Part shown: positions 1 through 64,000 of the stretch, piece after piece
How positions within the stretch are numbered: position 1 is the first letter of the stretch
Layout of the letters: the number at the start of each line of letters is the position of its first letter
From: Myxococcota bacterium
GTDB lineage: Bacteria; Myxococcota_A; UBA9160; PR03
Assembly: GCA_041611735.1 (NCBI GenBank)
Contig: JBFIML010000013.1
Coordinates: 12,188-76,187, forward strand
Direction: 5' to 3'
DNA length: 64,000 nucleotides
The notes under the pieces: model-generated
The model's database searches: none
Seen by the model: the letters and a program-made list of their open reading frames with translations, nothing else
What the model was told of the DNA's origin: nothing
Made by a program: the position numbers and the translations under genes

Positions 1-857
1 ACGAAGTTCTTCTGGCACACGAACTCCATGGGGCTGCCGGGGGGGCTGGCCGTCTGGGCGCCGTTGGCTCCGGACTTGTACTGGTACTTGGGGAAGCGGG
101 TGACGCCATCCTGGCCGAAGGGCAGGTTGGCCGGGTCGCGGCTCATGAAGTAGGTGTACGACTGGAAGAGCGACTCGCCGAGCGGCGACGCGCCGGAGCC
201 GGAGGAGTTCCCGACCGCGGCCTCCAGGTTCGAGGCGTGCCTCGGGGTGGGCTTGTCCACGGGGACCGTCACGAAGCCGCCGTTCGGATCCACGTTGCCC
301 GCGTCCGCCGGCTGGCGGAACTCGGCCAGGCCGAAGCTCACGCCCTTGGACTCGGCCTCGCAGATCACGTCCAGGAGCACCAGCTTGGCCGCCTGGGCCC
401 GGGTGCGCCGGTACTTGTCCCGGAGCTGGTTGGCCCCGCCGGCGGGGTTGCAGCCCTTGGGGATGGACTTGGCGGTCTTGATCTCGTTGTAGTAGGGGTC
501 CGCGGCCGAGCTGAAGTACCAGTTCAGGTAGCGGCCGGTCCAGAGCGTGGGGTTCTCGGGCCGCCAGATCGTGCGCGCCTTCCCACAGTGGGTCTCCGTC
601 TTCTGACTGGTGATCTCGTAGACGGTGTCGTCGTTCCACTTGTTGCAGAGCGCGGTGTAGCTCTGGCTGGGATCGAAGGCCGGGTGCCACTCGATCTCCT
701 TCATGGAGCGCGAGTTGTCGATGAAGAGCAGCACGTTGGGCGGCACCGAGGCGGTGAACAGGAAGAGGTCGGTGTCCGGATTGGACCCGGCCGGGACCGG
801 CAGCCCGAGGCCGACACCCAGAGCGAGTCCCAGGAGCGCCCGATGCGTTTGCTTCAC
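1..857 (-). CDS. pilY1: PilY1-like pilus tip adhesin, paralog 2 (N-terminal part; runs off the window)
   Basis: Not in the ORF track. Hand translation from GTG 857: MKQTHRALLGLALGVGLG...PPNVLLFIDNSRSM...RYLNWYFS...SPLGESLFQSYTYFM...RFPKYQY...CQKNFV. It has a signal peptide and a vWA MIDAS DxSxS, is colinear with the 3929-7459 protein and follows pilX. Confidence 0.9.
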   Translation of the reverse strand, partial: MKQTHRALLGLALGVGLGLPVPAGSNPDTDLFLFTASVPPNVLLFIDNSRSMKEIEWHPAFDPSQSYTALCNKWNDDTVYEITSQKTETHCGKARTIWRPENPTLWTGRYLNWYFSSAADPYYNEIKTAKSIPKGCNPAGGANQLRDKYRRTRAQAAKLVLLDVICEAESKGVSFGLAEFRQPADAGNVDPNGGFVTVPVDKPTPRHASNLEAAVGNSSGSGASPLGESLFQSYTYFMSRDPANLPFGQDGVTRFPKYQYKSGANGAQTASPPGSPMEFVCQKNF

Positions 858-905
858 GGTCAGATCTCCCCATCCCCTCCGGTGATCGATTCGCTCTCGC
901 CGCGC

Positions 906-1370
906 TCACTCGAGGCGGGCGGCGAGCACCTCCAGTCGCGCCGTGGACCCGGCGGGCTCCTGCCCCTGGACCCGCACCCGCCAGTAGTGCAGCTGGAAGG
1001 TCGGGCTCGCGTCCTGGCCCACGTTCATCTCGAAGCCCTCGATGGGGCTTCCGCCCAGATCGTCCAGCGGGTCGGCGGCCGTGGGATCGGGCTGGTAGCT
1101 GGGCCGGCCGTAGGGAAAGCTGCCCGGGTCCCCCACCGACTGGCCGTTGGTGACGGTGGGCGTGCCGGTGCGGGCCAGGTTTCCGAGCGCCTCGGCCACC
1201 CCCGCCTCGGCGGCGTAGAAGGCCATCCGTTCGCGCATCTGGTAGCCGGCCACCTGGCGCTCACGCGTCACGGTCTCCAGGGCTGCGAAGCCGACGGCGC
1301 CGATCAGCACCAGCATCATGACCGTGGCCAGCAGGGCCGAGCCCTCGATTCGTCGGGTCTGGATTCTCAC
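906..1370 (-). CDS. pilX: PilX-like minor pilin, copy 2
   Basis: EGSALLATVMMLVL hydrophobic N-terminus without Glu5, AFYAAEAGV PilX-type motif, located between pilW and pilY1. Confidence 0.85.
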   Translation of the reverse strand: MRIQTRRIEGSALLATVMMLVLIGAVGFAALETVTRERQVAGYQMRERMAFYAAEAGVAEALGNLARTGTPTVTNGQSVGDPGSFPYGRPSYQPDPTAADPLDDLGGSPIEGFEMNVGQDASPTFQLHYWRVRVQGQEPAGSTARLEVLAARLE

Positions 1371-2380
1371 AGGGTGGTCCCCCGGTTGCCCAGATTGCGC
1401 AGCTGGACCGTGGCCGTGTGCACGCGGCGGCGGAAGCCGTCGGCGCCCACCACGGGATCGCGGTTCTCCGTGTTCTGGAACAGACCCTGGCTATACTCCT
1501 GCCGCGGATCCGGGTCCCGGGTGCGCAGCGCCAGGTTGAAACGCACCTCGCGTAGCTCGCGCCCGTCGGCCCCGGCCGCCACGTAGTCGGGCCCCACGTT
1601 GTCCCCGCGGTACTCGCCGGGATCGATGGCCCCGTTCCCGTTGGCGTCGTAGAACCAGGCGAGCTGGAGGTCGTCCACGTCCTGGGCGAAGACCAGGCCG
1701 TCGCGCAGCAGCTGCCGCTGGGCGTCGACCCGGTAGTCGTGAGCCGGCACGGCCACGAGCTGGGGGGCGCCGCCGGCCGGTGCCAGGGGGCCGCTCACGA
1801 TGTTCACCTGCAGGCTGGTGGCGCTCGGGATCCCCACCACCGTCCCGCAGGCCGCCCCGCGCCCGGGGTCGCCCAGGTCGACGACGATCACGCCGCCGTT
1901 CACCCGGAAGTCGCTGTCGGCGACCCCGTCGCCATCCGTGTCGTAGGCGGGACGCCAGGTCGGGTTGGGCTCGATGACCAGCGAATCGACGTTCAGGGTC
2001 TGGACGCCGGTCACCACGTTGGCGGTCGCCACCGGGAGGCGGGCGCCGAAGTCGAGACCCTTGTCGTCGCCGGGATCGACGGCATCCGCGTCGCTCACGA
2101 ACAGGCGGTCGGGGCCGCCGTCCTGGTCGATGCCGCAGACCGCCGCCGCCTCCGACACCATGAGCCCCGCATGGCGGAGGTCGCGCTCCAGGAGATCGGC
2201 GATGGCGCGGCTGTTCTGCCGGACCTCCGACAGCTGGTCGACGACCACGTAGGTGCGCTGCTGGGTCGTGAAGGTCTGGGTGACGAGCACCATCACGATG
2301 CCGAGCACCGCCACCGCGACGAGCAGCTCCACCAGCGTGAAGCCGCCCTGCCCGCTGCGCCCGGCCCTCTCTGCCCCCAT
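1367..2380 (-). CDS. pilW: PilW-like minor pilin, copy 2
   Basis: Prepilin motif G|FTLVELLV, LERDLRHAG, C-terminal TATVQLRN; SD GGAGG upstream. Confidence 0.85.
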   Translation of the reverse strand: MGAERAGRSGQGGFTLVELLVAVAVLGIVMVLVTQTFTTQQRTYVVVDQLSEVRQNSRAIADLLERDLRHAGLMVSEAAAVCGIDQDGGPDRLFVSDADAVDPGDDKGLDFGARLPVATANVVTGVQTLNVDSLVIEPNPTWRPAYDTDGDGVADSDFRVNGGVIVVDLGDPGRGAACGTVVGIPSATSLQVNIVSGPLAPAGGAPQLVAVPAHDYRVDAQRQLLRDGLVFAQDVDDLQLAWFYDANGNGAIDPGEYRGDNVGPDYVAAGADGRELREVRFNLALRTRDPDPRQEYSQGLFQNTENRDPVVGADGFRRRVHTATVQLRNLGNRGTTL

Positions 2381-2427
2381 GCCTCACCTCCCCCGGACGG
2401 CCGTCGTGCGCCGTCCTGGCTCCCTCG

Positions 2428-2443
2428 AGCAAGACCCGTGCCG
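2428..2443 (-). promoter_or_regulatory. sigma54 (-24/-12) promoter of the pilW2-pilX2-pilY1-2 module
   Basis: Minus strand CGGCAC-GGGTC-TTGCT (GG-N10-GC), about 48 nt upstream of the pilW2 ATG. Confidence 0.7.
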
Positions 2444-2451
2444 TGCTGTCC

Positions 2452-2479
2452 CGATCGGCAACCCAGCCGGGATCATTGA
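2452..2479 (-). promoter_or_regulatory. sigma28 (FliA)-type promoter motif upstream of pilW2
   Basis: Minus strand TCAAT-N15-GCCGATCG. Confidence 0.6.
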
Positions 2480-2570
2480 GCTTTTCCTGCCGGCGCCGGG
2501 CCGGGCCGGGGGCCCGGCTGCGCAGCGCCTTGCGCGCCGCGCAACCTGCTGCGTAGACCCGGTTCGAGGC

Positions 2571-3572
2571 TCAGTCGCGCAGGGCGGCCGGCGGGGCGGC
2601 GGTCGTCGGCTCGGGGGCCTGGACCACCAGCTCGAAGCGCTGGGCGGTGCCCCCACCGTGGGGATCCTCCACGGCGAGCTCGACCGTGTGGCGACCCGTC
2701 TGGTGCGAGGCGGGCTGCCAGACCAGCACGCCGGTGGCGGGATCCAGGGCCATGCCTCGGGGGCCCTCCAGCAGCCGGAAGCGGAGCGGTCGGTCCCCGT
2801 CCGGGTCCTCGGCCTGCACGGCGTAGCGGAAGCCGCCTCCCGGCCCGATGCCCTGGGGTGCGGAGCGGATCACCGGCGCCGCGTTGGTGAGCTCGAGCGG
2901 TGCGCTGCGTACGGGCCGGCTGTCCTCGGACCCGTCGCTCACCACGACCTCCACGAACACGCTGTCGCCGCGCCGCAGGCCCGCCGTGGAGAAGGTTGCC
3001 TGGCCTCGAGCGGCCTCGCGATCGTTCACGTACCAGACGTAGTCGAAGCGCAGATGGTCGCCGTCGGGATCGTCGGCCTCGACCCCTGCCGAGATCGGGA
3101 TTCCCGCCACGACGTTCAGCCGGGGCCGCAGGACCACCGAGCGCAGCGCGGGCCCCTGGTTGCCGATCCGCACCTCGGCGCTGCGCGGCTCCCCCTTGGC
3201 CTCTCCGTCTCCGGCGACGACCGTGACCCGCACCGCGTCGCCGCGGCGGGAGCGGTTGCCCGGGAACTCCGGCCCGCTGGCTTCCACCGGCCGTCCGTTG
3301 TGCTCCCAGCGGAACTCGAGATGCACCGGGTCGTGGTCCGGATCCTGGGCCCGGACCACCGCGCGCACCGGCTCGGCGGCGCGGGGCCGGGCCGGCCGCA
3401 GCTCCAGCGTCTCGATCACCGGGGCCTGGTTGACCCGGTCCTTGCCGCCCGCGGGCCGCGCGGACATGGGCGGGCCCGACGGCGTTCGAGTCGGCTCCTC
3501 GCCCCCACAGGCGGCGAGCGCCGTCGCCGCCAACATCGCCGCGGCGATCCGGTGGAGCTCCCCTCCTCGCAT
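2571..3572 (-). CDS. Lipoprotein with tandem Ig/cadherin-like repeats
   Basis: Lipobox ALAA|C, three N-x-[AG]-P...DPD[GH]D repeats, C-terminal putative Ig segment (GMALDPATGVLVWQP). Confidence 0.75.
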   Translation of the reverse strand: MRGGELHRIAAAMLAATALAACGGEEPTRTPSGPPMSARPAGGKDRVNQAPVIETLELRPARPRAAEPVRAVVRAQDPDHDPVHLEFRWEHNGRPVEASGPEFPGNRSRRGDAVRVTVVAGDGEAKGEPRSAEVRIGNQGPALRSVVLRPRLNVVAGIPISAGVEADDPDGDHLRFDYVWYVNDREAARGQATFSTAGLRRGDSVFVEVVVSDGSEDSRPVRSAPLELTNAAPVIRSAPQGIGPGGGFRYAVQAEDPDGDRPLRFRLLEGPRGMALDPATGVLVWQPASHQTGRHTVELAVEDPHGGGTAQRFELVVQAPEPTTAAPPAALRD

Positions 3573-3591
3573 GGTCCCTCCCGTGCGCCGC

Positions 3592-3915
3592 CTAGCGCGG
3601 CGCCTCCTCCAGGCGCAGCCGCTCGAGCTCGAGCCGCCCGCCCCGATCCACCGCCTCCCAGACGTACTGGAAATCCCCTCCCCAGGGATCCTGCACCCGC
3701 ACGTCCTGCAGCCCGATCCGCGCGCCGTCCAGGTCGGTGATCACGGTGCGCTCGGTCACGTGGTGCAGGCGCTTGTCGATGGTCACGGTGCGGGCGACCA
3801 CGTCCTTGGCAGTGAGCAGACCCGCGCCTTCCACGAGCTCGCCCGCCGACACCGCCCCCGCCAGACCGAGAGCGGCCGCCAGGGCCAGGACCGCACCTGC
3901 CCGGATGCCTCGCAT
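3592..3915 (-). CDS. Small secreted hypothetical protein
   Basis: Signal peptide ending AVSA; SD (AAGGAGG) upstream; directly downstream of pilY1. Confidence 0.65.
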   Translation of the reverse strand: MRGIRAGAVLALAAALGLAGAVSAGELVEGAGLLTAKDVVARTVTIDKRLHHVTERTVITDLDGARIGLQDVRVQDPWGGDFQYVWEAVDRGGRLELERLRLEEAPR

Positions 3916-3928
3916 GACTCGCCTCCTT

Positions 3929-6900
3929 CTACCGATCTCGCCAGCTCTCGAGCTGGATCAGCCGGGTTCCCAGGTCCGGAGCACACACCTGCTGCATTTC
4001 CCCGTCGCTCGTCACCACGATCACGCGGTTCTCGCAGGGCGGGCACGGCGGCGTGCCGCAGCCACCTCCACCGCCGCCCCCACCGCCCCCGGCGGCGCCG
4101 GAGAGCTGCCCCACCGAGACGCGGGGCGCACTGGGGAGCCCCACACCGATGCTCACACGACGGTCGGCTTCCGGATCCGTGGGACCGCTGCCGGGCTCGA
4201 ACAGCCCGCGACCGCAGAAGAGGTCGAAGCCGTACAGGAAGGCATCGCCCCCGGTCACGCACGGATCGCCCGAGCTGTCGGGAACGTAGGTGGGCGCCAG
4301 CACGAAGCCGGCGAAGATGGTCGCCTTCTGCACCATCTTCTCCCCGTCGCGCAGGCGGATGAAGAATCCGTTCTGCGAGGTCTGGGCCGCGCATCCCAGG
4401 GTGTTGCCGGTGAGATCGTTGAAGGTCGCGGCATCCCCCACCAGCGTGGTCGGAGTCGCGTCCAGCTCCAGGGGATCCGCATCCTTCATGACGTAGAAGC
4501 GGTTGTTCTCCTGGTTGGTCGTGGTCACTCCCGGGAAGCTCAGGTTGGCGCGCTCTCCGGTCCCCAGCGCGAGCCATAGCGTGCCGTGGATCAGCGCTCC
4601 CGTGGGGGGGAAGAACAGGCTCTTGTAGTAGGTCTGGCCACCGGTGGTGTGCTCCGGCGCCCGGAAGACCTTAAGGAAGGGCCAGCCCGGCTGCGCGACA
4701 TCGTGGGTCTCGCCGGGCGAGTGGTCGCCCACGTCGCGGACCACCCACTTCCACAGGTTCCCGCCCAGGTCTCCCACGTAGACCACGTCGACGAAGCCGT
4801 CGGAATTGAGGTCGAAGGCGGAAACCGAGGAGGGAATCGCGTACTTCAGGTCCCGCTGCGGGTCCCCGGCCGGCGCCGCCGGATCGAAGCGCTTGGCGGC
4901 CAGCACCCGTCCCGTGGCCAGATCGATCATGAAGACCGCCCGACCCGCCGTAGCGTTGGCCAGGTAGGACGGCGTATTCGGATCGCCGCTCGGGTCGTAG
5001 CCCCCGGTCACGATGGCCACCCAGCGCTCGAAGGGCTTGCCGGACGGGTCGTAGCTCCCTCCCACGCGCACCTTCACCCGCGTGATCACCGGCTCGGCCC
5101 AGGTCTCCCCGAAATACGGACGCCAGGCGTTGCACAAGGCGTCGCCGGGATTCTCACAGGGGAACTCCCAGAGGTACTTCGGGAAGGTCGAGGCCGTGTC
5201 GGGATCGGTCACGTCCAGCGCGAAGTAGGCGTTGCCGCCCTGGCGCAGCCCTCCCACCAGCACCGTGCGCCACTCGCCGGCGGACTTGTCCCAGTCCGTG
5301 CTCGTGGAGGGCAGCCAGGCATCCGCCGCCTGGGCGGCCCCGTCCACCCCATACCAGTGGGCCGTGGCCGGAAGCGGCAGGTTCTTCACCCGTTTGCGCA
5401 CCGGATACGGCATGAAGCCCATGCGCTCCTTGCCGGCCTCCGCGTGCTCCCGGTTGTAGCGGGCCGGCGAGAGGGTCGTGTCCCACACCTCGCCCACGAA
5501 GCCATGCAGGAAGCCGCCGTTCGAGCCCGCGTACACCATCTTGGTCCGCGTGGCCCAGGTCTGGGCGAAGCTCAGGTACGAGCTGTCGTTGATGGCCGCG
5601 TTGGGAGGCCCGATCACGAGCGGGTTCGAGTGGAAGATGTCCGCCAGCCGGATGCTCCGGTCCACGCAGGGATCCGAGCCGAACTCGCAGCCGCGCCCGT
5701 ACTGCACCACCTCGTCGGCCAGCTCTCCGGCGTTGGACGCCGTGCTGCCCAGGGGCACGTACGGCGGCAGGTCGCCGGCCGTGAGGACGAGGTCCACCTC
5801 GTCGAGGCCCACCCGGTCGAAGACCGGCGGGCGGCTGCCCTGGGCCACCCCCGTCTTCGAGACGTAGAGCTTGCGACTTCCGGCGCTCGGCATCTTGTCC
5901 TGGGCGTCCCAGATGGGCACCAGCAGGTCCAGGGGCTTCAGGTCTCCCCCGTCGCAGGGGGTCGGGTCGCCCGCGAAGACACACAGCCCGTTCTTGTCGC
6001 GCACCTCGCCGTCCGCCTCGATGTCGAAGTTGACCAGGTGCCCCTCCCAGAAGGGCGAGCTGTTCTTGGGCCGGAAGTTGGTGAAGTAGAAGTTGTTCTC
6101 CGCCGTGGTGCGGCTGGCGGGCACCGACACCGCGGTGAAGGACTGCACCTTGTCGATGATGTCCCGGATGGAGTCGATGATGGCCTGGGTCAGCTCCTCG
6201 GCGTTGTTGCTGGTGAAGAAGAGCCCGCCTCCCACCGCCGCGGTCTTGGCCAGCAGGGCGTTTGCCGTCCCCGAGGTGGTGAAGCCGACCGTGTAGATGT
6301 CCAGGTTCTGGAAACCGCTGCGGTTGGGCATGAAGTCGTTTTCGTGCATGAACTTGGCGATGTCGTCGAGGTAGCCAGCCCCCTCCGACGGCCAGGGCGG
6401 ATTGCCCTCCTCGGTCTCGCCGTCCAGGTTGTAGTCGCCGATCAGCTTGTTCTTGAAATCCTTGAAGCCCTTGGCGGTGCTGGTCGGGGATTCCTCGTCG
6501 AAGTCGTCCCGGGTCGGCTCCCCGTCGGTGATGACGATGACGAAGTGCTTCTGGCAGTCGTAGAGGACCGGGGTGTCCGGCACGGTGGGGGGCCCCGAGT
6601 TGCTCTGGGGCCCGTTCAACGTCGTGCGGTACTGGTACTTGGGGAAGCGCGTGCTGGCGTCCTTGCCCTTGGGGCGGTCCCCGTCGTCGCGGTCCATGAA
6701 GTAGGTGTAGACCTGGAAGAGCGTCTCCCCGAGCGGCGTCCAGGTGTCCGGGTCGAGGTTCTGGATGGCGGTGTTCAGGGCCAGGTCCTGGGCCGGCGTG
6801 TAGTCGTCAGCCGGCACCACCACGTAGCCGCCATTGGGGTCGCCACCCTCCCGGAACTGGGCCAAACCGAAGCGCACGTCGCCGGCGGCGTTCACCTGGC

Positions 6901-7459
6901 AGATCACGTCGCGCAGGATGTGACGCATGGCCGAGGCCCGGGAGCGCCGGTAGCGGTGGTAGCTCCCGCCGCCCAGGCAGGCCGAGAAGGTGCCGTTGTT
7001 CATGGCCACGATGGTGGGATACACGGGGTTGGAGGCGGGACTGTACAGCCAGTTCAGGTAGCGGCCGTCCCAGCGGGTGCGATCGCCGTTCACGAAGATC
7101 TCCGGGTCGTGGAACACCTCCCGCGCGGTCGAGACGCAGCCCGCCGGAACCGGCGCCGGGATCGCGTGGGTCATGGGCGGAAAGAGGGTGTCGTTGGGCC
7201 CGCTGAACCCGCTGGAGCCCGGGTCGACGTAGTAGGTCCAGCCGTCGTTCCAGTAGGTGCAGCTCGGCACGAGCGTCGGATCGAAGCTCTCGTGCCAGAC
7301 CACGTGCTCCATGGAGCCGGAGTTGTCGGCCAGGAACACCACGTTCGGCGCCACCACGTTGGAGAAGAGCTCCGTGTCGTCGGCGCGCGGAGTCGCACCG
7401 GGCGCGAGGAGGGACAGGCCCAGGAGGGCGATGACCCCGGGCAGGTGAAGGCGGGTCAT
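3929..7459 (-). CDS. pilY1: PilY1 pilus tip adhesin (vWA + beta-propeller), paralog 1
   Basis: Start MTRLHLPG with SD GGAGG; MIDAS DNSGS and ITDGE; YAGSNGGFLHGF and YFALDVTDP propeller motifs; Ca-binding loop DLNSDGFVD; poly-Gly near the C-terminus. Confidence 0.92.
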   Translation of the reverse strand: MTRLHLPGVIALLGLSLLAPGATPRADDTELFSNVVAPNVVFLADNSGSMEHVVWHESFDPTLVPSCTYWNDGWTYYVDPGSSGFSGPNDTLFPPMTHAIPAPVPAGCVSTAREVFHDPEIFVNGDRTRWDGRYLNWLYSPASNPVYPTIVAMNNGTFSACLGGGSYHRYRRSRASAMRHILRDVICQVNAAGDVRFGLAQFREGGDPNGGYVVVPADDYTPAQDLALNTAIQNLDPDTWTPLGETLFQVYTYFMDRDDGDRPKGKDASTRFPKYQYRTTLNGPQSNSGPPTVPDTPVLYDCQKHFVIVITDGEPTRDDFDEESPTSTAKGFKDFKNKLIGDYNLDGETEEGNPPWPSEGAGYLDDIAKFMHENDFMPNRSGFQNLDIYTVGFTTSGTANALLAKTAAVGGGLFFTSNNAEELTQAIIDSIRDIIDKVQSFTAVSVPASRTTAENNFYFTNFRPKNSSPFWEGHLVNFDIEADGEVRDKNGLCVFAGDPTPCDGGDLKPLDLLVPIWDAQDKMPSAGSRKLYVSKTGVAQGSRPPVFDRVGLDEVDLVLTAGDLPPYVPLGSTASNAGELADEVVQYGRGCEFGSDPCVDRSIRLADIFHSNPLVIGPPNAAINDSSYLSFAQTWATRTKMVYAGSNGGFLHGFVGEVWDTTLSPARYNREHAEAGKERMGFMPYPVRKRVKNLPLPATAHWYGVDGAAQAADAWLPSTSTDWDKSAGEWRTVLVGGLRQGGNAYFALDVTDPDTASTFPKYLWEFPCENPGDALCNAWRPYFGETWAEPVITRVKVRVGGSYDPSGKPFERWVAIVTGGYDPSGDPNTPSYLANATAGRAVFMIDLATGRVLAAKRFDPAAPAGDPQRDLKYAIPSSVSAFDLNSDGFVDVVYVGDLGGNLWKWVVRDVGDHSPGETHDVAQPGWPFLKVFRAPEHTTGGQTYYKSLFFPPTGALIHGTLWLALGTGERANLSFPGVTTTNQENNRFYVMKDADPLELDATPTTLVGDAATFNDLTGNTLGCAAQTSQNGFFIRLRDGEKMVQKATIFAGFVLAPTYVPDSSGDPCVTGGDAFLYGFDLFCGRGLFEPGSGPTDPEADRRVSIGVGLPSAPRVSVGQLSGAAGGGGGGGGGGCGTPPCPPCENRVIVVTSDGEMQQVCAPDLGTRLIQLESWRDR

Positions 7460-7511
7460 GGCAGGAACCTCCGGATTCGGAGTCGGGGAGCCATCGCCGG
7501 GGCCACGACGG

Positions 7512-8045
7512 TCAGCTCCCGGTGTACGGACGACACACGCTGGCCGTGGCCTGGATCGGCCGCGCGAGATTGTCGGGGGTGGTGCCCTGGACGCGGATCT
7601 GCCAGAGCGACTTCCTCCAGACCACCTTGTCCTCGAGGGCCGTGATGAAGTCGCAGTTGGCACCGCTACCCAGGTAGTCGATGGCGTCCGCCACGGCCGG
7701 GTCCCGGCCGAAGCTCGGCTGGCCGTAGGGCCAGGAGCCCGCCTCGCCCACGGCGGTGGCGCCCGCCGGGAAGGGCGGGTTGTAGGCATCGAGGGCCGCT
7801 GCGCCCTCCAGGGCGTGGATGCTGTCCAGGTCGTTGAGGAGCGAGGCCAGGGCGGTGGACACTCCCGCCTCGCCGGCATCCAGGGCCACCCGGGCCCGGG
7901 TCTGGTAGCCCGCCACCTGACGGTCGGCGGTGACCGTCTCCAGGGCGGCGAAGCCGATGAAGGCCATCAGGACGAGCATCATCACGGTCACGAAGAGCGC
8001 GGAGCCCTCGCGGCCCCGGGTGCGTAGCGGCGCGGACGGGTCCAT
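7512..8045 (-). CDS. pilX: PilX-like minor pilin, copy 1
   Basis: ATG overlaps the pilW stop (TGATG); EGSALFVTVMMLVL...AGEAGV; paralog of 906-1370. Confidence 0.85.
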   Translation of the reverse strand: MDPSAPLRTRGREGSALFVTVMMLVLMAFIGFAALETVTADRQVAGYQTRARVALDAGEAGVSTALASLLNDLDSIHALEGAAALDAYNPPFPAGATAVGEAGSWPYGQPSFGRDPAVADAIDYLGSGANCDFITALEDKVVWRKSLWQIRVQGTTPDNLARPIQATASVCRPYTGS

Positions 8046-9031
8046 CAGCTGTTCCCCACGTTGCGGACCCGCACCGTGGCGGTGTGGGTCCGGCGGTGGA
8101 AGCGGTCTGGAACCGCAGCTCCGAGCGCGCGGTTCTCGAAGGCCTGGGGCAGCCCCTGCACGTACTCCTGGCGGGGATCCGGGTCCCGGCTCACCGCCAC
8201 CAGGTTGAAGCGCACCTCGCGCAGGTTCTGGCCGTTGGCCAGGGACGGGTCGTAGGTGGCGGTGTCGACGCCACCGGCGGCGTCCACGCCGTCGCCGTAC
8301 ATCTCGTCGGGGCCCAGATTGCGGTCGTCGTCGTCGTCGAAGAAGTAGGCGACCTGGAGGTCCTCGATGTCCTGCGCCAGGGCCATCCCGTCGCGCTGCA
8401 GCTGCGGGGTGGCGCCGCCCGGGGCATTGACCTGGTAGACGTGGGCCGGGATGGCCACCACGTCGGGGTTGGCGCCCACGGGTCCGATCTGGGTGCCGTT
8501 CCAGTCCACGCTGAGGGTGTTGCCCGCCAGGGCCGTGACCACGCCGCAGGCCACCCGGGCGTCGGGATCGTTGCGGTCCAGCACGATCACGCCCGCGTTG
8601 GCGGCGAAGTCCGGTCCGTCCGCGGCCACGTCGAGCCAGTTGCGGCTCAGGGTGATGGCGGCCCCATGGACCCAGCCCGGCCCCACGCCGCTCACCGGGG
8701 CGCCCAGGTTGCCGGCCGCCTCGTCCACCGGGAGCTGGTCCACGGTGCGCAGCACGTCCGTGTTGCTGACGAACAGCGTGTCGGGCCCGTTGGTGCGGTC
8801 CCAGCCGCACACCGCCGCCGCCTCGGGCACCAGGTACCCGGCCAGGCGCAGGTCCCGCTCGATCAGGTCCGCCACGATGCGGACGGTCTGCTGCGCCTCC
8901 ACGGTCTGGTCCACGATGGCGTAGGTGCGCTGCTGGGTGGTGAAGGTGCCCAGCAACCCGGCCACGACGAGGCCGAGGATCCCGACCACGATCAGGAGCT
9001 CGACGAGGGTGAATCCTGCCGTGCGACGCAT
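8045..9031 (-). CDS. pilW: PilW-like minor pilin, copy 1
   Basis: MRRTAG|FTLVELLIV, IERDLRLAGY; paralog of 1367-2380. Confidence 0.88.
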   Translation of the reverse strand: MRRTAGFTLVELLIVVGILGLVVAGLLGTFTTQQRTYAIVDQTVEAQQTVRIVADLIERDLRLAGYLVPEAAAVCGWDRTNGPDTLFVSNTDVLRTVDQLPVDEAAGNLGAPVSGVGPGWVHGAAITLSRNWLDVAADGPDFAANAGVIVLDRNDPDARVACGVVTALAGNTLSVDWNGTQIGPVGANPDVVAIPAHVYQVNAPGGATPQLQRDGMALAQDIEDLQVAYFFDDDDDRNLGPDEMYGDGVDAAGGVDTATYDPSLANGQNLREVRFNLVAVSRDPDPRQEYVQGLPQAFENRALGAAVPDRFHRRTHTATVRVRNVGNS

Positions 9032-9036
9032 GGCGG

Positions 9037-9525
9037 CTACCAGTTGAAGCGTGCGCTCGAGAGCGTCACGGTGGGCAGGCTCGTCCGTGTCGGCTTCGCG
9101 TTGGGGCGGTTGACCTCCGTCCACGTCACCTCCACGTCCACGTTGAGCAGGTTCGGATCGGCGGTGGCGGCGACGCGCCAGGCCACGTTGTAGGTCTGCC
9201 CGGCCACCGGGGCGCCGGCGGGGACCTGGGGCTGCACGGTGATCTGACCGCCCGGCACCCAGGGCGGCACCTGCCAGCCCGCACCGGCTGCCGCATTGAC
9301 GGTCGCCCAGGGCATGCGCTGGATCTGCTCCATCTGGGCCCGGGCGAGACGGCTCGCGTCGCTCACGTGTTGTCCCATGGAGCCGTCGCGCAGGGCCTGG
9401 ATCTGGAGCGCGGCGAGCGAGAGCAGCCCGAAGGCGAGCACCGCCAGGGCGATCATGATCTCGATCAGGGTGAAGCCGTCGCCGCGAGGCCGACGGCGAA
9501 GCAGGACGGTGGTCAGTTCAGCCAT
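9037..9525 (-). CDS. pilV: PilV-like minor pilin
   Basis: G|FTLIEIMIALAVLAFGLLSLAALQ motif; located between fimU and pilW. Confidence 0.88.
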   Translation of the reverse strand: MAELTTVLLRRRPRGDGFTLIEIMIALAVLAFGLLSLAALQIQALRDGSMGQHVSDASRLARAQMEQIQRMPWATVNAAAGAGWQVPPWVPGGQITVQPQVPAGAPVAGQTYNVAWRVAATADPNLLNVDVEVTWTEVNRPNAKPTRTSLPTVTLSSARFNW

Positions 9526-10196
9526 TGGCCCGAAGCCCCCTGGGTCGCGTCGAACGGGTGGACGCGGGTGGCTCCCAGCGGAGAGAGCACCACCGCGTAG
9601 TCCCGGTTGGTGTTGGTCACGTACACGCCGCCGGCCCCGGAGCCGACCCCGGCCGTGACGAAGGGCGCCACGGAGAAGGCGCGCGGGATGCCGTCCGGCA
9701 GGAAGACGACCCACTGGGCCGGGTTGTTGGCGGGATCCACGAAGGTGAAGCCGCCGAAGCCGGCGCCGCAGCAGAGCCCGAGGGGATCGGGGTCCGTGGC
9801 CGGGGGGCCCGTGACGGCGGCCTGGGTGCTGCCCCAGTTGAGCGTCCCGGTCGGGTCCGCCAGCACCGTCACCCGGTTCTCGCCGGGATCGGCCAGTCCG
9901 TTGCCGTTGGTGTCCTGCACCATCAGGGCGGCGAGCCGGTTGCCGGCGCCGTCCAGCAGCGGATTGCCCGCCGGATCGAGCCAGAAGAACACCGGGTGAT
10001 TGACGCGGGTGCGGATCGCCTCGGCGCGCGCGAGCTGCATCAGATCGGCCATGGAGCGGGTGGCGGCCCGCACGCGCAGGTCGCGCTGCCAGCGCTGGAA
10101 GCGCGGCACGGTCAGGGCCGAGAGCACCCCGATGATCGCCACCGCGACCATGAGCTCGATCATGCTGAAGCCCGCTCGTCCCCGAGCCGCACGCAT
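9513..10196 (-). CDS. fimU: FimU/FimT (GspH-like) minor pilin
   Basis: G|FSMIELMV, ARAEAIR motif; first gene of the minor-pilin operon; SD GGAGGT. Confidence 0.85.
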   Translation of the reverse strand: MRAARGRAGFSMIELMVAVAIIGVLSALTVPRFQRWQRDLRVRAATRSMADLMQLARAEAIRTRVNHPVFFWLDPAGNPLLDGAGNRLAALMVQDTNGNGLADPGENRVTVLADPTGTLNWGSTQAAVTGPPATDPDPLGLCCGAGFGGFTFVDPANNPAQWVVFLPDGIPRAFSVAPFVTAGVGSGAGGVYVTNTNRDYAVVLSPLGATRVHPFDATQGASGQWLN

Positions 10197-10233
10197 CGGA
10201 ACCTCCCCGGGCGCCTCGCCCGCCGGCCTGGAC

Positions 10234-10249
10234 AGCAAGCCGTGTGCCA
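10234..10249 (-). promoter_or_regulatory. sigma54 promoter of the fimU-pilVWX-pilY1 operon
   Basis: Minus strand TGGCAC-ACGGC-TTGCT, a consensus -24/-12 element 38 nt upstream of fimU. Confidence 0.85.
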
Positions 10250-10257
10250 GTGATCCG

Positions 10258-10285
10258 TTTTCGGCCAAGTCCCCGTTTCGCTTGA
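10258..10285 (-). promoter_or_regulatory. sigma28-type promoter motif upstream of fimU
   Basis: Minus strand TCAAG-N15-GCCGAAAA. Confidence 0.6.
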
Positions 10286-10357
10286 GGATTCGATGGATGC
10301 GCCGACTCCGTCGCTGCGCAGTGCGCTGCGGGGTCCGCAGGCGGCTGCGGGGCTCCC

Positions 10358-11845
10358 CTAGGGCCGCGCCTGGGCGGGCGTCGGGAGGACGGCGGGCAGC
10401 CGCAGGGCGAAGGCGGTGCGCGCCCCGGCCGGGGGCGGCGCCAGCTCGAGCCGGCCTCCGAGCTCCTCGGCCAGGCGCTGGGAGGTGGCCAGGCCCAGGC
10501 CGGTGCCCTCCCCGGGCGCCTTGCTGGTGAAGAAGGGGTCGAAGATGCGCTCGCGATCCTCCTCCGGGATGCCACAGCCGTGGTCGGCCACCAGGCACTC
10601 CACGGCGTCCGGGACCCGCCGGCCCGCCGCCGCCTCCGCGCCCTCTCCATCCCGCACGTCCAGGACCGCCGGGCGCACCCGGATCTCCACCCGCGGGTCG
10701 TCGGCGTCGCGCACCGCATCGGCGGCGTTCAGCGCCAGGTTGAGCAGGATCTGGGACACCGCGCCCGGGTCCCCGCGCACGCTCGGGAGGGCGCCTTCCT
10801 GGCGGACCTGGAAGCGCACCTTCCCGTAGCGGCGCTGGGCTTCGACCAGCGCCACGGTCTCCTCGGCCAGGGCGCGAAGATCCAGGGCCACGGCGGCGGC
10901 GCGGCGCGGAGGCCGGGAGAACTCGAGCAGCTGGCGCAGGATGCGCCGCACGCGCTCCCCCTGCTGGGCGGCCCGGGCCAGGTGCTCACGCGTTTCCGGC
11001 GCGCAGGCCGGATCGCGGCGCGCCAGATCGAGGAAGGCGAGCTGTGCGGCCACCGGGTTGCCCACCTCGTGGGCGACTCCCGCGGCGAGCCGGCCCACGG
11101 CAGCCAGGCGCTCCGCACGGGCCAGGCCGGCCCGGGCATGGCGGAGGCTGCGGTTCGCCTCGCGCAGCTCCGCCACCACCTTCTCGAGCGCCCCGGTGCG
11201 TCGCTCGAGAGCCGCGGTCATCTGGTTGAACGCGGTGGCCACCTCCGCCGCCTCGCGAGGCCCCTCCACCGGCACCCGGTTCGCGAGCTCCCCATCGGCC
11301 ACGGCCCCGGCCGCTTCGGCCAGGCGGCGGAGCGGGAGTACCACGCGACGTCGCAGCAGCGAGACCCCGAAGGCCGTGAAGATCGCCACGTCCACCAGCA
11401 GCACGATGGCCGCCGCGCCGAGGGGCGCCGCGCGCAGGCGCAGGGAGGCAGAGCGCGGCAGCCGCGCCACTGCCACCACGCCGTCGGGCTCCGCGGGAGC
11501 CCCGAAGCGAATCTCCTCCCAGGGGGCACCGGGTTGCAGCAGCGGCATGCGCCGCTCGCGCACGCTCGACGCCAGGGCGCGGGTCCTGGCATCGAGGCTG
11601 TCCGGGTCCGCGCCGGCCGGCTCCACGGAGCCGTCGGCCCGCAGGCGCCACCAGCGCGTCCCGGGGAGCAGCATGGGCTCCGGCTGGGGCGCCTGGAGCG
11701 CCTCGGCCAGCAGCGCCCGCCCCAGGACGTCGCGCAGGCGAGCCTCCCCGTGGCGGAGCAGCACTCCGGCGAGCACCGCCGTGGCCGCCAGCATGACCAG
11801 GGCCAGGCTCAGGATCACCTCGGCCTGCAGGCCGCTGCGCCGCAC
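10358..11845 (-). CDS. Membrane HAMP sensor histidine kinase (no dedicated response regulator adjacent)
   Basis: Two TM helices, HAMP (LPLRRL...AFNQM), H-box AHEVGNP, G-boxes DHGCG and GTGLGL; GTG start chosen just after the pilR stop. Confidence 0.85.
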
Positions 11846-11853
11846 GCTCGCGT

Positions 11854-14954
<3,101 letters not shown>

Positions 14955-14968
14955 GCCGGCCTCGGGGC

Positions 14969-16180
14969 CTAGCCCACCGTCTCTGCGATCTTGAAGATCG
15001 GCAGGTACATGGCGATCAGGATCGCGCCGATCGTGCCGCCCAGGAACACCATGAGCAGCGGCTCCAGCAGCGAGGTGAGTGCGGCCACCGCCTGATCCAC
15101 CTCGTCCTCGTAGAAGTCGGCGATCTTGCCGAGCATGGCGTCCATGGCCCCGGTCTGCTCACCCACGGTGATCATCTGGACCACCATGCCCGGGAACACC
15201 TTCGCCGCGGAGAGCGGCTCGGCGATCGTCTTGCCCTCCGAGATGCCGGTCCGGGTGTCCCGGAGACCGGCCTCGATCACCTTGTTGCCGGCCGTCCTGG
15301 CGCAGATCTCGAGGGCATCGAGGATCGGGACGCCGCTGGCGAGCATGGTGCCGAAAGTGCGGCTGAAGCGGGCCACCGCGACCTTCTTGAGCAGCGGCCC
15401 GAAGATCGGCAGTCGCAGGGCGATGGCATCGGTCCGGAAACGGAAGCGCGGCAGCCGCTTGCGGGCCTGGGAGAAGGCCACCCAGGCCAGCACGCTCACC
15501 ACGAGGAACGACACGATGTGGGCCTGCAGGAAGTGGCTGATGCCGATCACCATCTGGGTCGGGCCCGGCAGCACACCGCCGAAGTCGCGGAACATCTTCT
15601 CGAAGACCGGGATCACCTTCACCAGCAGCAGGGTGATCACCGCGATCGAGACCACGACCACCGCGATCGGGTAGACCATCGCGCTCTTCACCTTGCGCCG
15701 GAGAGCGTCGGCCTTCTCCAGATACGTGCCGAGGCGGTTCAGGATCGTGTCCAGGATGCCGCCCACCTCGCCGGCCGCGACCAGGTTCACGTACAGCTCG
15801 TCGAAGGCCTTGGGATGCTTGCCCAGGGCGTCCGCGAAGGTGGATCCCTGCTCCACGTCCGCCTTGACCCGGTTCAGCACGTTCTGGAACACCTTCTTCG
15901 GCTGCTGATCCGCCAGGATCTCCAGGCATTGGACGAGCGGCAGGCCCGCGTCGATCATCGTCGCGAACTGGCGAGTGAACGTCACCAGGTCTCGCGTCGC
16001 GATCCTGCCCTGGAAGAGCGTGATGCCCTCCAGCAGATCCTTCGGCTTGGTCTTCACCGCCATGGGCACGATCATCTGGGTTCGCAGCTGCGCCATCACG
16101 GCGGCCTCGCTGACGGCCTCCATGACCCCCTTCTTGATCGATCCCTGGCGGGTACGGCCTTCCCAGGCGTAGACGGGCAT
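14969..16180 (-). CDS. pilC: Type IV pilus platform protein PilC
   Basis: FTRQFATMIDAGLPL, GEVGGILD, MYLPIF. Confidence 0.96.
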   Translation of the reverse strand: MPVYAWEGRTRQGSIKKGVMEAVSEAAVMAQLRTQMIVPMAVKTKPKDLLEGITLFQGRIATRDLVTFTRQFATMIDAGLPLVQCLEILADQQPKKVFQNVLNRVKADVEQGSTFADALGKHPKAFDELYVNLVAAGEVGGILDTILNRLGTYLEKADALRRKVKSAMVYPIAVVVVSIAVITLLLVKVIPVFEKMFRDFGGVLPGPTQMVIGISHFLQAHIVSFLVVSVLAWVAFSQARKRLPRFRFRTDAIALRLPIFGPLLKKVAVARFSRTFGTMLASGVPILDALEICARTAGNKVIEAGLRDTRTGISEGKTIAEPLSAAKVFPGMVVQMITVGEQTGAMDAMLGKIADFYEDEVDQAVAALTSLLEPLLMVFLGGTIGAILIAMYLPIFKIAETVG

Positions 16181-16229
16181 GCCTCACTCCCTCATCGGTT
16201 GGCAGAAGGGCTCGCGCCTCCTCCGCTCC

Positions 16230-17333
16230 TCATCGCATCCGGCCAGTCCGCCGCATCGCGGGCGGCGCGCTCCCGCCCCCGATCAGGCTGCGCAGCTCGT
16301 CGAGATCGGGGCTCCGGGCGTGCGCATCGTCCAGCGAGATCATCTTTCGCTGATAGAGGCTGGCCAGGGACTGGTTCAGCGTCTGCATGCCGAACTTGTC
16401 CTGCCCCACCTGCATCTGCGAGTACATCTGATGGATCTTGTCCTCGCGGATCAGGTTGCGGATCGCCGCGTTCGGGACCATGAGCTCCACCGCCATGGCA
16501 CGCCCGGGCCCGTTGGCCCGCGGGATCAAGGTCTGGCACAGGACGCCCTCCAGCACGAAGGAGAGCTGCGCTCGGACCTGACCCTGCTGGTAGGGCGGAA
16601 ACACGTCCACGATGCGGTTGATGGTCTGCACCGCCGAATTGGTGTGCAGCGTCGCGAGGCACAGGTGCCCGGTCTCCGAGACCGTGAGGGCCGCCTCGAT
16701 GGTCTCCAGATCCCGCAGCTCGCCCACCAGGACCACGTCCGGATCCTGGCGCAGGATGTACTTCAGGGCGGTGGCGAAGTTCTTGGTGTCCGCGCCCACC
16801 TCGCGCTGGTTGACCAGACACGCCTTGTGCGGGTGGAGGTACTCGATCGGGTCCTCGATCGTGACGATGTGCTCCTTGCGCTCGCTGTTGATGCGGTCGA
16901 TCATGCTGGCGAGCGTGGTGGACTTTCCGGACCCGGTGGGGCCCGTGACCAGGATCAGCCCGCGCGGCTTCTTGGTGAGTTCCGAGACCACCTTGGGAAG
17001 CCCCAGTTCGTCCAGGCTCATGATCTTGTAGGGGATGGCCCGGAAGGCCCCGGCCACCGCACCCCGCTGCATGAAGATGTTGGCCCGGAAGCGCGACAGA
17101 CCACGCACGCCGAACGACAGGTCGAGCTCGCTGTTCTCCTCGAACTTGTGCTTCTGGGCGTCGGTCAAGATCGAGTAGCAGAGCTGCTTGGTCTCCGGCG
17201 GCCCGAGCGGCGCCATCTGCATGGGCATGAGCTTGCCGTCCACCCGGAACTGGGGCGGACTGTTGGTGGTGACGTGCAGGTCGCTCGCCCCCTTCTCGAT
17301 CATCGACTTCAAGAGCTGGTGAAGGTTGGCCAT
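16230..17333 (-). CDS. pilT: Type IV pilus retraction ATPase PilT
   Basis: GPTGSGKST, LRQDPD, AIRNLIRE. Confidence 0.97.
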   Translation of the reverse strand: MANLHQLLKSMIEKGASDLHVTTNSPPQFRVDGKLMPMQMAPLGPPETKQLCYSILTDAQKHKFEENSELDLSFGVRGLSRFRANIFMQRGAVAGAFRAIPYKIMSLDELGLPKVVSELTKKPRGLILVTGPTGSGKSTTLASMIDRINSERKEHIVTIEDPIEYLHPHKACLVNQREVGADTKNFATALKYILRQDPDVVLVGELRDLETIEAALTVSETGHLCLATLHTNSAVQTINRIVDVFPPYQQGQVRAQLSFVLEGVLCQTLIPRANGPGRAMAVELMVPNAAIRNLIREDKIHQMYSQMQVGQDKFGMQTLNQSLASLYQRKMISLDDAHARSPDLDELRSLIGGGSAPPAMRRTGRMR

Positions 17334-17346
17334 GCTTGCTCCGCTC

Positions 17347-19047
<1,701 letters not shown>

Positions 19048-19173
19048 CGCACTCCCTCTCCACGCCGCGGCGCGCCGCGGGCGGCCCGAGCCGCCCGGCG
19101 GCCCGAAAGCCGGGGCCGCGCGGTCGGTTGGCGGTCCGCCTGCGGGTAGGCGAAACCTGTCGATCCCGCAGGG

Positions 19174-19201
19174 TTATCGGCGGCGGGGGTTGGGATCTTT
19201 A
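19174..19201 (-). promoter_or_regulatory. sigma28 promoter of the pilB-pilT-pilC-pilS-pilR operon
   Basis: Minus strand TAAAG-N15-GCCGATAA, the textbook FliA consensus; overlaps the stop codon of the upstream gene, about 127 nt before pilB. Confidence 0.8.
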
Positions 19202-20250
19202 CTGGGGTCTGCGGCCGCGGCGTCCGAGAGCTCCTCGAGCCCCGTGTGGCGCACCCGGAGCACGGCCAGGCCCGCGAGCGTCACCGTCACCCAGAAGACC
19301 ACGTGGACCAGGGTCCCGACCGCCACCGCCAGCTCGGGGGAGACCCCGAAGCGGGTCAGGGCCTCCCGGCAGGCGTAGTGGTAGGGCCCGAAGAAGCCGG
19401 GCGCGGAGGGGACCGCCACGGCGATTCCGACCGCCACCAGGGTGACGTACGAGGCCGCCACCATGCGCTCGAGGCTGCCCAGGTCGACCCCGAGGGCCAG
19501 CAGCCCCACCGCAAAGGGGATGGGGGAGATCACCAGCCAGATCAGGACCGAGTGGAGCCCCACCCAGATCAGGTGGCGGCCGCCCTGGAGCGAGCCCAAC
19601 CCTTCTGCGATGCGGTGGAGGAGCGCCTCCACGTTCGCGGTCACCCGCAGCGGCAGCACCAGGCCGAGCACCCTCCCGGCCAGACGGATGGTGCGGTCCG
19701 GGGCCGCCCGCAGCAGGGCCACGGCCCCCACCGGGATCGCCGCCGCCAGCGCCAGCGGCACCCCCACCGCCAGGCCCGCCTGCCCCGCGCCCGGCCCTCC
19801 CCGGACCCCGAACAGCAGCAGCGCGAGGCCCAGGACCACCATGGCGTCCAGCACGCGCTCGAGCACCACGGTGCCGAACAGCGACGCCGCCCGCGCCCCG
19901 GTCTCCCGCGCCAGGTACCAGGCCCGCACGAACTCCCCGATGCGCAGGGGAAAGATGTTGTTGGCCATGAAGCCGACCGCGGTGGCCCGGAACAGGGGAC
20001 CGTGGGAGATGGGTTGGACCGCGTCCGTCAGGTGCCGCCAGCGCAGCGCCCGCAGCCAGATCATGAGCAGGTGCAGCGGCACCGAGACGCCGACCAGCAG
20101 CAGCAGGTTCGCGCGCCGCATCTCGCGCCCGACCTCCGTGAAGGAGACGCCGCGCAGGGCGAGCCACAAGGTGAGCGCAGTGACGGCGCCCCCCACCCAG
20201 AAGCGAGCATCCCGCCACCAGGGTCGTCCCCTCCCGGATGCGCCGCTCAC
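19174..20250 (-). CDS. Lysylphosphatidylglycerol synthase TM-domain (flippase-like) membrane protein
   Basis: LRALRW, NNIFPLRIGE, ERVLD and PSAPGFFG motifs; multi-TM. Confidence 0.85.
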   Translation of the reverse strand: MSGASGRGRPWWRDARFWVGGAVTALTLWLALRGVSFTEVGREMRRANLLLLVGVSVPLHLLMIWLRALRWRHLTDAVQPISHGPLFRATAVGFMANNIFPLRIGEFVRAWYLARETGARAASLFGTVVLERVLDAMVVLGLALLLFGVRGGPGAGQAGLAVGVPLALAAAIPVGAVALLRAAPDRTIRLAGRVLGLVLPLRVTANVEALLHRIAEGLGSLQGGRHLIWVGLHSVLIWLVISPIPFAVGLLALGVDLGSLERMVAASYVTLVAVGIAVAVPSAPGFFGPYHYACREALTRFGVSPELAVAVGTLVHVVFWVTVTLAGLAVLRVRHTGLEELSDAAAADPSKDPNPRRR

Positions 20251-21185
20251 GCCTCCTCCAGGCGGCGACGGGCCTCGGCCACGTCCCGCCCGATCTGCGC
20301 CTGCAGCGCCTCGACGCTCGGGAAACGGCGCTCCTCGCGCAGGCGCGCCAAGAAGGCCAGCTCGATGCGACGGCCGTAGAGGTCTGCCTCGAAATCGAAC
20401 AGGTGCGACTCCGCCACCAACGCGTCTTGCTCGGCGAAGGTGGGACGCCGGCCGACGTTGGTCACGGAGCCGAACGGGCCGGCTGCCGGCTCCAGCAGCC
20501 GCACCCGCGTGGCGTAGACGCCGGAGGCCGGCAGGATCTCGTTCTCGAGCTCGAGGTTCGCGGTGGGGAAGCCGAGCGACCGGCCGCGGCGCGCGCCGGG
20601 CACCACACGGCCGCGCACCGTGTAGGCGCGGCCCAGCAGGCGGGCCGCCTCCGACACCTCGCCTTCCGCCAGCAGGCTGCGGATGCGCGTCGAATTGACG
20701 TCCCGCTCTCCGATCGTGACCTCCGGGACGATGGTGACCGCGAAACCGAGTCGCGGTCCCATCTCGGTGAGCAGGCGCATCGATCCTTCCCGGTCGCGCC
20801 CGAAGTGGAAGTCGTAGCCCACGTAGACCTCCAGCGGCCGGATCCGGGCGTGGACGTGGTCGCGCACGAAGCGCTCCGGGGGCGTGCGCGCGAACTCTCG
20901 GGAGAAGTGCTCGAGGATCACCAGATCGACCCCCTGCTCCACGAGGAGCTCGAGCTTCTGCTCCACGGTCGTGAGCAGGCCCGGGGCCCGCTCCGGCTGC
21001 AGCACCTTGCGGGGATGCGGCTCGAAGGTGTACACGACCGCCTGTCCGCCCAGGGCCCGAGCCCGGGCCACGACGGTCCGCACGATGGCGAGGTGGCCCA
21101 GGTGCAACCCATCGAAATTGCCGATGGTGAGCACCGGTCGCAGGGGCGGCTTCTCCAGCGCGGCGCTACCGGCGAGCACCCGCAA
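20247..21185 (-). CDS. ribF: Bifunctional riboflavin kinase / FAD synthetase
   Basis: IGNFDGLHLGH, GYDFHFG, LGFPTAN, NVGRRPTF. Confidence 0.97.
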   Translation of the reverse strand: MRVLAGSAALEKPPLRPVLTIGNFDGLHLGHLAIVRTVVARARALGGQAVVYTFEPHPRKVLQPERAPGLLTTVEQKLELLVEQGVDLVILEHFSREFARTPPERFVRDHVHARIRPLEVYVGYDFHFGRDREGSMRLLTEMGPRLGFAVTIVPEVTIGERDVNSTRIRSLLAEGEVSEAARLLGRAYTVRGRVVPGARRGRSLGFPTANLELENEILPASGVYATRVRLLEPAAGPFGSVTNVGRRPTFAEQDALVAESHLFDFEADLYGRRIELAFLARLREERRFPSVEALQAQIGRDVAEARRRLEEA

Positions 21186-21202
21186 GGCTAGACTCCCCCG
21201 CC

Positions 21203-22282
21203 ATGACGATCCTGCAGCGCTACCTGCTGCGGCGCTTCCTGATCCACTTCGCCGTGGTTTTCGTGCTCTTGATCCTCGCCGTCAGCGTCGTGGACACGCT
21301 CCTGGAGCTGGACGATCTGATGGGCGAGGCGGGCGGGGTGCGCGAGGCGCTCTGGTCCATGGCCCTCCGCGTGCCGGCCCTGCATCTCATGATCCTCATC
21401 CCGGCCACCGCCTTCGCCGCGGCCTTCGTGTCGCTGGGCATGGCGGCTCGCCGCGCCGAGATCATCGCCATGAAGGCAGGCGGGATCTCGCCCCTGCGCG
21501 TGGTCCTGCCCCTCCTGCTCGCGGCCGGCGTCGTCTCCGGGCTGGCCGGAATCCTGAACGAGACCCTGGTGGTGAGCTCGGTCCAGACCCGCCGCCAGCT
21601 CGACGGAAGCGACCGGGGCCAGCTGACCTTCCGGCGCGGCTCCTTCTGGTACCACCGCGGCCGCTTCGTCTACAACGTACAGGACGCGGACCCCGAGGCT
21701 CGCACGCTGCGGGGGGTCGCGGTCTTCGAGCTGGATCCCCGCGGAAGGCTGGTGCGCAGCATCCACGCGGCCCGCGCCGAGATCGCCGAATCGGGCGACT
21801 GGCGACTCCTGGACGCGAGCGTACGACGCTTCGACCCCGAGCAACCGGCGCAGCCCGTGCGCTTCGAGCGTCTGCCCGAAACCCAGCTCGCGCTGTCCGA
21901 AGAGCCCACGCTGACCCTCCTGCAGGCGGACGTGGAAGACCTCTCGCTTCGCGACCTGCGCGACTTCCTGGAGTCGGGCTCCGCGGAGGGCCTCAGCCTG
22001 GTGCGCGCCCGCGCACTCCTGCACGAGCGCCTGACGGATCCGCTCAGCGCCTTCTTGTTCGCGCTGCTGGCCGTCCCGCTCGGGCTCCGCGTGGAGCAGA
22101 CTCGCAGCCTGGCGCGACCCGCCCTCCAAGGCGTCGTCCTCCTGTTCCTCTTCTACCTGGCGCGGCAGTCCGGGGCCGAGTTCGCGCGCCAGGGCCTCGC
22201 CTCCCCGGTCGCCACGCCCTGGCTCATCTTCGCCGCCTTCGCGGCCCTCGGCCTGTGGCGGCTGCTCCGCGTCCCGCGCTAG
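21203..22282 (+). CDS. LptF/LptG-family permease
   Basis: ILQRYL N-terminus, EIIAMKAGGIS, 3 TM + periplasmic domain + 3 TM. Confidence 0.88.
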   Translation: MTILQRYLLRRFLIHFAVVFVLLILAVSVVDTLLELDDLMGEAGGVREALWSMALRVPALHLMILIPATAFAAAFVSLGMAARRAEIIAMKAGGISPLRVVLPLLLAAGVVSGLAGILNETLVVSSVQTRRQLDGSDRGQLTFRRGSFWYHRGRFVYNVQDADPEARTLRGVAVFELDPRGRLVRSIHAARAEIAESGDWRLLDASVRRFDPEQPAQPVRFERLPETQLALSEEPTLTLLQADVEDLSLRDLRDFLESGSAEGLSLVRARALLHERLTDPLSAFLFALLAVPLGLRVEQTRSLARPALQGVVLLFLFYLARQSGAEFARQGLASPVATPWLIFAAFAALGLWRLLRVPR

Positions 22283-23169
22283 GGCCGGCCCCCCCCCGGC
22301 GCGCTGAACAGCCGGAAGAAGTCGCTGCTCGACGGCAGGACGAGGGTAGTCTGCTTCCCGATGCTCTTGCGATACGCCTCCAGGCGCCGCACGAAGCCGT
22401 AGAACTCGGGAGCCTGACCGTGCGCGGCCGCGTAGATGCGGGCGGCCTCGGCGTCCCCCTCGCCGCGCAGCGTTTCCGCCTCGCGACGGGCTTCCGCCAC
22501 CAGCACCCGAGCCCCGCGGTCCGCCTCGGCCCGGATGCGCCGCCCCTCCTCGTCGCCCTCGGCGCGGTACTTGCGGGCCAGGCGCTGGCGATCGGCTCGC
22601 ATGCGCGCATAGACGTTCTGCTCCGTCCCGGTCGGCAGCTCGGTGCGGTTGATGCGCACGTCGCGAACCTCGACCCCGAAAGCCACCATCTCCTGGTTGC
22701 TCTCGCTGGTGATGGCTTGCATGATCTCCAGCCGCGCGCCGGTCACGACCTCCGAGAGCGTTCGCTGGCCGATCAGGTTGCGGACGTCCGCCCGCACCAC
22801 GCGGTCGATCTGGAGCTCCGCCTGGTCCCGCCCGCCCGGGAAGGCGGCGTGGAAGACCAGCGGGTCCTCGATGCGCCAGACCACGTAGTTGTCCACCACG
22901 AGCCGCTCCTCGTCCCGGGTCTGGATGGGAAGCGGCTCCGTGTTCAGGTAGAGCAGCCGGCCGTCGAAGGTGCGCACGTCGGTCACCAGCGGCCAGCGCA
23001 GCGAGAAGCCCGGCTCGGTGCGCACCGCGGTGGGCTTTCCGAACAGCAGCACGAGCTTCTGCTCGCCCTCTCGGGTGATGACGACCGGACCGACCCCGGC
23101 CTCGCCCCCCCAGACCAGCACCCCAGCCGCCACCCCGAGCACCAGCAGGGCCAGCACGAGACGCCTCAT
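22279..23169 (-). CDS. hflC: FtsH protease modulator HflC
   Basis: VVDNYVVWRIEDP, VYARMRADR, RAEG, APEFYGFVR. Confidence 0.92.
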   Translation of the reverse strand: MRRLVLALLVLGVAAGVLVWGGEAGVGPVVITREGEQKLVLLFGKPTAVRTEPGFSLRWPLVTDVRTFDGRLLYLNTEPLPIQTRDEERLVVDNYVVWRIEDPLVFHAAFPGGRDQAELQIDRVVRADVRNLIGQRTLSEVVTGARLEIMQAITSESNQEMVAFGVEVRDVRINRTELPTGTEQNVYARMRADRQRLARKYRAEGDEEGRRIRAEADRGARVLVAEARREAETLRGEGDAEAARIYAAAHGQAPEFYGFVRRLEAYRKSIGKQTTLVLPSSSDFFRLFSAPGGGRP

Positions 23170-24155
23170 CGCTCGCCCCCCTTCGACTCGCCACCCAGCA
23201 GGGGAAAGTGGGGCAGCACGCCGCTGCCGGGCTCGATCACCACCAGCCGCACCGAGGGCAGCACCTGCTCCATGGTCTCCAGGTAGAGCCGCGTTCGCAC
23301 CACGTCCGGCGCGCGTTGGTACTCCCCAGCCAGGGCCTGGAAGCGGTTCGCCTCTCCCTGGGCTTCGGCCACCAGGGCCTCCCGGTAGCCGCGCGCCGAC
23401 TCGCTGAGCTCGATGGCCTCGGCCCGCGCCTTCGGCAGCACCTCGTTGGCGTAGCCCTGGGCCTCGTTCATGGCGCGGCTGCGGTCCTGGATGGCGGCGA
23501 TCACGTCGTCGAAGGCGTCGCGCACCTCCCGGGGCGGCTGCACGTCCTGGAGCTGCACGGCCAGGACCACGAGACCCGACTCGTAGCGATCCAGCACGTC
23601 CTGGAGCACCGTCTCAGCTTCCGCCTCCACCTCTCCCCGCTTCTCCGAGAGCACGCCGTCGATGGTGGTGCGCCCGACCACCTCGCGCACCGCAGCCTGG
23701 GCTGCGTCGCGCAGGGTGAGCTGGGGCGAGGCCACCCGATAGCGGGAGGCGAAGGCGTCCTTGATGCGGTACTGCACCACGAAGCTCAAGTGCACGATGG
23801 CGTTGTCGCTGGTCTGCATGGCCGCTTCGAGCAGCTCCGGAGCGCTGGGATCCGGACCCGCTCCCGCGCGATAGCCGAACTCCTCACGCTCGATGGCCGC
23901 CACGGTGACCACGTCGTGCCGCTCCACGGGCGGCGGCAGGTGCCACTTGAGGCCGGGATCGACCTCGGTGCGGACGTACTGGCCCAGGCGCAGGATGACC
24001 GCCGCCTGTCCGGGCTGGAGCTGGTAGACGCCGAGCCAGCCCCAGGCACCCAGGACCCCGAGCACGAGCAGCAGCAGGCCCAGGCTTGCCGCCGTCTGGG
24101 CGGCGCCACCGCGCTGGGACGGCGCATCCCCCTCGGCTCGAGCGCGTCGAGCCAT
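23166..24155 (-). CDS. hflK: FtsH protease modulator HflK
   Basis: GLKWHLPPP, AFDDVIAA, RLYLETM. Confidence 0.92.
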   Translation of the reverse strand: MARRARAEGDAPSQRGGAAQTAASLGLLLLVLGVLGAWGWLGVYQLQPGQAAVILRLGQYVRTEVDPGLKWHLPPPVERHDVVTVAAIEREEFGYRAGAGPDPSAPELLEAAMQTSDNAIVHLSFVVQYRIKDAFASRYRVASPQLTLRDAAQAAVREVVGRTTIDGVLSEKRGEVEAEAETVLQDVLDRYESGLVVLAVQLQDVQPPREVRDAFDDVIAAIQDRSRAMNEAQGYANEVLPKARAEAIELSESARGYREALVAEAQGEANRFQALAGEYQRAPDVVRTRLYLETMEQVLPSVRLVVIEPGSGVLPHFPLLGGESKGGER

Positions 24156-24938
24156 CTAGAGTCCCGACCGGGTCGGGGTCGACTCTTCCGCAGCCTTGCC
24201 GCGCTCGTAGAACGGCCGCAGCACGTCGAGCGGCAGGGGAAAGATCACCGTGCTCGCGTTCTCCGTGGAGATCTCCGCCAGCGTCTGCAGGTAGCGCAGC
24301 TGGAGCGCCGAGGGCTCCGAGGCCAGGATCTTCGCAGCCTCCGCGAGACGCTGCGACGCCTCGAACTCGCCCTCCGCATGGATGATCTTGGAGCGCTTCT
24401 CGCGCTCCGCCTCGGCCTGGCGCGCCATGGCCCGTTGCATGTCGGGCGGAAGGTCGATCTGCTTCACCTCCACGGCCCGCACCTTGACGCCCCAGGGCTC
24501 GGTCTGCAGATCGATGATCTCCTGCAACTTGCGGTTCACGGCCTCGCGTTCGGCCAGCAGCTCGTCGAGCTCCGCCTGGCCGCACACGCTGCGCAGAGTG
24601 GTCTGGGCGAGCTGCGAGGTTCCGTACAGGTAGTTCTCCACCTGGATCACCGCCTTCTCCGGGTGGAGGACGCGGAAGTAGAGCACCGCGTTCACCTTGA
24701 CCGAGACGTTGTCCCGGGTGATGACCTCCTGGGAGGGGACGTCCATCACGATCTCGCGCAGGCTGATCTTGACCAGCCGATCCACCACCGGAATGATCCA
24801 GCGGAAGCCCGCCTCCTTGACCCCGTTGTAGCGCCCCAGCCGGAAGACCACGCCGCGCTCGTATTCCTGCAGGATCCGGATGCCGGCCAGCACGAGCGCG
24901 ATGAGCAAGCCGACGAAGATGAACGGAATCGGCAGCAT
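24156..24938 (-). CDS. SPFH/stomatin-like (slipin) protein
   Basis: [40 protein letters not shown]. Confidence 0.93.
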
Positions 24939-24957
24939 CTCTCTCTCCCTCCTGCGG

Positions 24958-26289
24958 TCAGCGCTCCGGCGGAGCCCGCCGCACGCGCAGGCGCAGCCCT
25001 TCCACGCCCGTCACCTCGACCCGCTCGCCCGGCGGGATCGACTCGTCCGCCCGGGCCGTCCAGTACTCGCCCCGCACGAAGACTCTTCCCTCCGGCGAAA
25101 CCGCGGTGGTGGCGCGGCCCACCAGGCCCAACAGCTCGCCGACGCCGGCGGTCTGTCGGCGCCCCAGGCTGCGCCCCACGGCGAACACCACCAGGGCCGC
25201 GAACAGGCCGAGCGCCGCCACCGCCGGCACCAGCACGGTCCAGAACGAGACCGTCAGGTCGCTCACCTCGGGTAGCCGAAAGAGCATGGAGCCGCCCACC
25301 AGGACCAGCCCGATGCCCAGGGCGAACAGCAATCCGTAGGACGTGACGAACACCTCGGCCGCCAGCAGCGCGATCCCCGCCAGCAGCAGCAGAAGGCCCA
25401 GCCAGGAGAACGGCAGCAGTTGCAGGGCGATCATCGCGAGGATCAGGCAGGCGGCGCCGACCAGGCCGGGCACGATCAGCCCGGGCTGGTTGAACTCGAT
25501 GTAGAGGCCGAGCAGCCCGGCCATGATCAGCAGCACCGCCACGTCCGGGCTCGCCAGCACGTGCAGCAGGCGCGTGAGCGCCGGCATCTCGATGCGGTGC
25601 TCCACGGCGCCGGCCAGGGACAGGGTGCGCTCCTCGCCGGCCACCCGCACGCTGCGTCCCTCCAGCTTCTCGAGCAGCTCGGCCCGGTTCTCCGCCACCA
25701 GGTCGATCACGTTCAGACGCAGGGCCTCGTCCGGAGCGATCGCAACCGATTCGCGCACCGCCTTGACGGCCCACTCGACGTTGCGCTTGCGCTCCTTGGC
25801 GATCGATTCGATGAAGGCCGCCAGCAGGTTCTCGGCCTTCTCGGCCGCGAAATCGCGCGACTTCTCGTCCTCTTCGCCGCCCGGCGCTCCCCCTCCGATC
25901 CCGACCGGATGCGCCGCCCCGATGCTGGTGCCTGGCGCCATGGCCGCCACGTGGCCCGCCAGGGTGATGAAGGTCCCCGCCGAGCCGGCCCAGGCGCCGC
26001 GCGGCGCCACGTACACCACCACCGGCACCCGCGCGTTCAGGATCGCCTGAATGATGTCCTTGGTGGAGGCGACGAGCCCCCCCGGCGTATCGAGCTCGAC
26101 GATCAGGGCGGCCGCGGCCTCGGTCTCGCTCTGGACGATGGCCTTCTGCAGGAAGTCCGAGGAGGCGGGATTGATGGTCCCGGAAATGACCACCACGTTC
26201 AGGCGGGCGGCCACTGCGGCGGAGGGCAGCGCCGCCAGCGCCGCCGCCAGCACGCCCGCGGCCAGCGCCAGCCACCGCGGTCCGCTCAT
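24958..26289 (-). CDS. nfeD: Long-form NfeD (ClpP-class membrane serine protease + OB domain)
   Basis: LDTPGG, AGSAG, IGAAHPV, C-terminal [14 protein letters not shown] overlap with coaBC. Confidence 0.92.
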
Positions 26290-27494
26290 GCGCGGTCCTC
26301 CCGCAGCTTCTGGACCCGGTCCAGCAGCCGCGCCGCCACCTCGCGCTTGGGCAGCAGTGGCAGCTCCTCCACGTCCCCGCCGGGCCAGACCAGGAAGACC
26401 GCGTTGGTGTCCACGTCGAACCCGGAGCCGGCCCGGGAGATGTCGTTCGCCAGCATCAGATCGCAGCCCTTGCGGGCGAGCTTGCGGCGCGCCGAGGCGA
26501 TCACGTCGTGGCTCTCCGCGGCGAAGCCCACCACCAGGCGATCCCCCTTGACGGCGCCCACCTCGGCGAGGATGTCCGGGTTGCGAGCCAGCTCCAGGGT
26601 GAGGCCACCCTCCGGGCCGAGCTCCTCCTTGCGGATCTTGCGGCCCGCGGGCGTGGCGGGGCGGAAGTCCGCCACCGCCGCCGCCATCACCACGATGGTC
26701 GCGCGCGCGAGCTCGGCATGGACCGCGTCGCGCATCTCGAGGGCGGTCTCCACGTCCACGCGTCGCACCCCCGCCGGCGTCTCGAGAGCCGTCGGCGCCG
26801 CCACCAGCACCACCTCCGCGCCGCGCCGGGCTGCCTCCGCGGCCACGGCGAAGCCCATCCGGCCCGAGGAGCGGTTGGCCAGCACGCGCACCGGGTCCAC
26901 GGGCTCCCGGGTCCCGCCCGCGGTCACCAGCACCACCTCTCCGGCCAGGGTGCGGGGCGCCAGCAGGAGCTCCACCGCCTCGGCGACGGCCACGGGCTCC
27001 GCCATGCGCCCTTCCCCTTCCCACCCGCAGGCCAGGAAGCCGCTCTCCGGACCCAGGAAGCGGATACCCCGCTCGCGCAGGATCGCCACGTTGGCGCGGG
27101 TGGCGGGGTGCTGCCACATGTTCACGTTCATGGCCGGCGCCACCAGGATCGGGGCCCGGGTGGCGAGCAGCAGCGTGGTGACCAGGTCGTCGGCGAGCCC
27201 ATGGGCCATGCGGGCCAGTACGTGGGCGGTGGCGGGTGCCACCACCACGGCGTCCGCCCAGTCGGCCAGGGCCACGTGGTCGATGCGGCCCTCCTGCTCG
27301 GGATCGAACAGGTCGGTGCGCACCGACTCCCCGGAGAGCGTCTGGAGCACCAGGGGGGACACGAAGTGGCCGGCCGCCGGGGTCAGGGCGCAACGCACCC
27401 CGTGGCCCCGCCGGCGCAGTTCGCGCACCAGCTCCGGGATCTTGTAGCCCGCGATCCCGCCGCACACGGCGATCAGCAGGCGGCGCTGCGACAT
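26286..27494 (-). CDS. coaBC: Phosphopantothenoylcysteine synthetase/decarboxylase
   Basis: GGIAGYK, APAMNVNM, TAGGTREPVDPVR, GFAAE. Confidence 0.96.
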   Translation of the reverse strand: MSQRRLLIAVCGGIAGYKIPELVRELRRRGHGVRCALTPAAGHFVSPLVLQTLSGESVRTDLFDPEQEGRIDHVALADWADAVVVAPATAHVLARMAHGLADDLVTTLLLATRAPILVAPAMNVNMWQHPATRANVAILRERGIRFLGPESGFLACGWEGEGRMAEPVAVAEAVELLLAPRTLAGEVVLVTAGGTREPVDPVRVLANRSSGRMGFAVAAEAARRGAEVVLVAAPTALETPAGVRRVDVETALEMRDAVHAELARATIVVMAAAVADFRPATPAGRKIRKEELGPEGGLTLELARNPDILAEVGAVKGDRLVVGFAAESHDVIASARRKLARKGCDLMLANDISRAGSGFDVDTNAVFLVWPGGDVEELPLLPKREVAARLLDRVQKLREDRA

Positions 27495-27531
27495 GCCCGA
27501 ATCCCTTGAAAAACGAGGATCTTGAGCGAGG

Positions 27532-29004
27532 CTAGCCGGAACCCGGGGAATCGTCCACGCGGCGCCGTGACCCGAGCAGCCGGCAGCCGACGGCCAGCCG
27601 ACGCGCCAGCGCCCGTGTACCGGGCGCTTCCGCGTACACGCGGGTCACGGGCTCGGTGCCCGAGGCGCGCCACATCACGAAGCCGTCGTCGAGCCCGAGC
27701 CGCAACCCGTCCACCCGCTCGACGCTGCGCACCCGAGCGCCGTCCAGGCGCGCGGGGGGACGGGCGAGCAGGCGCGCCAGGCGCTCGGTCACGCGCTCGC
27801 TGGAGGAGACCGCCGCCCGCCCGCAGCGGCGCCGCCCGTGCCGGCGCTCGAGCTCGCGCAGCCGCACGCGCAAGGGCGCCCGCAGCGTCGCAGCGAGCTC
27901 CGTCAGCAGGCAACCGGCCAGGATCCCATCCTTGTCCCGTCCCGCCGCGTCGAGGGCGAAGCCCCCGCTCTCCTCCCCGGCCACGTCGGCCTCCCCGTCT
28001 CGCAACGCTCGCGAAAGGTGCTTGAAGCCGATGGGGAAACGCTGGACCGGGAGGCCGTGGTCCGCCGCCACGCACTCCACCAGCGAGCCGGTGGCGACCG
28101 AGACCGCCACCCCGCGTCGGATGCGTCCGGTGCGGGCCAGATGGTCCACGAGTAGCGCCAGGGCCTCGGCCTCGGAGAGCGGCCGGCCGTCGGCATCGAT
28201 CACGGCGAAGCGGTCCGCATCTCCGTCCGTGGCCAGACCCAGGCGCGGCCCGCTCCGGGTGCGCACCAGACGGCGCAGCTCCGCCAGGCGGGTCGTCACG
28301 GGGTCCGGCGCGCCCCCTCCGAAGCGCGGGTCCGGCGCGGCGCGGAGCACCTGGACGGGAACGCCCAGGCGTCGCAACGCCTCGTCCAGCACCCCGGCCC
28401 CCGCGCCGTGCAGGGCGTCGTAGGCGACCGCGGGTCGGCAGGCCCGGAACGGCCTGCGGTCGACGAAGTCGAGCACCCATTCCAGGTAGGGCGTCACCAG
28501 ATCCACGCCGGCCCCCGGCACCGGCACCTGCGGAGGCCGCGGGCCCGCCAGGGCGATGGCGGCGAGCCGCTCCAGCTCCCGAGTCTGCTCCGGCGTGGCG
28601 GCCCCGCCCCAGGACGCCACCACCTTCATGCCCTGGTATTCGGGCTGGTTGTGGCTGGCCGTGAAGACCAGGCCCGCCGCGGCGCGACGTCGGCGCACCG
28701 CATGGGCCGCCACCGGGGTCGGCACGGCTCCGCGCGCGAGGAGCGCCCGCGCGCCGGCCGCGGCCAGCACACCCGCCGCGGTGCGCGCCAGGTGCTCGCC
28801 GAGGAAACGGGTGTCGTGGGCCACGATCACCCGGGGCCGGGCCGGGCCGGCGCCCAGCCAGGTCGCCACGGCGCGGGCGGCCGCCCGCACGCGCGGGAGG
28901 GTGATCTCGTCGGCCAGGATGCCCCGCCAGCCGCTCGTGCCGAAGCGGATCGGCGCGCCCTCTGCGCCGGGGCGCGCCGCCCCGCCCGCCCCTCGCCGAC
29001 GCAA
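27532..29004 (-). CDS. Phosphoglucomutase/phosphomannomutase-family protein
   Basis: FGTSGWRG, TASHN, DGDADR, GEESGG, RASGTEP; TTG start is tentative. Confidence 0.9.
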   Translation of the reverse strand: MRRRGAGGAARPGAEGAPIRFGTSGWRGILADEITLPRVRAAARAVATWLGAGPARPRVIVAHDTRFLGEHLARTAAGVLAAAGARALLARGAVPTPVAAHAVRRRRAAAGLVFTASHNQPEYQGMKVVASWGGAATPEQTRELERLAAIALAGPRPPQVPVPGAGVDLVTPYLEWVLDFVDRRPFRACRPAVAYDALHGAGAGVLDEALRRLGVPVQVLRAAPDPRFGGGAPDPVTTRLAELRRLVRTRSGPRLGLATDGDADRFAVIDADGRPLSEAEALALLVDHLARTGRIRRGVAVSVATGSLVECVAADHGLPVQRFPIGFKHLSRALRDGEADVAGEESGGFALDAAGRDKDGILAGCLLTELAATLRAPLRVRLRELERRHGRRRCGRAAVSSSERVTERLARLLARPPARLDGARVRSVERVDGLRLGLDDGFVMWRASGTEPVTRVYAEAPGTRALARRLAVGCRLLGSRRRVDDSPGSG

Positions 29005-29008
29005 GCGC

Positions 29009-29515
29009 CTAGCGCCCCCGAAGCTTCTCGGTGAGCTTCTTCGCCACGATCGGAGGCACCCACTCCTCCACATTGGCCCCGAAGCGCACCAGCTCCTTGA
29101 GCCGCGAGGAGCTCACGTAGAAGTACTTCTGGCTCGTCATCATGAACAGGGTCTCCACCTCCGGGTAGAGGTGGCGGTTCATCAGGGCCATCTCGAACTC
29201 GTACTCGAAGTCCGAGACGGCCCGCAGACCCCGGATCACGACCCGGGCCCCGATGCTACGCGCGTAGTCGACCAGCAGCCCGTCGAAGCTCGTGATGCGG
29301 ATGCCCGGCTCGCCGCCGAGGATTGCCTCGAGGATCTCCATGCGCTCCTCGAGGGTGAAGGTGCCGCTCTCCTTGGCGACGTTCGTGGCCACCGCCACCA
29401 CCAGGTCGTCGAAGACCCGGCGGGCCCGCTGGACCAGGTCCAGGTGCCCGTTCGTGATGGGGTCGAAACTCGCCGGAAAGACGGCGACGGTACCCTTCTT
29501 GCGCGGGGCACTCAT
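29009..29515 (-). CDS. coaD: Pantetheine-phosphate adenylyltransferase
   Basis: SFDPITNGH, RGLRAVSDFEYE, VSSS. Confidence 0.96.
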   Translation of the reverse strand: MSAPRKKGTVAVFPASFDPITNGHLDLVQRARRVFDDLVVAVATNVAKESGTFTLEERMEILEAILGGEPGIRITSFDGLLVDYARSIGARVVIRGLRAVSDFEYEFEMALMNRHLYPEVETLFMMTSQKYFYVSSSRLKELVRFGANVEEWVPPIVAKKLTEKLRGR

Positions 29516-30093
29516 GGCTGGCTCGATCCTCCTTCCTCCGAATCCGAACCCGCGGGGGCGAACCGGATGACCCGCGTGTCCCCGTAGCCGCGCTCGTCCA
29601 ACCGCACCAGGCCGGGAACCTCCTCGAGCTCGGCGTGGCGCGAGGTCTCCAGGACCACCCGGGAGCCCTGGCGCAGGATGCCCGAGGAAGCCAGCGCCCG
29701 CAGGGTCCGGCCCGCTTCCGGGGAAGCATAGGGCGGATCCAGGAAGACGAGATCGAAGCGCTCCCCGCGGCGCGCCAGGCGCCGGACCGCCGTCGCCGCG
29801 TCGGCCCGCACCACCTGGCTCGCGGCCTCCAGGCCAAGGGCCGCGAGATTGGCCCGCAGCACCGCGACCACTGCGGCGCTCCGTTCCACGAAGATCGCCC
29901 GCTCCGCCCCCCGCGAGAGCGCCTCGATGCCGAGCGCTCCGGTCCCGGCGAACAGATCCAGCACCGCTACCTCCGCGAGCGACCCCACGCGTGCGAACAG
30001 CGCCTCGCGCACCCGGTCGGAGCTCGGACGCACACCCCGCGCCCCGGGGGAGCGGAGCTGTCGGCCGCGCAAGCGTCCACCCGTCACGCGCAG
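29512..30093 (-). CDS. rsmD: 16S rRNA m2G966 methyltransferase
   Basis: xRVTGGRLRGR, RPSSDRVREALF, LDLFAGTG, DPPY, YGDT; start placed at CTG 30093 behind SD AAGGA. Confidence 0.92.
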   Translation of the reverse strand: MRVTGGRLRGRQLRSPGARGVRPSSDRVREALFARVGSLAEVAVLDLFAGTGALGIEALSRGAERAIFVERSAAVVAVLRANLAALGLEAASQVVRADAATAVRRLARRGERFDLVFLDPPYASPEAGRTLRALASSGILRQGSRVVLETSRHAELEEVPGLVRLDERGYGDTRVIRFAPAGSDSEEGGSSQP

Positions 30094-30197
30094 CGGTGCA
30101 CGTCCTTTTCGTCGCCGTCGAAGCAGGACGCCTGCACGCGCTTCGTGCAGGCGAGGCCGCCACCAACCCCAGCGTCCTGTTGCGTGCGTGATTCGGC

Positions 30198-30226
30198 TTG
30201 CAGTCGGTTGCCTCGGTTCGTACACT
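30198..30226 (+). promoter_or_regulatory. sigma70-type promoter upstream of the small HTH gene
   Basis: TTGCAG-N17-TACACT. Confidence 0.55.
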
Positions 30227-30393
30227 GCGTGCGCCGCGCAAGCCGCTGTGTCCCGACGGCATCGCCCCGGGACGAGACCGGAGCCACCAACGCAAGTCTG
30301 CTAGAAGTTCGATCCCGATCGGCCGCGGCCCGATCGGAACCGCGCCGCGGCGGGGGCCACGAGACCCGCGCGGCCCGAGGGGGAGGGGGGCCC

Positions 30394-30633
30394 ATGTCGT
30401 CACCCGGGATCGATCGTCTCAAGCGCAAGCTTCCCGAGCGCCTGGCCCAGGTGCGCGGCGAACGCTCCCAGCGACGGTTCGCGCGCGACATCGGCGTGTT
30501 CCAGCAGAACGTAAACCGCTACGAGAACGGCACCACGCCGCACATGGATTTCCTGATCCGTCTCGCGGTGCGGGAGAACGTCTCGCTGGACTGGCTGCTG
30601 CTCGGCAAGGGGCGCATGCACCGGCCGCGCTGA
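30394..30633 (+). CDS. Small XRE/CI-like helix-turn-helix regulator (79 aa)
   Basis: SQRRFARDIGVFQQNVNRYENG...VSLDWLLLGKG; SD GGAGG. Confidence 0.88.
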   Translation: MSSPGIDRLKRKLPERLAQVRGERSQRRFARDIGVFQQNVNRYENGTTPHMDFLIRLAVRENVSLDWLLLGKGRMHRPR

Positions 30634-30781
30634 CGCGGCCGCCGACGGCAGCCCGCCTCCCAAAGAGGGAAAGTCGCTACCCATGACCCGGGCGGCGTGG
30701 GGCGCGGTCCTCCCCCCGGGCCCAGGCAGCTCCGGCCGCAAGTGACCGGGCTGCGTCCCCATCCAGGCGCACGGGTTTCCG

Positions 30782-30797
30782 GGGCACGGATCTTGCG
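30782..30797 (+). promoter_or_regulatory. sigma54-type promoter upstream of the DUF5658-like gene
   Basis: GGGCAC-GGATC-TTGCG (GG-N10-GC). Confidence 0.55.
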
Positions 30798-30853
30798 AGG
30801 CGAGGCGTCGCCCGCCACGGCGGGTCCACGCGCCGAGGAGGCCCGTCCCCCCG

Positions 30854-31189
30854 ATGCTCGCGTTCCTCACGCTCGCGCTGCTCGTGCTCACCGCCGCCGA
30901 CCACTGGACCACCTATCTGTGCCTGCAGACGCCGGTCCCCGGCTTCGAAGTGACCGAGGCGAATCCCATCGCCGCAGCCCTGTTCGACCACATGGGGCTC
31001 GTGCCGGGACTCCTGCTGGACGGCGCGGTCACCCTGGCCGCGCTCGTCTTCGTGGCCCGCACCCCCCTGCTGCCCCGGATCGTGAAGCAGCTCTTCCTGC
31101 TCACCGTGTCCGCCTGGACGGCGGCAGCGGTGGCCAACAACCTCGACGTGATCGCCTCCCTGGGCCTCTCTCCCCTCGGTCGCTCCTGA
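30854..31189 (+). CDS. Small membrane protein, DUF5658-like
   Basis: DxxTT and EANP motifs, three hydrophobic helices; SD GAGGAGG. Confidence 0.7.
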   Translation: MLAFLTLALLVLTAADHWTTYLCLQTPVPGFEVTEANPIAAALFDHMGLVPGLLLDGAVTLAALVFVARTPLLPRIVKQLFLLTVSAWTAAAVANNLDVIASLGLSPLGRS

Positions 31190-31219
31190 GCCCAGGACCC
31201 GACGCGGGGCGCGCGCGTC

Positions 31220-31386
31220 CTAGGAGCCTGACCCAAGACTGGGCACCCGTCCGGACGCCGATCCATCGCCGCTGCCCGCGTTGCGCTGCCTGCACCGTAG
31301 CGCCGCTATGGCTCGGTCGCGCGCCTCGGCAGCGGCGCGTCTCGGCGCCCGGCCCTTCCCACGCCAGTCTTGGGCCAGGCTCCTAG
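31220..31386. mobile_element. MITE-like element, 159 bp between two CTAG copies
   Basis: Left end CTAGGAGCCTGACCCAAGACTGG (31220-31242) matches the reverse complement of 31364-31386 at 22/23 positions; internal hairpins; no transposase. Confidence 0.75.
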
Positions 31387-32852
31387 TCGGCCCGCCGTGC
31401 GGCGCGCCCGCCCGGCCCGAGGGGGTCCGAGGTCACGAGCACGCGCAGGAACTCGTCCATGGAGCGCATGGCCTGCTCGTCGCTGCCCCGGTAGCCGTTC
31501 ACGAGCACAGAGAAGACGACCTCCCGGCCCTGCTGGGTGCGCGCGTAGCCGGAGAGCGCCGTCACCCCGTCCAGGAGCCCGGTCTTGGCACGCACCACGC
31601 CGGCGGCTTCCGCCGCCCGGCGCTCCAGGGTCCCGTCCCCCGCAGCGATGGGCAGCGCCGCCACCAGCTCCGGCCCGAACCCGAAGGAGTCGGCGCCGAG
31701 GCGCAGGGTCTCGACCAGCAGCCTCGGGGTGAGCCGGTTCTCCCGGGCCAGGCCCGAGCCGTCCACGAGGGTGGCCTGCGAGAGGTCGAGGCCCAGCCCC
31801 TCGAGACGCGCACGCAGCGCGGTCATGCCGTTGGCCCAGGTGCCGGGCTCCCCGGCCTCGTGGGCCCCCAGACCCTTCACCAGCGCCTCGGCCACCATGT
31901 TGTTGCTGTACTTCAGGAACAGCCGCACGATCTCGGCCAGCGGGCGCCCCGGGAAGGCGAGCAGCTCCGGGGCCGTCGCCGGCGTGGGGCCGAGGCGCAG
32001 CTCGCCCTCCACGGGAATCCCGTTGGCCTCGAGCTGCCAGCGCAGCACGCCGCCGGCATAGGCCGCCGGCTCGGTCACGCTGCGGTAGAAGACCTTGGGG
32101 TCGCCCCCCGCGGGCGCCGTCCCCGAAACGGTCACCCGCTCGCCGCCCGGACGCGCAGCCCGCTCCACTAGCAGGCTGCGACGCTGGCCGGGAGCGCCCG
32201 TGGCCGCGCGGTTCACCAGCTGGAACCAGGGAATCGGGGGATCCAGGCTCACGGCCACGCCCTGCTCCCGGGACGCCGCCGGACGCACCTCCACCGCGAA
32301 GGCGCCGTAGTTGGCCACCAGCGCGCCCACCGGCGCGTGGTAGGCGCGCGCGCCCACCGGCCCCCAGGCCGGGTTCCAGCGCTCGCGATCGAAGAGGGAG
32401 TCGTCGAGCACCAGGTCTCCGCGCACGCGGCGCAGCCCCGCCCGCCGCAGGTCGGCGGCGAGCCGCCACCAGTCCTCGGAGTTCAGGGCCGGGTCGCCCC
32501 CACCGCGCACGTAGAGGGTGTCGACGGCGCCCCGGGGGTCGGGCGGCGCGTCGGCGTGGACCCGCGTCACGAAGCGGTGGGTCGGGCCGAAGGCGTCGAG
32601 GGCCGCCAGGGCCGTGAGGACCTTCTGATTGGAGGCCGGAACCAGGGGACGGCCCGGGGCCAGCTGGTAGAGGACGCCCCCGTCGGCGCGCTGCACGACC
32701 AGGGCGCCCAGCCGCGCACCCCGCAACGGCGCCGCGCCGAGCGCCGCATCGAGGCGCTCGGCGAGCGCGCTGCGCTCGCTCTCAGCACCCGCCGCCGGCG
32801 CCATCGCCAGGGCGACCGCCAGCCCGCATGCCAGACGCAACGCTCCGCGCAT
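31383..32852 (-). CDS. dacB: D-Ala-D-Ala carboxypeptidase/endopeptidase (PBP4, peptidase S13)
   Basis: Signal peptide, PASNQK, GGGDP, SNN, DGSGL, AKTG. Confidence 0.95.
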   Translation of the reverse strand: MRGALRLACGLAVALAMAPAAGAESERSALAERLDAALGAAPLRGARLGALVVQRADGGVLYQLAPGRPLVPASNQKVLTALAALDAFGPTHRFVTRVHADAPPDPRGAVDTLYVRGGGDPALNSEDWWRLAADLRRAGLRRVRGDLVLDDSLFDRERWNPAWGPVGARAYHAPVGALVANYGAFAVEVRPAASREQGVAVSLDPPIPWFQLVNRAATGAPGQRRSLLVERAARPGGERVTVSGTAPAGGDPKVFYRSVTEPAAYAGGVLRWQLEANGIPVEGELRLGPTPATAPELLAFPGRPLAEIVRLFLKYSNNMVAEALVKGLGAHEAGEPGTWANGMTALRARLEGLGLDLSQATLVDGSGLARENRLTPRLLVETLRLGADSFGFGPELVAALPIAAGDGTLERRAAEAAGVVRAKTGLLDGVTALSGYARTQQGREVVFSVLVNGYRGSDEQAMRSMDEFLRVLVTSDPLGPGGRAARRAD

Positions 32853-32988
32853 GTCTGCTCCGTCGGCGAGCCGGTGCCTCCTCGTGAGCCATCGGCCCGC
32901 CCCGGGTGGGTGCAATCGCTTGACGCGTCTCAACTTATCCGGGAGCCTGCGCCCGAGCAATCCGCGTCCGCCCCCCGCGGAGCCGTGC

Positions 32989-34293
32989 GTGCTCAACGGC
33001 ATCTGGCTGGCCCTCGTGCTCGTCTCGATCCTGTGCGCCGCCTACACGGGGCGCATGGAGGCGGTCTCCCAGGCTGCTCTCGAGGGCGCCCGCCAGGCCG
33101 TGGACCTGGTGATCGGCCTGGTCGGGGTGATGGCGCTGTTCCTGGGGCTCATGCGCGTGGCCCAGGACGGCGGCCTGCTCTACGCCGTGGCGCGCGCCCT
33201 GGCCCCGCTGCTGCGACGGCTGTTCCCGGACGTCCCCCCGGAGCATCCGGCCATGGGCGCCATGATCATGAACCTGGCCTCCAACGTGCTGGGGCTCGGG
33301 AATGCGGCCACACCCTTCGGATTGAAGGCGATGGTGGAGATGGAACGGCTGAACACCCGGCCCGGCGTGGCCAGCGACTCGATGGTGCTCTTCCTGGCCA
33401 TCAACGCCTCCAGCGTCGCGCTCCTGCCGCTCGGCACCATCGCGGTGCGGGCGGCGGCCGGCTCCACGCAGCCGGCCTCCATCATCGCTCCCACGCTCAT
33501 GGCCACCACCGCCTCCACGCTGATGGCGGTGACGACGGCCCTCTTGCTGCGCCGCCTGCCCCGCTTCCGCCTGCCGGATGCCGGGACGGCGTCCCGAACC
33601 CCGGCGCAGCCGACCGAGGGGAGCGACCCGCAGATCGAGCTCCCGCCCCCGCCGCCGCCTCCGGGGCCCACCCGCCGGCTGCTGGTCTGGGGCAGCGTGA
33701 CTGCCCTCGGGGTGGCCCTGGCGCTCCAGGTGACGCGCGCCCTGGAGACGAGCCCGGCCGGTGAGGTCACCAAGGACCTGCTCTCCACCTGGCTGCTCCC
33801 CCTGCTCATCGCCGCGCTCCTGCTGGTGGGTCTGCGAGGCCGAGTGCGGGCCTACGAGGTCGCGGTGGAGGGTGCCAAGGAAGGGCTCGAGGTGGCGGTG
33901 CGCATCGTCCCGTTCCTGGTGGTGATCCTGGTGGCGGTGGCCATGTTCCGGGCTTCCGGCGCCCTGGACTTCCTGATCCGGATGCTCGATCCGGTGACCG
34001 GACCGCTGGGCGTCCCGGCCGAGGCCCTGCCCATGGCGCTCTTGCGGCCGCTCTCGGGCTCCGGCGCCTTCGGAGTGATGAGCGAGATCCTGACCGTCCA
34101 GGGGCCCGACTCCTTCGTGGGCCTGCTGGTGAGCAGCCTGCAGGGCTCCACCGAGACCACCTTCTACGTGCTCGCCCTCTATCTGGGGGCCGCTCGCATC
34201 CGCGACGCCCGCCACGCCTTGCCCGCCTGCCTGGCGGGCGACCTGGCCGGCTTCGCCATGGCCACCGCGGCCTGCCACCTGTTCTTCGCATGA
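32989..34293 (+). CDS. Fused SpmA-SpmB (nucleoside-recognition Gate domain) membrane protein
   Basis: NVLGLGNAATPFGLKAM (SpmA); RPLSGSGA and GSTETTFYV (SpmB). Confidence 0.9.
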   Translation: MLNGIWLALVLVSILCAAYTGRMEAVSQAALEGARQAVDLVIGLVGVMALFLGLMRVAQDGGLLYAVARALAPLLRRLFPDVPPEHPAMGAMIMNLASNVLGLGNAATPFGLKAMVEMERLNTRPGVASDSMVLFLAINASSVALLPLGTIAVRAAAGSTQPASIIAPTLMATTASTLMAVTTALLLRRLPRFRLPDAGTASRTPAQPTEGSDPQIELPPPPPPPGPTRRLLVWGSVTALGVALALQVTRALETSPAGEVTKDLLSTWLLPLLIAALLLVGLRGRVRAYEVAVEGAKEGLEVAVRIVPFLVVILVAVAMFRASGALDFLIRMLDPVTGPLGVPAEALPMALLRPLSGSGAFGVMSEILTVQGPDSFVGLLVSSLQGSTETTFYVLALYLGAARIRDARHALPACLAGDLAGFAMATAACHLFFA

Positions 34294-34324
34294 GGGGTGT
34301 CCGGGGCATCCGGAGTGTCCGCCC

Positions 34325-35260
34325 GTGCGGGCCATGATCCAGGCGGCCGGCCTCGGCAGCCGCCTGCGGCCCCTGACCCACCTGCTTCCCAAGGCGGCCC
34401 TGCCCGTGCGCGGGGTGCCCCTGGTGGCCTGCACGCTGGCGTGGCTCCATCGGGAGGGGGTCCGGGAGGTGGTGGTGAACCTCTTCCACCTGCCCGAGGC
34501 GATCCGCGAGGCCGTGGAGCAGGAGCGTCCGCGGGGATTGGCGGTGCGATTCTCGCCGGAGCCGGAGCCGCTCGGCACCGGGGGAGCGATCCGTCGCGCC
34601 CGCGAGTTCCTGGCCGCAAGCGATCCATCCCTGATCGTGGCCGGCGACATGCTCCTGGATCTGGAGCTGGGCCCCGCGCTGGCGAGGCACCGGGAGCGCG
34701 GAGACGCGGTGACCCTGGTGCTTCGGGACGACCATCGGGCGGCTCGATTCGGTACGATCGGGCTGGACGGGGCGGGTCGGGTCCGCCGCATTGCCCGGCG
34801 GCTGGACCTGGGAGGAGAGGTGCAGCGGGGCCTGTATCCGAGCGTGCGACTGGTGGCCGCCAGGGCGCTCGAGACGCTGCCGGACCGCGACGTCTTCGTG
34901 GATCTGGACGACTGGCTGGCCCCGCGGCTGCGGGCGGGCGCCGATGACGTCCGGGGCATCGTGCTCGATCCCGAGCGCTGCGTCTGGGAACCGGTCGGCA
35001 CGCGGGCCGAGTACCTGGGCGTCAATCTGCGCCCCCCCGCCCTCTCCTATCTGGACGTGGACGCCCGCGGCCGGGCGCGAGGGGTGCGCTTCGAGGCGGA
35101 CCTGGTGATCGGAGCGGGTGCCAAGCTCGGTGCGGGCGTGCAGCTCCAGCGGGCCGTGGTGTGGGACGGGGAGCAGGTGCCGGATGGGCTCCACGCGCGG
35201 GACGGGGTCTTCGCGGGTGGAGCGTTCCATCCCTGTGCGGAGGGGGAGCCGGGGGCATGA
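34325..35260 (+). CDS. Sugar-1-phosphate nucleotidyltransferase (MurU-like)
   Basis: AAGLGSRLRPLT...PK, LGTGG, AGD; short C-terminal hexapeptide-like region. Confidence 0.8.
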   Translation: MRAMIQAAGLGSRLRPLTHLLPKAALPVRGVPLVACTLAWLHREGVREVVVNLFHLPEAIREAVEQERPRGLAVRFSPEPEPLGTGGAIRRAREFLAASDPSLIVAGDMLLDLELGPALARHRERGDAVTLVLRDDHRAARFGTIGLDGAGRVRRIARRLDLGGEVQRGLYPSVRLVAARALETLPDRDVFVDLDDWLAPRLRAGADDVRGIVLDPERCVWEPVGTRAEYLGVNLRPPALSYLDVDARGRARGVRFEADLVIGAGAKLGAGVQLQRAVVWDGEQVPDGLHARDGVFAGGAFHPCAEGEPGA

Positions 35261-35994
35261 CGGAAGTGACGTTCGTGGGGACCAGCGACGCGTTTGGAAC
35301 GGGCGGCCGCCGTCAGGCCGCCATCTTGGTGCGCCATGGGGGCGGGGCGGTGCTGCTGGATTGCGGGGCCACCACCGGGACGGGCCTGCAGGCCCTCGGC
35401 ATCGCGCGCGACGAGATCGAGGCGATCGTGGTCTCCCACTTCCACGCCGACCACTTCGGGGGCATCCCCCTGCTCCTGCTGGCTGCCCACTACGAGGACC
35501 GCCGCCGCAAGCCGCTGGTGGTGGCGGGCCCACCGCAGGTGGAGGCACGGGTGCGGGCGGCGGCCGCCGCCCTGGGCCACGCCATCGAGGACCGGGAGTG
35601 GTCGTTCCCGCTGCGCTTCGTCGAGCTGCAGCCGGGGCAGGAGATCGGGCTCGGCCCGGTCGGCTTCGACGCCTTCGCGGCCCACCACCAGCAGGACTCC
35701 CAGCCCCACGGGCTCGTGGTGCGGGCAGGCCCCCGCACGATCATCTACACCGGCGACACGGGCTGGTTCGACGAGCTACCGGATCGTACCCGCGGCGCGG
35801 ACCTCCTGATCAGCGAGTGCACCTTCTTCGACTTCACCTTCGACTACCACCTGACCTATGAAAAGCTCCTGCCGCGGATGGGCGAGTTCCGCTGCGGACG
35901 CATCGTCCTGACCCACCTGGGGCGGGGCATGGCCGAGCGTCGGGGTCGGCTCGAGCTCGAGACGGCCGACGACGGGATGGTGGTGCGCGTCTAG
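35257..35994 (+). CDS. MBL-fold metallohydrolase (RNase Z-like)
   Basis: LLDCG, SHFHADH, YTGDT, LTH; ATGA overlap. Confidence 0.88.
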   Translation: MTEVTFVGTSDAFGTGGRRQAAILVRHGGGAVLLDCGATTGTGLQALGIARDEIEAIVVSHFHADHFGGIPLLLLAAHYEDRRRKPLVVAGPPQVEARVRAAAAALGHAIEDREWSFPLRFVELQPGQEIGLGPVGFDAFAAHHQQDSQPHGLVVRAGPRTIIYTGDTGWFDELPDRTRGADLLISECTFFDFTFDYHLTYEKLLPRMGEFRCGRIVLTHLGRGMAERRGRLELETADDGMVVRV

Positions 35995-37163
35995 GAACGC
36001 GCTGCGGGGCTCCGACCGGGCCCCGCCGGCACGATCTCGCCCAGCACCGTGGCGTGGCGGGCGCCCGTGCAGCGCGGCAGGTGGTTGGGGAGGCCCAGCA
36101 GGGCGTTGCGACCGAGCAGCGAGAAGGCCATGGCCTCCGCCGCCCGCGCCGGAACCCCGGCCGCGTCGAAGGGCTCCACCACCGACTCCGGCAGGGCGCG
36201 GCGCAGGGCCCCGAGCAGCGCCGGGTTCTCGGCGCCGCCGCCGCCCACCAGCACCCGGTCGGGAGCCGCCTCGGGGGCGAGGAAGCGCCGGGTGGCGTCG
36301 GCCACCGCCTCCGCCGTGAAGGCTACCAGGGTCGCCACCAGGTCGTCGGGCGCGCGCCCTGCGCGCCGGCACTCCTCGACGAGCGCCTCCGCCTGGGCGA
36401 GGCCGTAGCGCTCGCGGCCCGTGGACTTGGGAGGCGGACGCCGCAGGAAGTCGTCGTCCAGCAGGCGCGCCAGCAGGCCGCGGTCGATGCGCCCGCGGCG
36501 CGCTCGCACGCCGTCGCGGTCCATGCCTTCGCGACCGTCGGTCAGCGTCCGGACCACCCCGTCCACCAGCGCGTTGGCGGGCCCCACGTCGAAGGCCACC
36601 ACCTCCTCGGGCCGGCCGCCGCGGGGCAGCCAGGTCACGTTGGCGATGCCGCCCAGGTTCACGGCGAGGCGCGCCTCGGCCGACTCCGCCAAGGCCGCCC
36701 AATGGAAGTAGGGGGCGAGCGGCGCGCCCTCCCCTCCGGCGGCGAGATCGCGGGGGCGGAAGTCGGCCACCGTGGTGCAGCCGGTACGCTCGGCGACGAG
36801 CGAGGGATCCCCGATCTGCAGCGTGGCGTGGGCCTCCGGGTGGTGGGCCACGGTCTGCCCGTGGGAGGCCACGCCCGCCACCCGGGCGAGCGGGACTCCC
36901 GCGGCCCGGGCCACCGCGCGGGCCGCGGCGGCGAATCGCTCGCCGAGTTCCACGTCCAACGAGGCGAGCTCGCGAAGCGTGTCCCCGGCCGGAACGCGTC
37001 CCGCCGCCAGGCGGTGGATGCGCGCCTGCAGCTCCGGCTCGAAAGGGAGTGCCTGGAAGGCGAGCAGGAGGAACGGACGCAGCGCGGCGTCGTCGGGCCA
37101 CTCGACGAGTGCCGCGTCGACGCCGTCGGCGGAGGTGCCAGACATCAGTCCGATCACGCGCAT
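35991..37163 (-). CDS. anmK: Anhydro-N-acetylmuramic acid kinase
   Basis: GLMSGTSADG, SHGQT, GGEGAPL, NLGGIAN, PKSTGRE. Confidence 0.96.
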   Translation of the reverse strand: MRVIGLMSGTSADGVDAALVEWPDDAALRPFLLLAFQALPFEPELQARIHRLAAGRVPAGDTLRELASLDVELGERFAAAARAVARAAGVPLARVAGVASHGQTVAHHPEAHATLQIGDPSLVAERTGCTTVADFRPRDLAAGGEGAPLAPYFHWAALAESAEARLAVNLGGIANVTWLPRGGRPEEVVAFDVGPANALVDGVVRTLTDGREGMDRDGVRARRGRIDRGLLARLLDDDFLRRPPPKSTGRERYGLAQAEALVEECRRAGRAPDDLVATLVAFTAEAVADATRRFLAPEAAPDRVLVGGGGAENPALLGALRRALPESVVEPFDAAGVPARAAEAMAFSLLGRNALLGLPNHLPRCTGARHATVLGEIVPAGPGRSPAARS

Positions 37164-37221
37164 GCCGGCTCCTGGCGGGTGCGACCCGTCTCCCCCCAGG
37201 GAGATCCGGGCCGAGGTTTCG

Positions 37222-37250
37222 TTGACAGGTCGCTTCAAGCTCCGAATAAT
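37222..37250 (+). promoter_or_regulatory. Strong sigma70-type promoter for the ncRNA
   Basis: TTGACA-N17-AATAAT; predicted start near 37257. Confidence 0.8.
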
Positions 37251-37256
37251 GCCGTC

Positions 37257-37428
37257 GGTCTGCCCGGTGCGTCAGGGGAGCCGATCGCTCAACCCGGTGA
37301 GACGTGATCGGGATCCGTTCCTGGCCGTCGACCGAGCGCCCGCCTGGCGGGACGAAGGGACGCGGCGACACGGAGCCCACCTGGTTCGACCAGGGATTGA
37401 GTTCGCTTCCCAACGGCCATGGCGGACC
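37257..37428 (+). ncRNA. ssrS: Probable 6S RNA (172-nt rod with central bubble)
   Basis: Hand-folded nested pairing GGTCTGCC/GGCGGACC, GGGGAGC/GCTTCCC, GCTCAA/TTGAGT, CCC/GGG, then a bubble, then GGG-TCCGT/ACGGA-CCC and an apical CCCGC/GCGGG; begins at the predicted transcription start. Confidence 0.6.
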
Positions 37429-37469
37429 GTCCTCCGGGCGCATGGGAGACGGGAGAGGGGCCCGAGCCG

Positions 37470-37724
37470 ATGACCGACTCCTCGCGCGCGCAGGGGGGGC
37501 TGATCTGCCTGGCGGCGGTGGCCGCCGGCGCGCTCTTCCTGCTCGGCCTGGCCCGGGGCAGCTACTGGGCGCTGGCCGTCCCGGTGGCCCTCGCCGTCTT
37601 CTTCGCACTCGGACTGACCTTCTGGGTGGGCTGGACCATCGCCACCATCCGGGTGGAGCCCGAGGGCCTCGCCGGGCCCGATGCGGACGCCGAGAGCGAG
37701 CCCGCCGCGGACGCGAACCGGTAG
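37470..37724 (+). CDS. Small two-TM membrane protein
   Basis: SD GGAGAGG, two hydrophobic helices, acidic tail; first gene of the GT/MT operon. Confidence 0.7.
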   Translation: MTDSSRAQGGLICLAAVAAGALFLLGLARGSYWALAVPVALAVFFALGLTFWVGWTIATIRVEPEGLAGPDADAESEPAADANR

Positions 37725-37732
37725 CGAGAGCG

Positions 37733-38992
37733 GTGCGGATCGCGCTCCTCACCTACCGGGGGAACATGTACTGCGGCGGCCAGGGGATCTACGCCGCCCG
37801 ACTCGCCCGCGAGTGGCAGCGCGCGGGCCACGACGTGCACGTGATCGCGGGACCGCCGCTGCCCGAGCTGGCTCCGGGCATTCCGCTGCACGTGATCCCG
37901 AACCAGAACGTCTTCGGCGTGCGCCATCCGGCGTGGGCGCGGCGTCCGAATCCCTTGTCGCTGCTGTGGCCCGTGAACCTGTGGGAGCTCGGCGTCTCGC
38001 GCTTCGGCGTCTTCCCGGAGATGCAGACCTTCGGCCTGCGGCTGCTGCTGCGCTGGAAGCGCCTCCAGGAGCGGCATCGTTTCGACGTGGTGTTCGACAA
38101 CCAGAGCCTCTCCTGGGCCCTGCTGGGATTGCGGGCCACCGGCGTCCCGGTGGTGTCCGTGATCCACCACCCGCTCCACATCGATCGCGAGGCCGACTTC
38201 GCCATCGATCCGCACCTCGAGGCCAAGCTCAAGCGGACGCTCTACTTCCCGCTCTTCATGCAGCAGCGCGTGGCCCCCCGCCTCGACCGCATCGTGACCG
38301 TGAGCGAGGCTTCGCGCGCGGAGATCCAACGCTACTTCGGCATCCCGGAGAAGGAGATTCGCGTGGTGTACAACGGCACCGACGCGGAGCTCTTCCGCCC
38401 GGTGCCCGGCCGACGCATCGAGACGGACCTGCTCTTCGTGGGCCGCACCGAGGACCGCAAGAAGGGCATCGGGGTGCTGCTCGAAGCCCTGGCCCGACTG
38501 CCCGCCCCGGTGACGCTCAAGATCGTCGACGGGCGCATTCCCGAGGACGGGCTCGTGCCGCGGCTGGTGCGCCGCTTCGGTCTGGAGGGACGCGTGGTCC
38601 TGCTGCGCCGCATGCTGACCCTGCCGGAGCTGGTCGCCGAGTACTCGACCGCGCGTGTGGCGGTGGTGCCGTCCTTCTTCGAGGGCTTCGGCTTCCCGGC
38701 CAGCGAGGCCATGGCCTGCGGGCTGCCGGTGGTGGCCCACGCCGCCGGTGCGCTGCCGGAGGTCGTGGGCAGCGACGGGGAGGCGGGCCGCCTGGTGGCG
38801 CCCCGCGACCCGGCCGCCCTGGCGCAGGCGATCCGCGACGTGCTGGCCGACCCGGCGCGCCTCGCCCGCATGGGCCGGGCGGCCCGCTCTCGGGTGCTGC
38901 GCCTGTTCCGCTGGCGCGACGCCGCCGCACAGCTGGTGGACGTGTTCGAGGAGACGCTGCGTGCTGCTCACCGTCGATCTCCGGCGGCTTGA
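37733..38992 (+). CDS. Glycosyltransferase family 4
   Basis: RIALLTYRGNMYCGGQGIY, KKG, EGFGFPASEAMACG. Confidence 0.92.
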   Translation: MRIALLTYRGNMYCGGQGIYAARLAREWQRAGHDVHVIAGPPLPELAPGIPLHVIPNQNVFGVRHPAWARRPNPLSLLWPVNLWELGVSRFGVFPEMQTFGLRLLLRWKRLQERHRFDVVFDNQSLSWALLGLRATGVPVVSVIHHPLHIDREADFAIDPHLEAKLKRTLYFPLFMQQRVAPRLDRIVTVSEASRAEIQRYFGIPEKEIRVVYNGTDAELFRPVPGRRIETDLLFVGRTEDRKKGIGVLLEALARLPAPVTLKIVDGRIPEDGLVPRLVRRFGLEGRVVLLRRMLTLPELVAEYSTARVAVVPSFFEGFGFPASEAMACGLPVVAHAAGALPEVVGSDGEAGRLVAPRDPAALAQAIRDVLADPARLARMGRAARSRVLRLFRWRDAAAQLVDVFEETLRAAHRRSPAA

Positions 38993-39677
38993 GGTCCGCC
39001 CGGGCGACCGCCTGCTCGACGTGGGCTGCGGCGAAGGCCGGCACTGCTTCGGCGCCCTCGAACGGGGTGCGCGGGTGGTGGGGCTCGACCTGGACGCCGA
39101 GGCGCTCGGGCGCTCGGCACGGGCCCTGCGCGCCCGCGCCCGCGAGCTGGACGGCTTCGGCATCCTGCTGCGCGGCGACGCCTTCCGCCTGCCCTTCCCC
39201 GATGCCTGCTTCGACCGGGTCATCTGCTCCGAGGTGATGGAGCACGTCCACGACTACCGGGCGGCGGCGCGGGAGCTGGCGCGGGTGACGCGGCCGGGCG
39301 GCAGCGTGGCGGTGACCGTTCCCACCGCCACCAGCGAGCAGCTCTACCTGCGCCTGGGCGACGACTACTTCGAATCTTCCGGCGGCCACATCCGCATCTT
39401 CCGTCCCCGGGAGCTGGCCGCAGCCCTGGCCGCCGCGGGCCTGCGCCCGCGGGACGTGGGCTTCGCTCACGCCCTCCACACGCCCTACTGGGTGCTGCGC
39501 TCCGCGGTGGGGCTGGCGCGGGCCGAGGAACACCCGCTGGTGCGGGCCTACCGGACGTTCCTGATCCGGGCCACCACCTCGCGACTGCTGCAACGGGTCG
39601 AGCGCGTGCTCGACCGCGTGTTCCCGAAGAGCCTCGTCCTCTACGCCCGCCGCGAGCCGGCGTCGAGTGCCGCGTGA
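38961..39677 (+). CDS. Class I SAM-dependent methyltransferase
   Basis: LLDVGCGEGRH, FDRVICSEVMEHV, GGHIRIF. Confidence 0.9.
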   Translation: MLLTVDLRRLEVRPGDRLLDVGCGEGRHCFGALERGARVVGLDLDAEALGRSARALRARARELDGFGILLRGDAFRLPFPDACFDRVICSEVMEHVHDYRAAARELARVTRPGGSVAVTVPTATSEQLYLRLGDDYFESSGGHIRIFRPRELAAALAAAGLRPRDVGFAHALHTPYWVLRSAVGLARAEEHPLVRAYRTFLIRATTSRLLQRVERVLDRVFPKSLVLYARREPASSAA

Positions 39678-41008
39678 GCGGGCCTCCGCTGCGCATCGCC
39701 TTCGTCTCCTATCGGGGCAACATGCGCTGCGGCGGCCAGGGGATCTACCTGTGGTTCCTGGCCCGCGAGCTGGCCCGCCTGGGACACCGGGTGGACGTGT
39801 GGGTGGGGCCGCCCCATCCGGATCCCATGCCCTTCGCGGACTCGGTGACTGCGCTCCCCAACGACCAGTTCTGGGGCAAGTGGTTCGCCCGGGATCGCTC
39901 GGCGCTGCTGCCCCGCTCCCGGCCGCTGGGCGTCTTCCAGCCGCTGCGCTTCTACGAGCTCGCCGCCAGCCGGATCGGGTTCCTGCCGGAGCCCTTCGCC
40001 TTCAGCGTGCGCGCCTTCCGCTCCCTGGCCCGCTCCCTGCGGCACGGCCGACGCTGGGACCTGGTGCACGACGTGCAGTGTCTCGGCTGGGGGTTGCTCG
40101 GCGTGCAGGCCCTCGGCCTGCCCGTGGTGGCCACCGTGCACCATCCGCTCTCGGTGGACCGCCGGGCGTCCTTTGCCCGCGATCGCACCCTGCGCGAGGC
40201 CCTGGGGACCGCGGAGTTCTACCCGGTGGGGATGCAGGCCCGGGTGGCGCGCCGGCTCGACCGCGTGATCACCTCCTCCGAGGCCAGCGCCCGCACCATC
40301 GCCCGGGACTTCCGGGTCGCGCCGGCGCGCCTGCGCATGCTGGGCAACGGCCTCGACACGGAGCTGTTCCGTCCCGACCCGCGCCTCCCACGGGCCGAGG
40401 CGGAGCTGCTCTGCGTGGGTCGCGCCTCGGACCCGAACAAGGGGGTCCCGCTGGTGGTGGAGGCCCTGGCGCGCCTGCCGCGACCCGTCCACCTCACGCT
40501 GGTGGACGAGGACCACCCGCTCAACCCGGCCCGCCTGCGGGCCGGCGCGCTCGGCGTGCTGGAACGCGTGCACTTCACCGGGCGCGTCGCGACGGAGCGG
40601 CTGCTGGAGCTCTACCGCCGCGCCACGCTGGTGGTGGTTCCCTCGCGCTACGAAGGCTTCGGGCTGCCGGCCGCCGAGGCCATGGCCTGCGGCACACCCG
40701 TGGTAGCGAGCGCTGCGGGGGCGCTCCCGGAGCTGCTGCAGGCCACGGGGGGCGGGCTGCTGGCGCAGCCGGGCGACCCGGAGCAGCTGGCCAAGGCGAT
40801 CGCGACCCTGCTGGAGCAGCCAGAGACGCGGCGACGTCTGGGCGCGCGGGGACGCGAGCGCGTGGAGGCCCTCTACGCGTGGCCGCGCGTGGCCGCTCGC
40901 ACCGTGGCGGTTTACGAGGAGGTGCTGGCGGAACGACGGGGCCGACCGGCGAGCACCACCACGTCGGCCCAGTCGGGCAACCAGCGCGCCAGTCGCCCCA
41001 GCGTCTGA
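39674..41008 (+). CDS. Glycosyltransferase family 4 (paralog of 37733-38992)
   Basis: RIAFVSYRGNMRCGGQGIY, EGFGLPAAEAMACG. Confidence 0.92.
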   Translation: MSGPPLRIAFVSYRGNMRCGGQGIYLWFLARELARLGHRVDVWVGPPHPDPMPFADSVTALPNDQFWGKWFARDRSALLPRSRPLGVFQPLRFYELAASRIGFLPEPFAFSVRAFRSLARSLRHGRRWDLVHDVQCLGWGLLGVQALGLPVVATVHHPLSVDRRASFARDRTLREALGTAEFYPVGMQARVARRLDRVITSSEASARTIARDFRVAPARLRMLGNGLDTELFRPDPRLPRAEAELLCVGRASDPNKGVPLVVEALARLPRPVHLTLVDEDHPLNPARLRAGALGVLERVHFTGRVATERLLELYRRATLVVVPSRYEGFGLPAAEAMACGTPVVASAAGALPELLQATGGGLLAQPGDPEQLAKAIATLLEQPETRRRLGARGRERVEALYAWPRVAARTVAVYEEVLAERRGRPASTTTSAQSGNQRASRPSV

Positions 41009-41706
41009 AGCGCAGCGTGCGCCACCGGCCCCGGCAGGCGCTCCATCAGCCGCGACCACCCCGGCAGTCCCCAGCCCAGGGAGACGCCCTCCATCGCGGC
41101 CAGCTCCAAGTGGCGTCCCGCCTGCTCCCGCATCAGGCCGAGCTCGTAGCGAGTGAAGTGGTCGGCGGGCACGTCGTAGTGCCGGCGTCCGCGCCGCACC
41201 GGCCGCCCCAGCCGGCGCTCGCCGGCTGCATCCAGCGCGCGGGATGCCCGGCAGGCCAGCGAGTCGAAGTTGGCGATGGCGAGCACCACGTGGCCATCCG
41301 AGCGGGTGACGCGGGCCATCTCGGCGATGGCTCGCTCCGGGCGGTCGAAGTGGTCGAGGGCTCCCTTGCACAGGGTCGCATCGAAGCAGCGATCCGCGAA
41401 GGGGAGCGCGTCGGACCAGCCCCGCACCCAGACCGGCCCCGCCGCGACCGGCTCGGCGCTGCGCAGCCGCGACCACGCGGTCATGCGCTGCGAGGGCTCG
41501 ACCCCCACCACCCAGGCGCCGCGGCGGGCCAGGGCCAGGGCGTCCTGGCCGAAGCCGCTGGCCACGTCGAGGATGCGGCGTCCCGCTGCTGCGCGCGCCA
41601 GGCCCAGCGTCACCTCGGTCATGCGGTCGAACAGGTACTGGCTGTCGCGCGTGGTCCCGGTCGGGATCACGTCGCTCATGTCGCGGTCGAGATCGACGAC
41701 GCGCAC
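40912..41706 (-). CDS. Class I SAM-dependent methyltransferase
   Basis: ILDVASGFG, LPFADRCFDA, ALDHF. Confidence 0.85.
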   Translation of the reverse strand: MRVVDLDRDMSDVIPTGTTRDSQYLFDRMTEVTLGLARAAAGRRILDVASGFGQDALALARRGAWVVGVEPSQRMTAWSRLRSAEPVAAGPVWVRGWSDALPFADRCFDATLCKGALDHFDRPERAIAEMARVTRSDGHVVLAIANFDSLACRASRALDAAGERRLGRPVRRGRRHYDVPADHFTRYELGLMREQAGRHLELAAMEGVSLGWGLPGWSRLMERLPGPVAHAALQTLGRLARWLPDWADVVVLAGRPRRSASTSS

Positions 41707-41750
41707 GGGCGCCGACGGTAGCCCGAGCCCGGTGCGGCGCGCTCAGGCTC

Positions 41751-42065
41751 CTAGAGCCGGCCCTCCAGGTAGCCCTCGATCAGCTCGATGAGGCCGGTGT
41801 CCACTCCGTCGAAGCACAGACCCACCAGGCCGCGCTGCGGATCGCTCCACGCGACCACCGCCTCCAGGGCCAGCGGCAGGGAGATGCCGGGCAGGGCGAA
41901 CTCGCTGGTGACCGGCGTCCGCGTCGGGGGCAGCGGCGAAGTCATGCTCACGCTCATGCCCCCGGCGGAGAGGTCGCGGCCCGAGGCCAGCTTCCTGCGC
42001 CCTCGAGTGGTGATCTCCACCCAGCCTTCGAACGAGGCTCGGGATCGCCCTCGGCGCTCCTGCAT
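41751..42065 (-). CDS. Stand-alone PilZ domain protein
   Basis: ERRGRSR (RxxxR) and DLSAGG (DxSxxG) c-di-GMP-binding motifs; SD GGAGG. Confidence 0.88.
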   Translation of the reverse strand: MQERRGRSRASFEGWVEITTRGRRKLASGRDLSAGGMSVSMTSPLPPTRTPVTSEFALPGISLPLALEAVVAWSDPQRGLVGLCFDGVDTGLIELIEGYLEGRL

Positions 42066-42223
42066 CCCCTCCTCCCCGTCGCGCTCGAAGCCCGCAGGAG
42101 GATCCCTTGCAAGTTTCGTGCTCAGCTCGCTCCGGGCCGGGGCCGACCCGCTCCGGCGCGTAGGAACACTACGTCCGCGGGGGGGATGGGGAGGGGGGCA
42201 GGGAGCATTATCCTCCTCGATTC

Positions 42224-43486
42224 ATGAGCAAAGCTCTTCCGTCGGAGGGAAAGTTCTTTCCGCGAGGCGCCCCCCGAGGCGCGAGTACGCTGGACCGCCT
42301 GGCGGCCTTCCGGGTCACCTACGCGGCCCTCTTCGCCTTCCTGCTGCTGTACGTCTTCACCGTCAAGGGAGTCGAGCAGCTGCTGCAGGACCACTACCGC
42401 CAGGCCGTGGCCGAGGCGGTCCGCGTGGAGGACGTGGACGCTCGGGTGCTCGAACGCATGCGGACGCGTCTCGACCGGGCGGTCCGGGGCTCCGCGTGGG
42501 TACGGATCGGCGGCGTGCGGGTCACCGCCATCGTGATCGGCGCCGACGGGATCACCCCGCTCTACCTGGGGCGGGCGCTGCCGCCGCCCCCCCCACCCCC
42601 CGATCCGCTCGCGGCGGCGGCGGAGGCGGAGCGGCTGCTGCCGGCGACCGCCGACGTCAGCGTCTCGGTGCCCCACAACTCGCTACTGGCCAACGCGATT
42701 CTGGTCTCCTACGCGGCCCTGCTCGTAGTCTCGCTGTTCGCCTACAACCGACGCCTCGCGCGCCGTGAAGAGGAGCAGCTAGCGGCCGCCGTGGCAGAGC
42801 GCGAAGCCGCCGCTGCGCGAGCGGCCCGCATCGAACGCGAGCTCGCCGACGTGCAGCACCGGCTCGAGACCCAGCAGGCCACCACGGACGGCTCCGAGGA
42901 GATCCGGACCCTGCGCGCGGAGCGGGCCCGGCTCCAGGAGGAGCTCGACGCGGTCGGGCGCCGCGAGCAGGAGCTGGCAGCCCGGGCGGGACGGGCGCAG
43001 ACGCTGGACGAGGAGCGCCAGGCCCTTGAGGAGCTGCTGGACGAGGCCACCCGCGACCTGACCGGCAAGGACGAAGCAATCCGCTCCCTGGAGCAGCGCC
43101 TGCGCCGCGCCACCAAGGCCCAGCCGACCGCGCGCGCGGGCAAGGAGGAGGAGCAGCTCGAGCGGCGGCTGCGCACGCTCTACAAGAATCTGGAGATCGA
43201 CGACCGGGTCGTCCGCGACCTGGTAGCGCTGCGGGACGAGACCATGAAGCTCAAGGCCGAGGAGAGCCTGAAACGTCTCTCCGACGACACCGAGACCGCC
43301 GCGGTACGCCGCAAGGTGGGAGGCTTGCCGCCGCATCTGTCGATCTTCGAGCTCGGCTTCGCCGGCAAGGGACGCATCTACTACACGCGCGGCCGCCAGC
43401 GCCGCTTCCGCGTGCTCGCCGTCGGCGCCAAGAACACCCAGAAGACCGATCTCGAGTACCTGAGTCGCCTGCCGCGCGACGGCTGA
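42224..43486 (+). CDS. Two-TM, coiled-coil protein with a RelE/HigB-like C-terminal domain
   Basis: TM at about aa 30-48 and 155-173, a long E/R/A/L heptad region, C-terminal IFELGFAGKGRIYY...VLAVGAKNTQKTDL. The CDS is solid; the domain call is an inference. Confidence 0.7.
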   Translation: MSKALPSEGKFFPRGAPRGASTLDRLAAFRVTYAALFAFLLLYVFTVKGVEQLLQDHYRQAVAEAVRVEDVDARVLERMRTRLDRAVRGSAWVRIGGVRVTAIVIGADGITPLYLGRALPPPPPPPDPLAAAAEAERLLPATADVSVSVPHNSLLANAILVSYAALLVVSLFAYNRRLARREEEQLAAAVAEREAAAARAARIERELADVQHRLETQQATTDGSEEIRTLRAERARLQEELDAVGRREQELAARAGRAQTLDEERQALEELLDEATRDLTGKDEAIRSLEQRLRRATKAQPTARAGKEEEQLERRLRTLYKNLEIDDRVVRDLVALRDETMKLKAEESLKRLSDDTETAAVRRKVGGLPPHLSIFELGFAGKGRIYYTRGRQRRFRVLAVGAKNTQKTDLEYLSRLPRDG

Positions 43487-43493
43487 GGGCGGC

Positions 43494-43865
43494 TCAGCGC
43501 GTTTCGAGCGCCTCCCGCAGCGTGGCGCGCAGGGCGTGGGCGTCCCAGGGCTTGGCGACCAGGGCGCGGATGCCCAGGGCCCGCATGCGCTCCGGGGCCA
43601 CCTCCTCCGGCCAGCCGCTCACCAGGATGCGGACCGCCTGGGGACAGCGGGCGGCCGCCTGGGCCAGGAGATCGAGGCCGCTCTGTCCCGGCATCTTGTG
43701 GTCGGAGAGGATGGCGTCCACCGTTCCCCCCTCGAGCAAGCGCAGGGCGTCGGTCCCGCTGGTCGCGGTGAGGATGCGGTAGCCCTCGCGGCGCAGCGTC
43801 CGCTCGAGGGCGTCCAGAATGCGCTCCTCGTCGTCTACGAGCAGGATCGTCGCAACCGGGGTCAA
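43494..43865 (-). CDS. Single-domain response regulator
   Basis: ILLVDDE, SDHKMPG, KPW; TTGA overlap with the kinase stop. Confidence 0.9.
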   Translation of the reverse strand: MTPVATILLVDDEERILDALERTLRREGYRILTATSGTDALRLLEGGTVDAILSDHKMPGQSGLDLLAQAAARCPQAVRILVSGWPEEVAPERMRALGIRALVAKPWDAHALRATLREALETR

Positions 43866-45160
43866 GGCCCCGGGTCCGGGGGCGGCCCGCCCTCGCAGGG
43901 AAGCCGGACCTCGAAGGTGCAGCCGCCGCCCGGCCGGCCTTCGGCACGCAGGGTGCCTCCATGCCGGCGCACCACGTCGTAGGCCGCCGAGAGGCCGAGG
44001 CCGGGCCCCTCGCCCGCCGGGCGGGTGGTGAAGAAGGGCTCGAAGACCCGTTCCCCCGGTCCGGGCGGCAGCCCGATCCCGTCGTCGCTCACTGCGACGC
44101 GCACGCCTTCGGGCACGGGCTCCGTGCGCAGGACGATCTCTCCCTGGCCCGCCTCCGTGCGCAGGCGTTCCTGGATGGCCTGGTGGGCATTCACCAGCAG
44201 GTTCATGAACACCTGTTGGAGCTGGGTGGGGCGACAGCGCACCAGGGGCAGCTCCCCGTACTCCTTGCGCAGCACCACCGTGTGCTTGAGGGTCGGCCAC
44301 ACGATGCGGGCCGTGGCGTCCAGGACCCGATTCAGGTCGGCGGGCACCGGCTCACCCTCGTGCGGGTCGGCGAAGACGCGCAGGTCCTGGACGATGTGGC
44401 GGATCCGCTCGGCGCCCTCCAGGGATTCGCGTACCGCCTTGGCGGCGTCGCCCAGCAGGAAGTCCGCATCGACCTGGCGGGCCAGGGCGTCCAGGCGGCC
44501 CCGGGCATCCCGCAGCCTCGCGTCGACGCTGGCGCCGGCCGCCTGGCGGAGCTCCGCCACCGCCTCCCACAGCCGACGCAGGTCCGCCAGGTACTCCTCG
44601 AGCTGGAAGAGGTTGGCGTGGATGAAGCCCATCGGGTTGTTGATCTCGTGGGCAACGCCCGCCGCGAGCCGGCCGATGGACGCCATCTTCTCCGCGTGGA
44701 GCACCTGGCGCTGCAGACGTCGGATCCCGGAGAGGTCCTGGAAGGTGGCGACGGCCCCGAGCGGCGAGCCGTCCGCTTCGAGCAGCGGCCCGGAGCTCAC
44801 TCCGATGGGGACGCGCTGGCCGTCGCGGCGGGTGAGCGTCAGCTCGGCGCCGCACACGCGGGCTCCCTCGCGCAGGCTGCGGGCGAAGGGGAGCTCGTCG
44901 CGTGGCGTGTCCGGAAACCAGTCCCACACCACGCGGCCCGGCAGCCCCTCGACGGCCTCGCCGAGGATGGCCGCGGCCGGCGGGTTGGCCCCGCTCACCT
45001 GACCGCCCGTGTCCACCACGAGGAGCGCGGTGTTCAGGTTGCGCAGGATGGCCTCGGCGTGCCTTCCCAGGGTCCCTGCGTTGCGGGCCGGGGAGGCCCC
45101 CGCGACCCCGGCGGCGGGGCGTGCAGCGACGCGGCGCGCGGGGCTGGACGGCTCGCTCAT
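43862..45160 (-). CDS. Cytoplasmic PAS sensor histidine kinase
   Basis: PAS, AHEINNP, QVFMNLLVNA, DDGIG, FEPFFTT; no TM. Confidence 0.92.
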   Translation of the reverse strand: MSEPSSPARRVAARPAAGVAGASPARNAGTLGRHAEAILRNLNTALLVVDTGGQVSGANPPAAAILGEAVEGLPGRVVWDWFPDTPRDELPFARSLREGARVCGAELTLTRRDGQRVPIGVSSGPLLEADGSPLGAVATFQDLSGIRRLQRQVLHAEKMASIGRLAAGVAHEINNPMGFIHANLFQLEEYLADLRRLWEAVAELRQAAGASVDARLRDARGRLDALARQVDADFLLGDAAKAVRESLEGAERIRHIVQDLRVFADPHEGEPVPADLNRVLDATARIVWPTLKHTVVLRKEYGELPLVRCRPTQLQQVFMNLLVNAHQAIQERLRTEAGQGEIVLRTEPVPEGVRVAVSDDGIGLPPGPGERVFEPFFTTRPAGEGPGLGLSAAYDVVRRHGGTLRAEGRPGGGCTFEVRLPCEGGPPPDPGP

Positions 45161-45202
45161 GGCGTGCTTCCGGCTCGGACGTGGTGGGGGGAACAGCGCA
45201 GG

Positions 45203-46642
45203 CTACCCGATGGACCCGTCGCGACCAACCCCTCCCCGCGGCGCGGGGATGCCGTGGCGCCCGAGCTTGCGGTAGAAGGTGCTGCGTCCGATCCCGAGCC
45301 GGCGCGCGGCCTGCGTGGCGTTCTGGCCGCTCTCGCGCAGGGCCCGCTCCAGGACGCTGCGCTCGTAGGCCTCCAGGGAGAGCGGCAGCGCCGCGGCGGC
45401 TCCGTCCCGACGCGGGGAGGCGCGGCGGGCCAGGGGAAGGGCCGCCGCACGCAGCCGCGGGCCGCGCGCCAGGGCCAGGGCCGACTCGAGCACGTTCTCG
45501 AGCTCTCGCACGTTCCCCGGCCAGTCGTGCTCCACGAGCAGGGCGAGGGCGTCGTCGTCGATCCCCTCCACGGGCGAACCCGCGCGCCGGTGGCGAGCCA
45601 GAAAATGGTGCACGAGCAAGGGGATGTCCTCTCTTCGTTCACGCAGAGTCGGAAGCTCCAGGCGCACCACGTTGAGGCGGTAGAAGAGGTCCATGCGGAA
45701 GGCCCCGTCCTCCACCATGGCGGCCAGGTCGCGGTGAGTGGCCGAGACCACGCGGAGGTCCACGGGGACGGGCTCGGCCGCCCCGACCGGGCGCACCTCC
45801 TTGTGCTGGAGCGCCCGGAGGAGCTTGGCCTGGACCGCCACCGGGATCTCGCCCACCTCGTCCAGGAACAGCGTGCCGCCCTCCGCCATGCGGAACAGCC
45901 CCGGGGCCCCGACGGCGCCGGTGAAGGCACCGCGCTGGTTCCCGAACAGCTCGCTCTCGATGATCGACTCGGGCAGCGCGCCGCAATCGACGGGCACGAA
46001 GGGCCCTCCGGCGCGCCGGCTCGTGGCGTGGATGGCCCGCGCCACCAGCTCCTTGCCCGTACCGCTCTCGCCGAGGACGAGCACCTGGCTCTCGTTGTGA
46101 CGCAGGCTCCCGATCATCCGCACCAGGGCGCGCATGCGGGGAGAGGTCCCGACCAGCTCCGGCAGCGTGGCACGCCCGCGGAGTTCCTCCTCGAGCTCCC
46201 GGTTGCGACTCACCAGCCGCCGGCGTTCCAGGGCCTTGCGCACCGTGGTACGCACGCGGTGCACGTCCTCGAAGGGCTTGGCCAGATAGTCGAAGGCGCC
46301 GCGCCGCATGCAGCCGACTGCGCTCTCGACGCTCGCATGCCCGGTCATCACGATCACCTCGAGCTCGGAGTGCTCGCGCTTCAGGCGATCGAGCCACTCG
46401 AGGCCGCTGGCGGAGCCCAGGAACAGGTCGAGGAGCACCACGTCGGGAGGCGCTTCCGCCAGCGCCTGCTCCAGCTCCCGGGGACCCGCGGCCTGCAGGA
46501 CCCGGTGGCCATCGGCCCCCAGGATCCGGGAGAGGGCACGCAGCAGGAGCGGCTCGTCGTCCACCACGAGGACGAGGCCCGGGGCCTCCTCGGCCCGCAC
46601 GCCCCGGCCGTGCGCCGACGGCAGCGCGCACTCGGTCGTCAT
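45203..46642 (-). CDS. sigma54-dependent response regulator (NtrC family)
   Basis: REC, GESGTGKE, GAFTGA, HTH; start uncertain (ATG 46642 or GTG 46600). Confidence 0.92.
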   Translation of the reverse strand: MTTECALPSAHGRGVRAEEAPGLVLVVDDEPLLLRALSRILGADGHRVLQAAGPRELEQALAEAPPDVVLLDLFLGSASGLEWLDRLKREHSELEVIVMTGHASVESAVGCMRRGAFDYLAKPFEDVHRVRTTVRKALERRRLVSRNRELEEELRGRATLPELVGTSPRMRALVRMIGSLRHNESQVLVLGESGTGKELVARAIHATSRRAGGPFVPVDCGALPESIIESELFGNQRGAFTGAVGAPGLFRMAEGGTLFLDEVGEIPVAVQAKLLRALQHKEVRPVGAAEPVPVDLRVVSATHRDLAAMVEDGAFRMDLFYRLNVVRLELPTLRERREDIPLLVHHFLARHRRAGSPVEGIDDDALALLVEHDWPGNVRELENVLESALALARGPRLRAAALPLARRASPRRDGAAAALPLSLEAYERSVLERALRESGQNATQAARRLGIGRSTFYRKLGRHGIPAPRGGVGRDGSIG

Positions 46643-46649
46643 GCCCGGC

Positions 46650-46677
46650 CTATCGGTCCCGCTTTCGGGACGCTTGA
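46650..46677 (-). promoter_or_regulatory. sigma28-type promoter of the activator-kinase-RR operon
   Basis: Minus strand TCAAG-N15-ACCGATAG. Confidence 0.65.
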
Positions 46678-46686
46678 GGCCCGGGG

Positions 46687-46715
46687 TTGAAGCGCGCTCG
46701 CCCGCTGCGTACACT
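46687..46715 (+). promoter_or_regulatory. sigma70-type promoter of the FleQ-like activator
   Basis: TTGAAG-N17-TACACT. Confidence 0.7.
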
Positions 46716-46752
46716 TGGGTTGCCCCCCCTCCGTAGTCGCGGAGGTATCCCG

Positions 46753-48147
<1,395 letters not shown>

Positions 48148-48202
48148 GCTTCGGCCCGCCAGGCGCCCGGGCGACGATTTCGTAACCCCCGCCGGCGGCG
48201 GT

Positions 48203-48218
48203 CGTCGGATTCCTGACG
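48203..48218. promoter_or_regulatory. Candidate activator binding site (FleQ-box-like palindrome)
   Basis: CGTC-GGATTCCT-GACG (GTC-N8-GAC), about 190 nt upstream of the fliA sigma54 promoter. Confidence 0.4.
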
Positions 48219-48406
48219 CTTTCGCCGGCGGCTGATTGGGCCCGCCGCCCCGGGCGGCACTCGACCTGCGCAAGAGCCTGCACTCCGGCCACGCCGCCCG
48301 GAAGCGGGAAAGCGGAACCGGCACCCGGGGTTGCGCCGCTGGGGAGGCGCCGGCCGCCGTCCGCCTGCGCGCTCCCGGACCGCGCGGCCCGTTTCGAACC
48401 CGAACT

Positions 48407-48422
48407 TGGCACGCGCCGTGCT
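48407..48422 (+). promoter_or_regulatory. sigma54 promoter of fliA
   Basis: TGGCAC-GCGCC-GTGCT (GG-N10-GC), about 92 nt upstream of the ATG. Confidence 0.7.
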
Positions 48423-48513
48423 TTGCTGCGCAGCCTGCGCGCAACCCGGTGCGCTCGGGAGCGGCACGAAGCTGCGGATGCGTCGCTCGTCAACCGTCCA
48501 GGAGGAGGACTGC

Positions 48514-49278
48514 ATGGAGCAGATGCTCCGCGATGCCAAGGAGAGATACTCGGAGATTCCCGCGTCGCTCAAGGAGCAGATCGTGCTCGAGCACGCCCCC
48601 CTGATCCGCTACATCGTGAACCGCATTGCCGTCCGTCTGCCTTCCCACATCGATCTCGACGACCTGCACAACACCGGCGTGATCGGCCTGATGGACGCGA
48701 TCGAGAAGTACGATCCGGAGAAGAACTGCAAGTTCAAGACCTACGCCGAGTTCCGCATCAAGGGAGCGATCCTCGACCAGCTGCGCTCGCTGGACTGGGT
48801 GCCGCGCAGCGTGCGCCAGAAGGGTCGCCGGCTGGAGCGGGCCTACGGCGAGGTGGAGCAGCGCCTCGGGCGCTCGGCCACGGAGGAGGAGGTGGCCGAC
48901 TCCCTGGGGCTGCAGATCGAGAAGTTCCACGAGCTGCTCAACCAGGTCCGCGGCGTCTCCCTGGTGAACCTGGAGGAGCTGCGGGGCACCGGGCCCGACG
49001 GAGAGCGCACCGGCGGCTACGCGGACATCGTGGAGGACGTGCACTCCGAGAACCCGTTCTCCGCCCTCAAGCTCTCCGAGACCAAGCGCCTGATCGGCGA
49101 CACGATCGCGAGCCTGCCCGAGAAGGAGCGGCTGGTGATCTCCTTCTACTACCACGAGGACCTGAACATGAAGGAGATCGGGTCGATCCTGGGCATCACG
49201 GAGTCGCGCGTGTGCCAGATCCACACGAAGGCGGTGCTGCGGCTGCGTGCCAAGCTGAAGGCCCTGCTGGAGCGGTAG
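48514..49278 (+). CDS. fliA: RNA polymerase sigma factor, FliA/WhiG (sigma28) family
   Basis: FKTYAEFRIKGAILDQLRSLDWVPRSVR, KEIGSILGITESRVCQIH; SD GGAGGAGG. Confidence 0.95.
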   Translation: MEQMLRDAKERYSEIPASLKEQIVLEHAPLIRYIVNRIAVRLPSHIDLDDLHNTGVIGLMDAIEKYDPEKNCKFKTYAEFRIKGAILDQLRSLDWVPRSVRQKGRRLERAYGEVEQRLGRSATEEEVADSLGLQIEKFHELLNQVRGVSLVNLEELRGTGPDGERTGGYADIVEDVHSENPFSALKLSETKRLIGDTIASLPEKERLVISFYYHEDLNMKEIGSILGITESRVCQIHTKAVLRLRAKLKALLER

Positions 49279-49288
49279 CAAGCGCAGC

Positions 49289-49400
49289 CCGCAAGCGGAG
49301 CGCGCAGCCGCAAGCGGAGCGCGCAGCGAGCCGCAGGCGAGCGAAGTCCAACCAGCCGCAGGCGAGCGAAGTCCACCCAGCCCGCAGCCGAGCGGAGTCC
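49289..49400. repeat. Short intergenic tandem repeats (REP-like)
   Basis: CCGCAAGCGGAGCGCGCAG twice (49289-49326); AGCCGCAGGCGAGCGAAGTCCA twice (49329-49350, 49354-49375) plus a degenerate third copy. Confidence 0.8.
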
Positions 49401-49471
49401 CCAGGCCGGGAGCCCCGCGCCCCGCGCGGCCTGCCTGGCAGGCTGCCGAAAAACCCCGGCGTTTCGCCGGA

Positions 49472-50203
49472 TCAGTCCGTCTTCTCGCAGCGCACCAGGA
49501 CGACCGTGATGTTGTCCTCGCCGCCGCGCTCGTTGGCGAGGGCGATCAGTCCGTCCGCGGCCGTCTGGAGATCCCCCTCCCCGGCCAGCGCCGCGGCGAT
49601 CTCCTCGTCGCGCACGTGGTTGGTGAGGCCGTCGGAGCAGAGCACGAAGACGTCGTCGGGAGCCAGGGTGAGCTCCGCCAGGTCCGGCTCCGCGTTGGGC
49701 CGCACGCCGAGGGCCCGGGTGAGCACGTGGCGGTGCGGGTGCTCCCGGGCTGCATCCGGGCTGATCTCGCGGCGGCGCACCAGCTCCGCCACGATGGAGT
49801 GATCGTCCGTGAGCTGCCGCAGCCGCCCCCCACGCTGCAGGTAGGCCCGGCTGTCCCCCACGTGGGCCAGCGCCGCCCGCCCCTCGTCCAGCAGCAGGGC
49901 CACGAGCGTGGTTCCCATGCCGGCGAGCTCCGCGTGGTCGTGGGCGGTCTGGAAGATCTGGCGGTTGGCGGCGGCCACGGCGTAGCGGAGCTTCTCGGCG
50001 AGGCTCGCGGAGGCACCCGCCAGGGTGCTCACGGCCCGCAGGGCCTCCTCCGCGGCCAGCCGGCTGGCCAGCTGGCCGGCCGTGTGGCCTCCCATGCCGT
50101 CGGCCACCAGGAACAGGCCGAACTCGGGGGCCAGGGCGTAGCGGTCCTCGTTGGTGGAGCGCCGCCGCCCGACGTCTGATCCGGCCGTCGCCCGCAGGAT
50201 CAA
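49472..50203 (-). CDS. PP2C-family Ser/Thr phosphatase (Stp1/Pph1-like)
   Basis: DVGRRRSTNED, VADGMGG, MGTT, HVGDSR, CSDGL, GGEDN; TTG start behind GAGAGGGGG. Confidence 0.95.
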   Translation of the reverse strand: MILRATAGSDVGRRRSTNEDRYALAPEFGLFLVADGMGGHTAGQLASRLAAEEALRAVSTLAGASASLAEKLRYAVAAANRQIFQTAHDHAELAGMGTTLVALLLDEGRAALAHVGDSRAYLQRGGRLRQLTDDHSIVAELVRRREISPDAAREHPHRHVLTRALGVRPNAEPDLAELTLAPDDVFVLCSDGLTNHVRDEEIAAALAGEGDLQTAADGLIALANERGGEDNITVVLVRCEKTD

Positions 50204-50275
50204 CGAAAAGCCCCCTCTCGCGCTCCGCAGGCCGGGCACGCAAGCCCCCGCCTCCCGGCCCGGACCGCCACGGTT

Positions 50276-50303
50276 TCATCGGAGTCTCCAGCCCGCCACT
50301 TGA
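50276..50303 (-). promoter_or_regulatory. sigma28-type promoter of the PP2C gene
   Basis: Minus strand TCAAG-N15-TCCGATGA. Confidence 0.6.
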
Positions 50304-50385
50304 CGGACGGGCCTCGAGGCGCTGCCGTTGCGGGGAGCCCACCCCGGGGGTCGCTCCACCGCGGCGCCGGGCGGCGAAAAAGCAT

Positions 50386-50413
50386 TCAATTCCCGGGGCC
50401 GCGCCGTCGATAA
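50386..50413 (+). promoter_or_regulatory. sigma28-type promoter of romR
   Basis: TCAAT-N15-GTCGATAA, 60 nt upstream of the ATG. Confidence 0.6.
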
Positions 50414-50473
50414 TAGGCGCGGAGGGCGTCGATCGGCGAGCGCCCTGGCCGTTCGGCATCGGGTGGGGGAATC

Positions 50474-51973
50474 ATGCCCAGAACGCTGCTCCTCGCTGAC
50501 GACAGCGTGACGATCCAGAAGGTCGTCGGAATCAGCTTCGCCAACGAAGACGTGGTCCTGCTCACCGTCGACAACGGCGACGATGCGATCCGCCGCGCAC
50601 GGGAGACCCGTCCGGACGTGGTCCTGGCCGACGTGGTGATGCCCGGCAAGAGCGGCTATGAGGTCTGCGAGGCGATCAAGCGGGACCCGCAGCTCGCTCA
50701 CGTGCCGGTGCTATTGCTGACGGGCACCTTCGAGCCCTTCGACGAGGAGCGGGCGAGCCGGGCCGGGGCCGACGGGCACATCACCAAGCCCTTCGAGGCC
50801 CAGGCGCTGGTGGATCAGGTGAACGCCCTGTTCGCGAAGAGCGCCGCGGCGGCCTCGGCGCCCGCCGGGCGCCCGCAGCCCGTGGGGCCCCCCGGCGCAT
50901 CCCAGGCCTACGATTTCTTCGAGGACGACCTGTCGCCGTCCATGCCGACCGCCGGCGAGGCCGCTGCGCCTCCCCCCCTACCGCCGGAGGCCGCGCTGGA
51001 GCTCGACGAGGACCCGGAGCCCCTGGAGCTCGAGGCTGCGGTGGAGGACGACCTGGCAGGCGGACCGATCTCCGAAGCCCGCTCGGTGCCCCCCCCGCCC
51101 CCCCCGGCCGCGGACTGGCAGCCCGGTCCCGGCGAGACGGACTTCACCACCTGGGGGATGGAGCCGCCTCTCGAGGCCGCGCCTGGCTCCCGGGAGCGCG
51201 TGCCCGCGCCGCCGCCGACTCCGGTCGAGACGCCGCGGAGCGGGCCGGAGTCGAACTCCTGGGGTGACGTGACCGGCGGAGGACCGTTCAGCCTCGATTT
51301 CATGCAGCCCGAGCAGACCTCGGATCGCGGCGCCGAAGATCCCCTGGCCCAGCTCGGGTCCGAGGAGCTCGGAGCGGAGGCGGTGCTGGACCCGGAGGCG
51401 GCCCGCGCCCACGAAGTCTCCTCTTCCGACCTGGGCGCCACCCCGTCGGATTACGACACGCCCACCGCCCGGCCCTACGGCGTCCGGACCCCCGCGCGGC
51501 CCCCCGCCCCGGCTCCTGCCCAGCCCGCCGAAGGCCGGCCGACGCCAGAGCCTTCCTTCGCCGACGTGCCCCTCGCGGAACCGGCACCCTTCGGTCCGCC
51601 GGCCTCGCGCCGCGCGGACGAGGCAGCGATCCCGGAGTCGGAGACGGCCATGACGGAGCTCGAGCCCGTCGCGGAGCTCGAGGAGACCGGGCATGGGGCG
51701 CTCGCGCCGGAGCCCTCCATCGTGGCGGATCCCGAGCGCGCAGCTCCGGTCCACGCGCCCGGCGCGCCGACGCCCCCCGGCGAGCTTCGCCAGCGGATGC
51801 ACGAGAGCATCGAGAAGGTGGCTTGGGAGGCCTTCGGAGACCTGTCGGAGCGCATCGTGCGCGAGGTCGTGGAGCGGGTCGAGGCGGTGGCGTGGGAGGT
51901 CATCCCGCAGGTGGCGGAATCGCTGATCCGCGAGGAGATCCAGCGCCTGCAGAACGAGGACTCGGGCGCCTAG
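50474..51973 (+). CDS. romR: RomR-like polarity response regulator
   Basis: LLLADDSVTIQKVV REC, Pro/acidic linker, C-terminal VAWEVIPQVAESLIREEIQRL; adjacent to valS. Confidence 0.88.
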   Translation: MPRTLLLADDSVTIQKVVGISFANEDVVLLTVDNGDDAIRRARETRPDVVLADVVMPGKSGYEVCEAIKRDPQLAHVPVLLLTGTFEPFDEERASRAGADGHITKPFEAQALVDQVNALFAKSAAAASAPAGRPQPVGPPGASQAYDFFEDDLSPSMPTAGEAAAPPPLPPEAALELDEDPEPLELEAAVEDDLAGGPISEARSVPPPPPPAADWQPGPGETDFTTWGMEPPLEAAPGSRERVPAPPPTPVETPRSGPESNSWGDVTGGGPFSLDFMQPEQTSDRGAEDPLAQLGSEELGAEAVLDPEAARAHEVSSSDLGATPSDYDTPTARPYGVRTPARPPAPAPAQPAEGRPTPEPSFADVPLAEPAPFGPPASRRADEAAIPESETAMTELEPVAELEETGHGALAPEPSIVADPERAAPVHAPGAPTPPGELRQRMHESIEKVAWEAFGDLSERIVREVVERVEAVAWEVIPQVAESLIREEIQRLQNEDSGA

Positions 51974-52008
51974 CGCCCCCCCTGCCCCGCGGGTAGACTC
52001 GCGCTCTC

Positions 52009-54701
<2,693 letters not shown>

Positions 54702-54705
<4 letters not shown>

Positions 54706-55571
54706 GGCCCCGCCCGCCCCTGCCCCCGCCTTCCGCCTGGCGGCCCCTGGTCGAGCTCGCCCTGGCCGAGGACCTGGGACCCGGCGACGTCACGACCCCC
54801 CTGGTGGTGCCGGCCGCCGCTCGGGGCCAGGCCCGCATCGAGGCCCGCCAGCCCCTGGTGACCTGCGGCCTCCCGGTGGCGTGGGCGGTGTTCGAGGCCG
54901 TGGATCCGCACCTGGCCGTGCAGGCCCAGGTCGAGGAGGGAGAACAGGTCTCGGACGGCGCCGTGCTCCTGCGCGTAACGGGCTGCGTGCGCTCGATCCT
55001 GGCCGCCGAGCGCACCGCGCTCAACTTCCTGGCGCGGCTGTGCGGTGTGGCGACCTTCACGCACCGCTTCGTGGAGGCGGTGGCCGGCAGCGGTACCCGC
55101 GTCGTCGACACCCGCAAGACGCTGCCCGGCTGGCGGGTCCTCGACAAGTACGCAACCGCCGTGGGGGGCGCCGGGAACCATCGCATGGGCCTCTACGACG
55201 GCCTACTGCTCAAGGACAACCACCTGGCCACCGCGGGGGGCGTGGCGGCTGCGGTGAAGGCGGCGCGAGCGGGGGCGCCGACCCACCTGCGCCTGCAGGT
55301 GGAGGTGGAGTCGGAGCCGGAAGCCGAGGCGGCCGTCGCGGCCGGCGCCGACGCCCTGTTGCTCGACAATCGCTCGCCCGCAGAGCTGCAGCGCTTCGTA
55401 GAGCGCTTCGGAGAGCGCGTGCTGCTCGAGGCGAGCGGCGGCGTCACCCTGGAGCGGGTGCGGGAGATCGCGGCCACCGGCGTGCACCGCGTCTCGATCG
55501 GAGCCCTGACCCATTCGGCGCCCGCCGCGGACGTGGCGCTGGAGCTGGAAGGATTCCCGACGGGCACCTGA
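54702..55571 (+). CDS. nadC: Quinolinate phosphoribosyltransferase
   Basis: EDLGPGDVTT, DTRKTLPG, LKDNH, EASGG; TTGA overlap with valS. Confidence 0.96.
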
Positions 55572-56572
55572 GCCGGGGCGCGGCGCACGTCCTCGCGGCG
55601 CTGCGGCGCGAACGCGAGCGATCGCTCTCGGGAGCCGCGTTGTCGTCGGCCCTCGGCGTGAGCCGCGCCCAGGTCTGGAAACACGTGCGCGCCCTGCGCG
55701 CACGCGGCTACCGGATCGACGGCACGCCGGGCGGCGGCTACCGGCTCGCGGCCATCCCGGATCGCTTGTACCCCGAGGAGGTCGAAGCCCGGCTCGCCAC
55801 CTCCTGGCTGGCGCGTTCCCTGCACTGGTACGAATCCGTGGATTCCACCAACCGGGTCGCCCTGGAGCTGGCTCGCCGCGACGCGGCCGCCGGCACCACG
55901 GTGGTGGCCGAGGGTCAGACGGCCGGCCGCGGCCGCCTCGGGCGCGCCTTCTTCTCGCCTGCCGGGGTGAACCTCTACACGTCGGTGGTGCTGCGGCCCG
56001 AGCTGTCCACCGCCGAGGCGCCGACCCTGATCCTGACCGCCGCGGTCGCCGTGGCCGAGGCGGTCGCGGCGGAGCTGGACGATCCCGAGGCGGTCGAGAT
56101 CAAGTGGCCAAACGACGTTCTGCTCGGCGGGCTCAAGACTGCCGGGATCCTGATGGAGCTCGGCGCCGAGGCCACCCGCGTGGCGTTCCTGGTGCTTGGG
56201 ATCGGGGTGAACCTGAACGTGGCACGCAGCGCGCTCCCGCCCGCGTTCCGCGCCTCCGCCACCAGCGTCGCGAGCCACAGCGGGCGCCTGCTGGACCGGG
56301 TGGCCTTCGCCTGCCGTCTTTACGGTACCCTCGAAGAGGTGCTCGAACGCCACGCCGAAGGAGGATTCGCGGCGGTGCGTCCCCGCTTCGAGGCGCGCTT
56401 CCGCATGGCGGGACGCCCGGTCTCCGTGAGCGAGCCGGGCGGGGGGCGCTTCGACGCCGTGGCACTCGGGATCGATTCCGACGGAGCGCTCCGGGTCCGA
56501 CCCCGCGGCGGCGCGCCCCGGCGCGTGCTGGCTGCAGACGTGACCCTCTCCCGCCAGGAGGTACCCGGGTGA
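55568..56572 (+). CDS. birA: Bifunctional biotin repressor / biotin-protein ligase
   Basis: HTH (GVSRAQVWKHV), DSTN, QTAGRGRLGR, KWPND; CTG start overlapping the nadC stop. Confidence 0.94.
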   Translation: MSRGAAHVLAALRRERERSLSGAALSSALGVSRAQVWKHVRALRARGYRIDGTPGGGYRLAAIPDRLYPEEVEARLATSWLARSLHWYESVDSTNRVALELARRDAAAGTTVVAEGQTAGRGRLGRAFFSPAGVNLYTSVVLRPELSTAEAPTLILTAAVAVAEAVAAELDDPEAVEIKWPNDVLLGGLKTAGILMELGAEATRVAFLVLGIGVNLNVARSALPPAFRASATSVASHSGRLLDRVAFACRLYGTLEEVLERHAEGGFAAVRPRFEARFRMAGRPVSVSEPGGGRFDAVALGIDSDGALRVRPRGGAPRRVLAADVTLSRQEVPG

Positions 56573-57384
56573 GCGACACGGTCCTGCTGGCCGTGGACAT
56601 CGGCAACACCAACGTCTCGCTGGGCATCTTCGAGTACCAGGGCGAGGCGGTCCAACTGAGCCACCACTGGCGGCTCGGCACCCATCGCGAGCAGACCTCC
56701 GACGAGCTCGCCATCACCGTACGCGCGCTCTTCGAACCCAACGGCCCGGCGGTGCAGCGTATCAGCCACGTGATCATCTCGAGCGTCGTGCCTCCCCTGC
56801 TGCCGATCTGGGAGCGGGTGTGCAGCAAGCTGTTCGACCGCGCGCCCCTCGTGGTCGGGCCCGGCATCCGCACCGGCATGCCCGTGCGCTACGAGAACCC
56901 CCATGAGGTCGGCGCCGACCGCATCGTGAACAGCGTGGCCGCCCTGGCGCTGGTGGGAGCCCCGCTCATCGCGGTGGACTTCGGGACCGCCACCACCTTC
57001 GACTGCGTCTCGGCGGCCGGTGAATACCTGGGCGGCGCCATCTTTCCGGGCATCCACATCGCCATGGAGGCGCTGTTCTCGCGGGCGGCCATGCTGCACC
57101 GGGTGGAGCTCACGCGCCCCAAGGCCGTGATCGGCCGCACGACGACGCAGGCGCTGCAGTCGGGTCTCCTGTATGGCTACGCCTCCATGGTGGACGGCAT
57201 GGTCGAGCGCCTGCGCACGGAGCTCGGCGCCGAGGCCCGCGTGGTGGCCACCGGCGGCCTGGCCCAGCGCGTCGCCGCCGAGAGCCGGACGATCGAGCGT
57301 GTGGAACCCTTCCTCACCCTGGAGGGGCTGCGGCTGCTCTTCGAGAAGAACGAACGCGGCCCGCTGCCGCGCAAGGAGAGGTAG
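56569..57384 (+). CDS. coaX: Type III pantothenate kinase
   Basis: VDIGNTN, GADR, DFGTATT, ATGG. Confidence 0.96.
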   Translation: MSDTVLLAVDIGNTNVSLGIFEYQGEAVQLSHHWRLGTHREQTSDELAITVRALFEPNGPAVQRISHVIISSVVPPLLPIWERVCSKLFDRAPLVVGPGIRTGMPVRYENPHEVGADRIVNSVAALALVGAPLIAVDFGTATTFDCVSAAGEYLGGAIFPGIHIAMEALFSRAAMLHRVELTRPKAVIGRTTTQALQSGLLYGYASMVDGMVERLRTELGAEARVVATGGLAQRVAAESRTIERVEPFLTLEGLRLLFEKNERGPLPRKER

Positions 57385-57386
57385 GC

Positions 57387-59456
57387 ATGCAGAACGTCGA
57401 CGTGCGCGACACCCGGAACTTCGCCCTGATCGGTCACGCCGGGGACGGCAAGACGTCGCTCGGCGAGGCGCTGTTGTTCCGGGCCCAGGCCACGTCGAGT
57501 CTGGGGCGCGTGGACGAGGGCAGCTCGGTGCTGAACCACCTGCCCGAGGAGGCGGGTCGCACCACGAGTCTGGCACCCAAGGTGTATGCCTTCGACTGGT
57601 CCGGACGGCACCTGACGCTCGTGGACACGCCGGGCGACCCGAATTTCCTGCCCCAGGGGCAGATCGTCCTGCACGCCCTGGATGCGGCGGTGCTCGTGGT
57701 CTCCGCGGTGGACAGGGCGAAGGTCGGCACGGAGCGCATGTGGCGGACGGCGCGCGAGCTGCGCCTTCCGCTGCTCGCCTTCGCCAACGGGCTGGACCGG
57801 GACCGCGCGGACTTCGCGGCCGCGCTGGAGTCGCTGGCCAAGATGGGGGCGAAGCCGGTGGCGCTCGTGCATCCGCTCGGCGCCGGGGCCACGCTGCGGG
57901 GCGTGGTGGATCTGGTGACTCGTCGCTTCCACGGCCCCGAGGGAGCGGGGGAGGTGCCGGGCGACGCCGCGGAGGAGGTGGAGGCGGCCCGTCGGGCGCT
58001 TCAGGAGGCGGTGGCCGAGTGCGACGACGGCCTGCTCGAGAAGTATCTGGAGGAAGGCGCGCTCTCCGACGAGGAGGTCGCCGCGGGCCTGCTGCGCGCA
58101 GTGCGCGAGGGCGAGCTGCTCCCGGTCCTGGGGGGCGTCGCTACCCAGGGCCTGGGAGCGGAGCTGCTGCTGCGGGCGGTGTCGGACCTGCTGCCCTCGC
58201 CCGCCGATCGTGCGCCCTGGTCGGCCACGGATCTCGCCTCCGGGGCCGAGACGCAGGTGACCGCGGACCCGGCGGGCCCCTTCGCCGCGCGGGTGTTCAA
58301 GACCTCCATCGATCGCTATGCCGGGACCCTGTCCGTGTTCCGGGTGGCCTCGGGCACCGTGCGAGCGGACCAGGGGGTCCTCGACGCCAGCACGGGAGCC
58401 AGGCAGCGACTCGGAAAGCTCTTCGTGCTGCGCGGGGGGGAGCACGTGGAGGTGCCGGAGGCCGGCCCCGGCGACGTGGTCGCCGTGGCCAAGCTGAAGG
58501 ACGTGCACACCGGCAACGCCCTCACGGCGGAGAAGGGAGGGGTGCGCCTGCCGGACATCCCGATTCCGCAGGGCGTGCTCTCGTACGCGATCCGGGCCAA
58601 GGCCAAGGGCGACGAGGACAAGGTCTTCACGGCCCTGGGCCGCCTGGTGGAGGAGGATCCGACCCTGCATCTGCAGCGCGACGAGCAGACAGGGGAGTTC
58701 CTGCTCACGGGCATGGGAGAGCTGCACATCCGGACCTCGGTCGAGCGCCTGCGGGGACGCGCCAACCTGGAGGTGGAGCTCACGACGCCGAAGGTCCCCT
58801 ACCGGGAGACCATCACGCGCCGCGTGGAGCACGTGGAGGGAAAGCTCAAGAAGCAGACGGGCGGCCGGGGCATGTTCGGGGTCTGCTACGTGACGGTGGA
58901 GCCGCTTCCCCGCGGGGGAGGCTTCGAGTTCCTGGACGAGATCGTCGGCGGGGCGATCCCCCGCAACCTGATCCCGGCGGTGGAGAAGGGGGTCGTGGAG
59001 GCCGCCCAGCAGGGCCCCCTGGCGGGCTACCCGGTGGTGGACTTCCGGGTGCGCTGCATCGATGGAAAGTTCCACTCGGTGGACTCCAACGAGATGGCCT
59101 TCAAGCTGGCGGGCAGCATGGGCTTCAAGGCAGCCATGGAGCAGGCCCGACCCACCCTGCTCGAGCCCGTCATGGACGTGGAGGTCGTCACCCCGGACGA
59201 GAACGTGGGAGACGTGATGGGGGACATCTCGAGCCGCCGGGGCCGGGTCCAGACGACCGAGGCCCGGGGCTCGGGGCAGGTCATCAAGGCGCAGGTCCCG
59301 ATGGCCGAAATGCTCGAGTATGCGAGCGTCCTGACCAGCCTGACCGGAGGCAAGGGCGTTTTTCACATGGAGTTCTCGCACTACGACGAGGTCCCGGCGC
59401 AGGTTCGCGAGCGGGTCGTCGCCGGAGCGAGGGGCTCCGAGAAGGCGGGGTCCTAG
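57387..59456 (+). CDS. Elongation factor G-like protein (divergent EF-G2)
   Basis: GHAGDGKT, DTPG, EEDPT, GMGELH, YRETI, HSVDS; G2 and G4 motifs divergent. Confidence 0.9.
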   Translation: MQNVDVRDTRNFALIGHAGDGKTSLGEALLFRAQATSSLGRVDEGSSVLNHLPEEAGRTTSLAPKVYAFDWSGRHLTLVDTPGDPNFLPQGQIVLHALDAAVLVVSAVDRAKVGTERMWRTARELRLPLLAFANGLDRDRADFAAALESLAKMGAKPVALVHPLGAGATLRGVVDLVTRRFHGPEGAGEVPGDAAEEVEAARRALQEAVAECDDGLLEKYLEEGALSDEEVAAGLLRAVREGELLPVLGGVATQGLGAELLLRAVSDLLPSPADRAPWSATDLASGAETQVTADPAGPFAARVFKTSIDRYAGTLSVFRVASGTVRADQGVLDASTGARQRLGKLFVLRGGEHVEVPEAGPGDVVAVAKLKDVHTGNALTAEKGGVRLPDIPIPQGVLSYAIRAKAKGDEDKVFTALGRLVEEDPTLHLQRDEQTGEFLLTGMGELHIRTSVERLRGRANLEVELTTPKVPYRETITRRVEHVEGKLKKQTGGRGMFGVCYVTVEPLPRGGGFEFLDEIVGGAIPRNLIPAVEKGVVEAAQQGPLAGYPVVDFRVRCIDGKFHSVDSNEMAFKLAGSMGFKAAMEQARPTLLEPVMDVEVVTPDENVGDVMGDISSRRGRVQTTEARGSGQVIKAQVPMAEMLEYASVLTSLTGGKGVFHMEFSHYDEVPAQVRERVVAGARGSEKAGS

Positions 59457-59533
59457 CCCGCGCGGCTCTGCCCCGCGGGTGCGACGGCCGGGACGCGGGG
59501 CCTGCTGGGGGCCGAGAGGGGAGCAGCCGCGCG

Positions 59534-60619
59534 GTGTCCGAACGAGCCAAGATCCGCATCACGCTCTCGCCCGAGGCCGAGCGCTACGCGCGGCGCGACG
59601 CCCCGCTGCAGGTGCGGCAGCTGGCCTCGCGGGGCGTCCTGCCCCTGCCCCCGATCGAACTCGCCACGGTCCTGTTCGTGCTCACCCGCGACCCGGACGC
59701 GGAGATCAAGGACCGGGCCCGCCAGAGCCTCGAGAACCTGCCCGAGGGCGTACGCAACGAGGTTCTCTCGGGACCGGCCCATCCCGCCCTGCTCTCCTGG
59801 CTGGGCCACGCCTGGAAGGACCATGCGGATCGCATGGAGCGCCTGGCCCTGAACCCAGCCGCCGACGACGCCACCTCCACCTTCCTGGCCACGCTGCCCC
59901 ACAAGCGGGTCGTCGACATCGTGGCCAACAACCAGCAGCGTCTGCTGCGTTGCCCGGACATCGTGGAGGCCCTCGGCGCGAATCCCCTCACCGGGCGCGC
60001 CGCCATCGACCGCATCCTGTCCTTCCTGGGCCTCGACAGGCCCATGGCGGAGGTGCACGAGGAGCCGGAGGAGGACTTCCCGCCCCCGCCCGAGGAGCTC
60101 ACGGATGCCGAGGCCCAGGCCGCCCTGCGCGCCGTGCTGGGCGACGACGTCTCGGGCTTCGCCCGCGAGCTGGTGGACGACGGTGCGGAGCTCAGCGACG
60201 AGCTGCGCGCCAACCTCCATGCGGCCATCCAGGAAATGTCCGTCTTCCAGAAGATCAAGCTCGCGCGCATGGGCAACAAGGAGGCGCGCGGCATCCTGGT
60301 GCGCGACCGCAACAAGATCGTAGCGACGGCGGCGATCCGCAGCCCGAAGATCACCGAGCTCGAGGTGATCGCCCTGGCCAAGTCACGCAACGTGAGCGAC
60401 GAGGTCCTGCGCCTGGTGGCCGCCAACCGCGACTGGACCCGCAACTACCAGGTGAAGCTCGGATTGGCCACCAACCCGAGGTGCCCCCAGCCCACCGCCA
60501 TGAAGTTCCTGAACTACCTGCAGGACCGCGAGTTGAGAAGCATCATGCGCAGCAAGGACGTGCCGTCGGCGGTGTCCGCGCACGCCCGGCGCATCCTGAC
60601 CAAGAAGGGGAAGCTCTGA
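59534..60619 (+). CDS. Hypothetical helical-repeat protein
   Basis: Repeated LAxNP/xxNP motifs, KIKLARMGNKEARGILVRD; GTG start; TGATG overlap with the next gene. Confidence 0.8.
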   Translation: MSERAKIRITLSPEAERYARRDAPLQVRQLASRGVLPLPPIELATVLFVLTRDPDAEIKDRARQSLENLPEGVRNEVLSGPAHPALLSWLGHAWKDHADRMERLALNPAADDATSTFLATLPHKRVVDIVANNQQRLLRCPDIVEALGANPLTGRAAIDRILSFLGLDRPMAEVHEEPEEDFPPPPEELTDAEAQAALRAVLGDDVSGFARELVDDGAELSDELRANLHAAIQEMSVFQKIKLARMGNKEARGILVRDRNKIVATAAIRSPKITELEVIALAKSRNVSDEVLRLVAANRDWTRNYQVKLGLATNPRCPQPTAMKFLNYLQDRELRSIMRSKDVPSAVSAHARRILTKKGKL

Positions 60620-61578
60620 TGGCGGAGATTCATCCGGATCAGCACGAGGTAGACGCCCGCATCCTCTACTGGGGCATCGAGGGCTCCGGCAAGACCTCGA
60701 ACCTGCAGGCCATCCACGGTCGGCTCCGGCGCGACCACCGGGGCGAGATGCAGCATGTGCCGACGCCGCTCGATCCCACCGTGACCTACGAAGTGCTGCC
60801 GATCAAGCTGGGCGAGATCGGCGGCGTTCGCACCCGGATCCAGGCCATCGCGGTGCCGGGGTCCCCGGAGCACGCACCCACCCGCAAGGCGCTGCTGGAC
60901 CGCACCGCCGGGGTCGTCTTCGTGATCGATGCCCGGCGCGAACAGATCGATGCCAATCTCGCCAGCTTCGACGAGCTGCGCGGCGCCCTCGCCGCCTACG
61001 GTCGTGCCCTGGAAGGGGTTCCGCTCGTGCTCCAGTACAACAAGCGCGACGTTTCCGACCCCTATGCGCTCGAGGAGCTGCACCGGAAGCTCGACCTGCA
61101 CGGGGTCACCGCGTTCGAGGCGGTGGCGCGCGAGGGAACGGGGGTGATCCAGACCCTGACCACGATCTCGAAGCGGGTGATCCGGGCCCTGCGCGAGACG
61201 GAGGCGATGCAACCCACCTCGCCGACGCCGGAGCCGACGGAGCACGAGCGGCCCCAGGCGGAGGCGCCGGAGCCCGCCGCCGATTCGGCGCAGGCGCGGC
61301 TCGAAGCCGAGCCCGACCACATCGGGGAAGCGGCGCAAGCCCCGCGGCTTCCCGAAGCGATGCGCGAGCCCGCCCGGGAGTGGGACCCCGAGCCCTCCAG
61401 CCAGGAGGCGCCCGTCCTCGCCGGGCACGGCTGGCGGCTGCTCGATGCGGGCCAGGCGCGGGTCGTGGATGCGCGGACCCTGGAGATCCCGCTGGTCCTG
61501 GCCGACGCCGAGGGTCACGAGACCCGCCTGCACCTGCGCCTCGCCCTGGATCCGGACCTGGAGGAGGCGGAGGGATGA
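60619..61578 (+). CDS. MglA-family small GTPase paralog with a C-terminal extension
   Basis: ILYWGIEGSGKTSNL, LPIKLGEIGG, VPG, GVVFVID, LQYNKRD; about 120-aa acidic/Pro tail. Confidence 0.85.
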   Translation: MAEIHPDQHEVDARILYWGIEGSGKTSNLQAIHGRLRRDHRGEMQHVPTPLDPTVTYEVLPIKLGEIGGVRTRIQAIAVPGSPEHAPTRKALLDRTAGVVFVIDARREQIDANLASFDELRGALAAYGRALEGVPLVLQYNKRDVSDPYALEELHRKLDLHGVTAFEAVAREGTGVIQTLTTISKRVIRALRETEAMQPTSPTPEPTEHERPQAEAPEPAADSAQARLEAEPDHIGEAAQAPRLPEAMREPAREWDPEPSSQEAPVLAGHGWRLLDAGQARVVDARTLEIPLVLADAEGHETRLHLRLALDPDLEEAEG

Positions 61579-63863
61579 GACGGCGCATCGCCCTCTATGG
61601 AGGCAGCGACGAGGCCCTGCAGCTCGTCCCCCTGCTCCAGGCCAACCCCGCGGTGGAGATCGTCGCCGTCTACGATCCCAACGCCGAGGCCCTGCGCCAC
61701 CGGGTCGCCAGCCTCGACCTGGAGAGCGTCGCCACCCTGGAGCGTGCCCTCACCGACGATCCGGAGACCCTGCGCCGCGACCCGGACCTCTACGCCGTGG
61801 TGGACGCCGGGTTGCAGCCTTCCTTCGCCAGCCGCTTCCCCGACCTCTTGCGGCGCGGCGTACAGGTGGTCGCCCCCCTGACGGCCCGGCTGCTGTGGGG
61901 TTACGGCGTCTCGGCCCGCGACCGCAAGGCGGAGCTCCTGCAGGCCCTCCACGAGGTGGTGGAGTCCGTGGAGCTCACCGTGGACGCCGACGAGCTCTTC
62001 TCCCGCATGCTGGAGATCGCCATCGGCGTGACGGGCGCGGACCGCGGCTCGCTCATGCTGCTCGACCCCGAGAGCGAGGAGCTGACCGTCCGCGTGGCCA
62101 TCGGCATCGAGTCGGAGCTCTGGCCGAAGATCCGGGTCCGCGTGGGTGAGGGAATCGTGGGACGCGTAGCGGCGGACGGACGCCCGCTGCGCCTGCGCGG
62201 AAAGGCGGATCGCGAGGCCTTCCAGATCGTTCGCGAACGGCTCGACGTGGAGTCGGCACTCTGCGTGCCGCTGCTCCACGAACAGCGCCTGCTCGGCGTG
62301 TTGAACCTGCACCACACCACGCGGCCGGACGTCTTCTCGGACGACGACCTGGCCTTCGCCGAACAGCTCGGTCGTCTCGACGCCCAGATCATCGCGCGGG
62401 CCCAGGAGCACGAGTTGCTGCGGGGCCAGGCCGCCCGCTACGAAGCGGTGCGCGAGGTACGCAACATCCTGGCCGGTCGCACGCCGCTGCACGATCGCAT
62501 CGGGGGTCTATGCGACTGGCTCGCCGGGCGAGTGGGGTCGGGGGTGGTCTCCGTGTACCTGTTCGACCCCGAGGCGGAGGAGCTGCGCCTGGCGGCCACC
62601 TCTCTGGAGGGCGGCGGCCTGGGCGGGGAGTACCGGGTCCGGCTGGGACAGGGTCTCGACGGGCGCGCCGCCCGCCAGCGACGTCCGCTCTTCCTGCGCG
62701 AGCCGGATGGACGCGTGGCCTACGCGGCGCTGCCCCTGCTGGCGGACGATACGCTGGTCGGCCTGCTGGCCGTCCAATCCGGCGAGCGGGCCCCGCGCGG
62801 CCCCGCCGCCGAAGAGGGCCTGCTCGAGATCGCGGCGGCCACCGCAGACGGGATCGCTCAGGCGGAACGCGAGTCTCGCATTACGACCCACGCCACCAAG
62901 GAGGGGGCCCTCAACGAAGCCGGAATCCGCATGATCTCGAGCCACGACGTAGGCGACGTGGCGCGTCTCGCTACGTCATCCGCCGGCATGGTGCTGGAAG
63001 CCGATCATGCCGTGCTGCGTCTCCAGGACGAGGCCACGCGCCGGTACGTGGTACGCTCGTACTTTGGCTCCGCCGACGGCCGTCTGCAGGAGCGCCTGTT
63101 CCGACTCGACAAGCAGGTTTCCGTCGACGTGATCAAGCGACGCGGCCCCATGCTGGTGCGCGACGCCCGCCAGGACTCCCGCTGGGCCGACGACAACCTG
63201 CACATCCGCTCCTTCATGGCGGCCCCCCTGCTGAACAAGGACCGCATCATCGGCATCCTGGCCGTGTACGAGAAGGTCACCAGTGACCGCTTCGCCGCCA
63301 CCACCTTCGTCGACGACGACTTCCGGATGTTCGTGCGCTTCGCATCCTATGTGGAGCGGGCCGTGGAGAACTCCCGCTTCCGCTCCCAGGCCTCCCGTCA
63401 CCGCAGCTTCGACGAAGAGACCGGGCTTCCCACCACCGCCTATCTCGGCCGCCGGATCGACGAGGAGATCGCCCGGGCCGCGGAGCGCCTCCACGGTCTG
63501 GCCCTGGTCACCTGCCGCCTGGAGAACCTGGAAGAGATCCGCCGGGCGGCCGATCCCATCCGCGCGGAGCGCGTCGTGTTCCGGATCGCGGATGCCCTGC
63601 GCACCCAGCTCCGGGACTTCGATGTGCTGGCGCGCACCGGCGAAGGGGAGTTCACGGTCCTGATGCCGGAGCCGGGAGCGGCGCCCGAGGAGGCCGTGGC
63701 GAAGCTGGCGCGAGCCGTGGCGGACGATATCGCCAAGGACGACGCGCTGAACGAGCCCGTGCGGGTGGGGCTTGCGTTCGGGTACGCGGTGCACCCGGAT
63801 GACGGGGTGGACCGGGACGGGATGCTGGCGCGCGCCTCCTCTCCCCGCATCCGCATGCTCTAG
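61575..63863 (+). CDS. Multi-GAF protein with a degenerate GGDEF domain
   Basis: Rossmann-like N-terminus, three GAF-like segments (GEGIVGRVA; GQGLDGRAA; SFMAAPL), C-terminal DEETGL...RDFD-VLART-GEGEF; ATGA overlap. Confidence 0.85.
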   Translation: MRRRIALYGGSDEALQLVPLLQANPAVEIVAVYDPNAEALRHRVASLDLESVATLERALTDDPETLRRDPDLYAVVDAGLQPSFASRFPDLLRRGVQVVAPLTARLLWGYGVSARDRKAELLQALHEVVESVELTVDADELFSRMLEIAIGVTGADRGSLMLLDPESEELTVRVAIGIESELWPKIRVRVGEGIVGRVAADGRPLRLRGKADREAFQIVRERLDVESALCVPLLHEQRLLGVLNLHHTTRPDVFSDDDLAFAEQLGRLDAQIIARAQEHELLRGQAARYEAVREVRNILAGRTPLHDRIGGLCDWLAGRVGSGVVSVYLFDPEAEELRLAATSLEGGGLGGEYRVRLGQGLDGRAARQRRPLFLREPDGRVAYAALPLLADDTLVGLLAVQSGERAPRGPAAEEGLLEIAAATADGIAQAERESRITTHATKEGALNEAGIRMISSHDVGDVARLATSSAGMVLEADHAVLRLQDEATRRYVVRSYFGSADGRLQERLFRLDKQVSVDVIKRRGPMLVRDARQDSRWADDNLHIRSFMAAPLLNKDRIIGILAVYEKVTSDRFAATTFVDDDFRMFVRFASYVERAVENSRFRSQASRHRSFDEETGLPTTAYLGRRIDEEIARAAERLHGLALVTCRLENLEEIRRAADPIRAERVVFRIADALRTQLRDFDVLARTGEGEFTVLMPEPGAAPEEAVAKLARAVADDIAKDDALNEPVRVGLAFGYAVHPDDGVDRDGMLARASSPRIRML

Positions 63864-63928
63864 CTTGTGGTTCGAAGATTGCGCCTGGGGGGGGCCGGCC
63901 GGGGCCCGATCCGGGGGGATGGCTCGGG

Positions 63929-64000
63929 CTAGCGGGCGTAGACGGCCCGGTGGATGGGGCCGCGGGGCAGGCAGCGGGTGGGGATGCGGCGCTCGTAGCA
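63929..64000 (-). CDS. Possible 3' end of a gene entering from the right
   Basis: Open frame ...CYERRIPTRCLPRGPIHRAVYAR* with GC-rich third positions; too short to identify. Confidence 0.3.
   Translation of the reverse strand, partial: CYERRIPTRCLPRGPIHRAVYAR

What the first reader, a model, noticed from the sequence alone, without database searches (positions are those of the whole stretch)
2428..10285. Identical composite sigma28+sigma54 promoter in front of both pilus-tip modules
Seen: upstream of fimU (10234-10285) and pilW2 (2428-2479) the layout is the same: -35 TCAA[GT], 15 nt, -10 GCCGA.., exactly 9 nt, then GGCAC-N5-TTGCT. The spacer sequences themselves differ. Inference: the geometry is under selection. 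The sigma28 start site would sit at the edge of the sigma54 footprint, so a sigma54 closed complex could block or hand over to sigma28 transcription, forming a two-sigma logic gate.
Basis: partly seen in the sequence, partly recalled or inferred. Interest (0 to 1): 0.8.

Follow-up and report, generated by a model that had tools for sequence, protein, structure and literature searches.

The report
Nested sigma-28/sigma-54 promoter before pilus-tip operons
Two type IV pilus tip-gene operons in an uncultured, apparently flagellum-less myxobacterial relative each carry a flagellar-type (sigma-28) promoter placed a fixed nine bases upstream of a sigma-54 promoter, an arrangement kept across many related genomes and so very probably functional.

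Summary
On the minus strand, 10285-10234 (before fimU) and 2479-2428 (before pilW2) both read TCAAK-N15-GCCGAnnn-N9-GGCAC-N5-TTGCT. These are the only two matches in the 4.09 Mb genome, and shuffles give none.

Both halves look real. The genome has rpoN and a FliA-type sigma-28 gene, but no FlhA, flagellin or FlgM match. T[AC]AA[GT]-N15-GCCGA[TA] occurs 47 times at that spacing against 0-12 at other spacings. It lies before PilZ, GGDEF/EAL, chemoreceptor and pilin-like genes and before pilB.

Of 65 non-redundant FimU upstream regions from relatives, 49 have the sigma-54 element, 38 the sigma-28 element and 32 both. In 31 of those 32 the spacing is constant to within 1-2 nt. A relaxed pattern hits 27 of 121 genomes of the order (8 of 12 families), with no hits for the reversed control, and 1 of 168 genomes outside the order.

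I also found a conserved tandem palindrome, CGCAR-N4-YTGCG, upstream of both sites. It is a likely enhancer for the adjacent PilR-like activator.

The geometry is conserved. The "logic gate" (the sigma-54 closed complex occluding sigma-28) is plausible by analogy with sigma-54/sigma-70 overlaps but untested. This is a new variant of a known kind.

The parts
10258..10285 (-). Site B sigma-28-type promoter: TCAAG (10285-10281), N15, GCCGAAAA (10265-10258)
   Evidence: It matches the genome's own spacing-specific motif and the published T(A/C)AA-N16-GCCGA consensus (passages).
10234..10249 (-). Site B sigma-54 promoter TGGCAC-N5-TTGCT (-24/-12 type)
   Evidence: It is conserved in 49 of 65 FimU upstream regions.
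10314..10352 (-). Site B enhancer-like tandem palindromes: CCCCGCAG-N4-CTGCGG and CCCCGCAG-N4-CTGCGCAG. They lie directly after the stop codon of the HAMP kinase gene.
   Evidence: Read. Family-wide conservation is shown.
2452..2479 (-). Site A sigma-28-type promoter: TCAAT (2479-2475), N15, GCCGATCG (2459-2452)
2428..2443 (-). Site A sigma-54 promoter cGGCAC-N5-TTGCT
2518..2553 (-). Site A enhancer-like tandem palindromes: CGCAG-N4-TTGCG and CGCAA-N4-CTGCGCAG. They sit 10 nt further from the sigma-54 element than in site B.
   Evidence: Read. The motif is defined.
9513..10196 (-). fimU-like minor pilin (N_methyl + GspH), first gene of module B
   Evidence: Homologues were found in 116 of 121 genomes of the order.
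2571..9540 (-). Rest of module B: pilV-like 9037-9540, pilW 8045-9124, PilY1-like 3929-7879 (VWA + PilY1 propeller), small ORF 3592-3915, Ig-domain protein 2571-3572
1..2380 (-). Module A: pilW2 1367-2380, pilX 906-1370, and a second PilY1-like gene from 857/909 that runs off the window start
   Evidence: In one search the L147 protein is 52% identical to this PilY1-like gene.
10358..14954 (-). Regulators directly upstream of site B: HAMP histidine kinase (ORF 10358-12190), PilR-like response regulator with sigma-54 activator and HTH_8 domains (ORF 11854-13671), PilS-like kinase with 6TM_PilS (13236-14954)
48331..49278 (+). fliA (sigma-28, FliA/WhiG family); the likely start is ATG 48515
   Evidence: TIGR02479, 274.7 bits, cut-off 189.6

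Best explanation
Each site is a three-layer control region for a type IV pilus tip module (minor pilins and PilY1). Furthest upstream is a pair of CGCAR-N4-YTGCG palindromes. These are most likely the enhancer for the neighbouring PilR-like sigma-54 activator. Nearest the gene is a canonical sigma-54 -24/-12 promoter. A sigma-28 (FliA) promoter is lodged between them, with its -10 element ending 9 nt before GGCAC. Both promoters are probably used.

From recalled positions of start sites relative to the elements, the sigma-28 start would fall at about the T/GG of the sigma-54 -24 element, some 26-28 nt upstream of the sigma-54 start. The two holoenzymes therefore cannot occupy the DNA together.

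The likely behaviour is as follows. An unactivated sigma-54 closed complex excludes the sigma-28 holoenzyme. Activation by the PilR-like protein fires the sigma-54 promoter. Sigma-28 drives transcription only when the sigma-54 site is free.

Shown here: both motifs, their conserved spacing, the sigma genes, a sigma-28 regulon and the enhancer-like palindromes. Inferred: use of both start sites, mutual exclusion, and which activator binds.
For: Both motifs are present at both sites, with only 2 hits in the genome and 0 in shuffles. rpoN is present and fliA scores above its curated cut-off.

The sigma-28 motif is spacing-specific. TCAA[GT]-Nk-GCCGA[TA] occurs 39 times at k=15, against 0-12 for the other k from 8 to 24. 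TAAA[GT]-N15-GCCGA[TA] occurs 8 times at k=15, against 0-1 at the other k from 11 to 19.

The regulon is coherent. Pfam on the 36 ORFs downstream of the other TCAA-type sites gave 4 PilZ, 2 RR-PAS-GGDEF-EAL, 1 EAL, 1 RR-GGDEF, 2 MCP, 2 pilin-like, 1 MshEN-domain protein and 1 bactofilin. A perfect TAAAG-N15-GCCGATAA precedes pilB.

Orthologues agree. Of 65 unique FimU upstream regions, 32 carry both elements, and 31 of these have the same spacing to within 1-2 nt. After shuffling, only 0.25 of 65 regions on average show any sigma-28-like match. The relaxed composite gives 30 hits in 27 of 121 genomes, in 8 of 12 families, with a reversed control of 0.

The composite also precedes PilY1-first modules in other genera (L147, L148).

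The palindromes are conserved. At least one is present in 46 of 48 regions and at least two in 31 of 48. Centre-to-centre distance is 19-21 nt, and the genome background is 0.36 per kb.

Length variation is taken up upstream of the sigma-28 -35 element, not between the sigma-28 and sigma-54 elements.

There is a precedent for an inactive sigma-54 complex blocking an overlapping promoter: qrr2, with glmY cited there (passages).
Against: There are no transcript data, because no RNA run was listed. Neither start site is shown.

Seventeen of 65 orthologous regions have only the sigma-54 element and 6 only the sigma-28 element. Each promoter can therefore stand alone, and the pairing is not obligatory.

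The fimU-type promoters carry conserved positions that the genome's general sigma-28 sites lack: AA at -40/-39, C at -26 (91%) and TT at -19/-18 (82-87%). C-26 and TTG persist in sigma-54-only orthologues. A third factor may therefore fix the spacing instead of a sigma-28/sigma-54 interplay.

GCCGA itself is only 49-73% conserved per column across all 45 sigma-54-anchored sequences.

Related genomes are not independent samples. Footprint sizes and start-site offsets are recalled, not measured.
Confidence: 0.6

Rival explanations
1. These are two independent promoters giving a simple OR input with no interplay. They lie close together because the intergenic region is short. The spacing is frozen only because the sigma-54 promoter needs a fixed distance to upstream elements (the enhancer or a bending site).
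For: Sigma-54-only (17 of 65) and sigma-28-only (6 of 65) orthologues exist. The conserved C-26 and TTG positions sit inside the sigma-28 spacer and persist without the sigma-28 motif. Enhancer-to-promoter distances cluster about 10 nt apart, which suggests helical phasing.
Against: With starts about 27 nt apart, co-occupancy by two polymerases is physically unlikely (recalled footprints). Some competition therefore follows even without selection for it. Length changes of 10-20 nt did occur, but always upstream of the sigma-28 -35 element.
Confidence: 0.25
2. The upstream element is not a sigma-28 promoter. It is the site of another DNA-binding protein, such as an IHF-like bender between enhancer and promoter or a dimeric regulator on the imperfect CAAG-N11-CTTG symmetry. 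In that case it only resembles the sigma-28 motif.
For: There are extra conserved positions not shared by other sigma-28 sites. The element sits where IHF sites lie in many sigma-54 promoters (recalled). In site B, CAAG...CTTG is symmetric about the conserved C-26 (read).
Against: Both sites match the full genome-wide bipartite motif, including the strict N15 spacer. Orthologues conserve TCAAG and CCGA, and one has the canonical TAAAG (L042). Five of the 6 sigma-28-only orthologues lack the palindromes, and in L018 and L026 the motif lies 54-56 nt from the predicted start, as expected of a promoter. The symmetry decays to CTAG/TTAG in many orthologues. By eye, IHF consensus WATCAANNNNTTR is matched only at CAA and R.
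Confidence: 0.12
3. This is a chance resemblance, or a relic copied by duplication of the module and without function.
For: The two modules are paralogous: PilW2 is 49% identical to the PilW of module B.
Against: Shuffles and reversed controls give 0 hits. The motifs are conserved while the spacers are randomised, across proteins only 36-50% identical.
Confidence: 0.03

Closest known systems
Overlapping sigma-54/sigma-70 promoters (qrr2 of Vibrio parahaemolyticus; glmY of E. coli as cited there)
   Same: A second sigma factor's promoter overlaps a sigma-54 promoter. Inactive sigma-54 bound at the site is proposed to block the other sigma. The arrangement is conserved in relatives. (Preprint 10.1101/2021.07.01.450815, passages read.)
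   Different: Here the partner is sigma-28 rather than the housekeeping sigma. The elements are offset (starts about 27 nt apart) rather than superimposed. The targets are pilus-tip operons, and nothing has been tested experimentally.
Sigma-28 family (WhiG) regulons in non-flagellated Actinomycetota
   Same: A FliA-type sigma kept without flagella, with predicted or confirmed targets in type IV pilus biosynthesis, c-di-GMP enzymes and chemotaxis. The consensus T(A/C)AA-N16-GCCGA is the same as here. (PMC12871210, passages read.)
   Different: The phylum is different (relatives' records are titled Myxococcota). No RsiG or FlgM was looked for or found beyond one FlgM family search. No sigma-54 exists in that system, so there is no nested promoter.
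PilS-PilR/sigma-54 control of type IV pilus genes (Xanthomonas oryzae RpoN2-PilRX; P. aeruginosa PilSR)
   Same: An NtrC-type PilR next to PilS, and sigma-54-dependent pilus genes. (PMC7170775, passages read; PMC6058289, listing only.)
   Different: The known main target is the major pilin. Here the sigma-54 promoter with its palindromic enhancer precedes minor-pilin/PilY1 operons, and a sigma-28 promoter is embedded in it.
Four-tier flagellar hierarchies using sigma-54 then sigma-28 (Vibrio, Pseudomonas, Campylobacter; recalled, with the model in PMC7170775 as read)
   Same: The same two sigma factors work in one motility programme. fliA here appears to have a sigma-54-like promoter and an activator gene upstream. 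Flagellins of flagellated relatives use sigma-54 or sigma-28 motifs.
   Different: In those systems the two sigmas act on different gene classes. Here they converge on one compact promoter of pilus genes, in a genome with no FlhA or flagellin match.

Membership tests
Sigma-54 (-24/-12) promoter | GG and GC dinucleotides 10 nt apart within TGGCAC-N5-TTGCW | tested here: met
   Site B is TGGCAC-N5-TTGCT and site A is cGGCAC-N5-TTGCT.
Sigma-54 (-24/-12) promoter | The organism encodes sigma-54 and an enhancer-binding activator | tested here: met
   rpoN at 212.6 bits. A response regulator with Sigma54_activat and HTH_8 domains lies two genes upstream of fimU.
Sigma-54 (-24/-12) promoter | Upstream activator sites about 80-150 nt from the start | tested here: met
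   Tandem CGCAR-N4-YTGCG palindromes have their centres 74.5/94.5 nt (site B) and 84.5/103.5 nt (site A) upstream of the -24 T. They are present in 46 of 48 orthologous regions. Which protein binds them is not shown.
Sigma-54 (-24/-12) promoter | Transcription depends on sigma-54 and ATP-hydrolysing activator | not testable with these tools
   No expression data; no RNA run was listed.
Sigma-28 (FliA/WhiG) promoter | -35 T(A/C)AA and -10 GCCGA separated by 16 nt | tested here: met
   Both sites match. The consensus is as quoted in PMC12871210.
Sigma-28 (FliA/WhiG) promoter | The organism encodes a FliA-type sigma and uses the motif genome-wide | tested here: met
   TIGR02479 at 274.7 bits against a cut-off of 189.6. 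There are 39+8 sites at N15, against 0-12 at other spacings. The downstream genes are of motility and c-di-GMP type.
Sigma-28 (FliA/WhiG) promoter | The motif precedes canonical FliA targets (flagellin) in flagellated relatives | tested here: inconclusive
   Three of 10 flagellin-like genes in 5 FlhA-positive relatives have a sigma-28-like motif, and 6 of 10 have sigma-54 promoters.
Sigma-28 (FliA/WhiG) promoter | A transcript 5' end a few nt downstream of the -10 element | not testable with these tools
   No RNA run was listed.
Overlapping dual-sigma promoter with sigma-54 occlusion | The footprints of the two holoenzymes overlap | tested here: inconclusive
   The 9-nt gap places the inferred sigma-28 start on the -24 element. 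The footprint sizes are recalled, not measured.
Overlapping dual-sigma promoter with sigma-54 occlusion | The second promoter is derepressed when sigma-54 is absent | not testable with these tools
   This needs genetics or in vitro transcription.
IHF site between enhancer and sigma-54 promoter | Match to WATCAANNNNTTR | tested here: inconclusive
   By eye on the columns, only CAA (opposite the TTG at -19..-17) and R (opposite C-26) fit. No scoring tool was used.

The most novel reading that the evidence does not exclude
The fixed 9-nt offset exists because the sigma-54 closed complex serves as a dedicated gate on a sigma-28 promoter. In this reading, a whole order of Myxococcota times synthesis of the pilus tip complex with a two-sigma competition switch. 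The switch integrates the PilS/PilR-type signal with FliA activity, and it was kept (perhaps even favoured) after repeated loss of the flagellum.
Probability: 0.3. Interest if true: 0.8.

Novelty: new variant of a known kind. Interest (0 to 1): 0.62.

Why it matters
It would be a natural, compact example of two alternative sigma factors wired onto one promoter with fixed geometry. That makes sigma competition and occlusion directly testable with about 150 bp of DNA. It also shows what a flagellar sigma factor does after the flagellum is lost in a little-known group. Here it appears to run a pilus, c-di-GMP and chemoreceptor regulon, paralleling WhiG in actinobacteria. Finally, it gives a candidate enhancer motif for a PilR-like activator of minor-pilin/PilY1 operons, whose regulation outside Pseudomonas is poorly known.

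Tried and rejected
- **Transcript evidence:** The look-up of sequencing runs (kind rna) on window 1300-10900 listed no RNA holder.
- **CAAG-N11-CTTG as the activator's site:** I considered that this imperfect symmetry over the sigma-28 element was the binding site. I rejected it as the main enhancer once the conserved tandem CGCAR-N4-YTGCG palindromes were found further upstream.
- **IHF consensus:** checked by eye only, and inconclusive.
- **Flagellin promoters as validation of the sigma-28 motif:** only 3 of 10 carry it, and most are sigma-54 type.
- **Loss of fliA against loss of the sigma-28 element:** uninformative. Only 3 of the 30 loci come from genomes without a fliA hit (L033 and L035 are sigma-54-only; L025 is composite). 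All are incomplete assemblies.
- **Orthologues of module A in the family:** none. Each of the 12 other genomes with a hit has a single PilW, inside its fimU operon.
- **Composite outside the order:** 1 hit in 168 genomes (L190). It looks compositionally different and was not examined.
- **Literature:** searches listed no paper describing a fixed-offset sigma-28/sigma-54 promoter. This covers the held library and the listed titles only, so it is no proof of absence.
- **Near-composite at G000 C62:3750:** it has a sigma-54-like element with the wrong internal spacing and was not counted.


Full report
**Observation.** The genes lie on the minus strand.

- Site B reads, 5' to 3': TCAAG (10285-10281), 15 nt, GCCGAAAA (10265-10258), 9 nt ending in the T of TGGCAC (10249), GGCAC, 5 nt, TTGCT (to 10234). 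The ATG of a FimU/GspH-like minor pilin follows at 10196.
- Site A reads: TCAAT (2479-2475), 15 nt, GCCGATCG (2459-2452), 9 nt, GGCAC, 5 nt, TTGCT (to 2428). The ATG of a PilW-like protein follows at 2380.
- By my count, the variable stretches share only 4/15, 1/9 and 2/5 positions.
- With one mismatch allowed, the window has two hits and 100 dinucleotide-preserving shuffles have none.

**Context.** The window holds the main type IV pilus locus on the minus strand:

- pilB 17347-19047, pilT 16230-17333 and pilC 14969-16180.
- A PilS-like kinase, 13236-14954.
- A PilR-like response regulator with a sigma-54 activator domain and HTH_8 (ORF 11854-13671).
- A HAMP histidine kinase (ORF 10358-12190).
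- Site B, then module B: fimU, a pilV-like gene, pilW, a 1316-aa PilY1-like protein, a small ORF and an Ig-domain protein.
- Site A, then module A: pilW2, pilX and a second PilY1-like gene that runs off the window.

The assembly is 95% complete. It has rpoN and a FliA/WhiG-family sigma-28 gene inside the window at 48331-49278 (274.7 bits, cut-off 189.6). It has no match to FlhA, flagellin or FlgM. The public records of relatives are titled Myxococcota or Deltaproteobacteria MAGs. The window's own record was not named.

**Is the sigma-28 half real?**

- *Spacing.* Genome-wide, TCAA[GT]-Nk-GCCGA[TA] occurs 39 times at k=15, against 0-12 at every other k from 8 to 24. The TAAA[GT] variant occurs 8 times at k=15, against 0-1 at the other k from 11 to 19.
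- *Consensus.* The motif equals the published sigma-28 family consensus T(A/C)AA-N16-GCCGA (PMC12871210, passages read).
- *Downstream genes.* Pfam on the 36 ORFs downstream of the other TCAA-type sites gave 4 PilZ proteins, 2 RR-PAS-GGDEF-EAL, 1 EAL, 1 RR-GGDEF, 2 chemoreceptors, 2 further pilin-like proteins, an MshEN-domain protein, a bactofilin, 2 glycosyltransferases, a sigma-70-family protein and others. Seven had no family. A few sites look intragenic.
- *pilB.* A perfect TAAAG-N15-GCCGATAA lies before pilB at 19201-19174.

This is a motility and c-di-GMP type FliA regulon in a genome without detectable flagellar genes.

**Is the sigma-54 half real?** Both sites match TGGCAC-N5-TTGCW, and an activator gene lies next door. 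I also found what looks like the enhancer: two tandem palindromes of the form CGCAR-N4-YTGCG.

- In site B they lie at 10352-10335 and 10333-10314, directly after the kinase's stop codon.
- In site A they lie at 2553-2540 and 2534-2518.
- In FimU upstream regions with a sigma-54 element and enough sequence, 46 of 48 have at least one such palindrome (at least 9 of 10 positions matching) and 31 of 48 have two.
- Centre-to-centre distance is 19 nt in 25 regions, 20 in 3 and 21 in 3. The genome background is 0.36 per kb.

Which protein binds these palindromes is inferred, not shown.

**Conservation of the composite.**

- *How the upstream regions were collected.* FimU homologues occur in 116 of 121 sampled genomes of the order. 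I took 30 loci from that search and 58 from genome contigs. This gave 88 upstream regions, 65 after removing duplicates. They were retrieved through the protein, not through the motif.
- *Element counts.* Thirty-two regions have both elements, 17 only sigma-54, 6 only sigma-28 and 10 neither.
- *Spacing.* In 31 of the 32, the distance from CCGA to the T of TGGCAC is 15 nt (23), 14 nt (7) or 13 nt (1). After shuffling, only 0.25 of the 65 regions on average show any sigma-28-like match.
- *Variation elsewhere.* In the same 31 loci the enhancer-to-sigma-54 distance ranges from 69.5 to 104.5 nt, in clusters about 10 nt apart. All of that variation lies upstream of the sigma-28 -35 element. The distance from promoter to start codon varies from 25 to 134 nt.
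- *Pattern scans.* A relaxed fixed-spacing pattern gave 30 hits in 27 of 121 genomes of the order. Eight of 12 families had hits, with none in 24 genomes of family f10 and 1 in 24 of f12. The pattern read backwards gave no hit in any genome. In a phylum-wide sample it hit 4 of 33 genomes of the order and 1 of 168 outside it.
- *PilY1-first modules.* Two genomes of another family carry a second copy before a PilY1-like gene (L147, L162). The L147 gene is 52% identical to the second PilY1 of this window (tblastn); L162 matches it only weakly. A third genome has the composite before a VWA/PilY1-like gene (L148).

The composite thus travels with tip-complex genes whatever the first gene is.

Module A itself has no orthologue in the other genomes of the family. 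Twelve of the 16 had a PilW hit, and in each it is a single PilW inside the fimU operon.

**Complications.**

- *Extra conserved positions.* Anchored on the sigma-54 element, the 45 aligned fimU-type promoters show conserved positions that the genome's general sigma-28 sites lack: AA at -40/-39 (82% and 67%), C at -26 (91%) and TT at -19/-18 (82% and 87%).
- *What those positions track.* C-26 and TTG persist in orthologues that have lost both TCAAG and CCGA. Five of the 6 sigma-28-only orthologues lack the palindromes. These positions therefore belong to the sigma-54 side. They may mark a bending-protein site, and they could be what fixes the spacing.
- *No co-occurrence elsewhere.* Other sigma-54 promoters of the genome have no sigma-28 element upstream.
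- *Flagellin test.* Only 3 of 10 flagellin-like genes in 5 FlhA-positive relatives have a sigma-28-like motif; 6 have sigma-54 promoters.

**Evolutionary setting.** FliA is above cut-off in 107 of 121 genomes of the order. FlhA is found in only 20 of 61. By the strict pattern, 3 of 20 FlhA-positive genomes have the composite against 17 of 41 FlhA-negative ones. That is a raw trend among related genomes, not a test.

**Mechanism.** From recalled positions of start sites relative to -10 and -12 elements, the sigma-28 start falls on or just before the T/GG of the -24 element, about 26-28 nt upstream of the sigma-54 start. Two polymerases cannot sit that close, so occupancy should be mutually exclusive.

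An unactivated sigma-54 closed complex would then occlude the sigma-28 promoter. This has been proposed, with mutant data, for the overlapping sigma-54/sigma-70 promoters of qrr2, and for glmY as cited there (preprint 10.1101/2021.07.01.450815, passages read).

This part is inference. No RNA run was listed for the locus.

**Comparison and novelty.** Three things are already known:

- Overlapping sigma-54/sigma-70 promoters.
- FliA-family sigmas that control type IV pili and c-di-GMP genes in non-flagellated actinobacteria.
- PilR/sigma-54 control of pilus genes.

I did not find a sigma-28 promoter nested at a fixed offset inside an activator-dependent sigma-54 promoter, conserved across an order and attached to minor-pilin/PilY1 operons. 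My searches cover only the held library, and I read listings and selected passages only.

I rate this a new variant of a known kind, real as a sequence feature, with the gate logic still to be shown.

Noticed in passing
window 19174-19201 (-): A perfect canonical sigma-28 promoter, TAAAG-N15-GCCGATAA, lies before pilB (pilB-pilT-pilC). The TAA of its -10 element is also the stop codon of the upstream LPG_synthase_TM gene.
   Followed up: partly
window 48407-48422 (+): A sigma-54-like element, TGGCAC-N5-GTGCT, lies 93 nt before the likely ATG (48515) of fliA. A sigma-54 activator response-regulator gene (46687-48147) sits directly upstream. This suggests a sigma-54 to fliA to sigma-28 cascade, as in polar flagellates.
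   Followed up: no
window 13482-13509 (-): A sigma-28-type site (TCAAG-N15-GCCGAAAC) lies inside the 3' end of the PilS-like gene, about 230 nt before the PilR-like gene's probable start. It could be an internal promoter giving a feed-forward loop, or a chance intragenic match.
   Followed up: no
window 10266-10290 and 2460-2484 (-); loci L013-L097: fimU-type promoters conserve AA at -40/-39, C at -26 and TT(G) at -19..-17 relative to TGGCAC. The genome's other sigma-28 sites do not. C-26 and TTG persist in sigma-54-only orthologues. The binding factor is unknown.
   Followed up: partly
window 49472-50239 (-) and whole genome: A PP2C/SpoIIE-type phosphatase and a response regulator flank fliA, and no FlgM family match exists in the genome. 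How sigma-28 activity is controlled without a flagellar export checkpoint is open.
   Followed up: no
genomes G001-G120 (order sample): FliA is above cut-off in 107 of 121 genomes, but FlhA is found in only 20 of 61. This implies repeated flagellar loss with fliA retained. In many genomes where both lie on one contig, fliA is 36-41 kb from fimU.
   Followed up: partly
L178-L188 (flagellin loci of G003, G020, G022, G027, G052): Most flagellin genes of flagellated relatives have sigma-54 promoters. Several have long leaders with hairpins presenting AAGGA, reminiscent of CsrA-controlled flagellin leaders (a recalled comparison).
   Followed up: no
G000 C62:3750 (-), outside the window: A sigma-28-type site before a DEAD-box helicase gene is followed 14 nt later by TGGAC-N5-TTGCA. 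This is a near-composite whose sigma-54-like part has the wrong internal spacing.
   Followed up: no
G000 C63:60 (+) and C107:3944 (+), outside the window: An identical sigma-28-type promoter plus flank occurs on two contigs. On C63 it precedes a 557-aa sigma-70-family gene. This is probably one locus split or repeated at contig ends.
   Followed up: no
window 41751-42065 (-) and 61380-63863 (+): The window also holds a stand-alone PilZ protein and a GAF-GAF-GGDEF protein, adding to the c-di-GMP theme around the pilus and fliA loci.
   Followed up: no

Follow-up and report, generated by a model that had tools for sequence, protein, structure and literature searches.

A gene for a sigma factor of the FliA/WhiG family, found in a stretch of DNA without flagellar genes, raises the question of what this sigma factor controls. 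The window, which is the whole stretch of DNA analysed, covers 64 kb of a 76-kb contig from an uncultured Myxococcota and has an average GC content of 72%. In the initial annotation, six motifs resembling sigma-28 promoters were noted in it, before pilB, fimU, pilW2, an operon starting with a sigma-54 activator gene (EBP1), a PP2C phosphatase gene, and a gene called romR, and from these it was proposed that sigma-28 here coordinates the pilus motor, the tip complexes, and polarity. The features concerned are listed in Table 1.

Table 1. Promoter-like sites, genes, and operons in the 64 kb window.
Feature	Sequence or content	Position	Strand	Score or basis
Sigma-28-type site before pilW2	TCAAT-N15-GCCGATCG	2452..2479	-	15.5 bits; 0/1000 local shuffles
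Sigma-54-type core promoter before pilW2	CGGCACGGGTCTTGCT	2428..2443	-	9/11
Second minor-pilin pair	pilW2-pilX2	906..2380	-	Pfam N_methyl, PilW, PilX_N
Sigma-28-type site before fimU	TCAAG-N15-GCCGAAAA	10258..10285	-	16.1 bits; 0/1000 local shuffles
Sigma-54-type core promoter before fimU	TGGCACACGGCTTGCT	10234..10249	-	10/11, best in window
Minor-pilin/PilY1 operon	fimU (GspH), pilV, pilW, pilX, pilY1	3929..10195	-	Pfam GspH, N_methyl, PilW, PilX_N, T4P_PilY1
Sigma-28-type promoter before pilB (predicted)	TAAAG-N15-GCCGATAA	19174..19201	-	12/12 consensus; 21.3 bits
Pilus motor operon	pilB-pilT-pilC-pilS-pilR	11854..19047	-	TIGR and Pfam
Sigma-28-type promoter of EBP1-kinase-RR operon (predicted)	TCAAG-N15-ACCGATAG	46650..46677	-	19.3 bits
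EBP1 operon	EBP1 (sigma-54 activator, 45203-46642), PAS histidine kinase (43862-45160), single-domain response regulator (43494-43865)	43494..46642	-	Pfam
EBP2	NtrC-type sigma-54 activator (REC-AAA+-HTH_8)	46768..48147	+	Pfam Sigma54_activat, 248.9 bits
Sigma-54-type promoter of fliA (predicted)	TGGCACGCGCCGTGCT	48407..48422	+	9/11, GG/GC fixed; 55 nt before fliA
fliA/whiG-family sigma factor gene	266 aa	48478..49278	+	TIGR02479 and Pfam
Sigma-28-type promoter of PP2C gene (predicted)	TCAAG-N15-TCCGATGA	50276..50303	-	20.5 bits
PP2C Ser/Thr phosphatase	Stp1/IreP type	49472..50203	-	NF033484, 263.7 bits (cutoff 230)
Sigma-28-type promoter of romR-like gene (predicted)	TCAAT-N15-GTCGATAA	50386..50413	+	24.7 bits
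RomR-like response regulator	REC, Pro-rich linker, acidic helical C-terminus	50474..51973	+

The sigma factor is encoded as claimed, matching TIGR02479 (FliA_WhiG) at 274.6 bits (cutoff 189.6) and NF005413 (FliA) at 258 bits (cutoff 201), with sigma-70 regions 2, 3, and 4 all found by Pfam. Its score with the WhiG equivalog NF004935 is 292.8 bits, under the cutoff of 343, which makes it no orthodox WhiG. Among solved structures it is closest to WhiG (6pfv, 236 bits), the region 4.2 helix of which is almost identical in the PDB alignment, followed by E. coli FliA (6pmi, 199 bits). Identity of the protein is 79-89% across the 80 MAG loci kept.

Equally in agreement with the initial annotation, Pfam assigns none of the 56 called genes of the window to a flagellar, chemotaxis, or FlgM family. 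Nor was any such gene seen within 10 kb either side of fliA in 80 relatives, where synteny covers most of the DNA and 66 of the 111 representatives of extra ORF clusters were scanned. An anti-sigma factor was not found, the FlgM family being absent from the window genes and the scanned extra ORFs of the loci, and the motif of RsiG-type anti-sigma factors, E(X)3S(X)2R(X)3Q(X)3D, from all frames of the window; the cognate anti-sigma factor may be encoded elsewhere. Cultured Myxococcota are not known to be flagellated. It is therefore unlikely that this organism is flagellated and that the sites are an offshoot of a conventional flagellar FliA regulon located mainly outside the window, even though the visible genome is 64 kb of a 76-kb contig, the WhiG-like sigma factors of Actinoplanes are described as driving flagellar and type IV pilus genes alike (PMC8325347), and a sigma-54 promoter before fliA, as found here, is typical of flagellar hierarchies, such as that of Xanthomonas, for which control of fliA by RpoN2/FleQ is described (PMC8657755). 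A flagellated host would be compatible with real promoters and would touch only the words 'rather than flagella' in the initial annotation.

All six motifs are present at the positions and on the strands first given for them, and each is oriented toward a gene start 7-127 nt downstream. The degenerate pattern by which they were recognized has 8 matches in the window against a mean of 0.70 in dinucleotide shuffles, of which the maximum is 3 and none of 100 reach 8; the two additional matches (13485, 59284) are both intragenic. This pattern was fitted post hoc, and the published consensus was therefore scanned as well. For TAAA-N16-GCCGATAA there are 14 matches at 9/12 or better where 4.4 are expected (0/200 shuffles reach 14), 3 at 10/12 or better where 0.23 are expected, and a single 12/12 match, the pilB site, where 0 are expected from the 200 shuffles. 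The window motif equals the FliA/WhiG consensus as published, a -35 of T(A/C)AA, N16, and a -10 of GCCGATAA with an invariant CGA (PMC12871210, PMC8325347).

A position weight matrix (PWM) trained on 117 sites, exclusively from other genomes, gives 8 window matches of at least 15 bits, including all six sites, while 100 Markov simulations give a mean of 0.23 and a maximum of 2. Four of the six sites score at least 19 bits, and that of pilB exceeds the highest score (20.7 bits) in 100 null simulations. Intergenic DNA is richer in A/T, and to control for this the 29 operon-first upstream zones of 200 nt were scored separately. Six zones reach 15.5-24.7 bits and are exactly those first noted; the other 23, among them the housekeeping zones for which absence of the motif had been claimed, have 5.9 bits or less, and 0/1000 shuffles of its own zone reach the score of any of the six. 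Chance matches in intergenic DNA of lower GC content than the 72% average, picked by a pattern fitted to the sites, are a negligible explanation, which fails the whole-window shuffles and is refuted by the independent PWM, the per-zone shuffles, and the conservation in orthologous regions of other species described below.

The two other PWM matches of this strength, at 13482 in pilS and at 10716 within a HAMP histidine-kinase gene (10358-11845), both have 15.6 bits. The latter is taken to be a coding coincidence, and scores of the size found at fimU and pilW2 therefore do arise in non-promoter sequence here. The match at 59284, inside the EF-G gene, has 13.3 bits and is a PWM false positive, since it is conserved as coding sequence and disrupted by synonymous changes in several loci.

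Motif conservation in relatives had been put forward as a check, and it is seen for the romR, PP2C, and EBP1 sites, which are kept in Myxococcota MAG relatives while their spacers drift. The romR site, the top PWM match of the window, is 60-61 nt before the gene start, and 59 of 63 orthologous regions have a site of at least 10/12, against 0.6% of shuffles. Pairwise identity is 93% in the boxes and 36% in the spacers of this promoter, and an A-tract upstream of it (50377-50381) is conserved though outside the scoring. In the case of PP2C, a gene that is syntenic in most loci, the site is 72-73 nt before the gene start and is found at 9/12 or better in 58 of 63 orthologous regions, against 6.9% of shuffles, with identities of 84% (boxes) and 33% (spacers).

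No EBP1 sites were part of the PWM training set, and 39 of 44 orthologs have a site of at least 14 bits, located 1-10 nt from the extrapolated start in 28 of the 39. In the window the -10 box ends 7-8 nt before the ATG; at a distance of 7 nt, the mRNA must be leaderless or translation must begin at another start codon. The spacer of this promoter contains the palindrome GTCCCG-N4-CGGGAC, and 22 of the 39 EBP1 promoters have an inverted repeat in the spacer, against 5/59 and 8/58 control promoters. The three genes of the operon are separated by 42 nt and then -4 nt. Across 1.26 Mb of loci, 160 of the 209 matches of at least 14 bits are upstream of romR, PP2C, or EBP1.

It is very unlikely that the motifs are read by another sigma factor or DNA-binding protein, with its gene located elsewhere, and that fliA is a neighbour by coincidence. 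Myxococcota genomes encode many sigma factors, and the link from sigma factor to sites is drawn from sequence; against this, a bipartite motif of fixed spacing, its strand orientation, and its promoter-like distance fit the consensus specific to FliA/WhiG, and the three conserved sites flank fliA in a synteny block that is kept in nearly all 80 loci. We infer that the six sites are recognized by this sigma factor.

There is no sigma-28-type site for fliA itself; the upstream zone of the gene scores -2.3 bits at most. The gene is preceded by a sigma-54-type promoter, judged by the -24 GG and the -12 GC at fixed spacing in TGGCAC-N5-TTGCA. The best site has 8-9/11 in 70/70 loci, and in 68/70 it has the form TGGCA[CT]-N5-xTGC[TA], 18-113 nt from the start; controls reach 8 or more in 4/70 cases on the reverse strand and in 105/700 shuffles. 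This conserved promoter, located directly after the gene of an enhancer-binding protein (EBP), is a new finding. This gene, EBP2, is immediately upstream of fliA in a synteny conserved across loci, and its adjacency makes it the probable candidate for activator of the fliA promoter. Pfam identifies three EBPs in the window (PilR, EBP1, and EBP2); rpoN is not among the window genes.

Type IVa pilus machinery is represented in the window by PilB (TIGR02538, 829 bits, cutoff 675.65), PilT (TIGR01420, 489.7 bits, cutoff 319.1), PilC, minor pilins, and PilY1, with T2SSF, 6TM_PilS, and Sigma54_activat domains found by Pfam in the motor operon; genes for the major pilin and PilMNOPQ are absent from the window. 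The pilB site is 126-127 nt before the gene start, where it overlaps the stop codon of the preceding gene, and the pilW2 site is 71-72 nt before the start at 2380. That of fimU is 94-95 nt before the ATG at 10163 and about 62 nt from a better start, the ATG at 10195, which the prepilin leader suggests is the one used. The support for these three sites consists of the within-window statistics.

At both fimU and pilW2, 8 nt separate the sigma-28-type -10 box from a strong sigma-54 core promoter behind it. This tandem arrangement on both minor-pilin operons is also a new finding. CTGCG/CGCAG palindromes are present upstream of the fimU promoters, at about 10300-10350, and similar ones upstream of those of pilW2. 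It might be, then, that sigma-28 promoters are present at romR, PP2C, EBP1, and pilB, whereas the matches at fimU and pilW2 are part of how the sigma-54 promoters there are built, for instance as a site for a bending protein or an activator, placed between UAS and core. The strength of the cores and their position, the palindromes, the two lowest scores, which equal those of the intragenic matches, and the -10 boxes GCCGAAAA and GCCGATCG, the most degenerate of the six, would fit this. However, both sites have T-C-A-A, exactly 15 nt, and GCCGA while their spacers share little, no shuffle of either zone reaches its score, and the offset to the sigma-54 box, the same in two separate operons, points to a composite promoter that has been maintained; by our own reading, neither region fits the IHF consensus well. 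The explanation by sigma-54 architecture is considered doubtful, and two promoters in tandem are the preferred reading of both regions. The pilA promoter of M. xanthus is dependent on sigma-54 and PilR. A relation of PilRX/RpoN2 to pilA is also given for Xanthomonas (PMC8657755, Table 1). The presence of sigma-54 cores and upstream palindromes before pilin operons, with pilS-pilR adjacent, is as in such promoters as described; the operons here, by contrast, are those of minor pilins, with sigma-28-type boxes preceding at a fixed offset.

The protein called RomR in the initial annotation carries the predicted RomR architecture and is hence termed RomR-like. Residues 6-116 are a REC domain (Pfam Response_reg, 79.5 bits), Pro makes up 25% of residues 126-250 and 17% of residues 251-400, and Glu makes up 18% of residues 401-499. 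In relatives, identity is 76% in the REC domain and 60% in the C-terminus, of which the last 69 residues have 60% identity in 62 loci, always inside the same gene, while linker segments give weak matches only (29-31 loci, 29-32% identity). These homologs are not named RomR in any source found. An MglA homolog of 319 aa (60619-61578, E 5.5e-36 to 5ymx), extended at the C-terminus by about 125 residues, is encoded 10 kb downstream, preceded by a 361-aa unknown protein; there is no MglB (roadblock/LC7) match in the window by Pfam. RomR of M. xanthus, acting in a RomR-MglA-MglB module, is described as a REC domain followed by a Pro-rich linker without structure and, at the C-terminus, a conserved region that is helical and acidic (PMC3441718). 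The predicted architecture and the co-occurrence with type IV pilus genes and an MglA homolog are shared with the module as described there; the extended form of MglA and a window without an MglB gene are not. Control of romR by sigma-28 was not reported in the literature searched.

The proposal that sigma-28 coordinates motor, tip complexes, and polarity holds in so far as a local sigma factor driving six promoters is favoured by the consensus, the family cutoff, and the conservation at romR, PP2C, and EBP1, but sigma-54 promoters at fliA, fimU, and pilW2 do not fit a simple FliA regulon. It is likely that the six motifs are genuine sigma-28 (FliA/WhiG) promoters, read by this sigma factor within a sigma-54/sigma-28 circuit, and that such a circuit is present here and also across a large uncultured Myxococcota clade, these being judged together. 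The prediction covers the whole clade because dozens of species-level genomes share the romR, PP2C, EBP1, and fliA sigma-54 promoters. In this circuit the sigma-54 promoter would drive fliA, probably with EBP2 as its activator, and the sigma-28 holoenzyme would transcribe the RomR-like gene, the divergent PP2C gene, and the EBP1-kinase-RR operon, the last probably as a leaderless transcript. In this window it would also transcribe pilB-pilT-pilC-pilS-pilR and both minor-pilin operons, which would take input from both sigma factors, since a sigma-54 core promoter is right behind the sigma-28 boxes. The presumed physiological output would be coordinated pilus assembly and front-rear polarity.

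Analogous flagellar hierarchies leading from sigma-54 to sigma-28 are present in Vibrio and Pseudomonas. As in flagellar hierarchies of the kind described for Xanthomonas (PMC8657755), there is an EBP and sigma-54 above fliA, FliA acts on late genes, and a further sigma-54 activator is embedded; unlike in these, the visible outputs here are type IV pili, polarity, and signalling, and no FlgM checkpoint was found in the window or the scanned loci. The resemblance is in the upstream sigma-54 tier. More tentatively, a flagellar-style hierarchy (EBP and sigma-54, then sigma-28, then a second sigma-54 activator) may have been kept in a Myxococcota clade without a flagellum and rewired to time the pilus motor operon and priming complexes with RomR/MglA polarity, the minor-pilin promoters integrating both sigma factors and the mid-tier regulator being made from a leaderless mRNA with an operator in the promoter spacer.

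In Rubrobacter radiotolerans, WhiG is reported to control type IV pilus genes, and WhiG-pilus regulons are predicted in other Actinomycetota (PMC8325347, PMC12871210). As that system is described, it shares with this one a FliA/WhiG-family sigma factor with no flagellar cluster next to it, the consensus T(A/C)AA-N16-GCCGA(TAA), several promoters within the pil cluster, and signalling genes among the targets, there including c-di-GMP enzymes and regulators. The phylum differs, as does a window without an RsiG-type motif; the targets here include a RomR-like regulator, PP2C, and a sigma-54 activator operon, fliA would itself depend on sigma-54, and the promoters are known from sequence, whereas those of Rubrobacter are TSS-mapped. 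This would extend the actinobacterial example of a sigma-28-family factor repurposed from flagella to type IV pili to a second phylum.

Even in Myxococcus xanthus, little is known of how levels of RomR-type polarity proteins are set and matched to pilus production. The locus offers a concrete wiring diagram, in which one alternative sigma factor would join the pilus motor and the priming minor pilins to a polarity regulator, to a Ser/Thr phosphatase, and to a two-component/sigma-54 module. In relatives where the operon of the MglA homolog is directly after coaX, there are intergenic sigma-28-type sites (for example in loci L035 and L043, 18.1 bits, and L064, 17.3 bits).

The genes of the window (64 kb, GC 72%) were called with a codon-usage model trained on high-GC3 ORFs and annotated with Pfam and NCBIfam. 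A type IVa pilus cluster fills the first 19 kb on the minus strand, with pilB (TIGR02538, 829 bits against a cutoff of 675.65), pilT, pilC, pilS, pilR (a sigma-54 activator), a HAMP histidine kinase gene, a minor-pilin operon (fimU/GspH, pilV, pilW, pilX, pilY1) and a second minor-pilin pair, pilW2-pilX2. The fimU start is more likely the ATG at 10195 (minus strand) than the gene-caller choice at 10163; it has GGAGG seven nt upstream, and the prepilin leader ends G|FSMIEL. Housekeeping genes follow the pilus cluster (ribF, lptF/G, an SPFH/NfeD group, coaBC, pgm, coaD, dacB, anmK and glycosyltransferases), the SPFH/NfeD group being three successive SPFH/Band-7 genes and then an NfeD membrane protease gene. 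The regulatory block, from 41.7 kb, has genes for a PilZ protein and unk420 (420 aa), a minus-strand operon of the sigma-54 activator EBP1, a PAS kinase and a response regulator, and, divergent from this operon on the plus strand, the NtrC-type activator EBP2 and then the sigma factor gene, fliA. Convergent to fliA is a PP2C phosphatase gene (minus strand), and divergent from PP2C is the gene of a 499-aa RomR-like response regulator (plus strand). On the 3' side of the block are valS, nadC, birA, coaX, an EF-G paralog, unk361 (361 aa), an MglA homolog and a GAF-GGDEF protein. For unk361 and unk420, the database clusters returned were named 'hypothetical protein' only.

The sigma factor scores 274.6 bits against the FliA/WhiG subfamily model (cutoff 189.6) and 258 against the FliA subfamily model NF005413 (cutoff 201), while its 292.8 against the WhiG equivalog is under the cutoff of 343. 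The nearest solved structures are WhiG 6pfv (236 bits) and then E. coli FliA 6pmi (199 bits), and the recognition helix of region 4.2 is nearly identical to that of WhiG. The initial annotation had reported no flagellar, chemotaxis or flgM gene in the window, and indeed no such family was found among the 56 genes scanned. Flagellar genes were likewise not seen within 10 kb on either side of fliA in 80 related loci, where the conserved synteny accounts for most of the DNA, nor were flagellar families present in 66 of the 111 extra ORF clusters of these loci, the 45 left out being short or antisense. Searches for an anti-sigma factor gave no RsiG motif in the window and no FlgM family match among the window genes or the scanned locus ORFs.

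Six sigma-28-type motifs had been proposed before pilB, fimU, pilW2, the EBP1 operon, PP2C and romR, the gene of the RomR-like protein. All six are present, the romR motif on the plus strand and the others on the minus, and each is correctly oriented, facing a gene start 7-127 nt downstream. The degenerate pattern by which they were first described has 8 matches in the window against a mean of 0.70, and 8 was reached in 0/100 shuffles. This pattern had been fitted to the sites, and the test was therefore repeated with the textbook consensus TAAA-N16-GCCGATAA, as quoted in PMC8325347 and PMC12871210. At a threshold of at least 9/12 there are 14 matches in the window where 4.4 would be expected (14 reached in 0/200 shuffles), at least 10/12 is found 3 times against 0.23 expected, and the single 12/12 match, against 0 in the null, is the pilB site.

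A PWM built from 117 romR and PP2C sites in other genomes, with the window excluded, gives eight matches of at least 15 bits in the window; in 100 null simulations the mean was 0.23 and no run gave more than 2. When the 29 operon-first upstream zones of 200 nt are scored with this PWM the distribution is bimodal, with six zones at 15.5-24.7 bits and the other 23 at or below 5.9; the six are those originally named and none is before a housekeeping operon, as had been claimed. In each of the six the observed score was reached in 0/1000 shuffles of the same zone. Chance matching is ruled out by the window shuffles, the PWM from other genomes, the per-zone shuffles and the conservation in relatives described below.

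Positions of promoter-type sites and associated features in the window, with PWM scores of the sigma-28-type matches where recorded
Feature	Position	Strand	PWM score (bits)	Sequence or type
pilW2 sigma-54-type site	2428-2443	-		CGGCACGGGTCTTGCT, 9/11
pilW2 site	2452-2479	-	15.5	sigma-28-type
Palindromes upstream of pilW2	~2520-2560			CTGCG/CGCAG
fimU sigma-54-type site	10234-10249	-		TGGCACACGGCTTGCT, 10/11
fimU site	10258-10285	-	16.1	sigma-28-type
Palindromes upstream of fimU	~10300-10350			CTGCG/CGCAG
Intragenic match	10716-10743	-	15.6	in HAMP kinase gene
Intragenic match	13482-13509	-	15.6	243 nt before pilR
Intragenic match	17525-17552	-		192 nt before pilT
pilB	17347-19047	-		gene
Inverted repeat	19133-19172	-		CCTGCGGG-N18-CCCGCAGG
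pilB site	19174-19201	-	21.3	sigma-28-type
SPFH/Band-7 and NfeD genes	22279-26289	-		genes
Sigma-54-like site	30782-30797	+		GGGCACGGATCTTGCG, 9/11
DUF5658 gene	30854-31189			gene
EBP1 site	46650-46677	-	19.3	sigma-28-type
EBP1 spacer repeat	46655-46670	-		GTCCCG-N4-CGGGAC
Words 3' of the EBP2 stop	48170-48225	+		TTCGTAAC, TGACGCTT
fliA sigma-54-type promoter	48407-48422	+		TGGCACGCGCCGTGCT
fliA (sigma factor gene)	48478-49278	+		gene
PP2C site	50276-50303	-	20.5	sigma-28-type
A-tract	50377-50381	+		GAAAAAGCAT
romR site	50386-50413	+	24.7	sigma-28-type
Intragenic match	59284-59311	+	13.3	in EF-G 3' coding end
unk361/MglA homolog/GAF-GGDEF operon	59534-63863	+		genes

At pilB, the final TAA of the promoter is the stop codon of the upstream LPG_synthase_TM gene, and the inverted repeat directly after the -10 box may act as a binding site, form a hairpin in the 5' UTR or terminate LPG_synthase_TM transcription.

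Relatives were obtained by searching genome contigs with the sigma factor protein, and the best 80 of 573 confirmed were kept. These are all uncultured MAGs, mostly labelled Myxococcota or Deltaproteobacteria, with FliA identities of 79-89% to that of the window. Several of them with this Myxococcota-type locus (L003, L004, L009, L029, L035, L037 and others) have Spirochaetales, Opitutales or Gammaproteobacteria in their titles, and these labels are probably wrong. Synteny is strikingly kept: glycosyltransferase (GT) - MT - (PilZ) - unk420 - response regulator - histidine kinase - EBP1 on the minus strand, EBP2 - fliA on the plus, PP2C on the minus and the RomR-like gene on the plus, followed by (valS) - nadC - birA - coaX - (EF-G) - unk361 - MglA-like - GGDEF.

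Conservation of the motif in relatives had been suggested as a check, and it is kept at romR, PP2C and EBP1. In the 63 loci where the N-termini of the divergently transcribed PP2C and romR genes can both be placed, TCAAT-N15-G[A/T]CGATA is found in the romR direction at 10/12 or better in 59 regions, a score of 10 being reached by 0.6% of shuffles, and the remaining 4 have the same boxes at N14 spacing. In the PP2C direction, 58/63 regions have TCAAG-N15-xCCGAT[A/G] at 9/12 or better, against 6.9% of shuffles. Pairwise identity is 93% in the romR boxes and 36% in the spacers, and 84% and 33% for PP2C, with the per-column information forming two blocks and a flat spacer between them at both promoters. 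Just upstream of the romR -35 box, outside the scored positions, there is an A-tract, also kept in relatives, which looks like an UP element.

EBP1 sites were absent from the PWM training set, and a site of at least 14 bits is present in 39 of the 44 EBP1 orthologs with upstream DNA. In about nine more loci a similar site, divergent from EBP2, precedes a different gene. Across all loci (1.26 Mb), 160 of the 209 matches of at least 14 bits sit upstream of romR, PP2C or EBP1. The end of the -10 box lies 1-10 nt before the extrapolated EBP1 start codon in 28/39, and in the window, where the sequence is ACCGATAG-GCCGGGC-ATG, it lies 7 nt before the ATG; with the -10 box so close to the start codon, the EBP1 mRNA is probably leaderless. 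The inverted repeat in the EBP1 promoter spacer is a candidate operator, such a repeat being found in 22/39 EBP1 sites against 5/59 for romR and 8/58 for PP2C, the control promoters.

In the description of RomR in PMC3441718, a receiver domain is followed by a Pro-rich linker without structure and by RomR-C, a region that is conserved, helical and rich in Glu; the protein co-occurs with MglA/MglB and type IV pili. The protein in the window has a receiver domain (79.5 bits), a linker that is 25% Pro (residues 126-250) and an acidic helical C-terminus with 18% Glu (residues 401-499). Across loci the receiver is 76% identical and the linker is not conserved; the last 69 residues are 60% identical in 62 loci, in every one of them within the same gene. 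The best 120 homologs have generic names only, such as 'response regulator', and none is named RomR. With the architecture of RomR but no more than 'response regulator' as its name in databases, it is called RomR-like here.

The best match of a window-wide sigma-54 scan is before fimU, and there is a sigma-54-type core promoter before pilW2, each beginning 8 nt past the -10 box of the sigma-28-type match. This arrangement at both operons indicates that they carry a composite sigma-28/sigma-54-type promoter. The sigma-28-type matches here are the two weaker of the six and, given the fixed layout with a sigma-54 core promoter right behind the -10 box, they may instead be part of the sigma-54 promoter architecture, but both retain TCAA, exactly 15 nt and GCCGA although their spacers differ, and in both zones the observed score was unreached by shuffling. 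The CTGCG/CGCAG palindromes further upstream are candidate activator sites.

Autoregulation of fliA by sigma-28 is unsupported, since the zone before the gene scores no higher than -2.3 bits; a strong sigma-28-type site near fliA occurs only in loci L056 and L067, at the EBP2 3' end. There is, directly after EBP2 and 55 nt before the fliA start, a sigma-54-type promoter. EBP2 and fliA occur together in 70 loci; in every one the top GG/GC site before fliA scores 8-9 of 11, and in 68 of them it has the form TGGCA[C/T]-N5-xTGC[T/A], 18-113 nt from the fliA start; scores of at least 8 are found in 4/70 on the reverse strand and in 105/700 shuffles. The conservation of this promoter before fliA, directly after EBP2, implies a sigma-54 to sigma-28 cascade, for which EBP2 is by adjacency the obvious candidate activator. 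Two words just 3' of the EBP2 stop, kept in 28-32 of 70 loci and lying ~190-230 nt upstream of the core promoter, are candidate enhancer sites; a UAS common to the fliA and minor-pilin sigma-54 promoters was not found.

The core of the initial proposal, a FliA regulon for pili and polarity, is supported, but not as a plain FliA regulon: as read from its promoters, the circuit is a sigma-54/sigma-28 network, and four of these promoters (romR, PP2C, EBP1 and the sigma-54 promoter of fliA) are kept across dozens of species-level genomes. In the literature searched, neither a sigma-28 regulon in Myxococcota nor control of romR by sigma-28 is reported. FliA reportedly controls twitching motility in the non-flagellated Lysobacter enzymogenes, which is not used as support here. 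The closest known case is WhiG in Rubrobacter, where a search with the same consensus and TSS mapping assigned to WhiG three promoters inside the pil cluster and five ahead of c-di-GMP enzymes (PMC8325347). A 2026 survey predicts WhiG links to type IV pili in further actinobacterial families, with the consensus T(A/C)AA-N16-GCCGATAA and CGA invariant (PMC12871210). Flagellar hierarchies, for example that of RpoN2/FleQ in Xanthomonas (PMC8657755), have a step similar to that from sigma-54 to fliA. Co-option of sigma-28 to pili is already known in Actinobacteria; what is new is its probable occurrence in a second phylum, where it would be linked with a sigma-54 tier, a phosphatase and a RomR-like polarity gene.

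The four intragenic PWM matches score 12.6-15.6 bits. That at 59284 was considered as a seventh promoter, for the unk361/MglA-like/GGDEF operon, and rejected in the window. It lies in conserved coding sequence, the 'spacer' is conserved as well, and synonymous changes break the site in several loci, which makes it a coding coincidence. The match in the HAMP kinase gene is suspected to be another, and those before pilR and pilT could be internal promoters. The MglA homolog (319 aa) matches the M. xanthus MglA structure 5ymx with E 5.5e-36 and has a C-terminal extension of ~125 residues. Relatives in which its operon directly follows coaX have intergenic sigma-28-type sites of 13-18 bits, and on the basis of these relatives, not of the window, control of the MglA paralog may fall within the regulon in some lineages. 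A further sigma-54-like site is found 57 nt before the small DUF5658 gene, which an HTH_3 gene adjoins.

Follow-up and report, generated by a model that had tools for sequence, protein, structure and literature searches.

The closest described systems to the three-gene operon reported here centre on MglA, the Group 1 Ras-like polarity GTPase of Myxococcus xanthus and Thermus thermophilus, in which Arg53 and Gln82 are active-site residues (PMC6785124). Every Group 1 member carries this Arg (PMC4316618), and a residue other than Gly at position 21 lowers hydrolysis in both MglA and Ras (PMC3983030). Orphan paralogues that lack MglB include SofG (MXAN_6703), Bd3734 (the MglA of Bdellovibrio) and the long ones, 335-433 aa, that Wuichet 2014 lists (e.g., MXAN_2693, 372 aa; PMC4316618 Table S2). 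Bdellovibrio MglA, described as carrying Ser at position 21 and lacking MglB, binds Bd2492, a helical repeat protein of the TPR type with 353 aa; this protein and RomR, in turn, each bind CdgA, a degenerate GGDEF receptor, at the invasive pole (PMC3983030). GGDEF domains whose A-site is degenerate and whose I-site is intact, such as those of SgmT and PopA, are c-di-GMP receptors that control localisation (PMC3509222).

The window, i.e., the whole 64,000-nt stretch of DNA that was analysed, comes from an uncultured lineage of myxobacteria and carries three overlapping genes:

59534-60619, + strand: G1, 361 aa, GTG start; all-alpha ARM/HEAT-like solenoid (structure prediction, pLDDT 84, pTM 0.75)
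60619-61578, + strand: G2, 319 aa
61575-63863, + strand: G3, 762 aa
60617-60621, + strand: TGATG junction, at which the G1 stop and G2 start overlap by one base
61575-61578, + strand: ATGA junction, at which the G2 stop overlaps the G3 start

The A of the G1 stop codon (TGA, 60617-60619) is the first base of the G2 ATG, while the G2 stop (TGA, 61576-61578) lies within the ATGA whose first three bases (61575-61577) are the G3 ATG. Both internal starts, those of G2 and G3, are preceded by SD-like purine runs, as read from the junction sequence, and the GC3 of the three frames (0.90-0.94) matches that of real genes elsewhere in the window. The gene boundaries and junction sequence confirm what a preliminary description of this DNA had observed, namely three genes joined by TGATG and ATGA overlaps; its interpretation of them is partly supported. 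Among related genome loci, all from Myxococcota-type MAGs, G2 directly follows G1 in 80/80, and G3 follows G2 in 69 of the 73 loci where this could be judged. The trio is conserved and translationally coupled, but because G3 is missing from the remaining 4/73, the conserved core is G1-G2 rather than the trio, and G3 is inessential to the role of that pair.

G2 comprises an MglA-like G-domain followed by a long C-terminal tail:

60619-61209, + strand: G-domain, residues 1-197; MglA-like (E 5.5e-36 to MglA), predicted pLDDT >90
60673-60696, + strand: P-loop GIEGSGKT, with E21 at the position of MglA G21 and Ras G12
60772-60780, + strand: switch I DPT, with P53 in place of R53, the intrinsic arginine finger of MglA
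60853-60864, + strand: switch II VPGS (AVPGS), with S82 in place of the catalytic Q82
61039-61050, + strand: G4 motif NKRD, from the alignment to MglA
61210-61431, + strand: Pro/Glu-rich linker of variable length, predicted to be disordered
61432-61545, + strand: C-terminal four-strand beta mini-domain, residues 272-309, predicted pLDDT ~92

By sequence and by predicted fold, the nearest relative of G2 is MglA: the alignment to the M. xanthus protein is gapless, residues 4-193 on 4-193 (E 5.5e-36, ~36% identity), and the predicted structure best matches that of MglA-GTPgammaS (6h17; TM 0.88 on target, 36% identity). The two have in common the VPG of switch II, T54 and NKRD, whereas G2 carries P53, S82 and E21 for the Arg finger, catalytic Gln and Gly21, and has no MglB. 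Placing the motifs on MglA bears out the preliminary reading of an MglA paralogue that keeps GKT and NKRD and has DPT for DRT and VPGS for VPGQ; E21 is a substitution beyond these. The tail, put earlier at about 120 aa, extends ~124 aa past the G-domain and includes the beta mini-domain, the pattern of which is kept in an alignment of related tails. SofG also has an extension, but it is N-terminal. In length G2 resembles the long orphan MglAs (PMC4316618 Table S2), and it shares with Bdellovibrio MglA both the lack of MglB and a non-Gly residue at position 21 (PMC3983030); from Group 1 it is set apart by the absence of the Arg that all of those members possess (PMC4316618).

Conservation was scored in two sets of G2 relatives, one of 120 and one of 70 locus rows (73 rows minus three miscalled ORFs). 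The loss of the catalytic residues is family-wide: R53 occurs in 0/120 and 0/70, its place being taken by P53 (120/120 and 69/70), Q82 is retained in 0/120 and 1/70, and G21 in 0/120 and 0/70. Lacking the Arg finger and catalytic Gln, and bearing an acidic residue at position 21, G2 would therefore not hydrolyse GTP in the manner of MglA. The earlier suggestion that it is "GTP-locked" fits the family as a whole poorly, and a uniform state of this kind appears doubtful from the alignments, as a canonical GK[ST] Walker A motif is present in only 63/120 and 35/70 relatives. Lys25 is lost in 25/120 relatives and in 12 of the 80 loci, and some half of the family is without either Lys25 or the Mg-binding Ser/Thr26; Mg-GTP binding therefore cannot be a requirement of the conserved function everywhere.

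G1 folds, by prediction, into an ARM/HEAT-like alpha-solenoid of two lobes (residues 13-164 and 191-358) separated by an acidic linker, in keeping with the helical scaffold suggested previously, although no family was found for it in Pfam or NCBIfam and a Pfam scan gave no TPR match. It is constrained and slowly evolving, with a mean distance (0.50) near those of EF-G (0.46) and NadC (0.51) across 41 loci plus the window. G3 contains the following:

61575-61949, + strand: N-terminal conserved domain, residues 1-125; Rossmann-like matches, sub-threshold only
61950-63374, + strand: sensory region with three GAF domains (Pfam GAF E 3e-37, three stretches)
63408-63836, + strand: degenerate GGDEF domain, residues 612-754 (Pfam E 7.3e-13; alignments to solved cyclases)
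63612-63623, + strand: RDFD (680-683), the I-site (RxxD motif), with five residues between it and the A-site
63639-63653, + strand: GEGEF (689-693), the degenerate A-site, read from the sequence

For the N-terminal domain, the NAD_binding_3 match (E 0.011) fell below the cut-off, and PDB and Atlas yielded no usable match. The remaining architecture is as first described, with three GAFs, an intact I-site and, five residues on, a degenerate A-site. The substrate residues have decayed along with the A-site: in alignments to solved cyclases, the DxDxFKxxND/GH block corresponds to CRLENLEEIRRAADP in G3. Among 61 relatives, the first A-site residue varies (G in 28, A in 16, D in 7), while R680 and D683 of the RxxD motif are present in 60 and 57. 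Judged by these residues, G3 cannot be a normal cyclase, yet its RxxD is conserved. It thereby resembles PopA, SgmT and CdgA, in which an intact RxxD also lies five residues upstream of a degenerate A-site, and, like SgmT, it combines GAF with GGDEF (PMC3509222). As a predicted receptor, it differs from all three: it has three GAFs and a further domain at its N-terminus, lacks kinase and receiver domains, and shares an operon with a G-protein gene. A GAF domain joined to a GGDEF-like fold is also found in PelD, another c-di-GMP receptor of the degenerate-GGDEF kind.

We tentatively propose, as a plausible reading, that G1-G2-G3 is an operon for a cytoplasmic signalling assembly in which a non-cycling G-protein adaptor and its solenoid partner receive c-di-GMP and GAF-ligand input through G3. 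G2 would descend from an MglA polarity GTPase whose switch has been retired, leaving a pseudo-GTPase that is either permanently "on" or a nucleotide-independent binding module. G1, always encoded directly upstream with overlapping stop and start, would be its obligate partner; G3 would be an accessory regulator whose non-catalytic GGDEF domain may bind c-di-GMP at the conserved RxxD and whose three GAF domains may sense further ligands. If G2 does not cycle and G3 senses these ligands, regulation would therefore have moved from the GTP/GDP cycle to second-messenger input. Beside the gene structure, motifs, family-wide motif conservation and predicted folds established here, we infer that the three products associate physically, that G3 binds c-di-GMP and that G2 is without hydrolysis. 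Eukaryotic pseudo-GTPases likewise use as a scaffold a G-domain whose catalytic or binding motifs have decayed, and small GTPases can have ARM/HEAT partners, e.g., Ran with importin-beta, or Arl2 and its partners. An alpha-solenoid would be a likely partner fold for G2, by analogy only and with no homology implied. For the output, family analogy offers cell polarity or motility as no more than one candidate.

That output is central to the preliminary interpretation, a polar hub like that of Bdellovibrio MglA, Bd2492, CdgA and RomR, in which G2, locked with GTP, would act with a RomR-like protein to link c-di-GMP and GAF signals to the polarity of type IV pili. Two neighbouring genes bear on this and later arguments:

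50474-51973, + strand: RomR-like protein, with a receiver domain, a Pro-rich linker and conserved C-terminal helices
57387-59456, + strand: EF-G paralogue, ending 77 nt before G1

We regard a polar hub as unlikely. The trio and the Bdellovibrio predatory-pole hub are alike in their three kinds of protein (an MglA that does not cycle, a helical repeat protein, ~355 aa, and a GGDEF receptor that is degenerate), and whereas the hub genes are scattered, with Bd2492 in a tamAB operon, those described here form one operon; moreover, Bd2492 is a TPR protein (PMC3983030) and G1 has no TPR match. The absence of an adjoining mglB was upheld, as no Roadblock/LC7 match occurred among the 50 window ORFs scanned and there is no room for a further gene beside the trio, given the 77 nt upstream and a convergent gene end downstream of G3. 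An E21-bearing G2 without MglB suits a hub, but neither the window nor the 80 loci showed a canonical mglA or mglB, and the frequent Walker A loss is unlike a uniform GTP-locked state. A romR gene had been placed about 8 kb upstream on the same strand; its position holds (7.5 kb, + strand), while its identity as RomR is by architecture only. The window also contains a PilZ gene and a pilus cluster, the latter ~40 kb from the trio, but the romR-like gene is separated from G1 by valS, nadC, birA, coaX and the EF-G gene, and this proximity says nothing specific because all of these, pilus genes included, are no less syntenic than the trio across the related loci.

It is also improbable that G2 is a working GTPase served by other catalytic residues or by a GAP in trans, a part that G1 or G3 might play. 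In the window itself, G2 retains all of its nucleotide-binding motifs (GKT, T54, G81, NKRD), and T/S54 and G81 (each 120/120), N141 (120/120 and 70/70) and D144 (119/120 and 70/70) are near-invariant, so that the family could have kept nucleotide-dependent switching. Rap, too, is without the catalytic Gln. Groups 2-5 of MglA are described as lacking the Arg, yet they include CvnD9, a proven GTPase; against this, those groups retain the Gln of GTPGQ (PMC4316618), which G2 relatives have lost, the residue at position 21 is of the kind that impairs MglA and Ras (PMC3983030), and Lys25 or Ser/Thr26 is so often gone.

Very unlikely, in our view, is that the three genes are mere neighbours in a lineage of very stable gene order and that their products do not work together. 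There is indeed no trio-specific synteny, since at least ten housekeeping and regulatory genes on either flank keep their order just as well, and distance-matrix correlations within the trio (G1-G2 0.53, G1-G3 0.45, G2-G3 0.16) did not exceed the housekeeping controls (G1-EFG 0.66, G1-NadC 0.67; 41 loci plus the window). However, the stop codon overlaps the next start, by 1 or 4 nt, at 64/74 related G1-G2 junctions (all 74 gaps being <=18 nt) and at 36/54 G2-G3 junctions, as against 77 nt before G1, and G1-G2 adjacency persists both where the EF-G gene is absent (five loci) and where G3 is (four).

A coaX-EF-G-G1-G2-G3 transcription unit acting on translation is scarcely credible: in most loci the EF-G paralogue lies ahead of G1, starts 2 nt from the coaX stop and is followed by no detected + strand terminator-like site before G1, but five loci (L071, L076, L077, L079 and L080) carry the trio without it, and domain scans found nothing ribosome-related in G1, G2 or G3.

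The C-terminus of G1 is basic (ARRILTKKGKL), and G3 ends in a peptide that is conserved in relatives (R758 in 58/61, I759 in 57/61 and R760 in 55/61):

63843-63860, + strand: C-terminal peptide PRIRML of G3

Three coupled genes on the plus strand fill the last 4.3 kb of the window: G1, encoding a predicted helical protein; G2, an MglA paralog; and G3, a GGDEF-domain protein. Their GC3 of 0.90-0.94, in a window of 70-75% G+C, is like that of real genes. The TGATG and ATGA couplings are real: the G1 stop and G2 start share one base, and the G2 stop and G3 start form ATGA. G3 closes the row, as the end of a convergent gene lies just past it. Upstream of the trio are valS, nadC, birA, coaX and an EF-G paralogue, with nadC-birA-coaX-EF-G directly 5' of G1:

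55568-56569, plus strand: birA (HTH-containing biotin ligase), located in what looked like a gap between nadC and coaX
57387-59456, plus strand: EF-G paralogue (NF009381, 804 bits), starting 2 nt past the coaX stop and ending 77 nt before G1
59534-60619, plus strand: G1, GTG start, 361 aa
60619-61578, plus strand: G2, 319 aa
61575-63863, plus strand: G3, 762 aa

A consensus scan of positions 56000-64000 yielded no sigma-70-like promoter and no plus-strand terminator, and an Rfam scan placed no family near the trio. The window's only Rfam match, a 6S/SsrS RNA at 37254-37432 on the plus strand (RF00013; 53 bits, over the gathering score), lies far from these genes.

MglA, the model case of a bacterial Ras-like switch, sets cell polarity. 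By sequence and predicted fold, G2 is a Ras-like G-domain with MglA as its closest relative. Its first 193 residues align to M. xanthus MglA without gaps (5ymx; E 5.5e-36, ~36% identity by direct count and by Foldseek), so the two share identical numbering; the next-best family by sequence, Arl3, reaches only E 9.5e-4. The best Foldseek match of the predicted G-domain (pLDDT >90) is MglA-GTPgammaS (6h17; E 3e-18, TM 0.88 on the target), which Arf/Arl structures trail by nine orders of magnitude. The C-terminal part comprises a Pro/Glu-rich linker of variable length and then a conserved four-strand beta mini-domain (residues 272-309, pLDDT ~92). The G-domain motifs of the window's protein read:

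P-loop: GIEGSGKT, matching GxxxxGK[ST], with E21 at the position of MglA G21
Switch I: D52-P53-T54, with P53 at the position of the MglA arginine finger, R53
Switch II: V79-P80-G81-S82 (AVPGS in place of TVPGQ), with S82 at the position of the catalytic Gln82
G4: N141-K-R-D144, matching [NT]KxD

The preliminary description had noted DPT for DRT and VPGS for VPGQ beside an intact GKT and NKRD, and the alignment agrees on each point. Arg53 and Gln82 are the catalytic residues of MglA (PMC6785124). According to PMC4316618, MglA Groups 2-5 have Thr at the Arg53 position and a GTPGQ motif, and all Group 1 members are said to keep the arginine; G2 fits neither catalytic pattern. Replacing the residue at position 21 lowers hydrolysis, and Bdellovibrio MglA naturally carries a Ser21 that has been interpreted as GTP-locking (PMC3983030). 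The absence of mglB also held, with no Robl_LC7 match among the 50 window ORFs scanned; Group 1 typically has a coupled MglB within four genes, but the family does include orphans.

These substitutions were followed through (i) 120 close metagenomic relatives of G2 and (ii) 70 sequences comprising genome loci and the window (73 rows, less three dropped as miscalled ORFs).

Occurrence of key residues in the metagenomic and locus sets of G2

R53: 0/120 metagenomic, 0/70 locus
Q82: 0/120 metagenomic, 1/70 locus
G21: 0/120 metagenomic, 0/70 locus
P53: 120/120 metagenomic, 69/70 locus
T/S54: 120/120 metagenomic, 66/70 locus
G81: 120/120 metagenomic, 57/70 locus
N141: 120/120 metagenomic, 70/70 locus
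D144: 119/120 metagenomic, 70/70 locus
Canonical GK[ST]: 63/120 metagenomic, 35/70 locus

The lysine at position 25 is replaced in 25 of the 120 relatives (by T, V or A) and in 12 of 80 loci (by T, V or I), and the Mg ligand at position 26 is in many cases A, E, L or R; the Walker A motif is decaying across the family. The earlier proposal of a GTP-locked protein therefore stands only in part: the MglA-type catalytic residues are lost family-wide, but the incomplete retention of GK[ST] speaks against a uniform nucleotide state. Given this decay, the property common to the family would be lost MglA-type catalysis rather than any defined nucleotide state. We read G2 as a putative MglA-derived pseudo-GTPase that would not hydrolyse GTP; the window's own G2, in which all binding motifs are kept, may well bind GTP without hydrolysis. 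Alternatively, G2 may remain a GTPase with catalysis supplied by a partner: N141 and D144 are nearly invariant, but about half of the sequences have no canonical GK[ST].

G3 has three GAF stretches in Pfam, as first described, and a GGDEF domain (PF00990, E 7.3e-13, residues 612-754). In alignments to solved cyclases, RDFD (680-683) falls on RxxD and GEGEF on GGDEF, which supports the original reading of an I-site five residues before a degenerate A-site. The cyclase block LDVDNFKSINDSLGH is CRLENLEEIRRAADP in G3, and metal- and substrate-binding residues are therefore lost as well as the A-site, which is incompatible with catalysis. Among 61 full-length sequences the A-site varies freely, while R680 (60/61), D683 (57/61) and R687 (59/61) are conserved; the four D683 exceptions sit in Arg-rich strings, apparently out-of-frame reads. 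A further conserved arginine, R713 (57/61), lies 33 residues past R680, compared in sequence only with 31 in SgmT, whose secondary I-site arginine is R794 (R390 in PleD; PMC3509222). Pairing an intact I-site with a degenerate A-site is the hallmark of PopA and SgmT, c-di-GMP receptors in which binding controls localisation (PMC3509222). G3 shares with them the degenerate A-site and a conserved RxxD five residues before it, and so may bind c-di-GMP at RxxD, and further ligands at its GAF domains. The conserved N-terminal domain, residues 1-125, has Rossmann-like Pfam matches that all fall below threshold, and no usable match in the Atlas; its PDB profile matches were rejected as spurious, since they hit only an AVIDAG-like short motif that designed armadillo proteins contain. 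Elsewhere in the window, a small stand-alone PilZ-domain protein (41754-42065, minus strand) is another candidate c-di-GMP receptor.

G1 has no match in Pfam or NCBIfam. Its AlphaFold2 model, built with 38 relatives, is all-alpha (pLDDT 84, pTM 0.75), with lobes at residues 13-164 and 191-358 separated by an acidic low-confidence linker. Foldseek against the PDB returned only weak ARM/HEAT matches (E 4e-3 or weaker, TM ~0.2), among them designed armadillo proteins, importin-alpha and the PP2A A subunit; with such a model, "helical scaffold" seems a fair name for G1. More than 1,500 close matches at 65-84% identity are all annotated hypothetical. The family by itself numbers over 3,600 clusters at 50% identity (3,636 at E up to 1e-3, 556 at E up to 1e-30) in Acidobacteriota and Myxococcota, the source of the nearest clusters in the Atlas, and includes the cultivated genera Archangium and Hyalangium; a distant-member profile found hypothetical proteins in Hyalangium versicolor, Archangium violaceum and Anaeromyxobacter MAGs. 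The evolutionary rate of G1 is about as low as that of the adjacent EF-G (mean distance 0.50 versus 0.46). It ends in a short conserved basic peptide, ARR(I/L)LxKKGK(I/L) (window 60553-60616), and G3 likewise in six conserved residues, PRIRM[VL] (63843-63860; 61 sequences); these basic C-termini may be docking or membrane-binding motifs. The 18 longer G1 relatives contained no Pfam domain, and thus no Rosetta-stone fusion.

A genome scan with the G1 profile found 148 relatives. The 80 loci kept for analysis all come from MAGs, which carry labels such as Myxococcota or Deltaproteobacteria. G2 directly follows G1 in 80/80. The full trio is conserved with exceptions: G3 is present in 69 of 73 judgeable loci (seven too short on the G3 side being left out) but lost from L005, L009, L023 and L028, where G2 is followed by alanine dehydrogenase/ATP sulfurylase, the usual downstream genes, or by unrelated genes. 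Lys25 is lost in 4/4 of these G3-less genomes versus 7/69 with G3, which hints that the losses of G3 and of nucleotide binding are connected. An AGVST-type P-loop is common to three of the four, so that the G3 losses of this sub-lineage probably trace to a single evolutionary event.

The trio genes may be mere neighbours. The neighbourhood that runs from the sigma factor through coaX shows the same degree of synteny as the trio, and conserved adjacency alone is consequently weak evidence. The stronger argument for a functional unit comes from the overlapping junctions and from the persistence of G1-G2 amid changing neighbours. With start codons picked by a simple rule, G1 and G2 overlap stop to start by 1 or 4 nt in 64/74 junctions and are at most 18 nt apart in 74/74, and G2 and G3 overlap in 36/54. 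The module may also act together with the EF-G paralogue that ends shortly before G1, although that gene is missing from five loci that retain the trio. Mirror-tree correlation of distance matrices (41 loci and the window), a test of co-evolution, showed no excess in the trio relative to EF-G, CoaX and NadC controls. A complex prediction for G1 with full-length G2, run without controls, gave ipSAE 0.00/0.00 and counts neither for nor against binding.

The gene structures, the motifs with their statistics across the family, and the folds as predicted are shown here, whereas physical association of the three proteins, ligand binding and absence of hydrolysis are inferred. G2 would be an MglA-derived, non-cycling binding module for G1, to which G3 would add control by c-di-GMP and GAF ligands; the G3 C-terminal peptide and the G2 beta mini-domain are candidate ligands of the G1 solenoid. 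We suggest, tentatively and at less than even odds, that G1-G2 is the core of an unrecognised adaptor system of pseudo-GTPase and alpha-solenoid, in which the MglA switch is retired and c-di-GMP and GAF ligands exert control via G3. On this reading G2 would rank as the first family-wide Ras-superfamily pseudo-GTPase described in prokaryotes: an MglA-like family lacking the arginine finger and the catalytic glutamine, about half of it without a canonical Walker A, yet still under selection and tightly coupled to a highly conserved solenoid. Such a trio would show that bacteria, like eukaryotes, reuse dead GTPases as scaffolds, and would suggest a route for c-di-GMP to replace the GTPase cycle. 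As the large, nameless G1 family occurs in cultivable myxobacteria, the question could be approached by experiment there.

The trio joins known kinds of protein (an MglA-family G-protein, an I-site receptor) in an apparently new combination. Our literature search returned no paper on the G2 family, whether as MglA pseudo-GTPase, homolog or paralog, and no paper text mentioning MXAN_2692, MXAN_2693 or MXAN_2694. Table S2 of PMC4316618 lists long, uncharacterised orphan Group 1 paralogues, comparable in length to G2, in cultivated deltaproteobacteria (MXAN_2693, 372 aa; COCOR_05345, 378; Adeh_1152, 356; sce2413, 433; also LILAB_21165), some of which, such as MXAN_2693, adjoin PATAN genes. The statement there that the Group 1 arginine is universal argues that these orphans either are not G2 relatives or were not examined. 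The 16 downstream ORFs scanned across five of our loci included no PATAN gene; their products are alanine dehydrogenase, ATP sulfurylase, glycosyltransferases and a JAB protein.

As a functional analogy, the Bdellovibrio pole hub comes closest: its MglA, an orphan with Ser21, binds the TPR protein Bd2492 (353 aa), and Bd2492 and RomR each bind the degenerate GGDEF receptor CdgA (PMC3983030). G1 has no TPR match in Pfam, and its fold matches are to ARM/HEAT proteins. The trio may form a polar hub of this kind, as first proposed, but no evidence here links it specifically to the RomR-like gene lying 7.5 kb upstream or to the type IV pilus cluster ~40 kb away. The former, which stands beyond the genes next to the trio together with a PP2C phosphatase, a sigma factor and NtrC-type regulators, is RomR-like by architecture only:

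50474-51973, plus strand: receiver protein (PF00072 at residues 6-116) with a Pro-rich linker and a conserved C-terminal helical stretch

The pilus cluster (900-19047, minus strand) includes PilX-like and other minor pilins and the following genes:

3932-7966, minus strand: PilY1
10361-11845, minus strand: second histidine kinase
11857-13239, minus strand: PilR
13239-14954, minus strand: PilS
14972-16180, minus strand: PilC
16233-17333, minus strand: PilT
17350-19047, minus strand: PilB

A separate stretch at 22282-26289, also on the minus strand, holds three consecutive SPFH/Band 7 genes and then an NfeD membrane protease-like gene.
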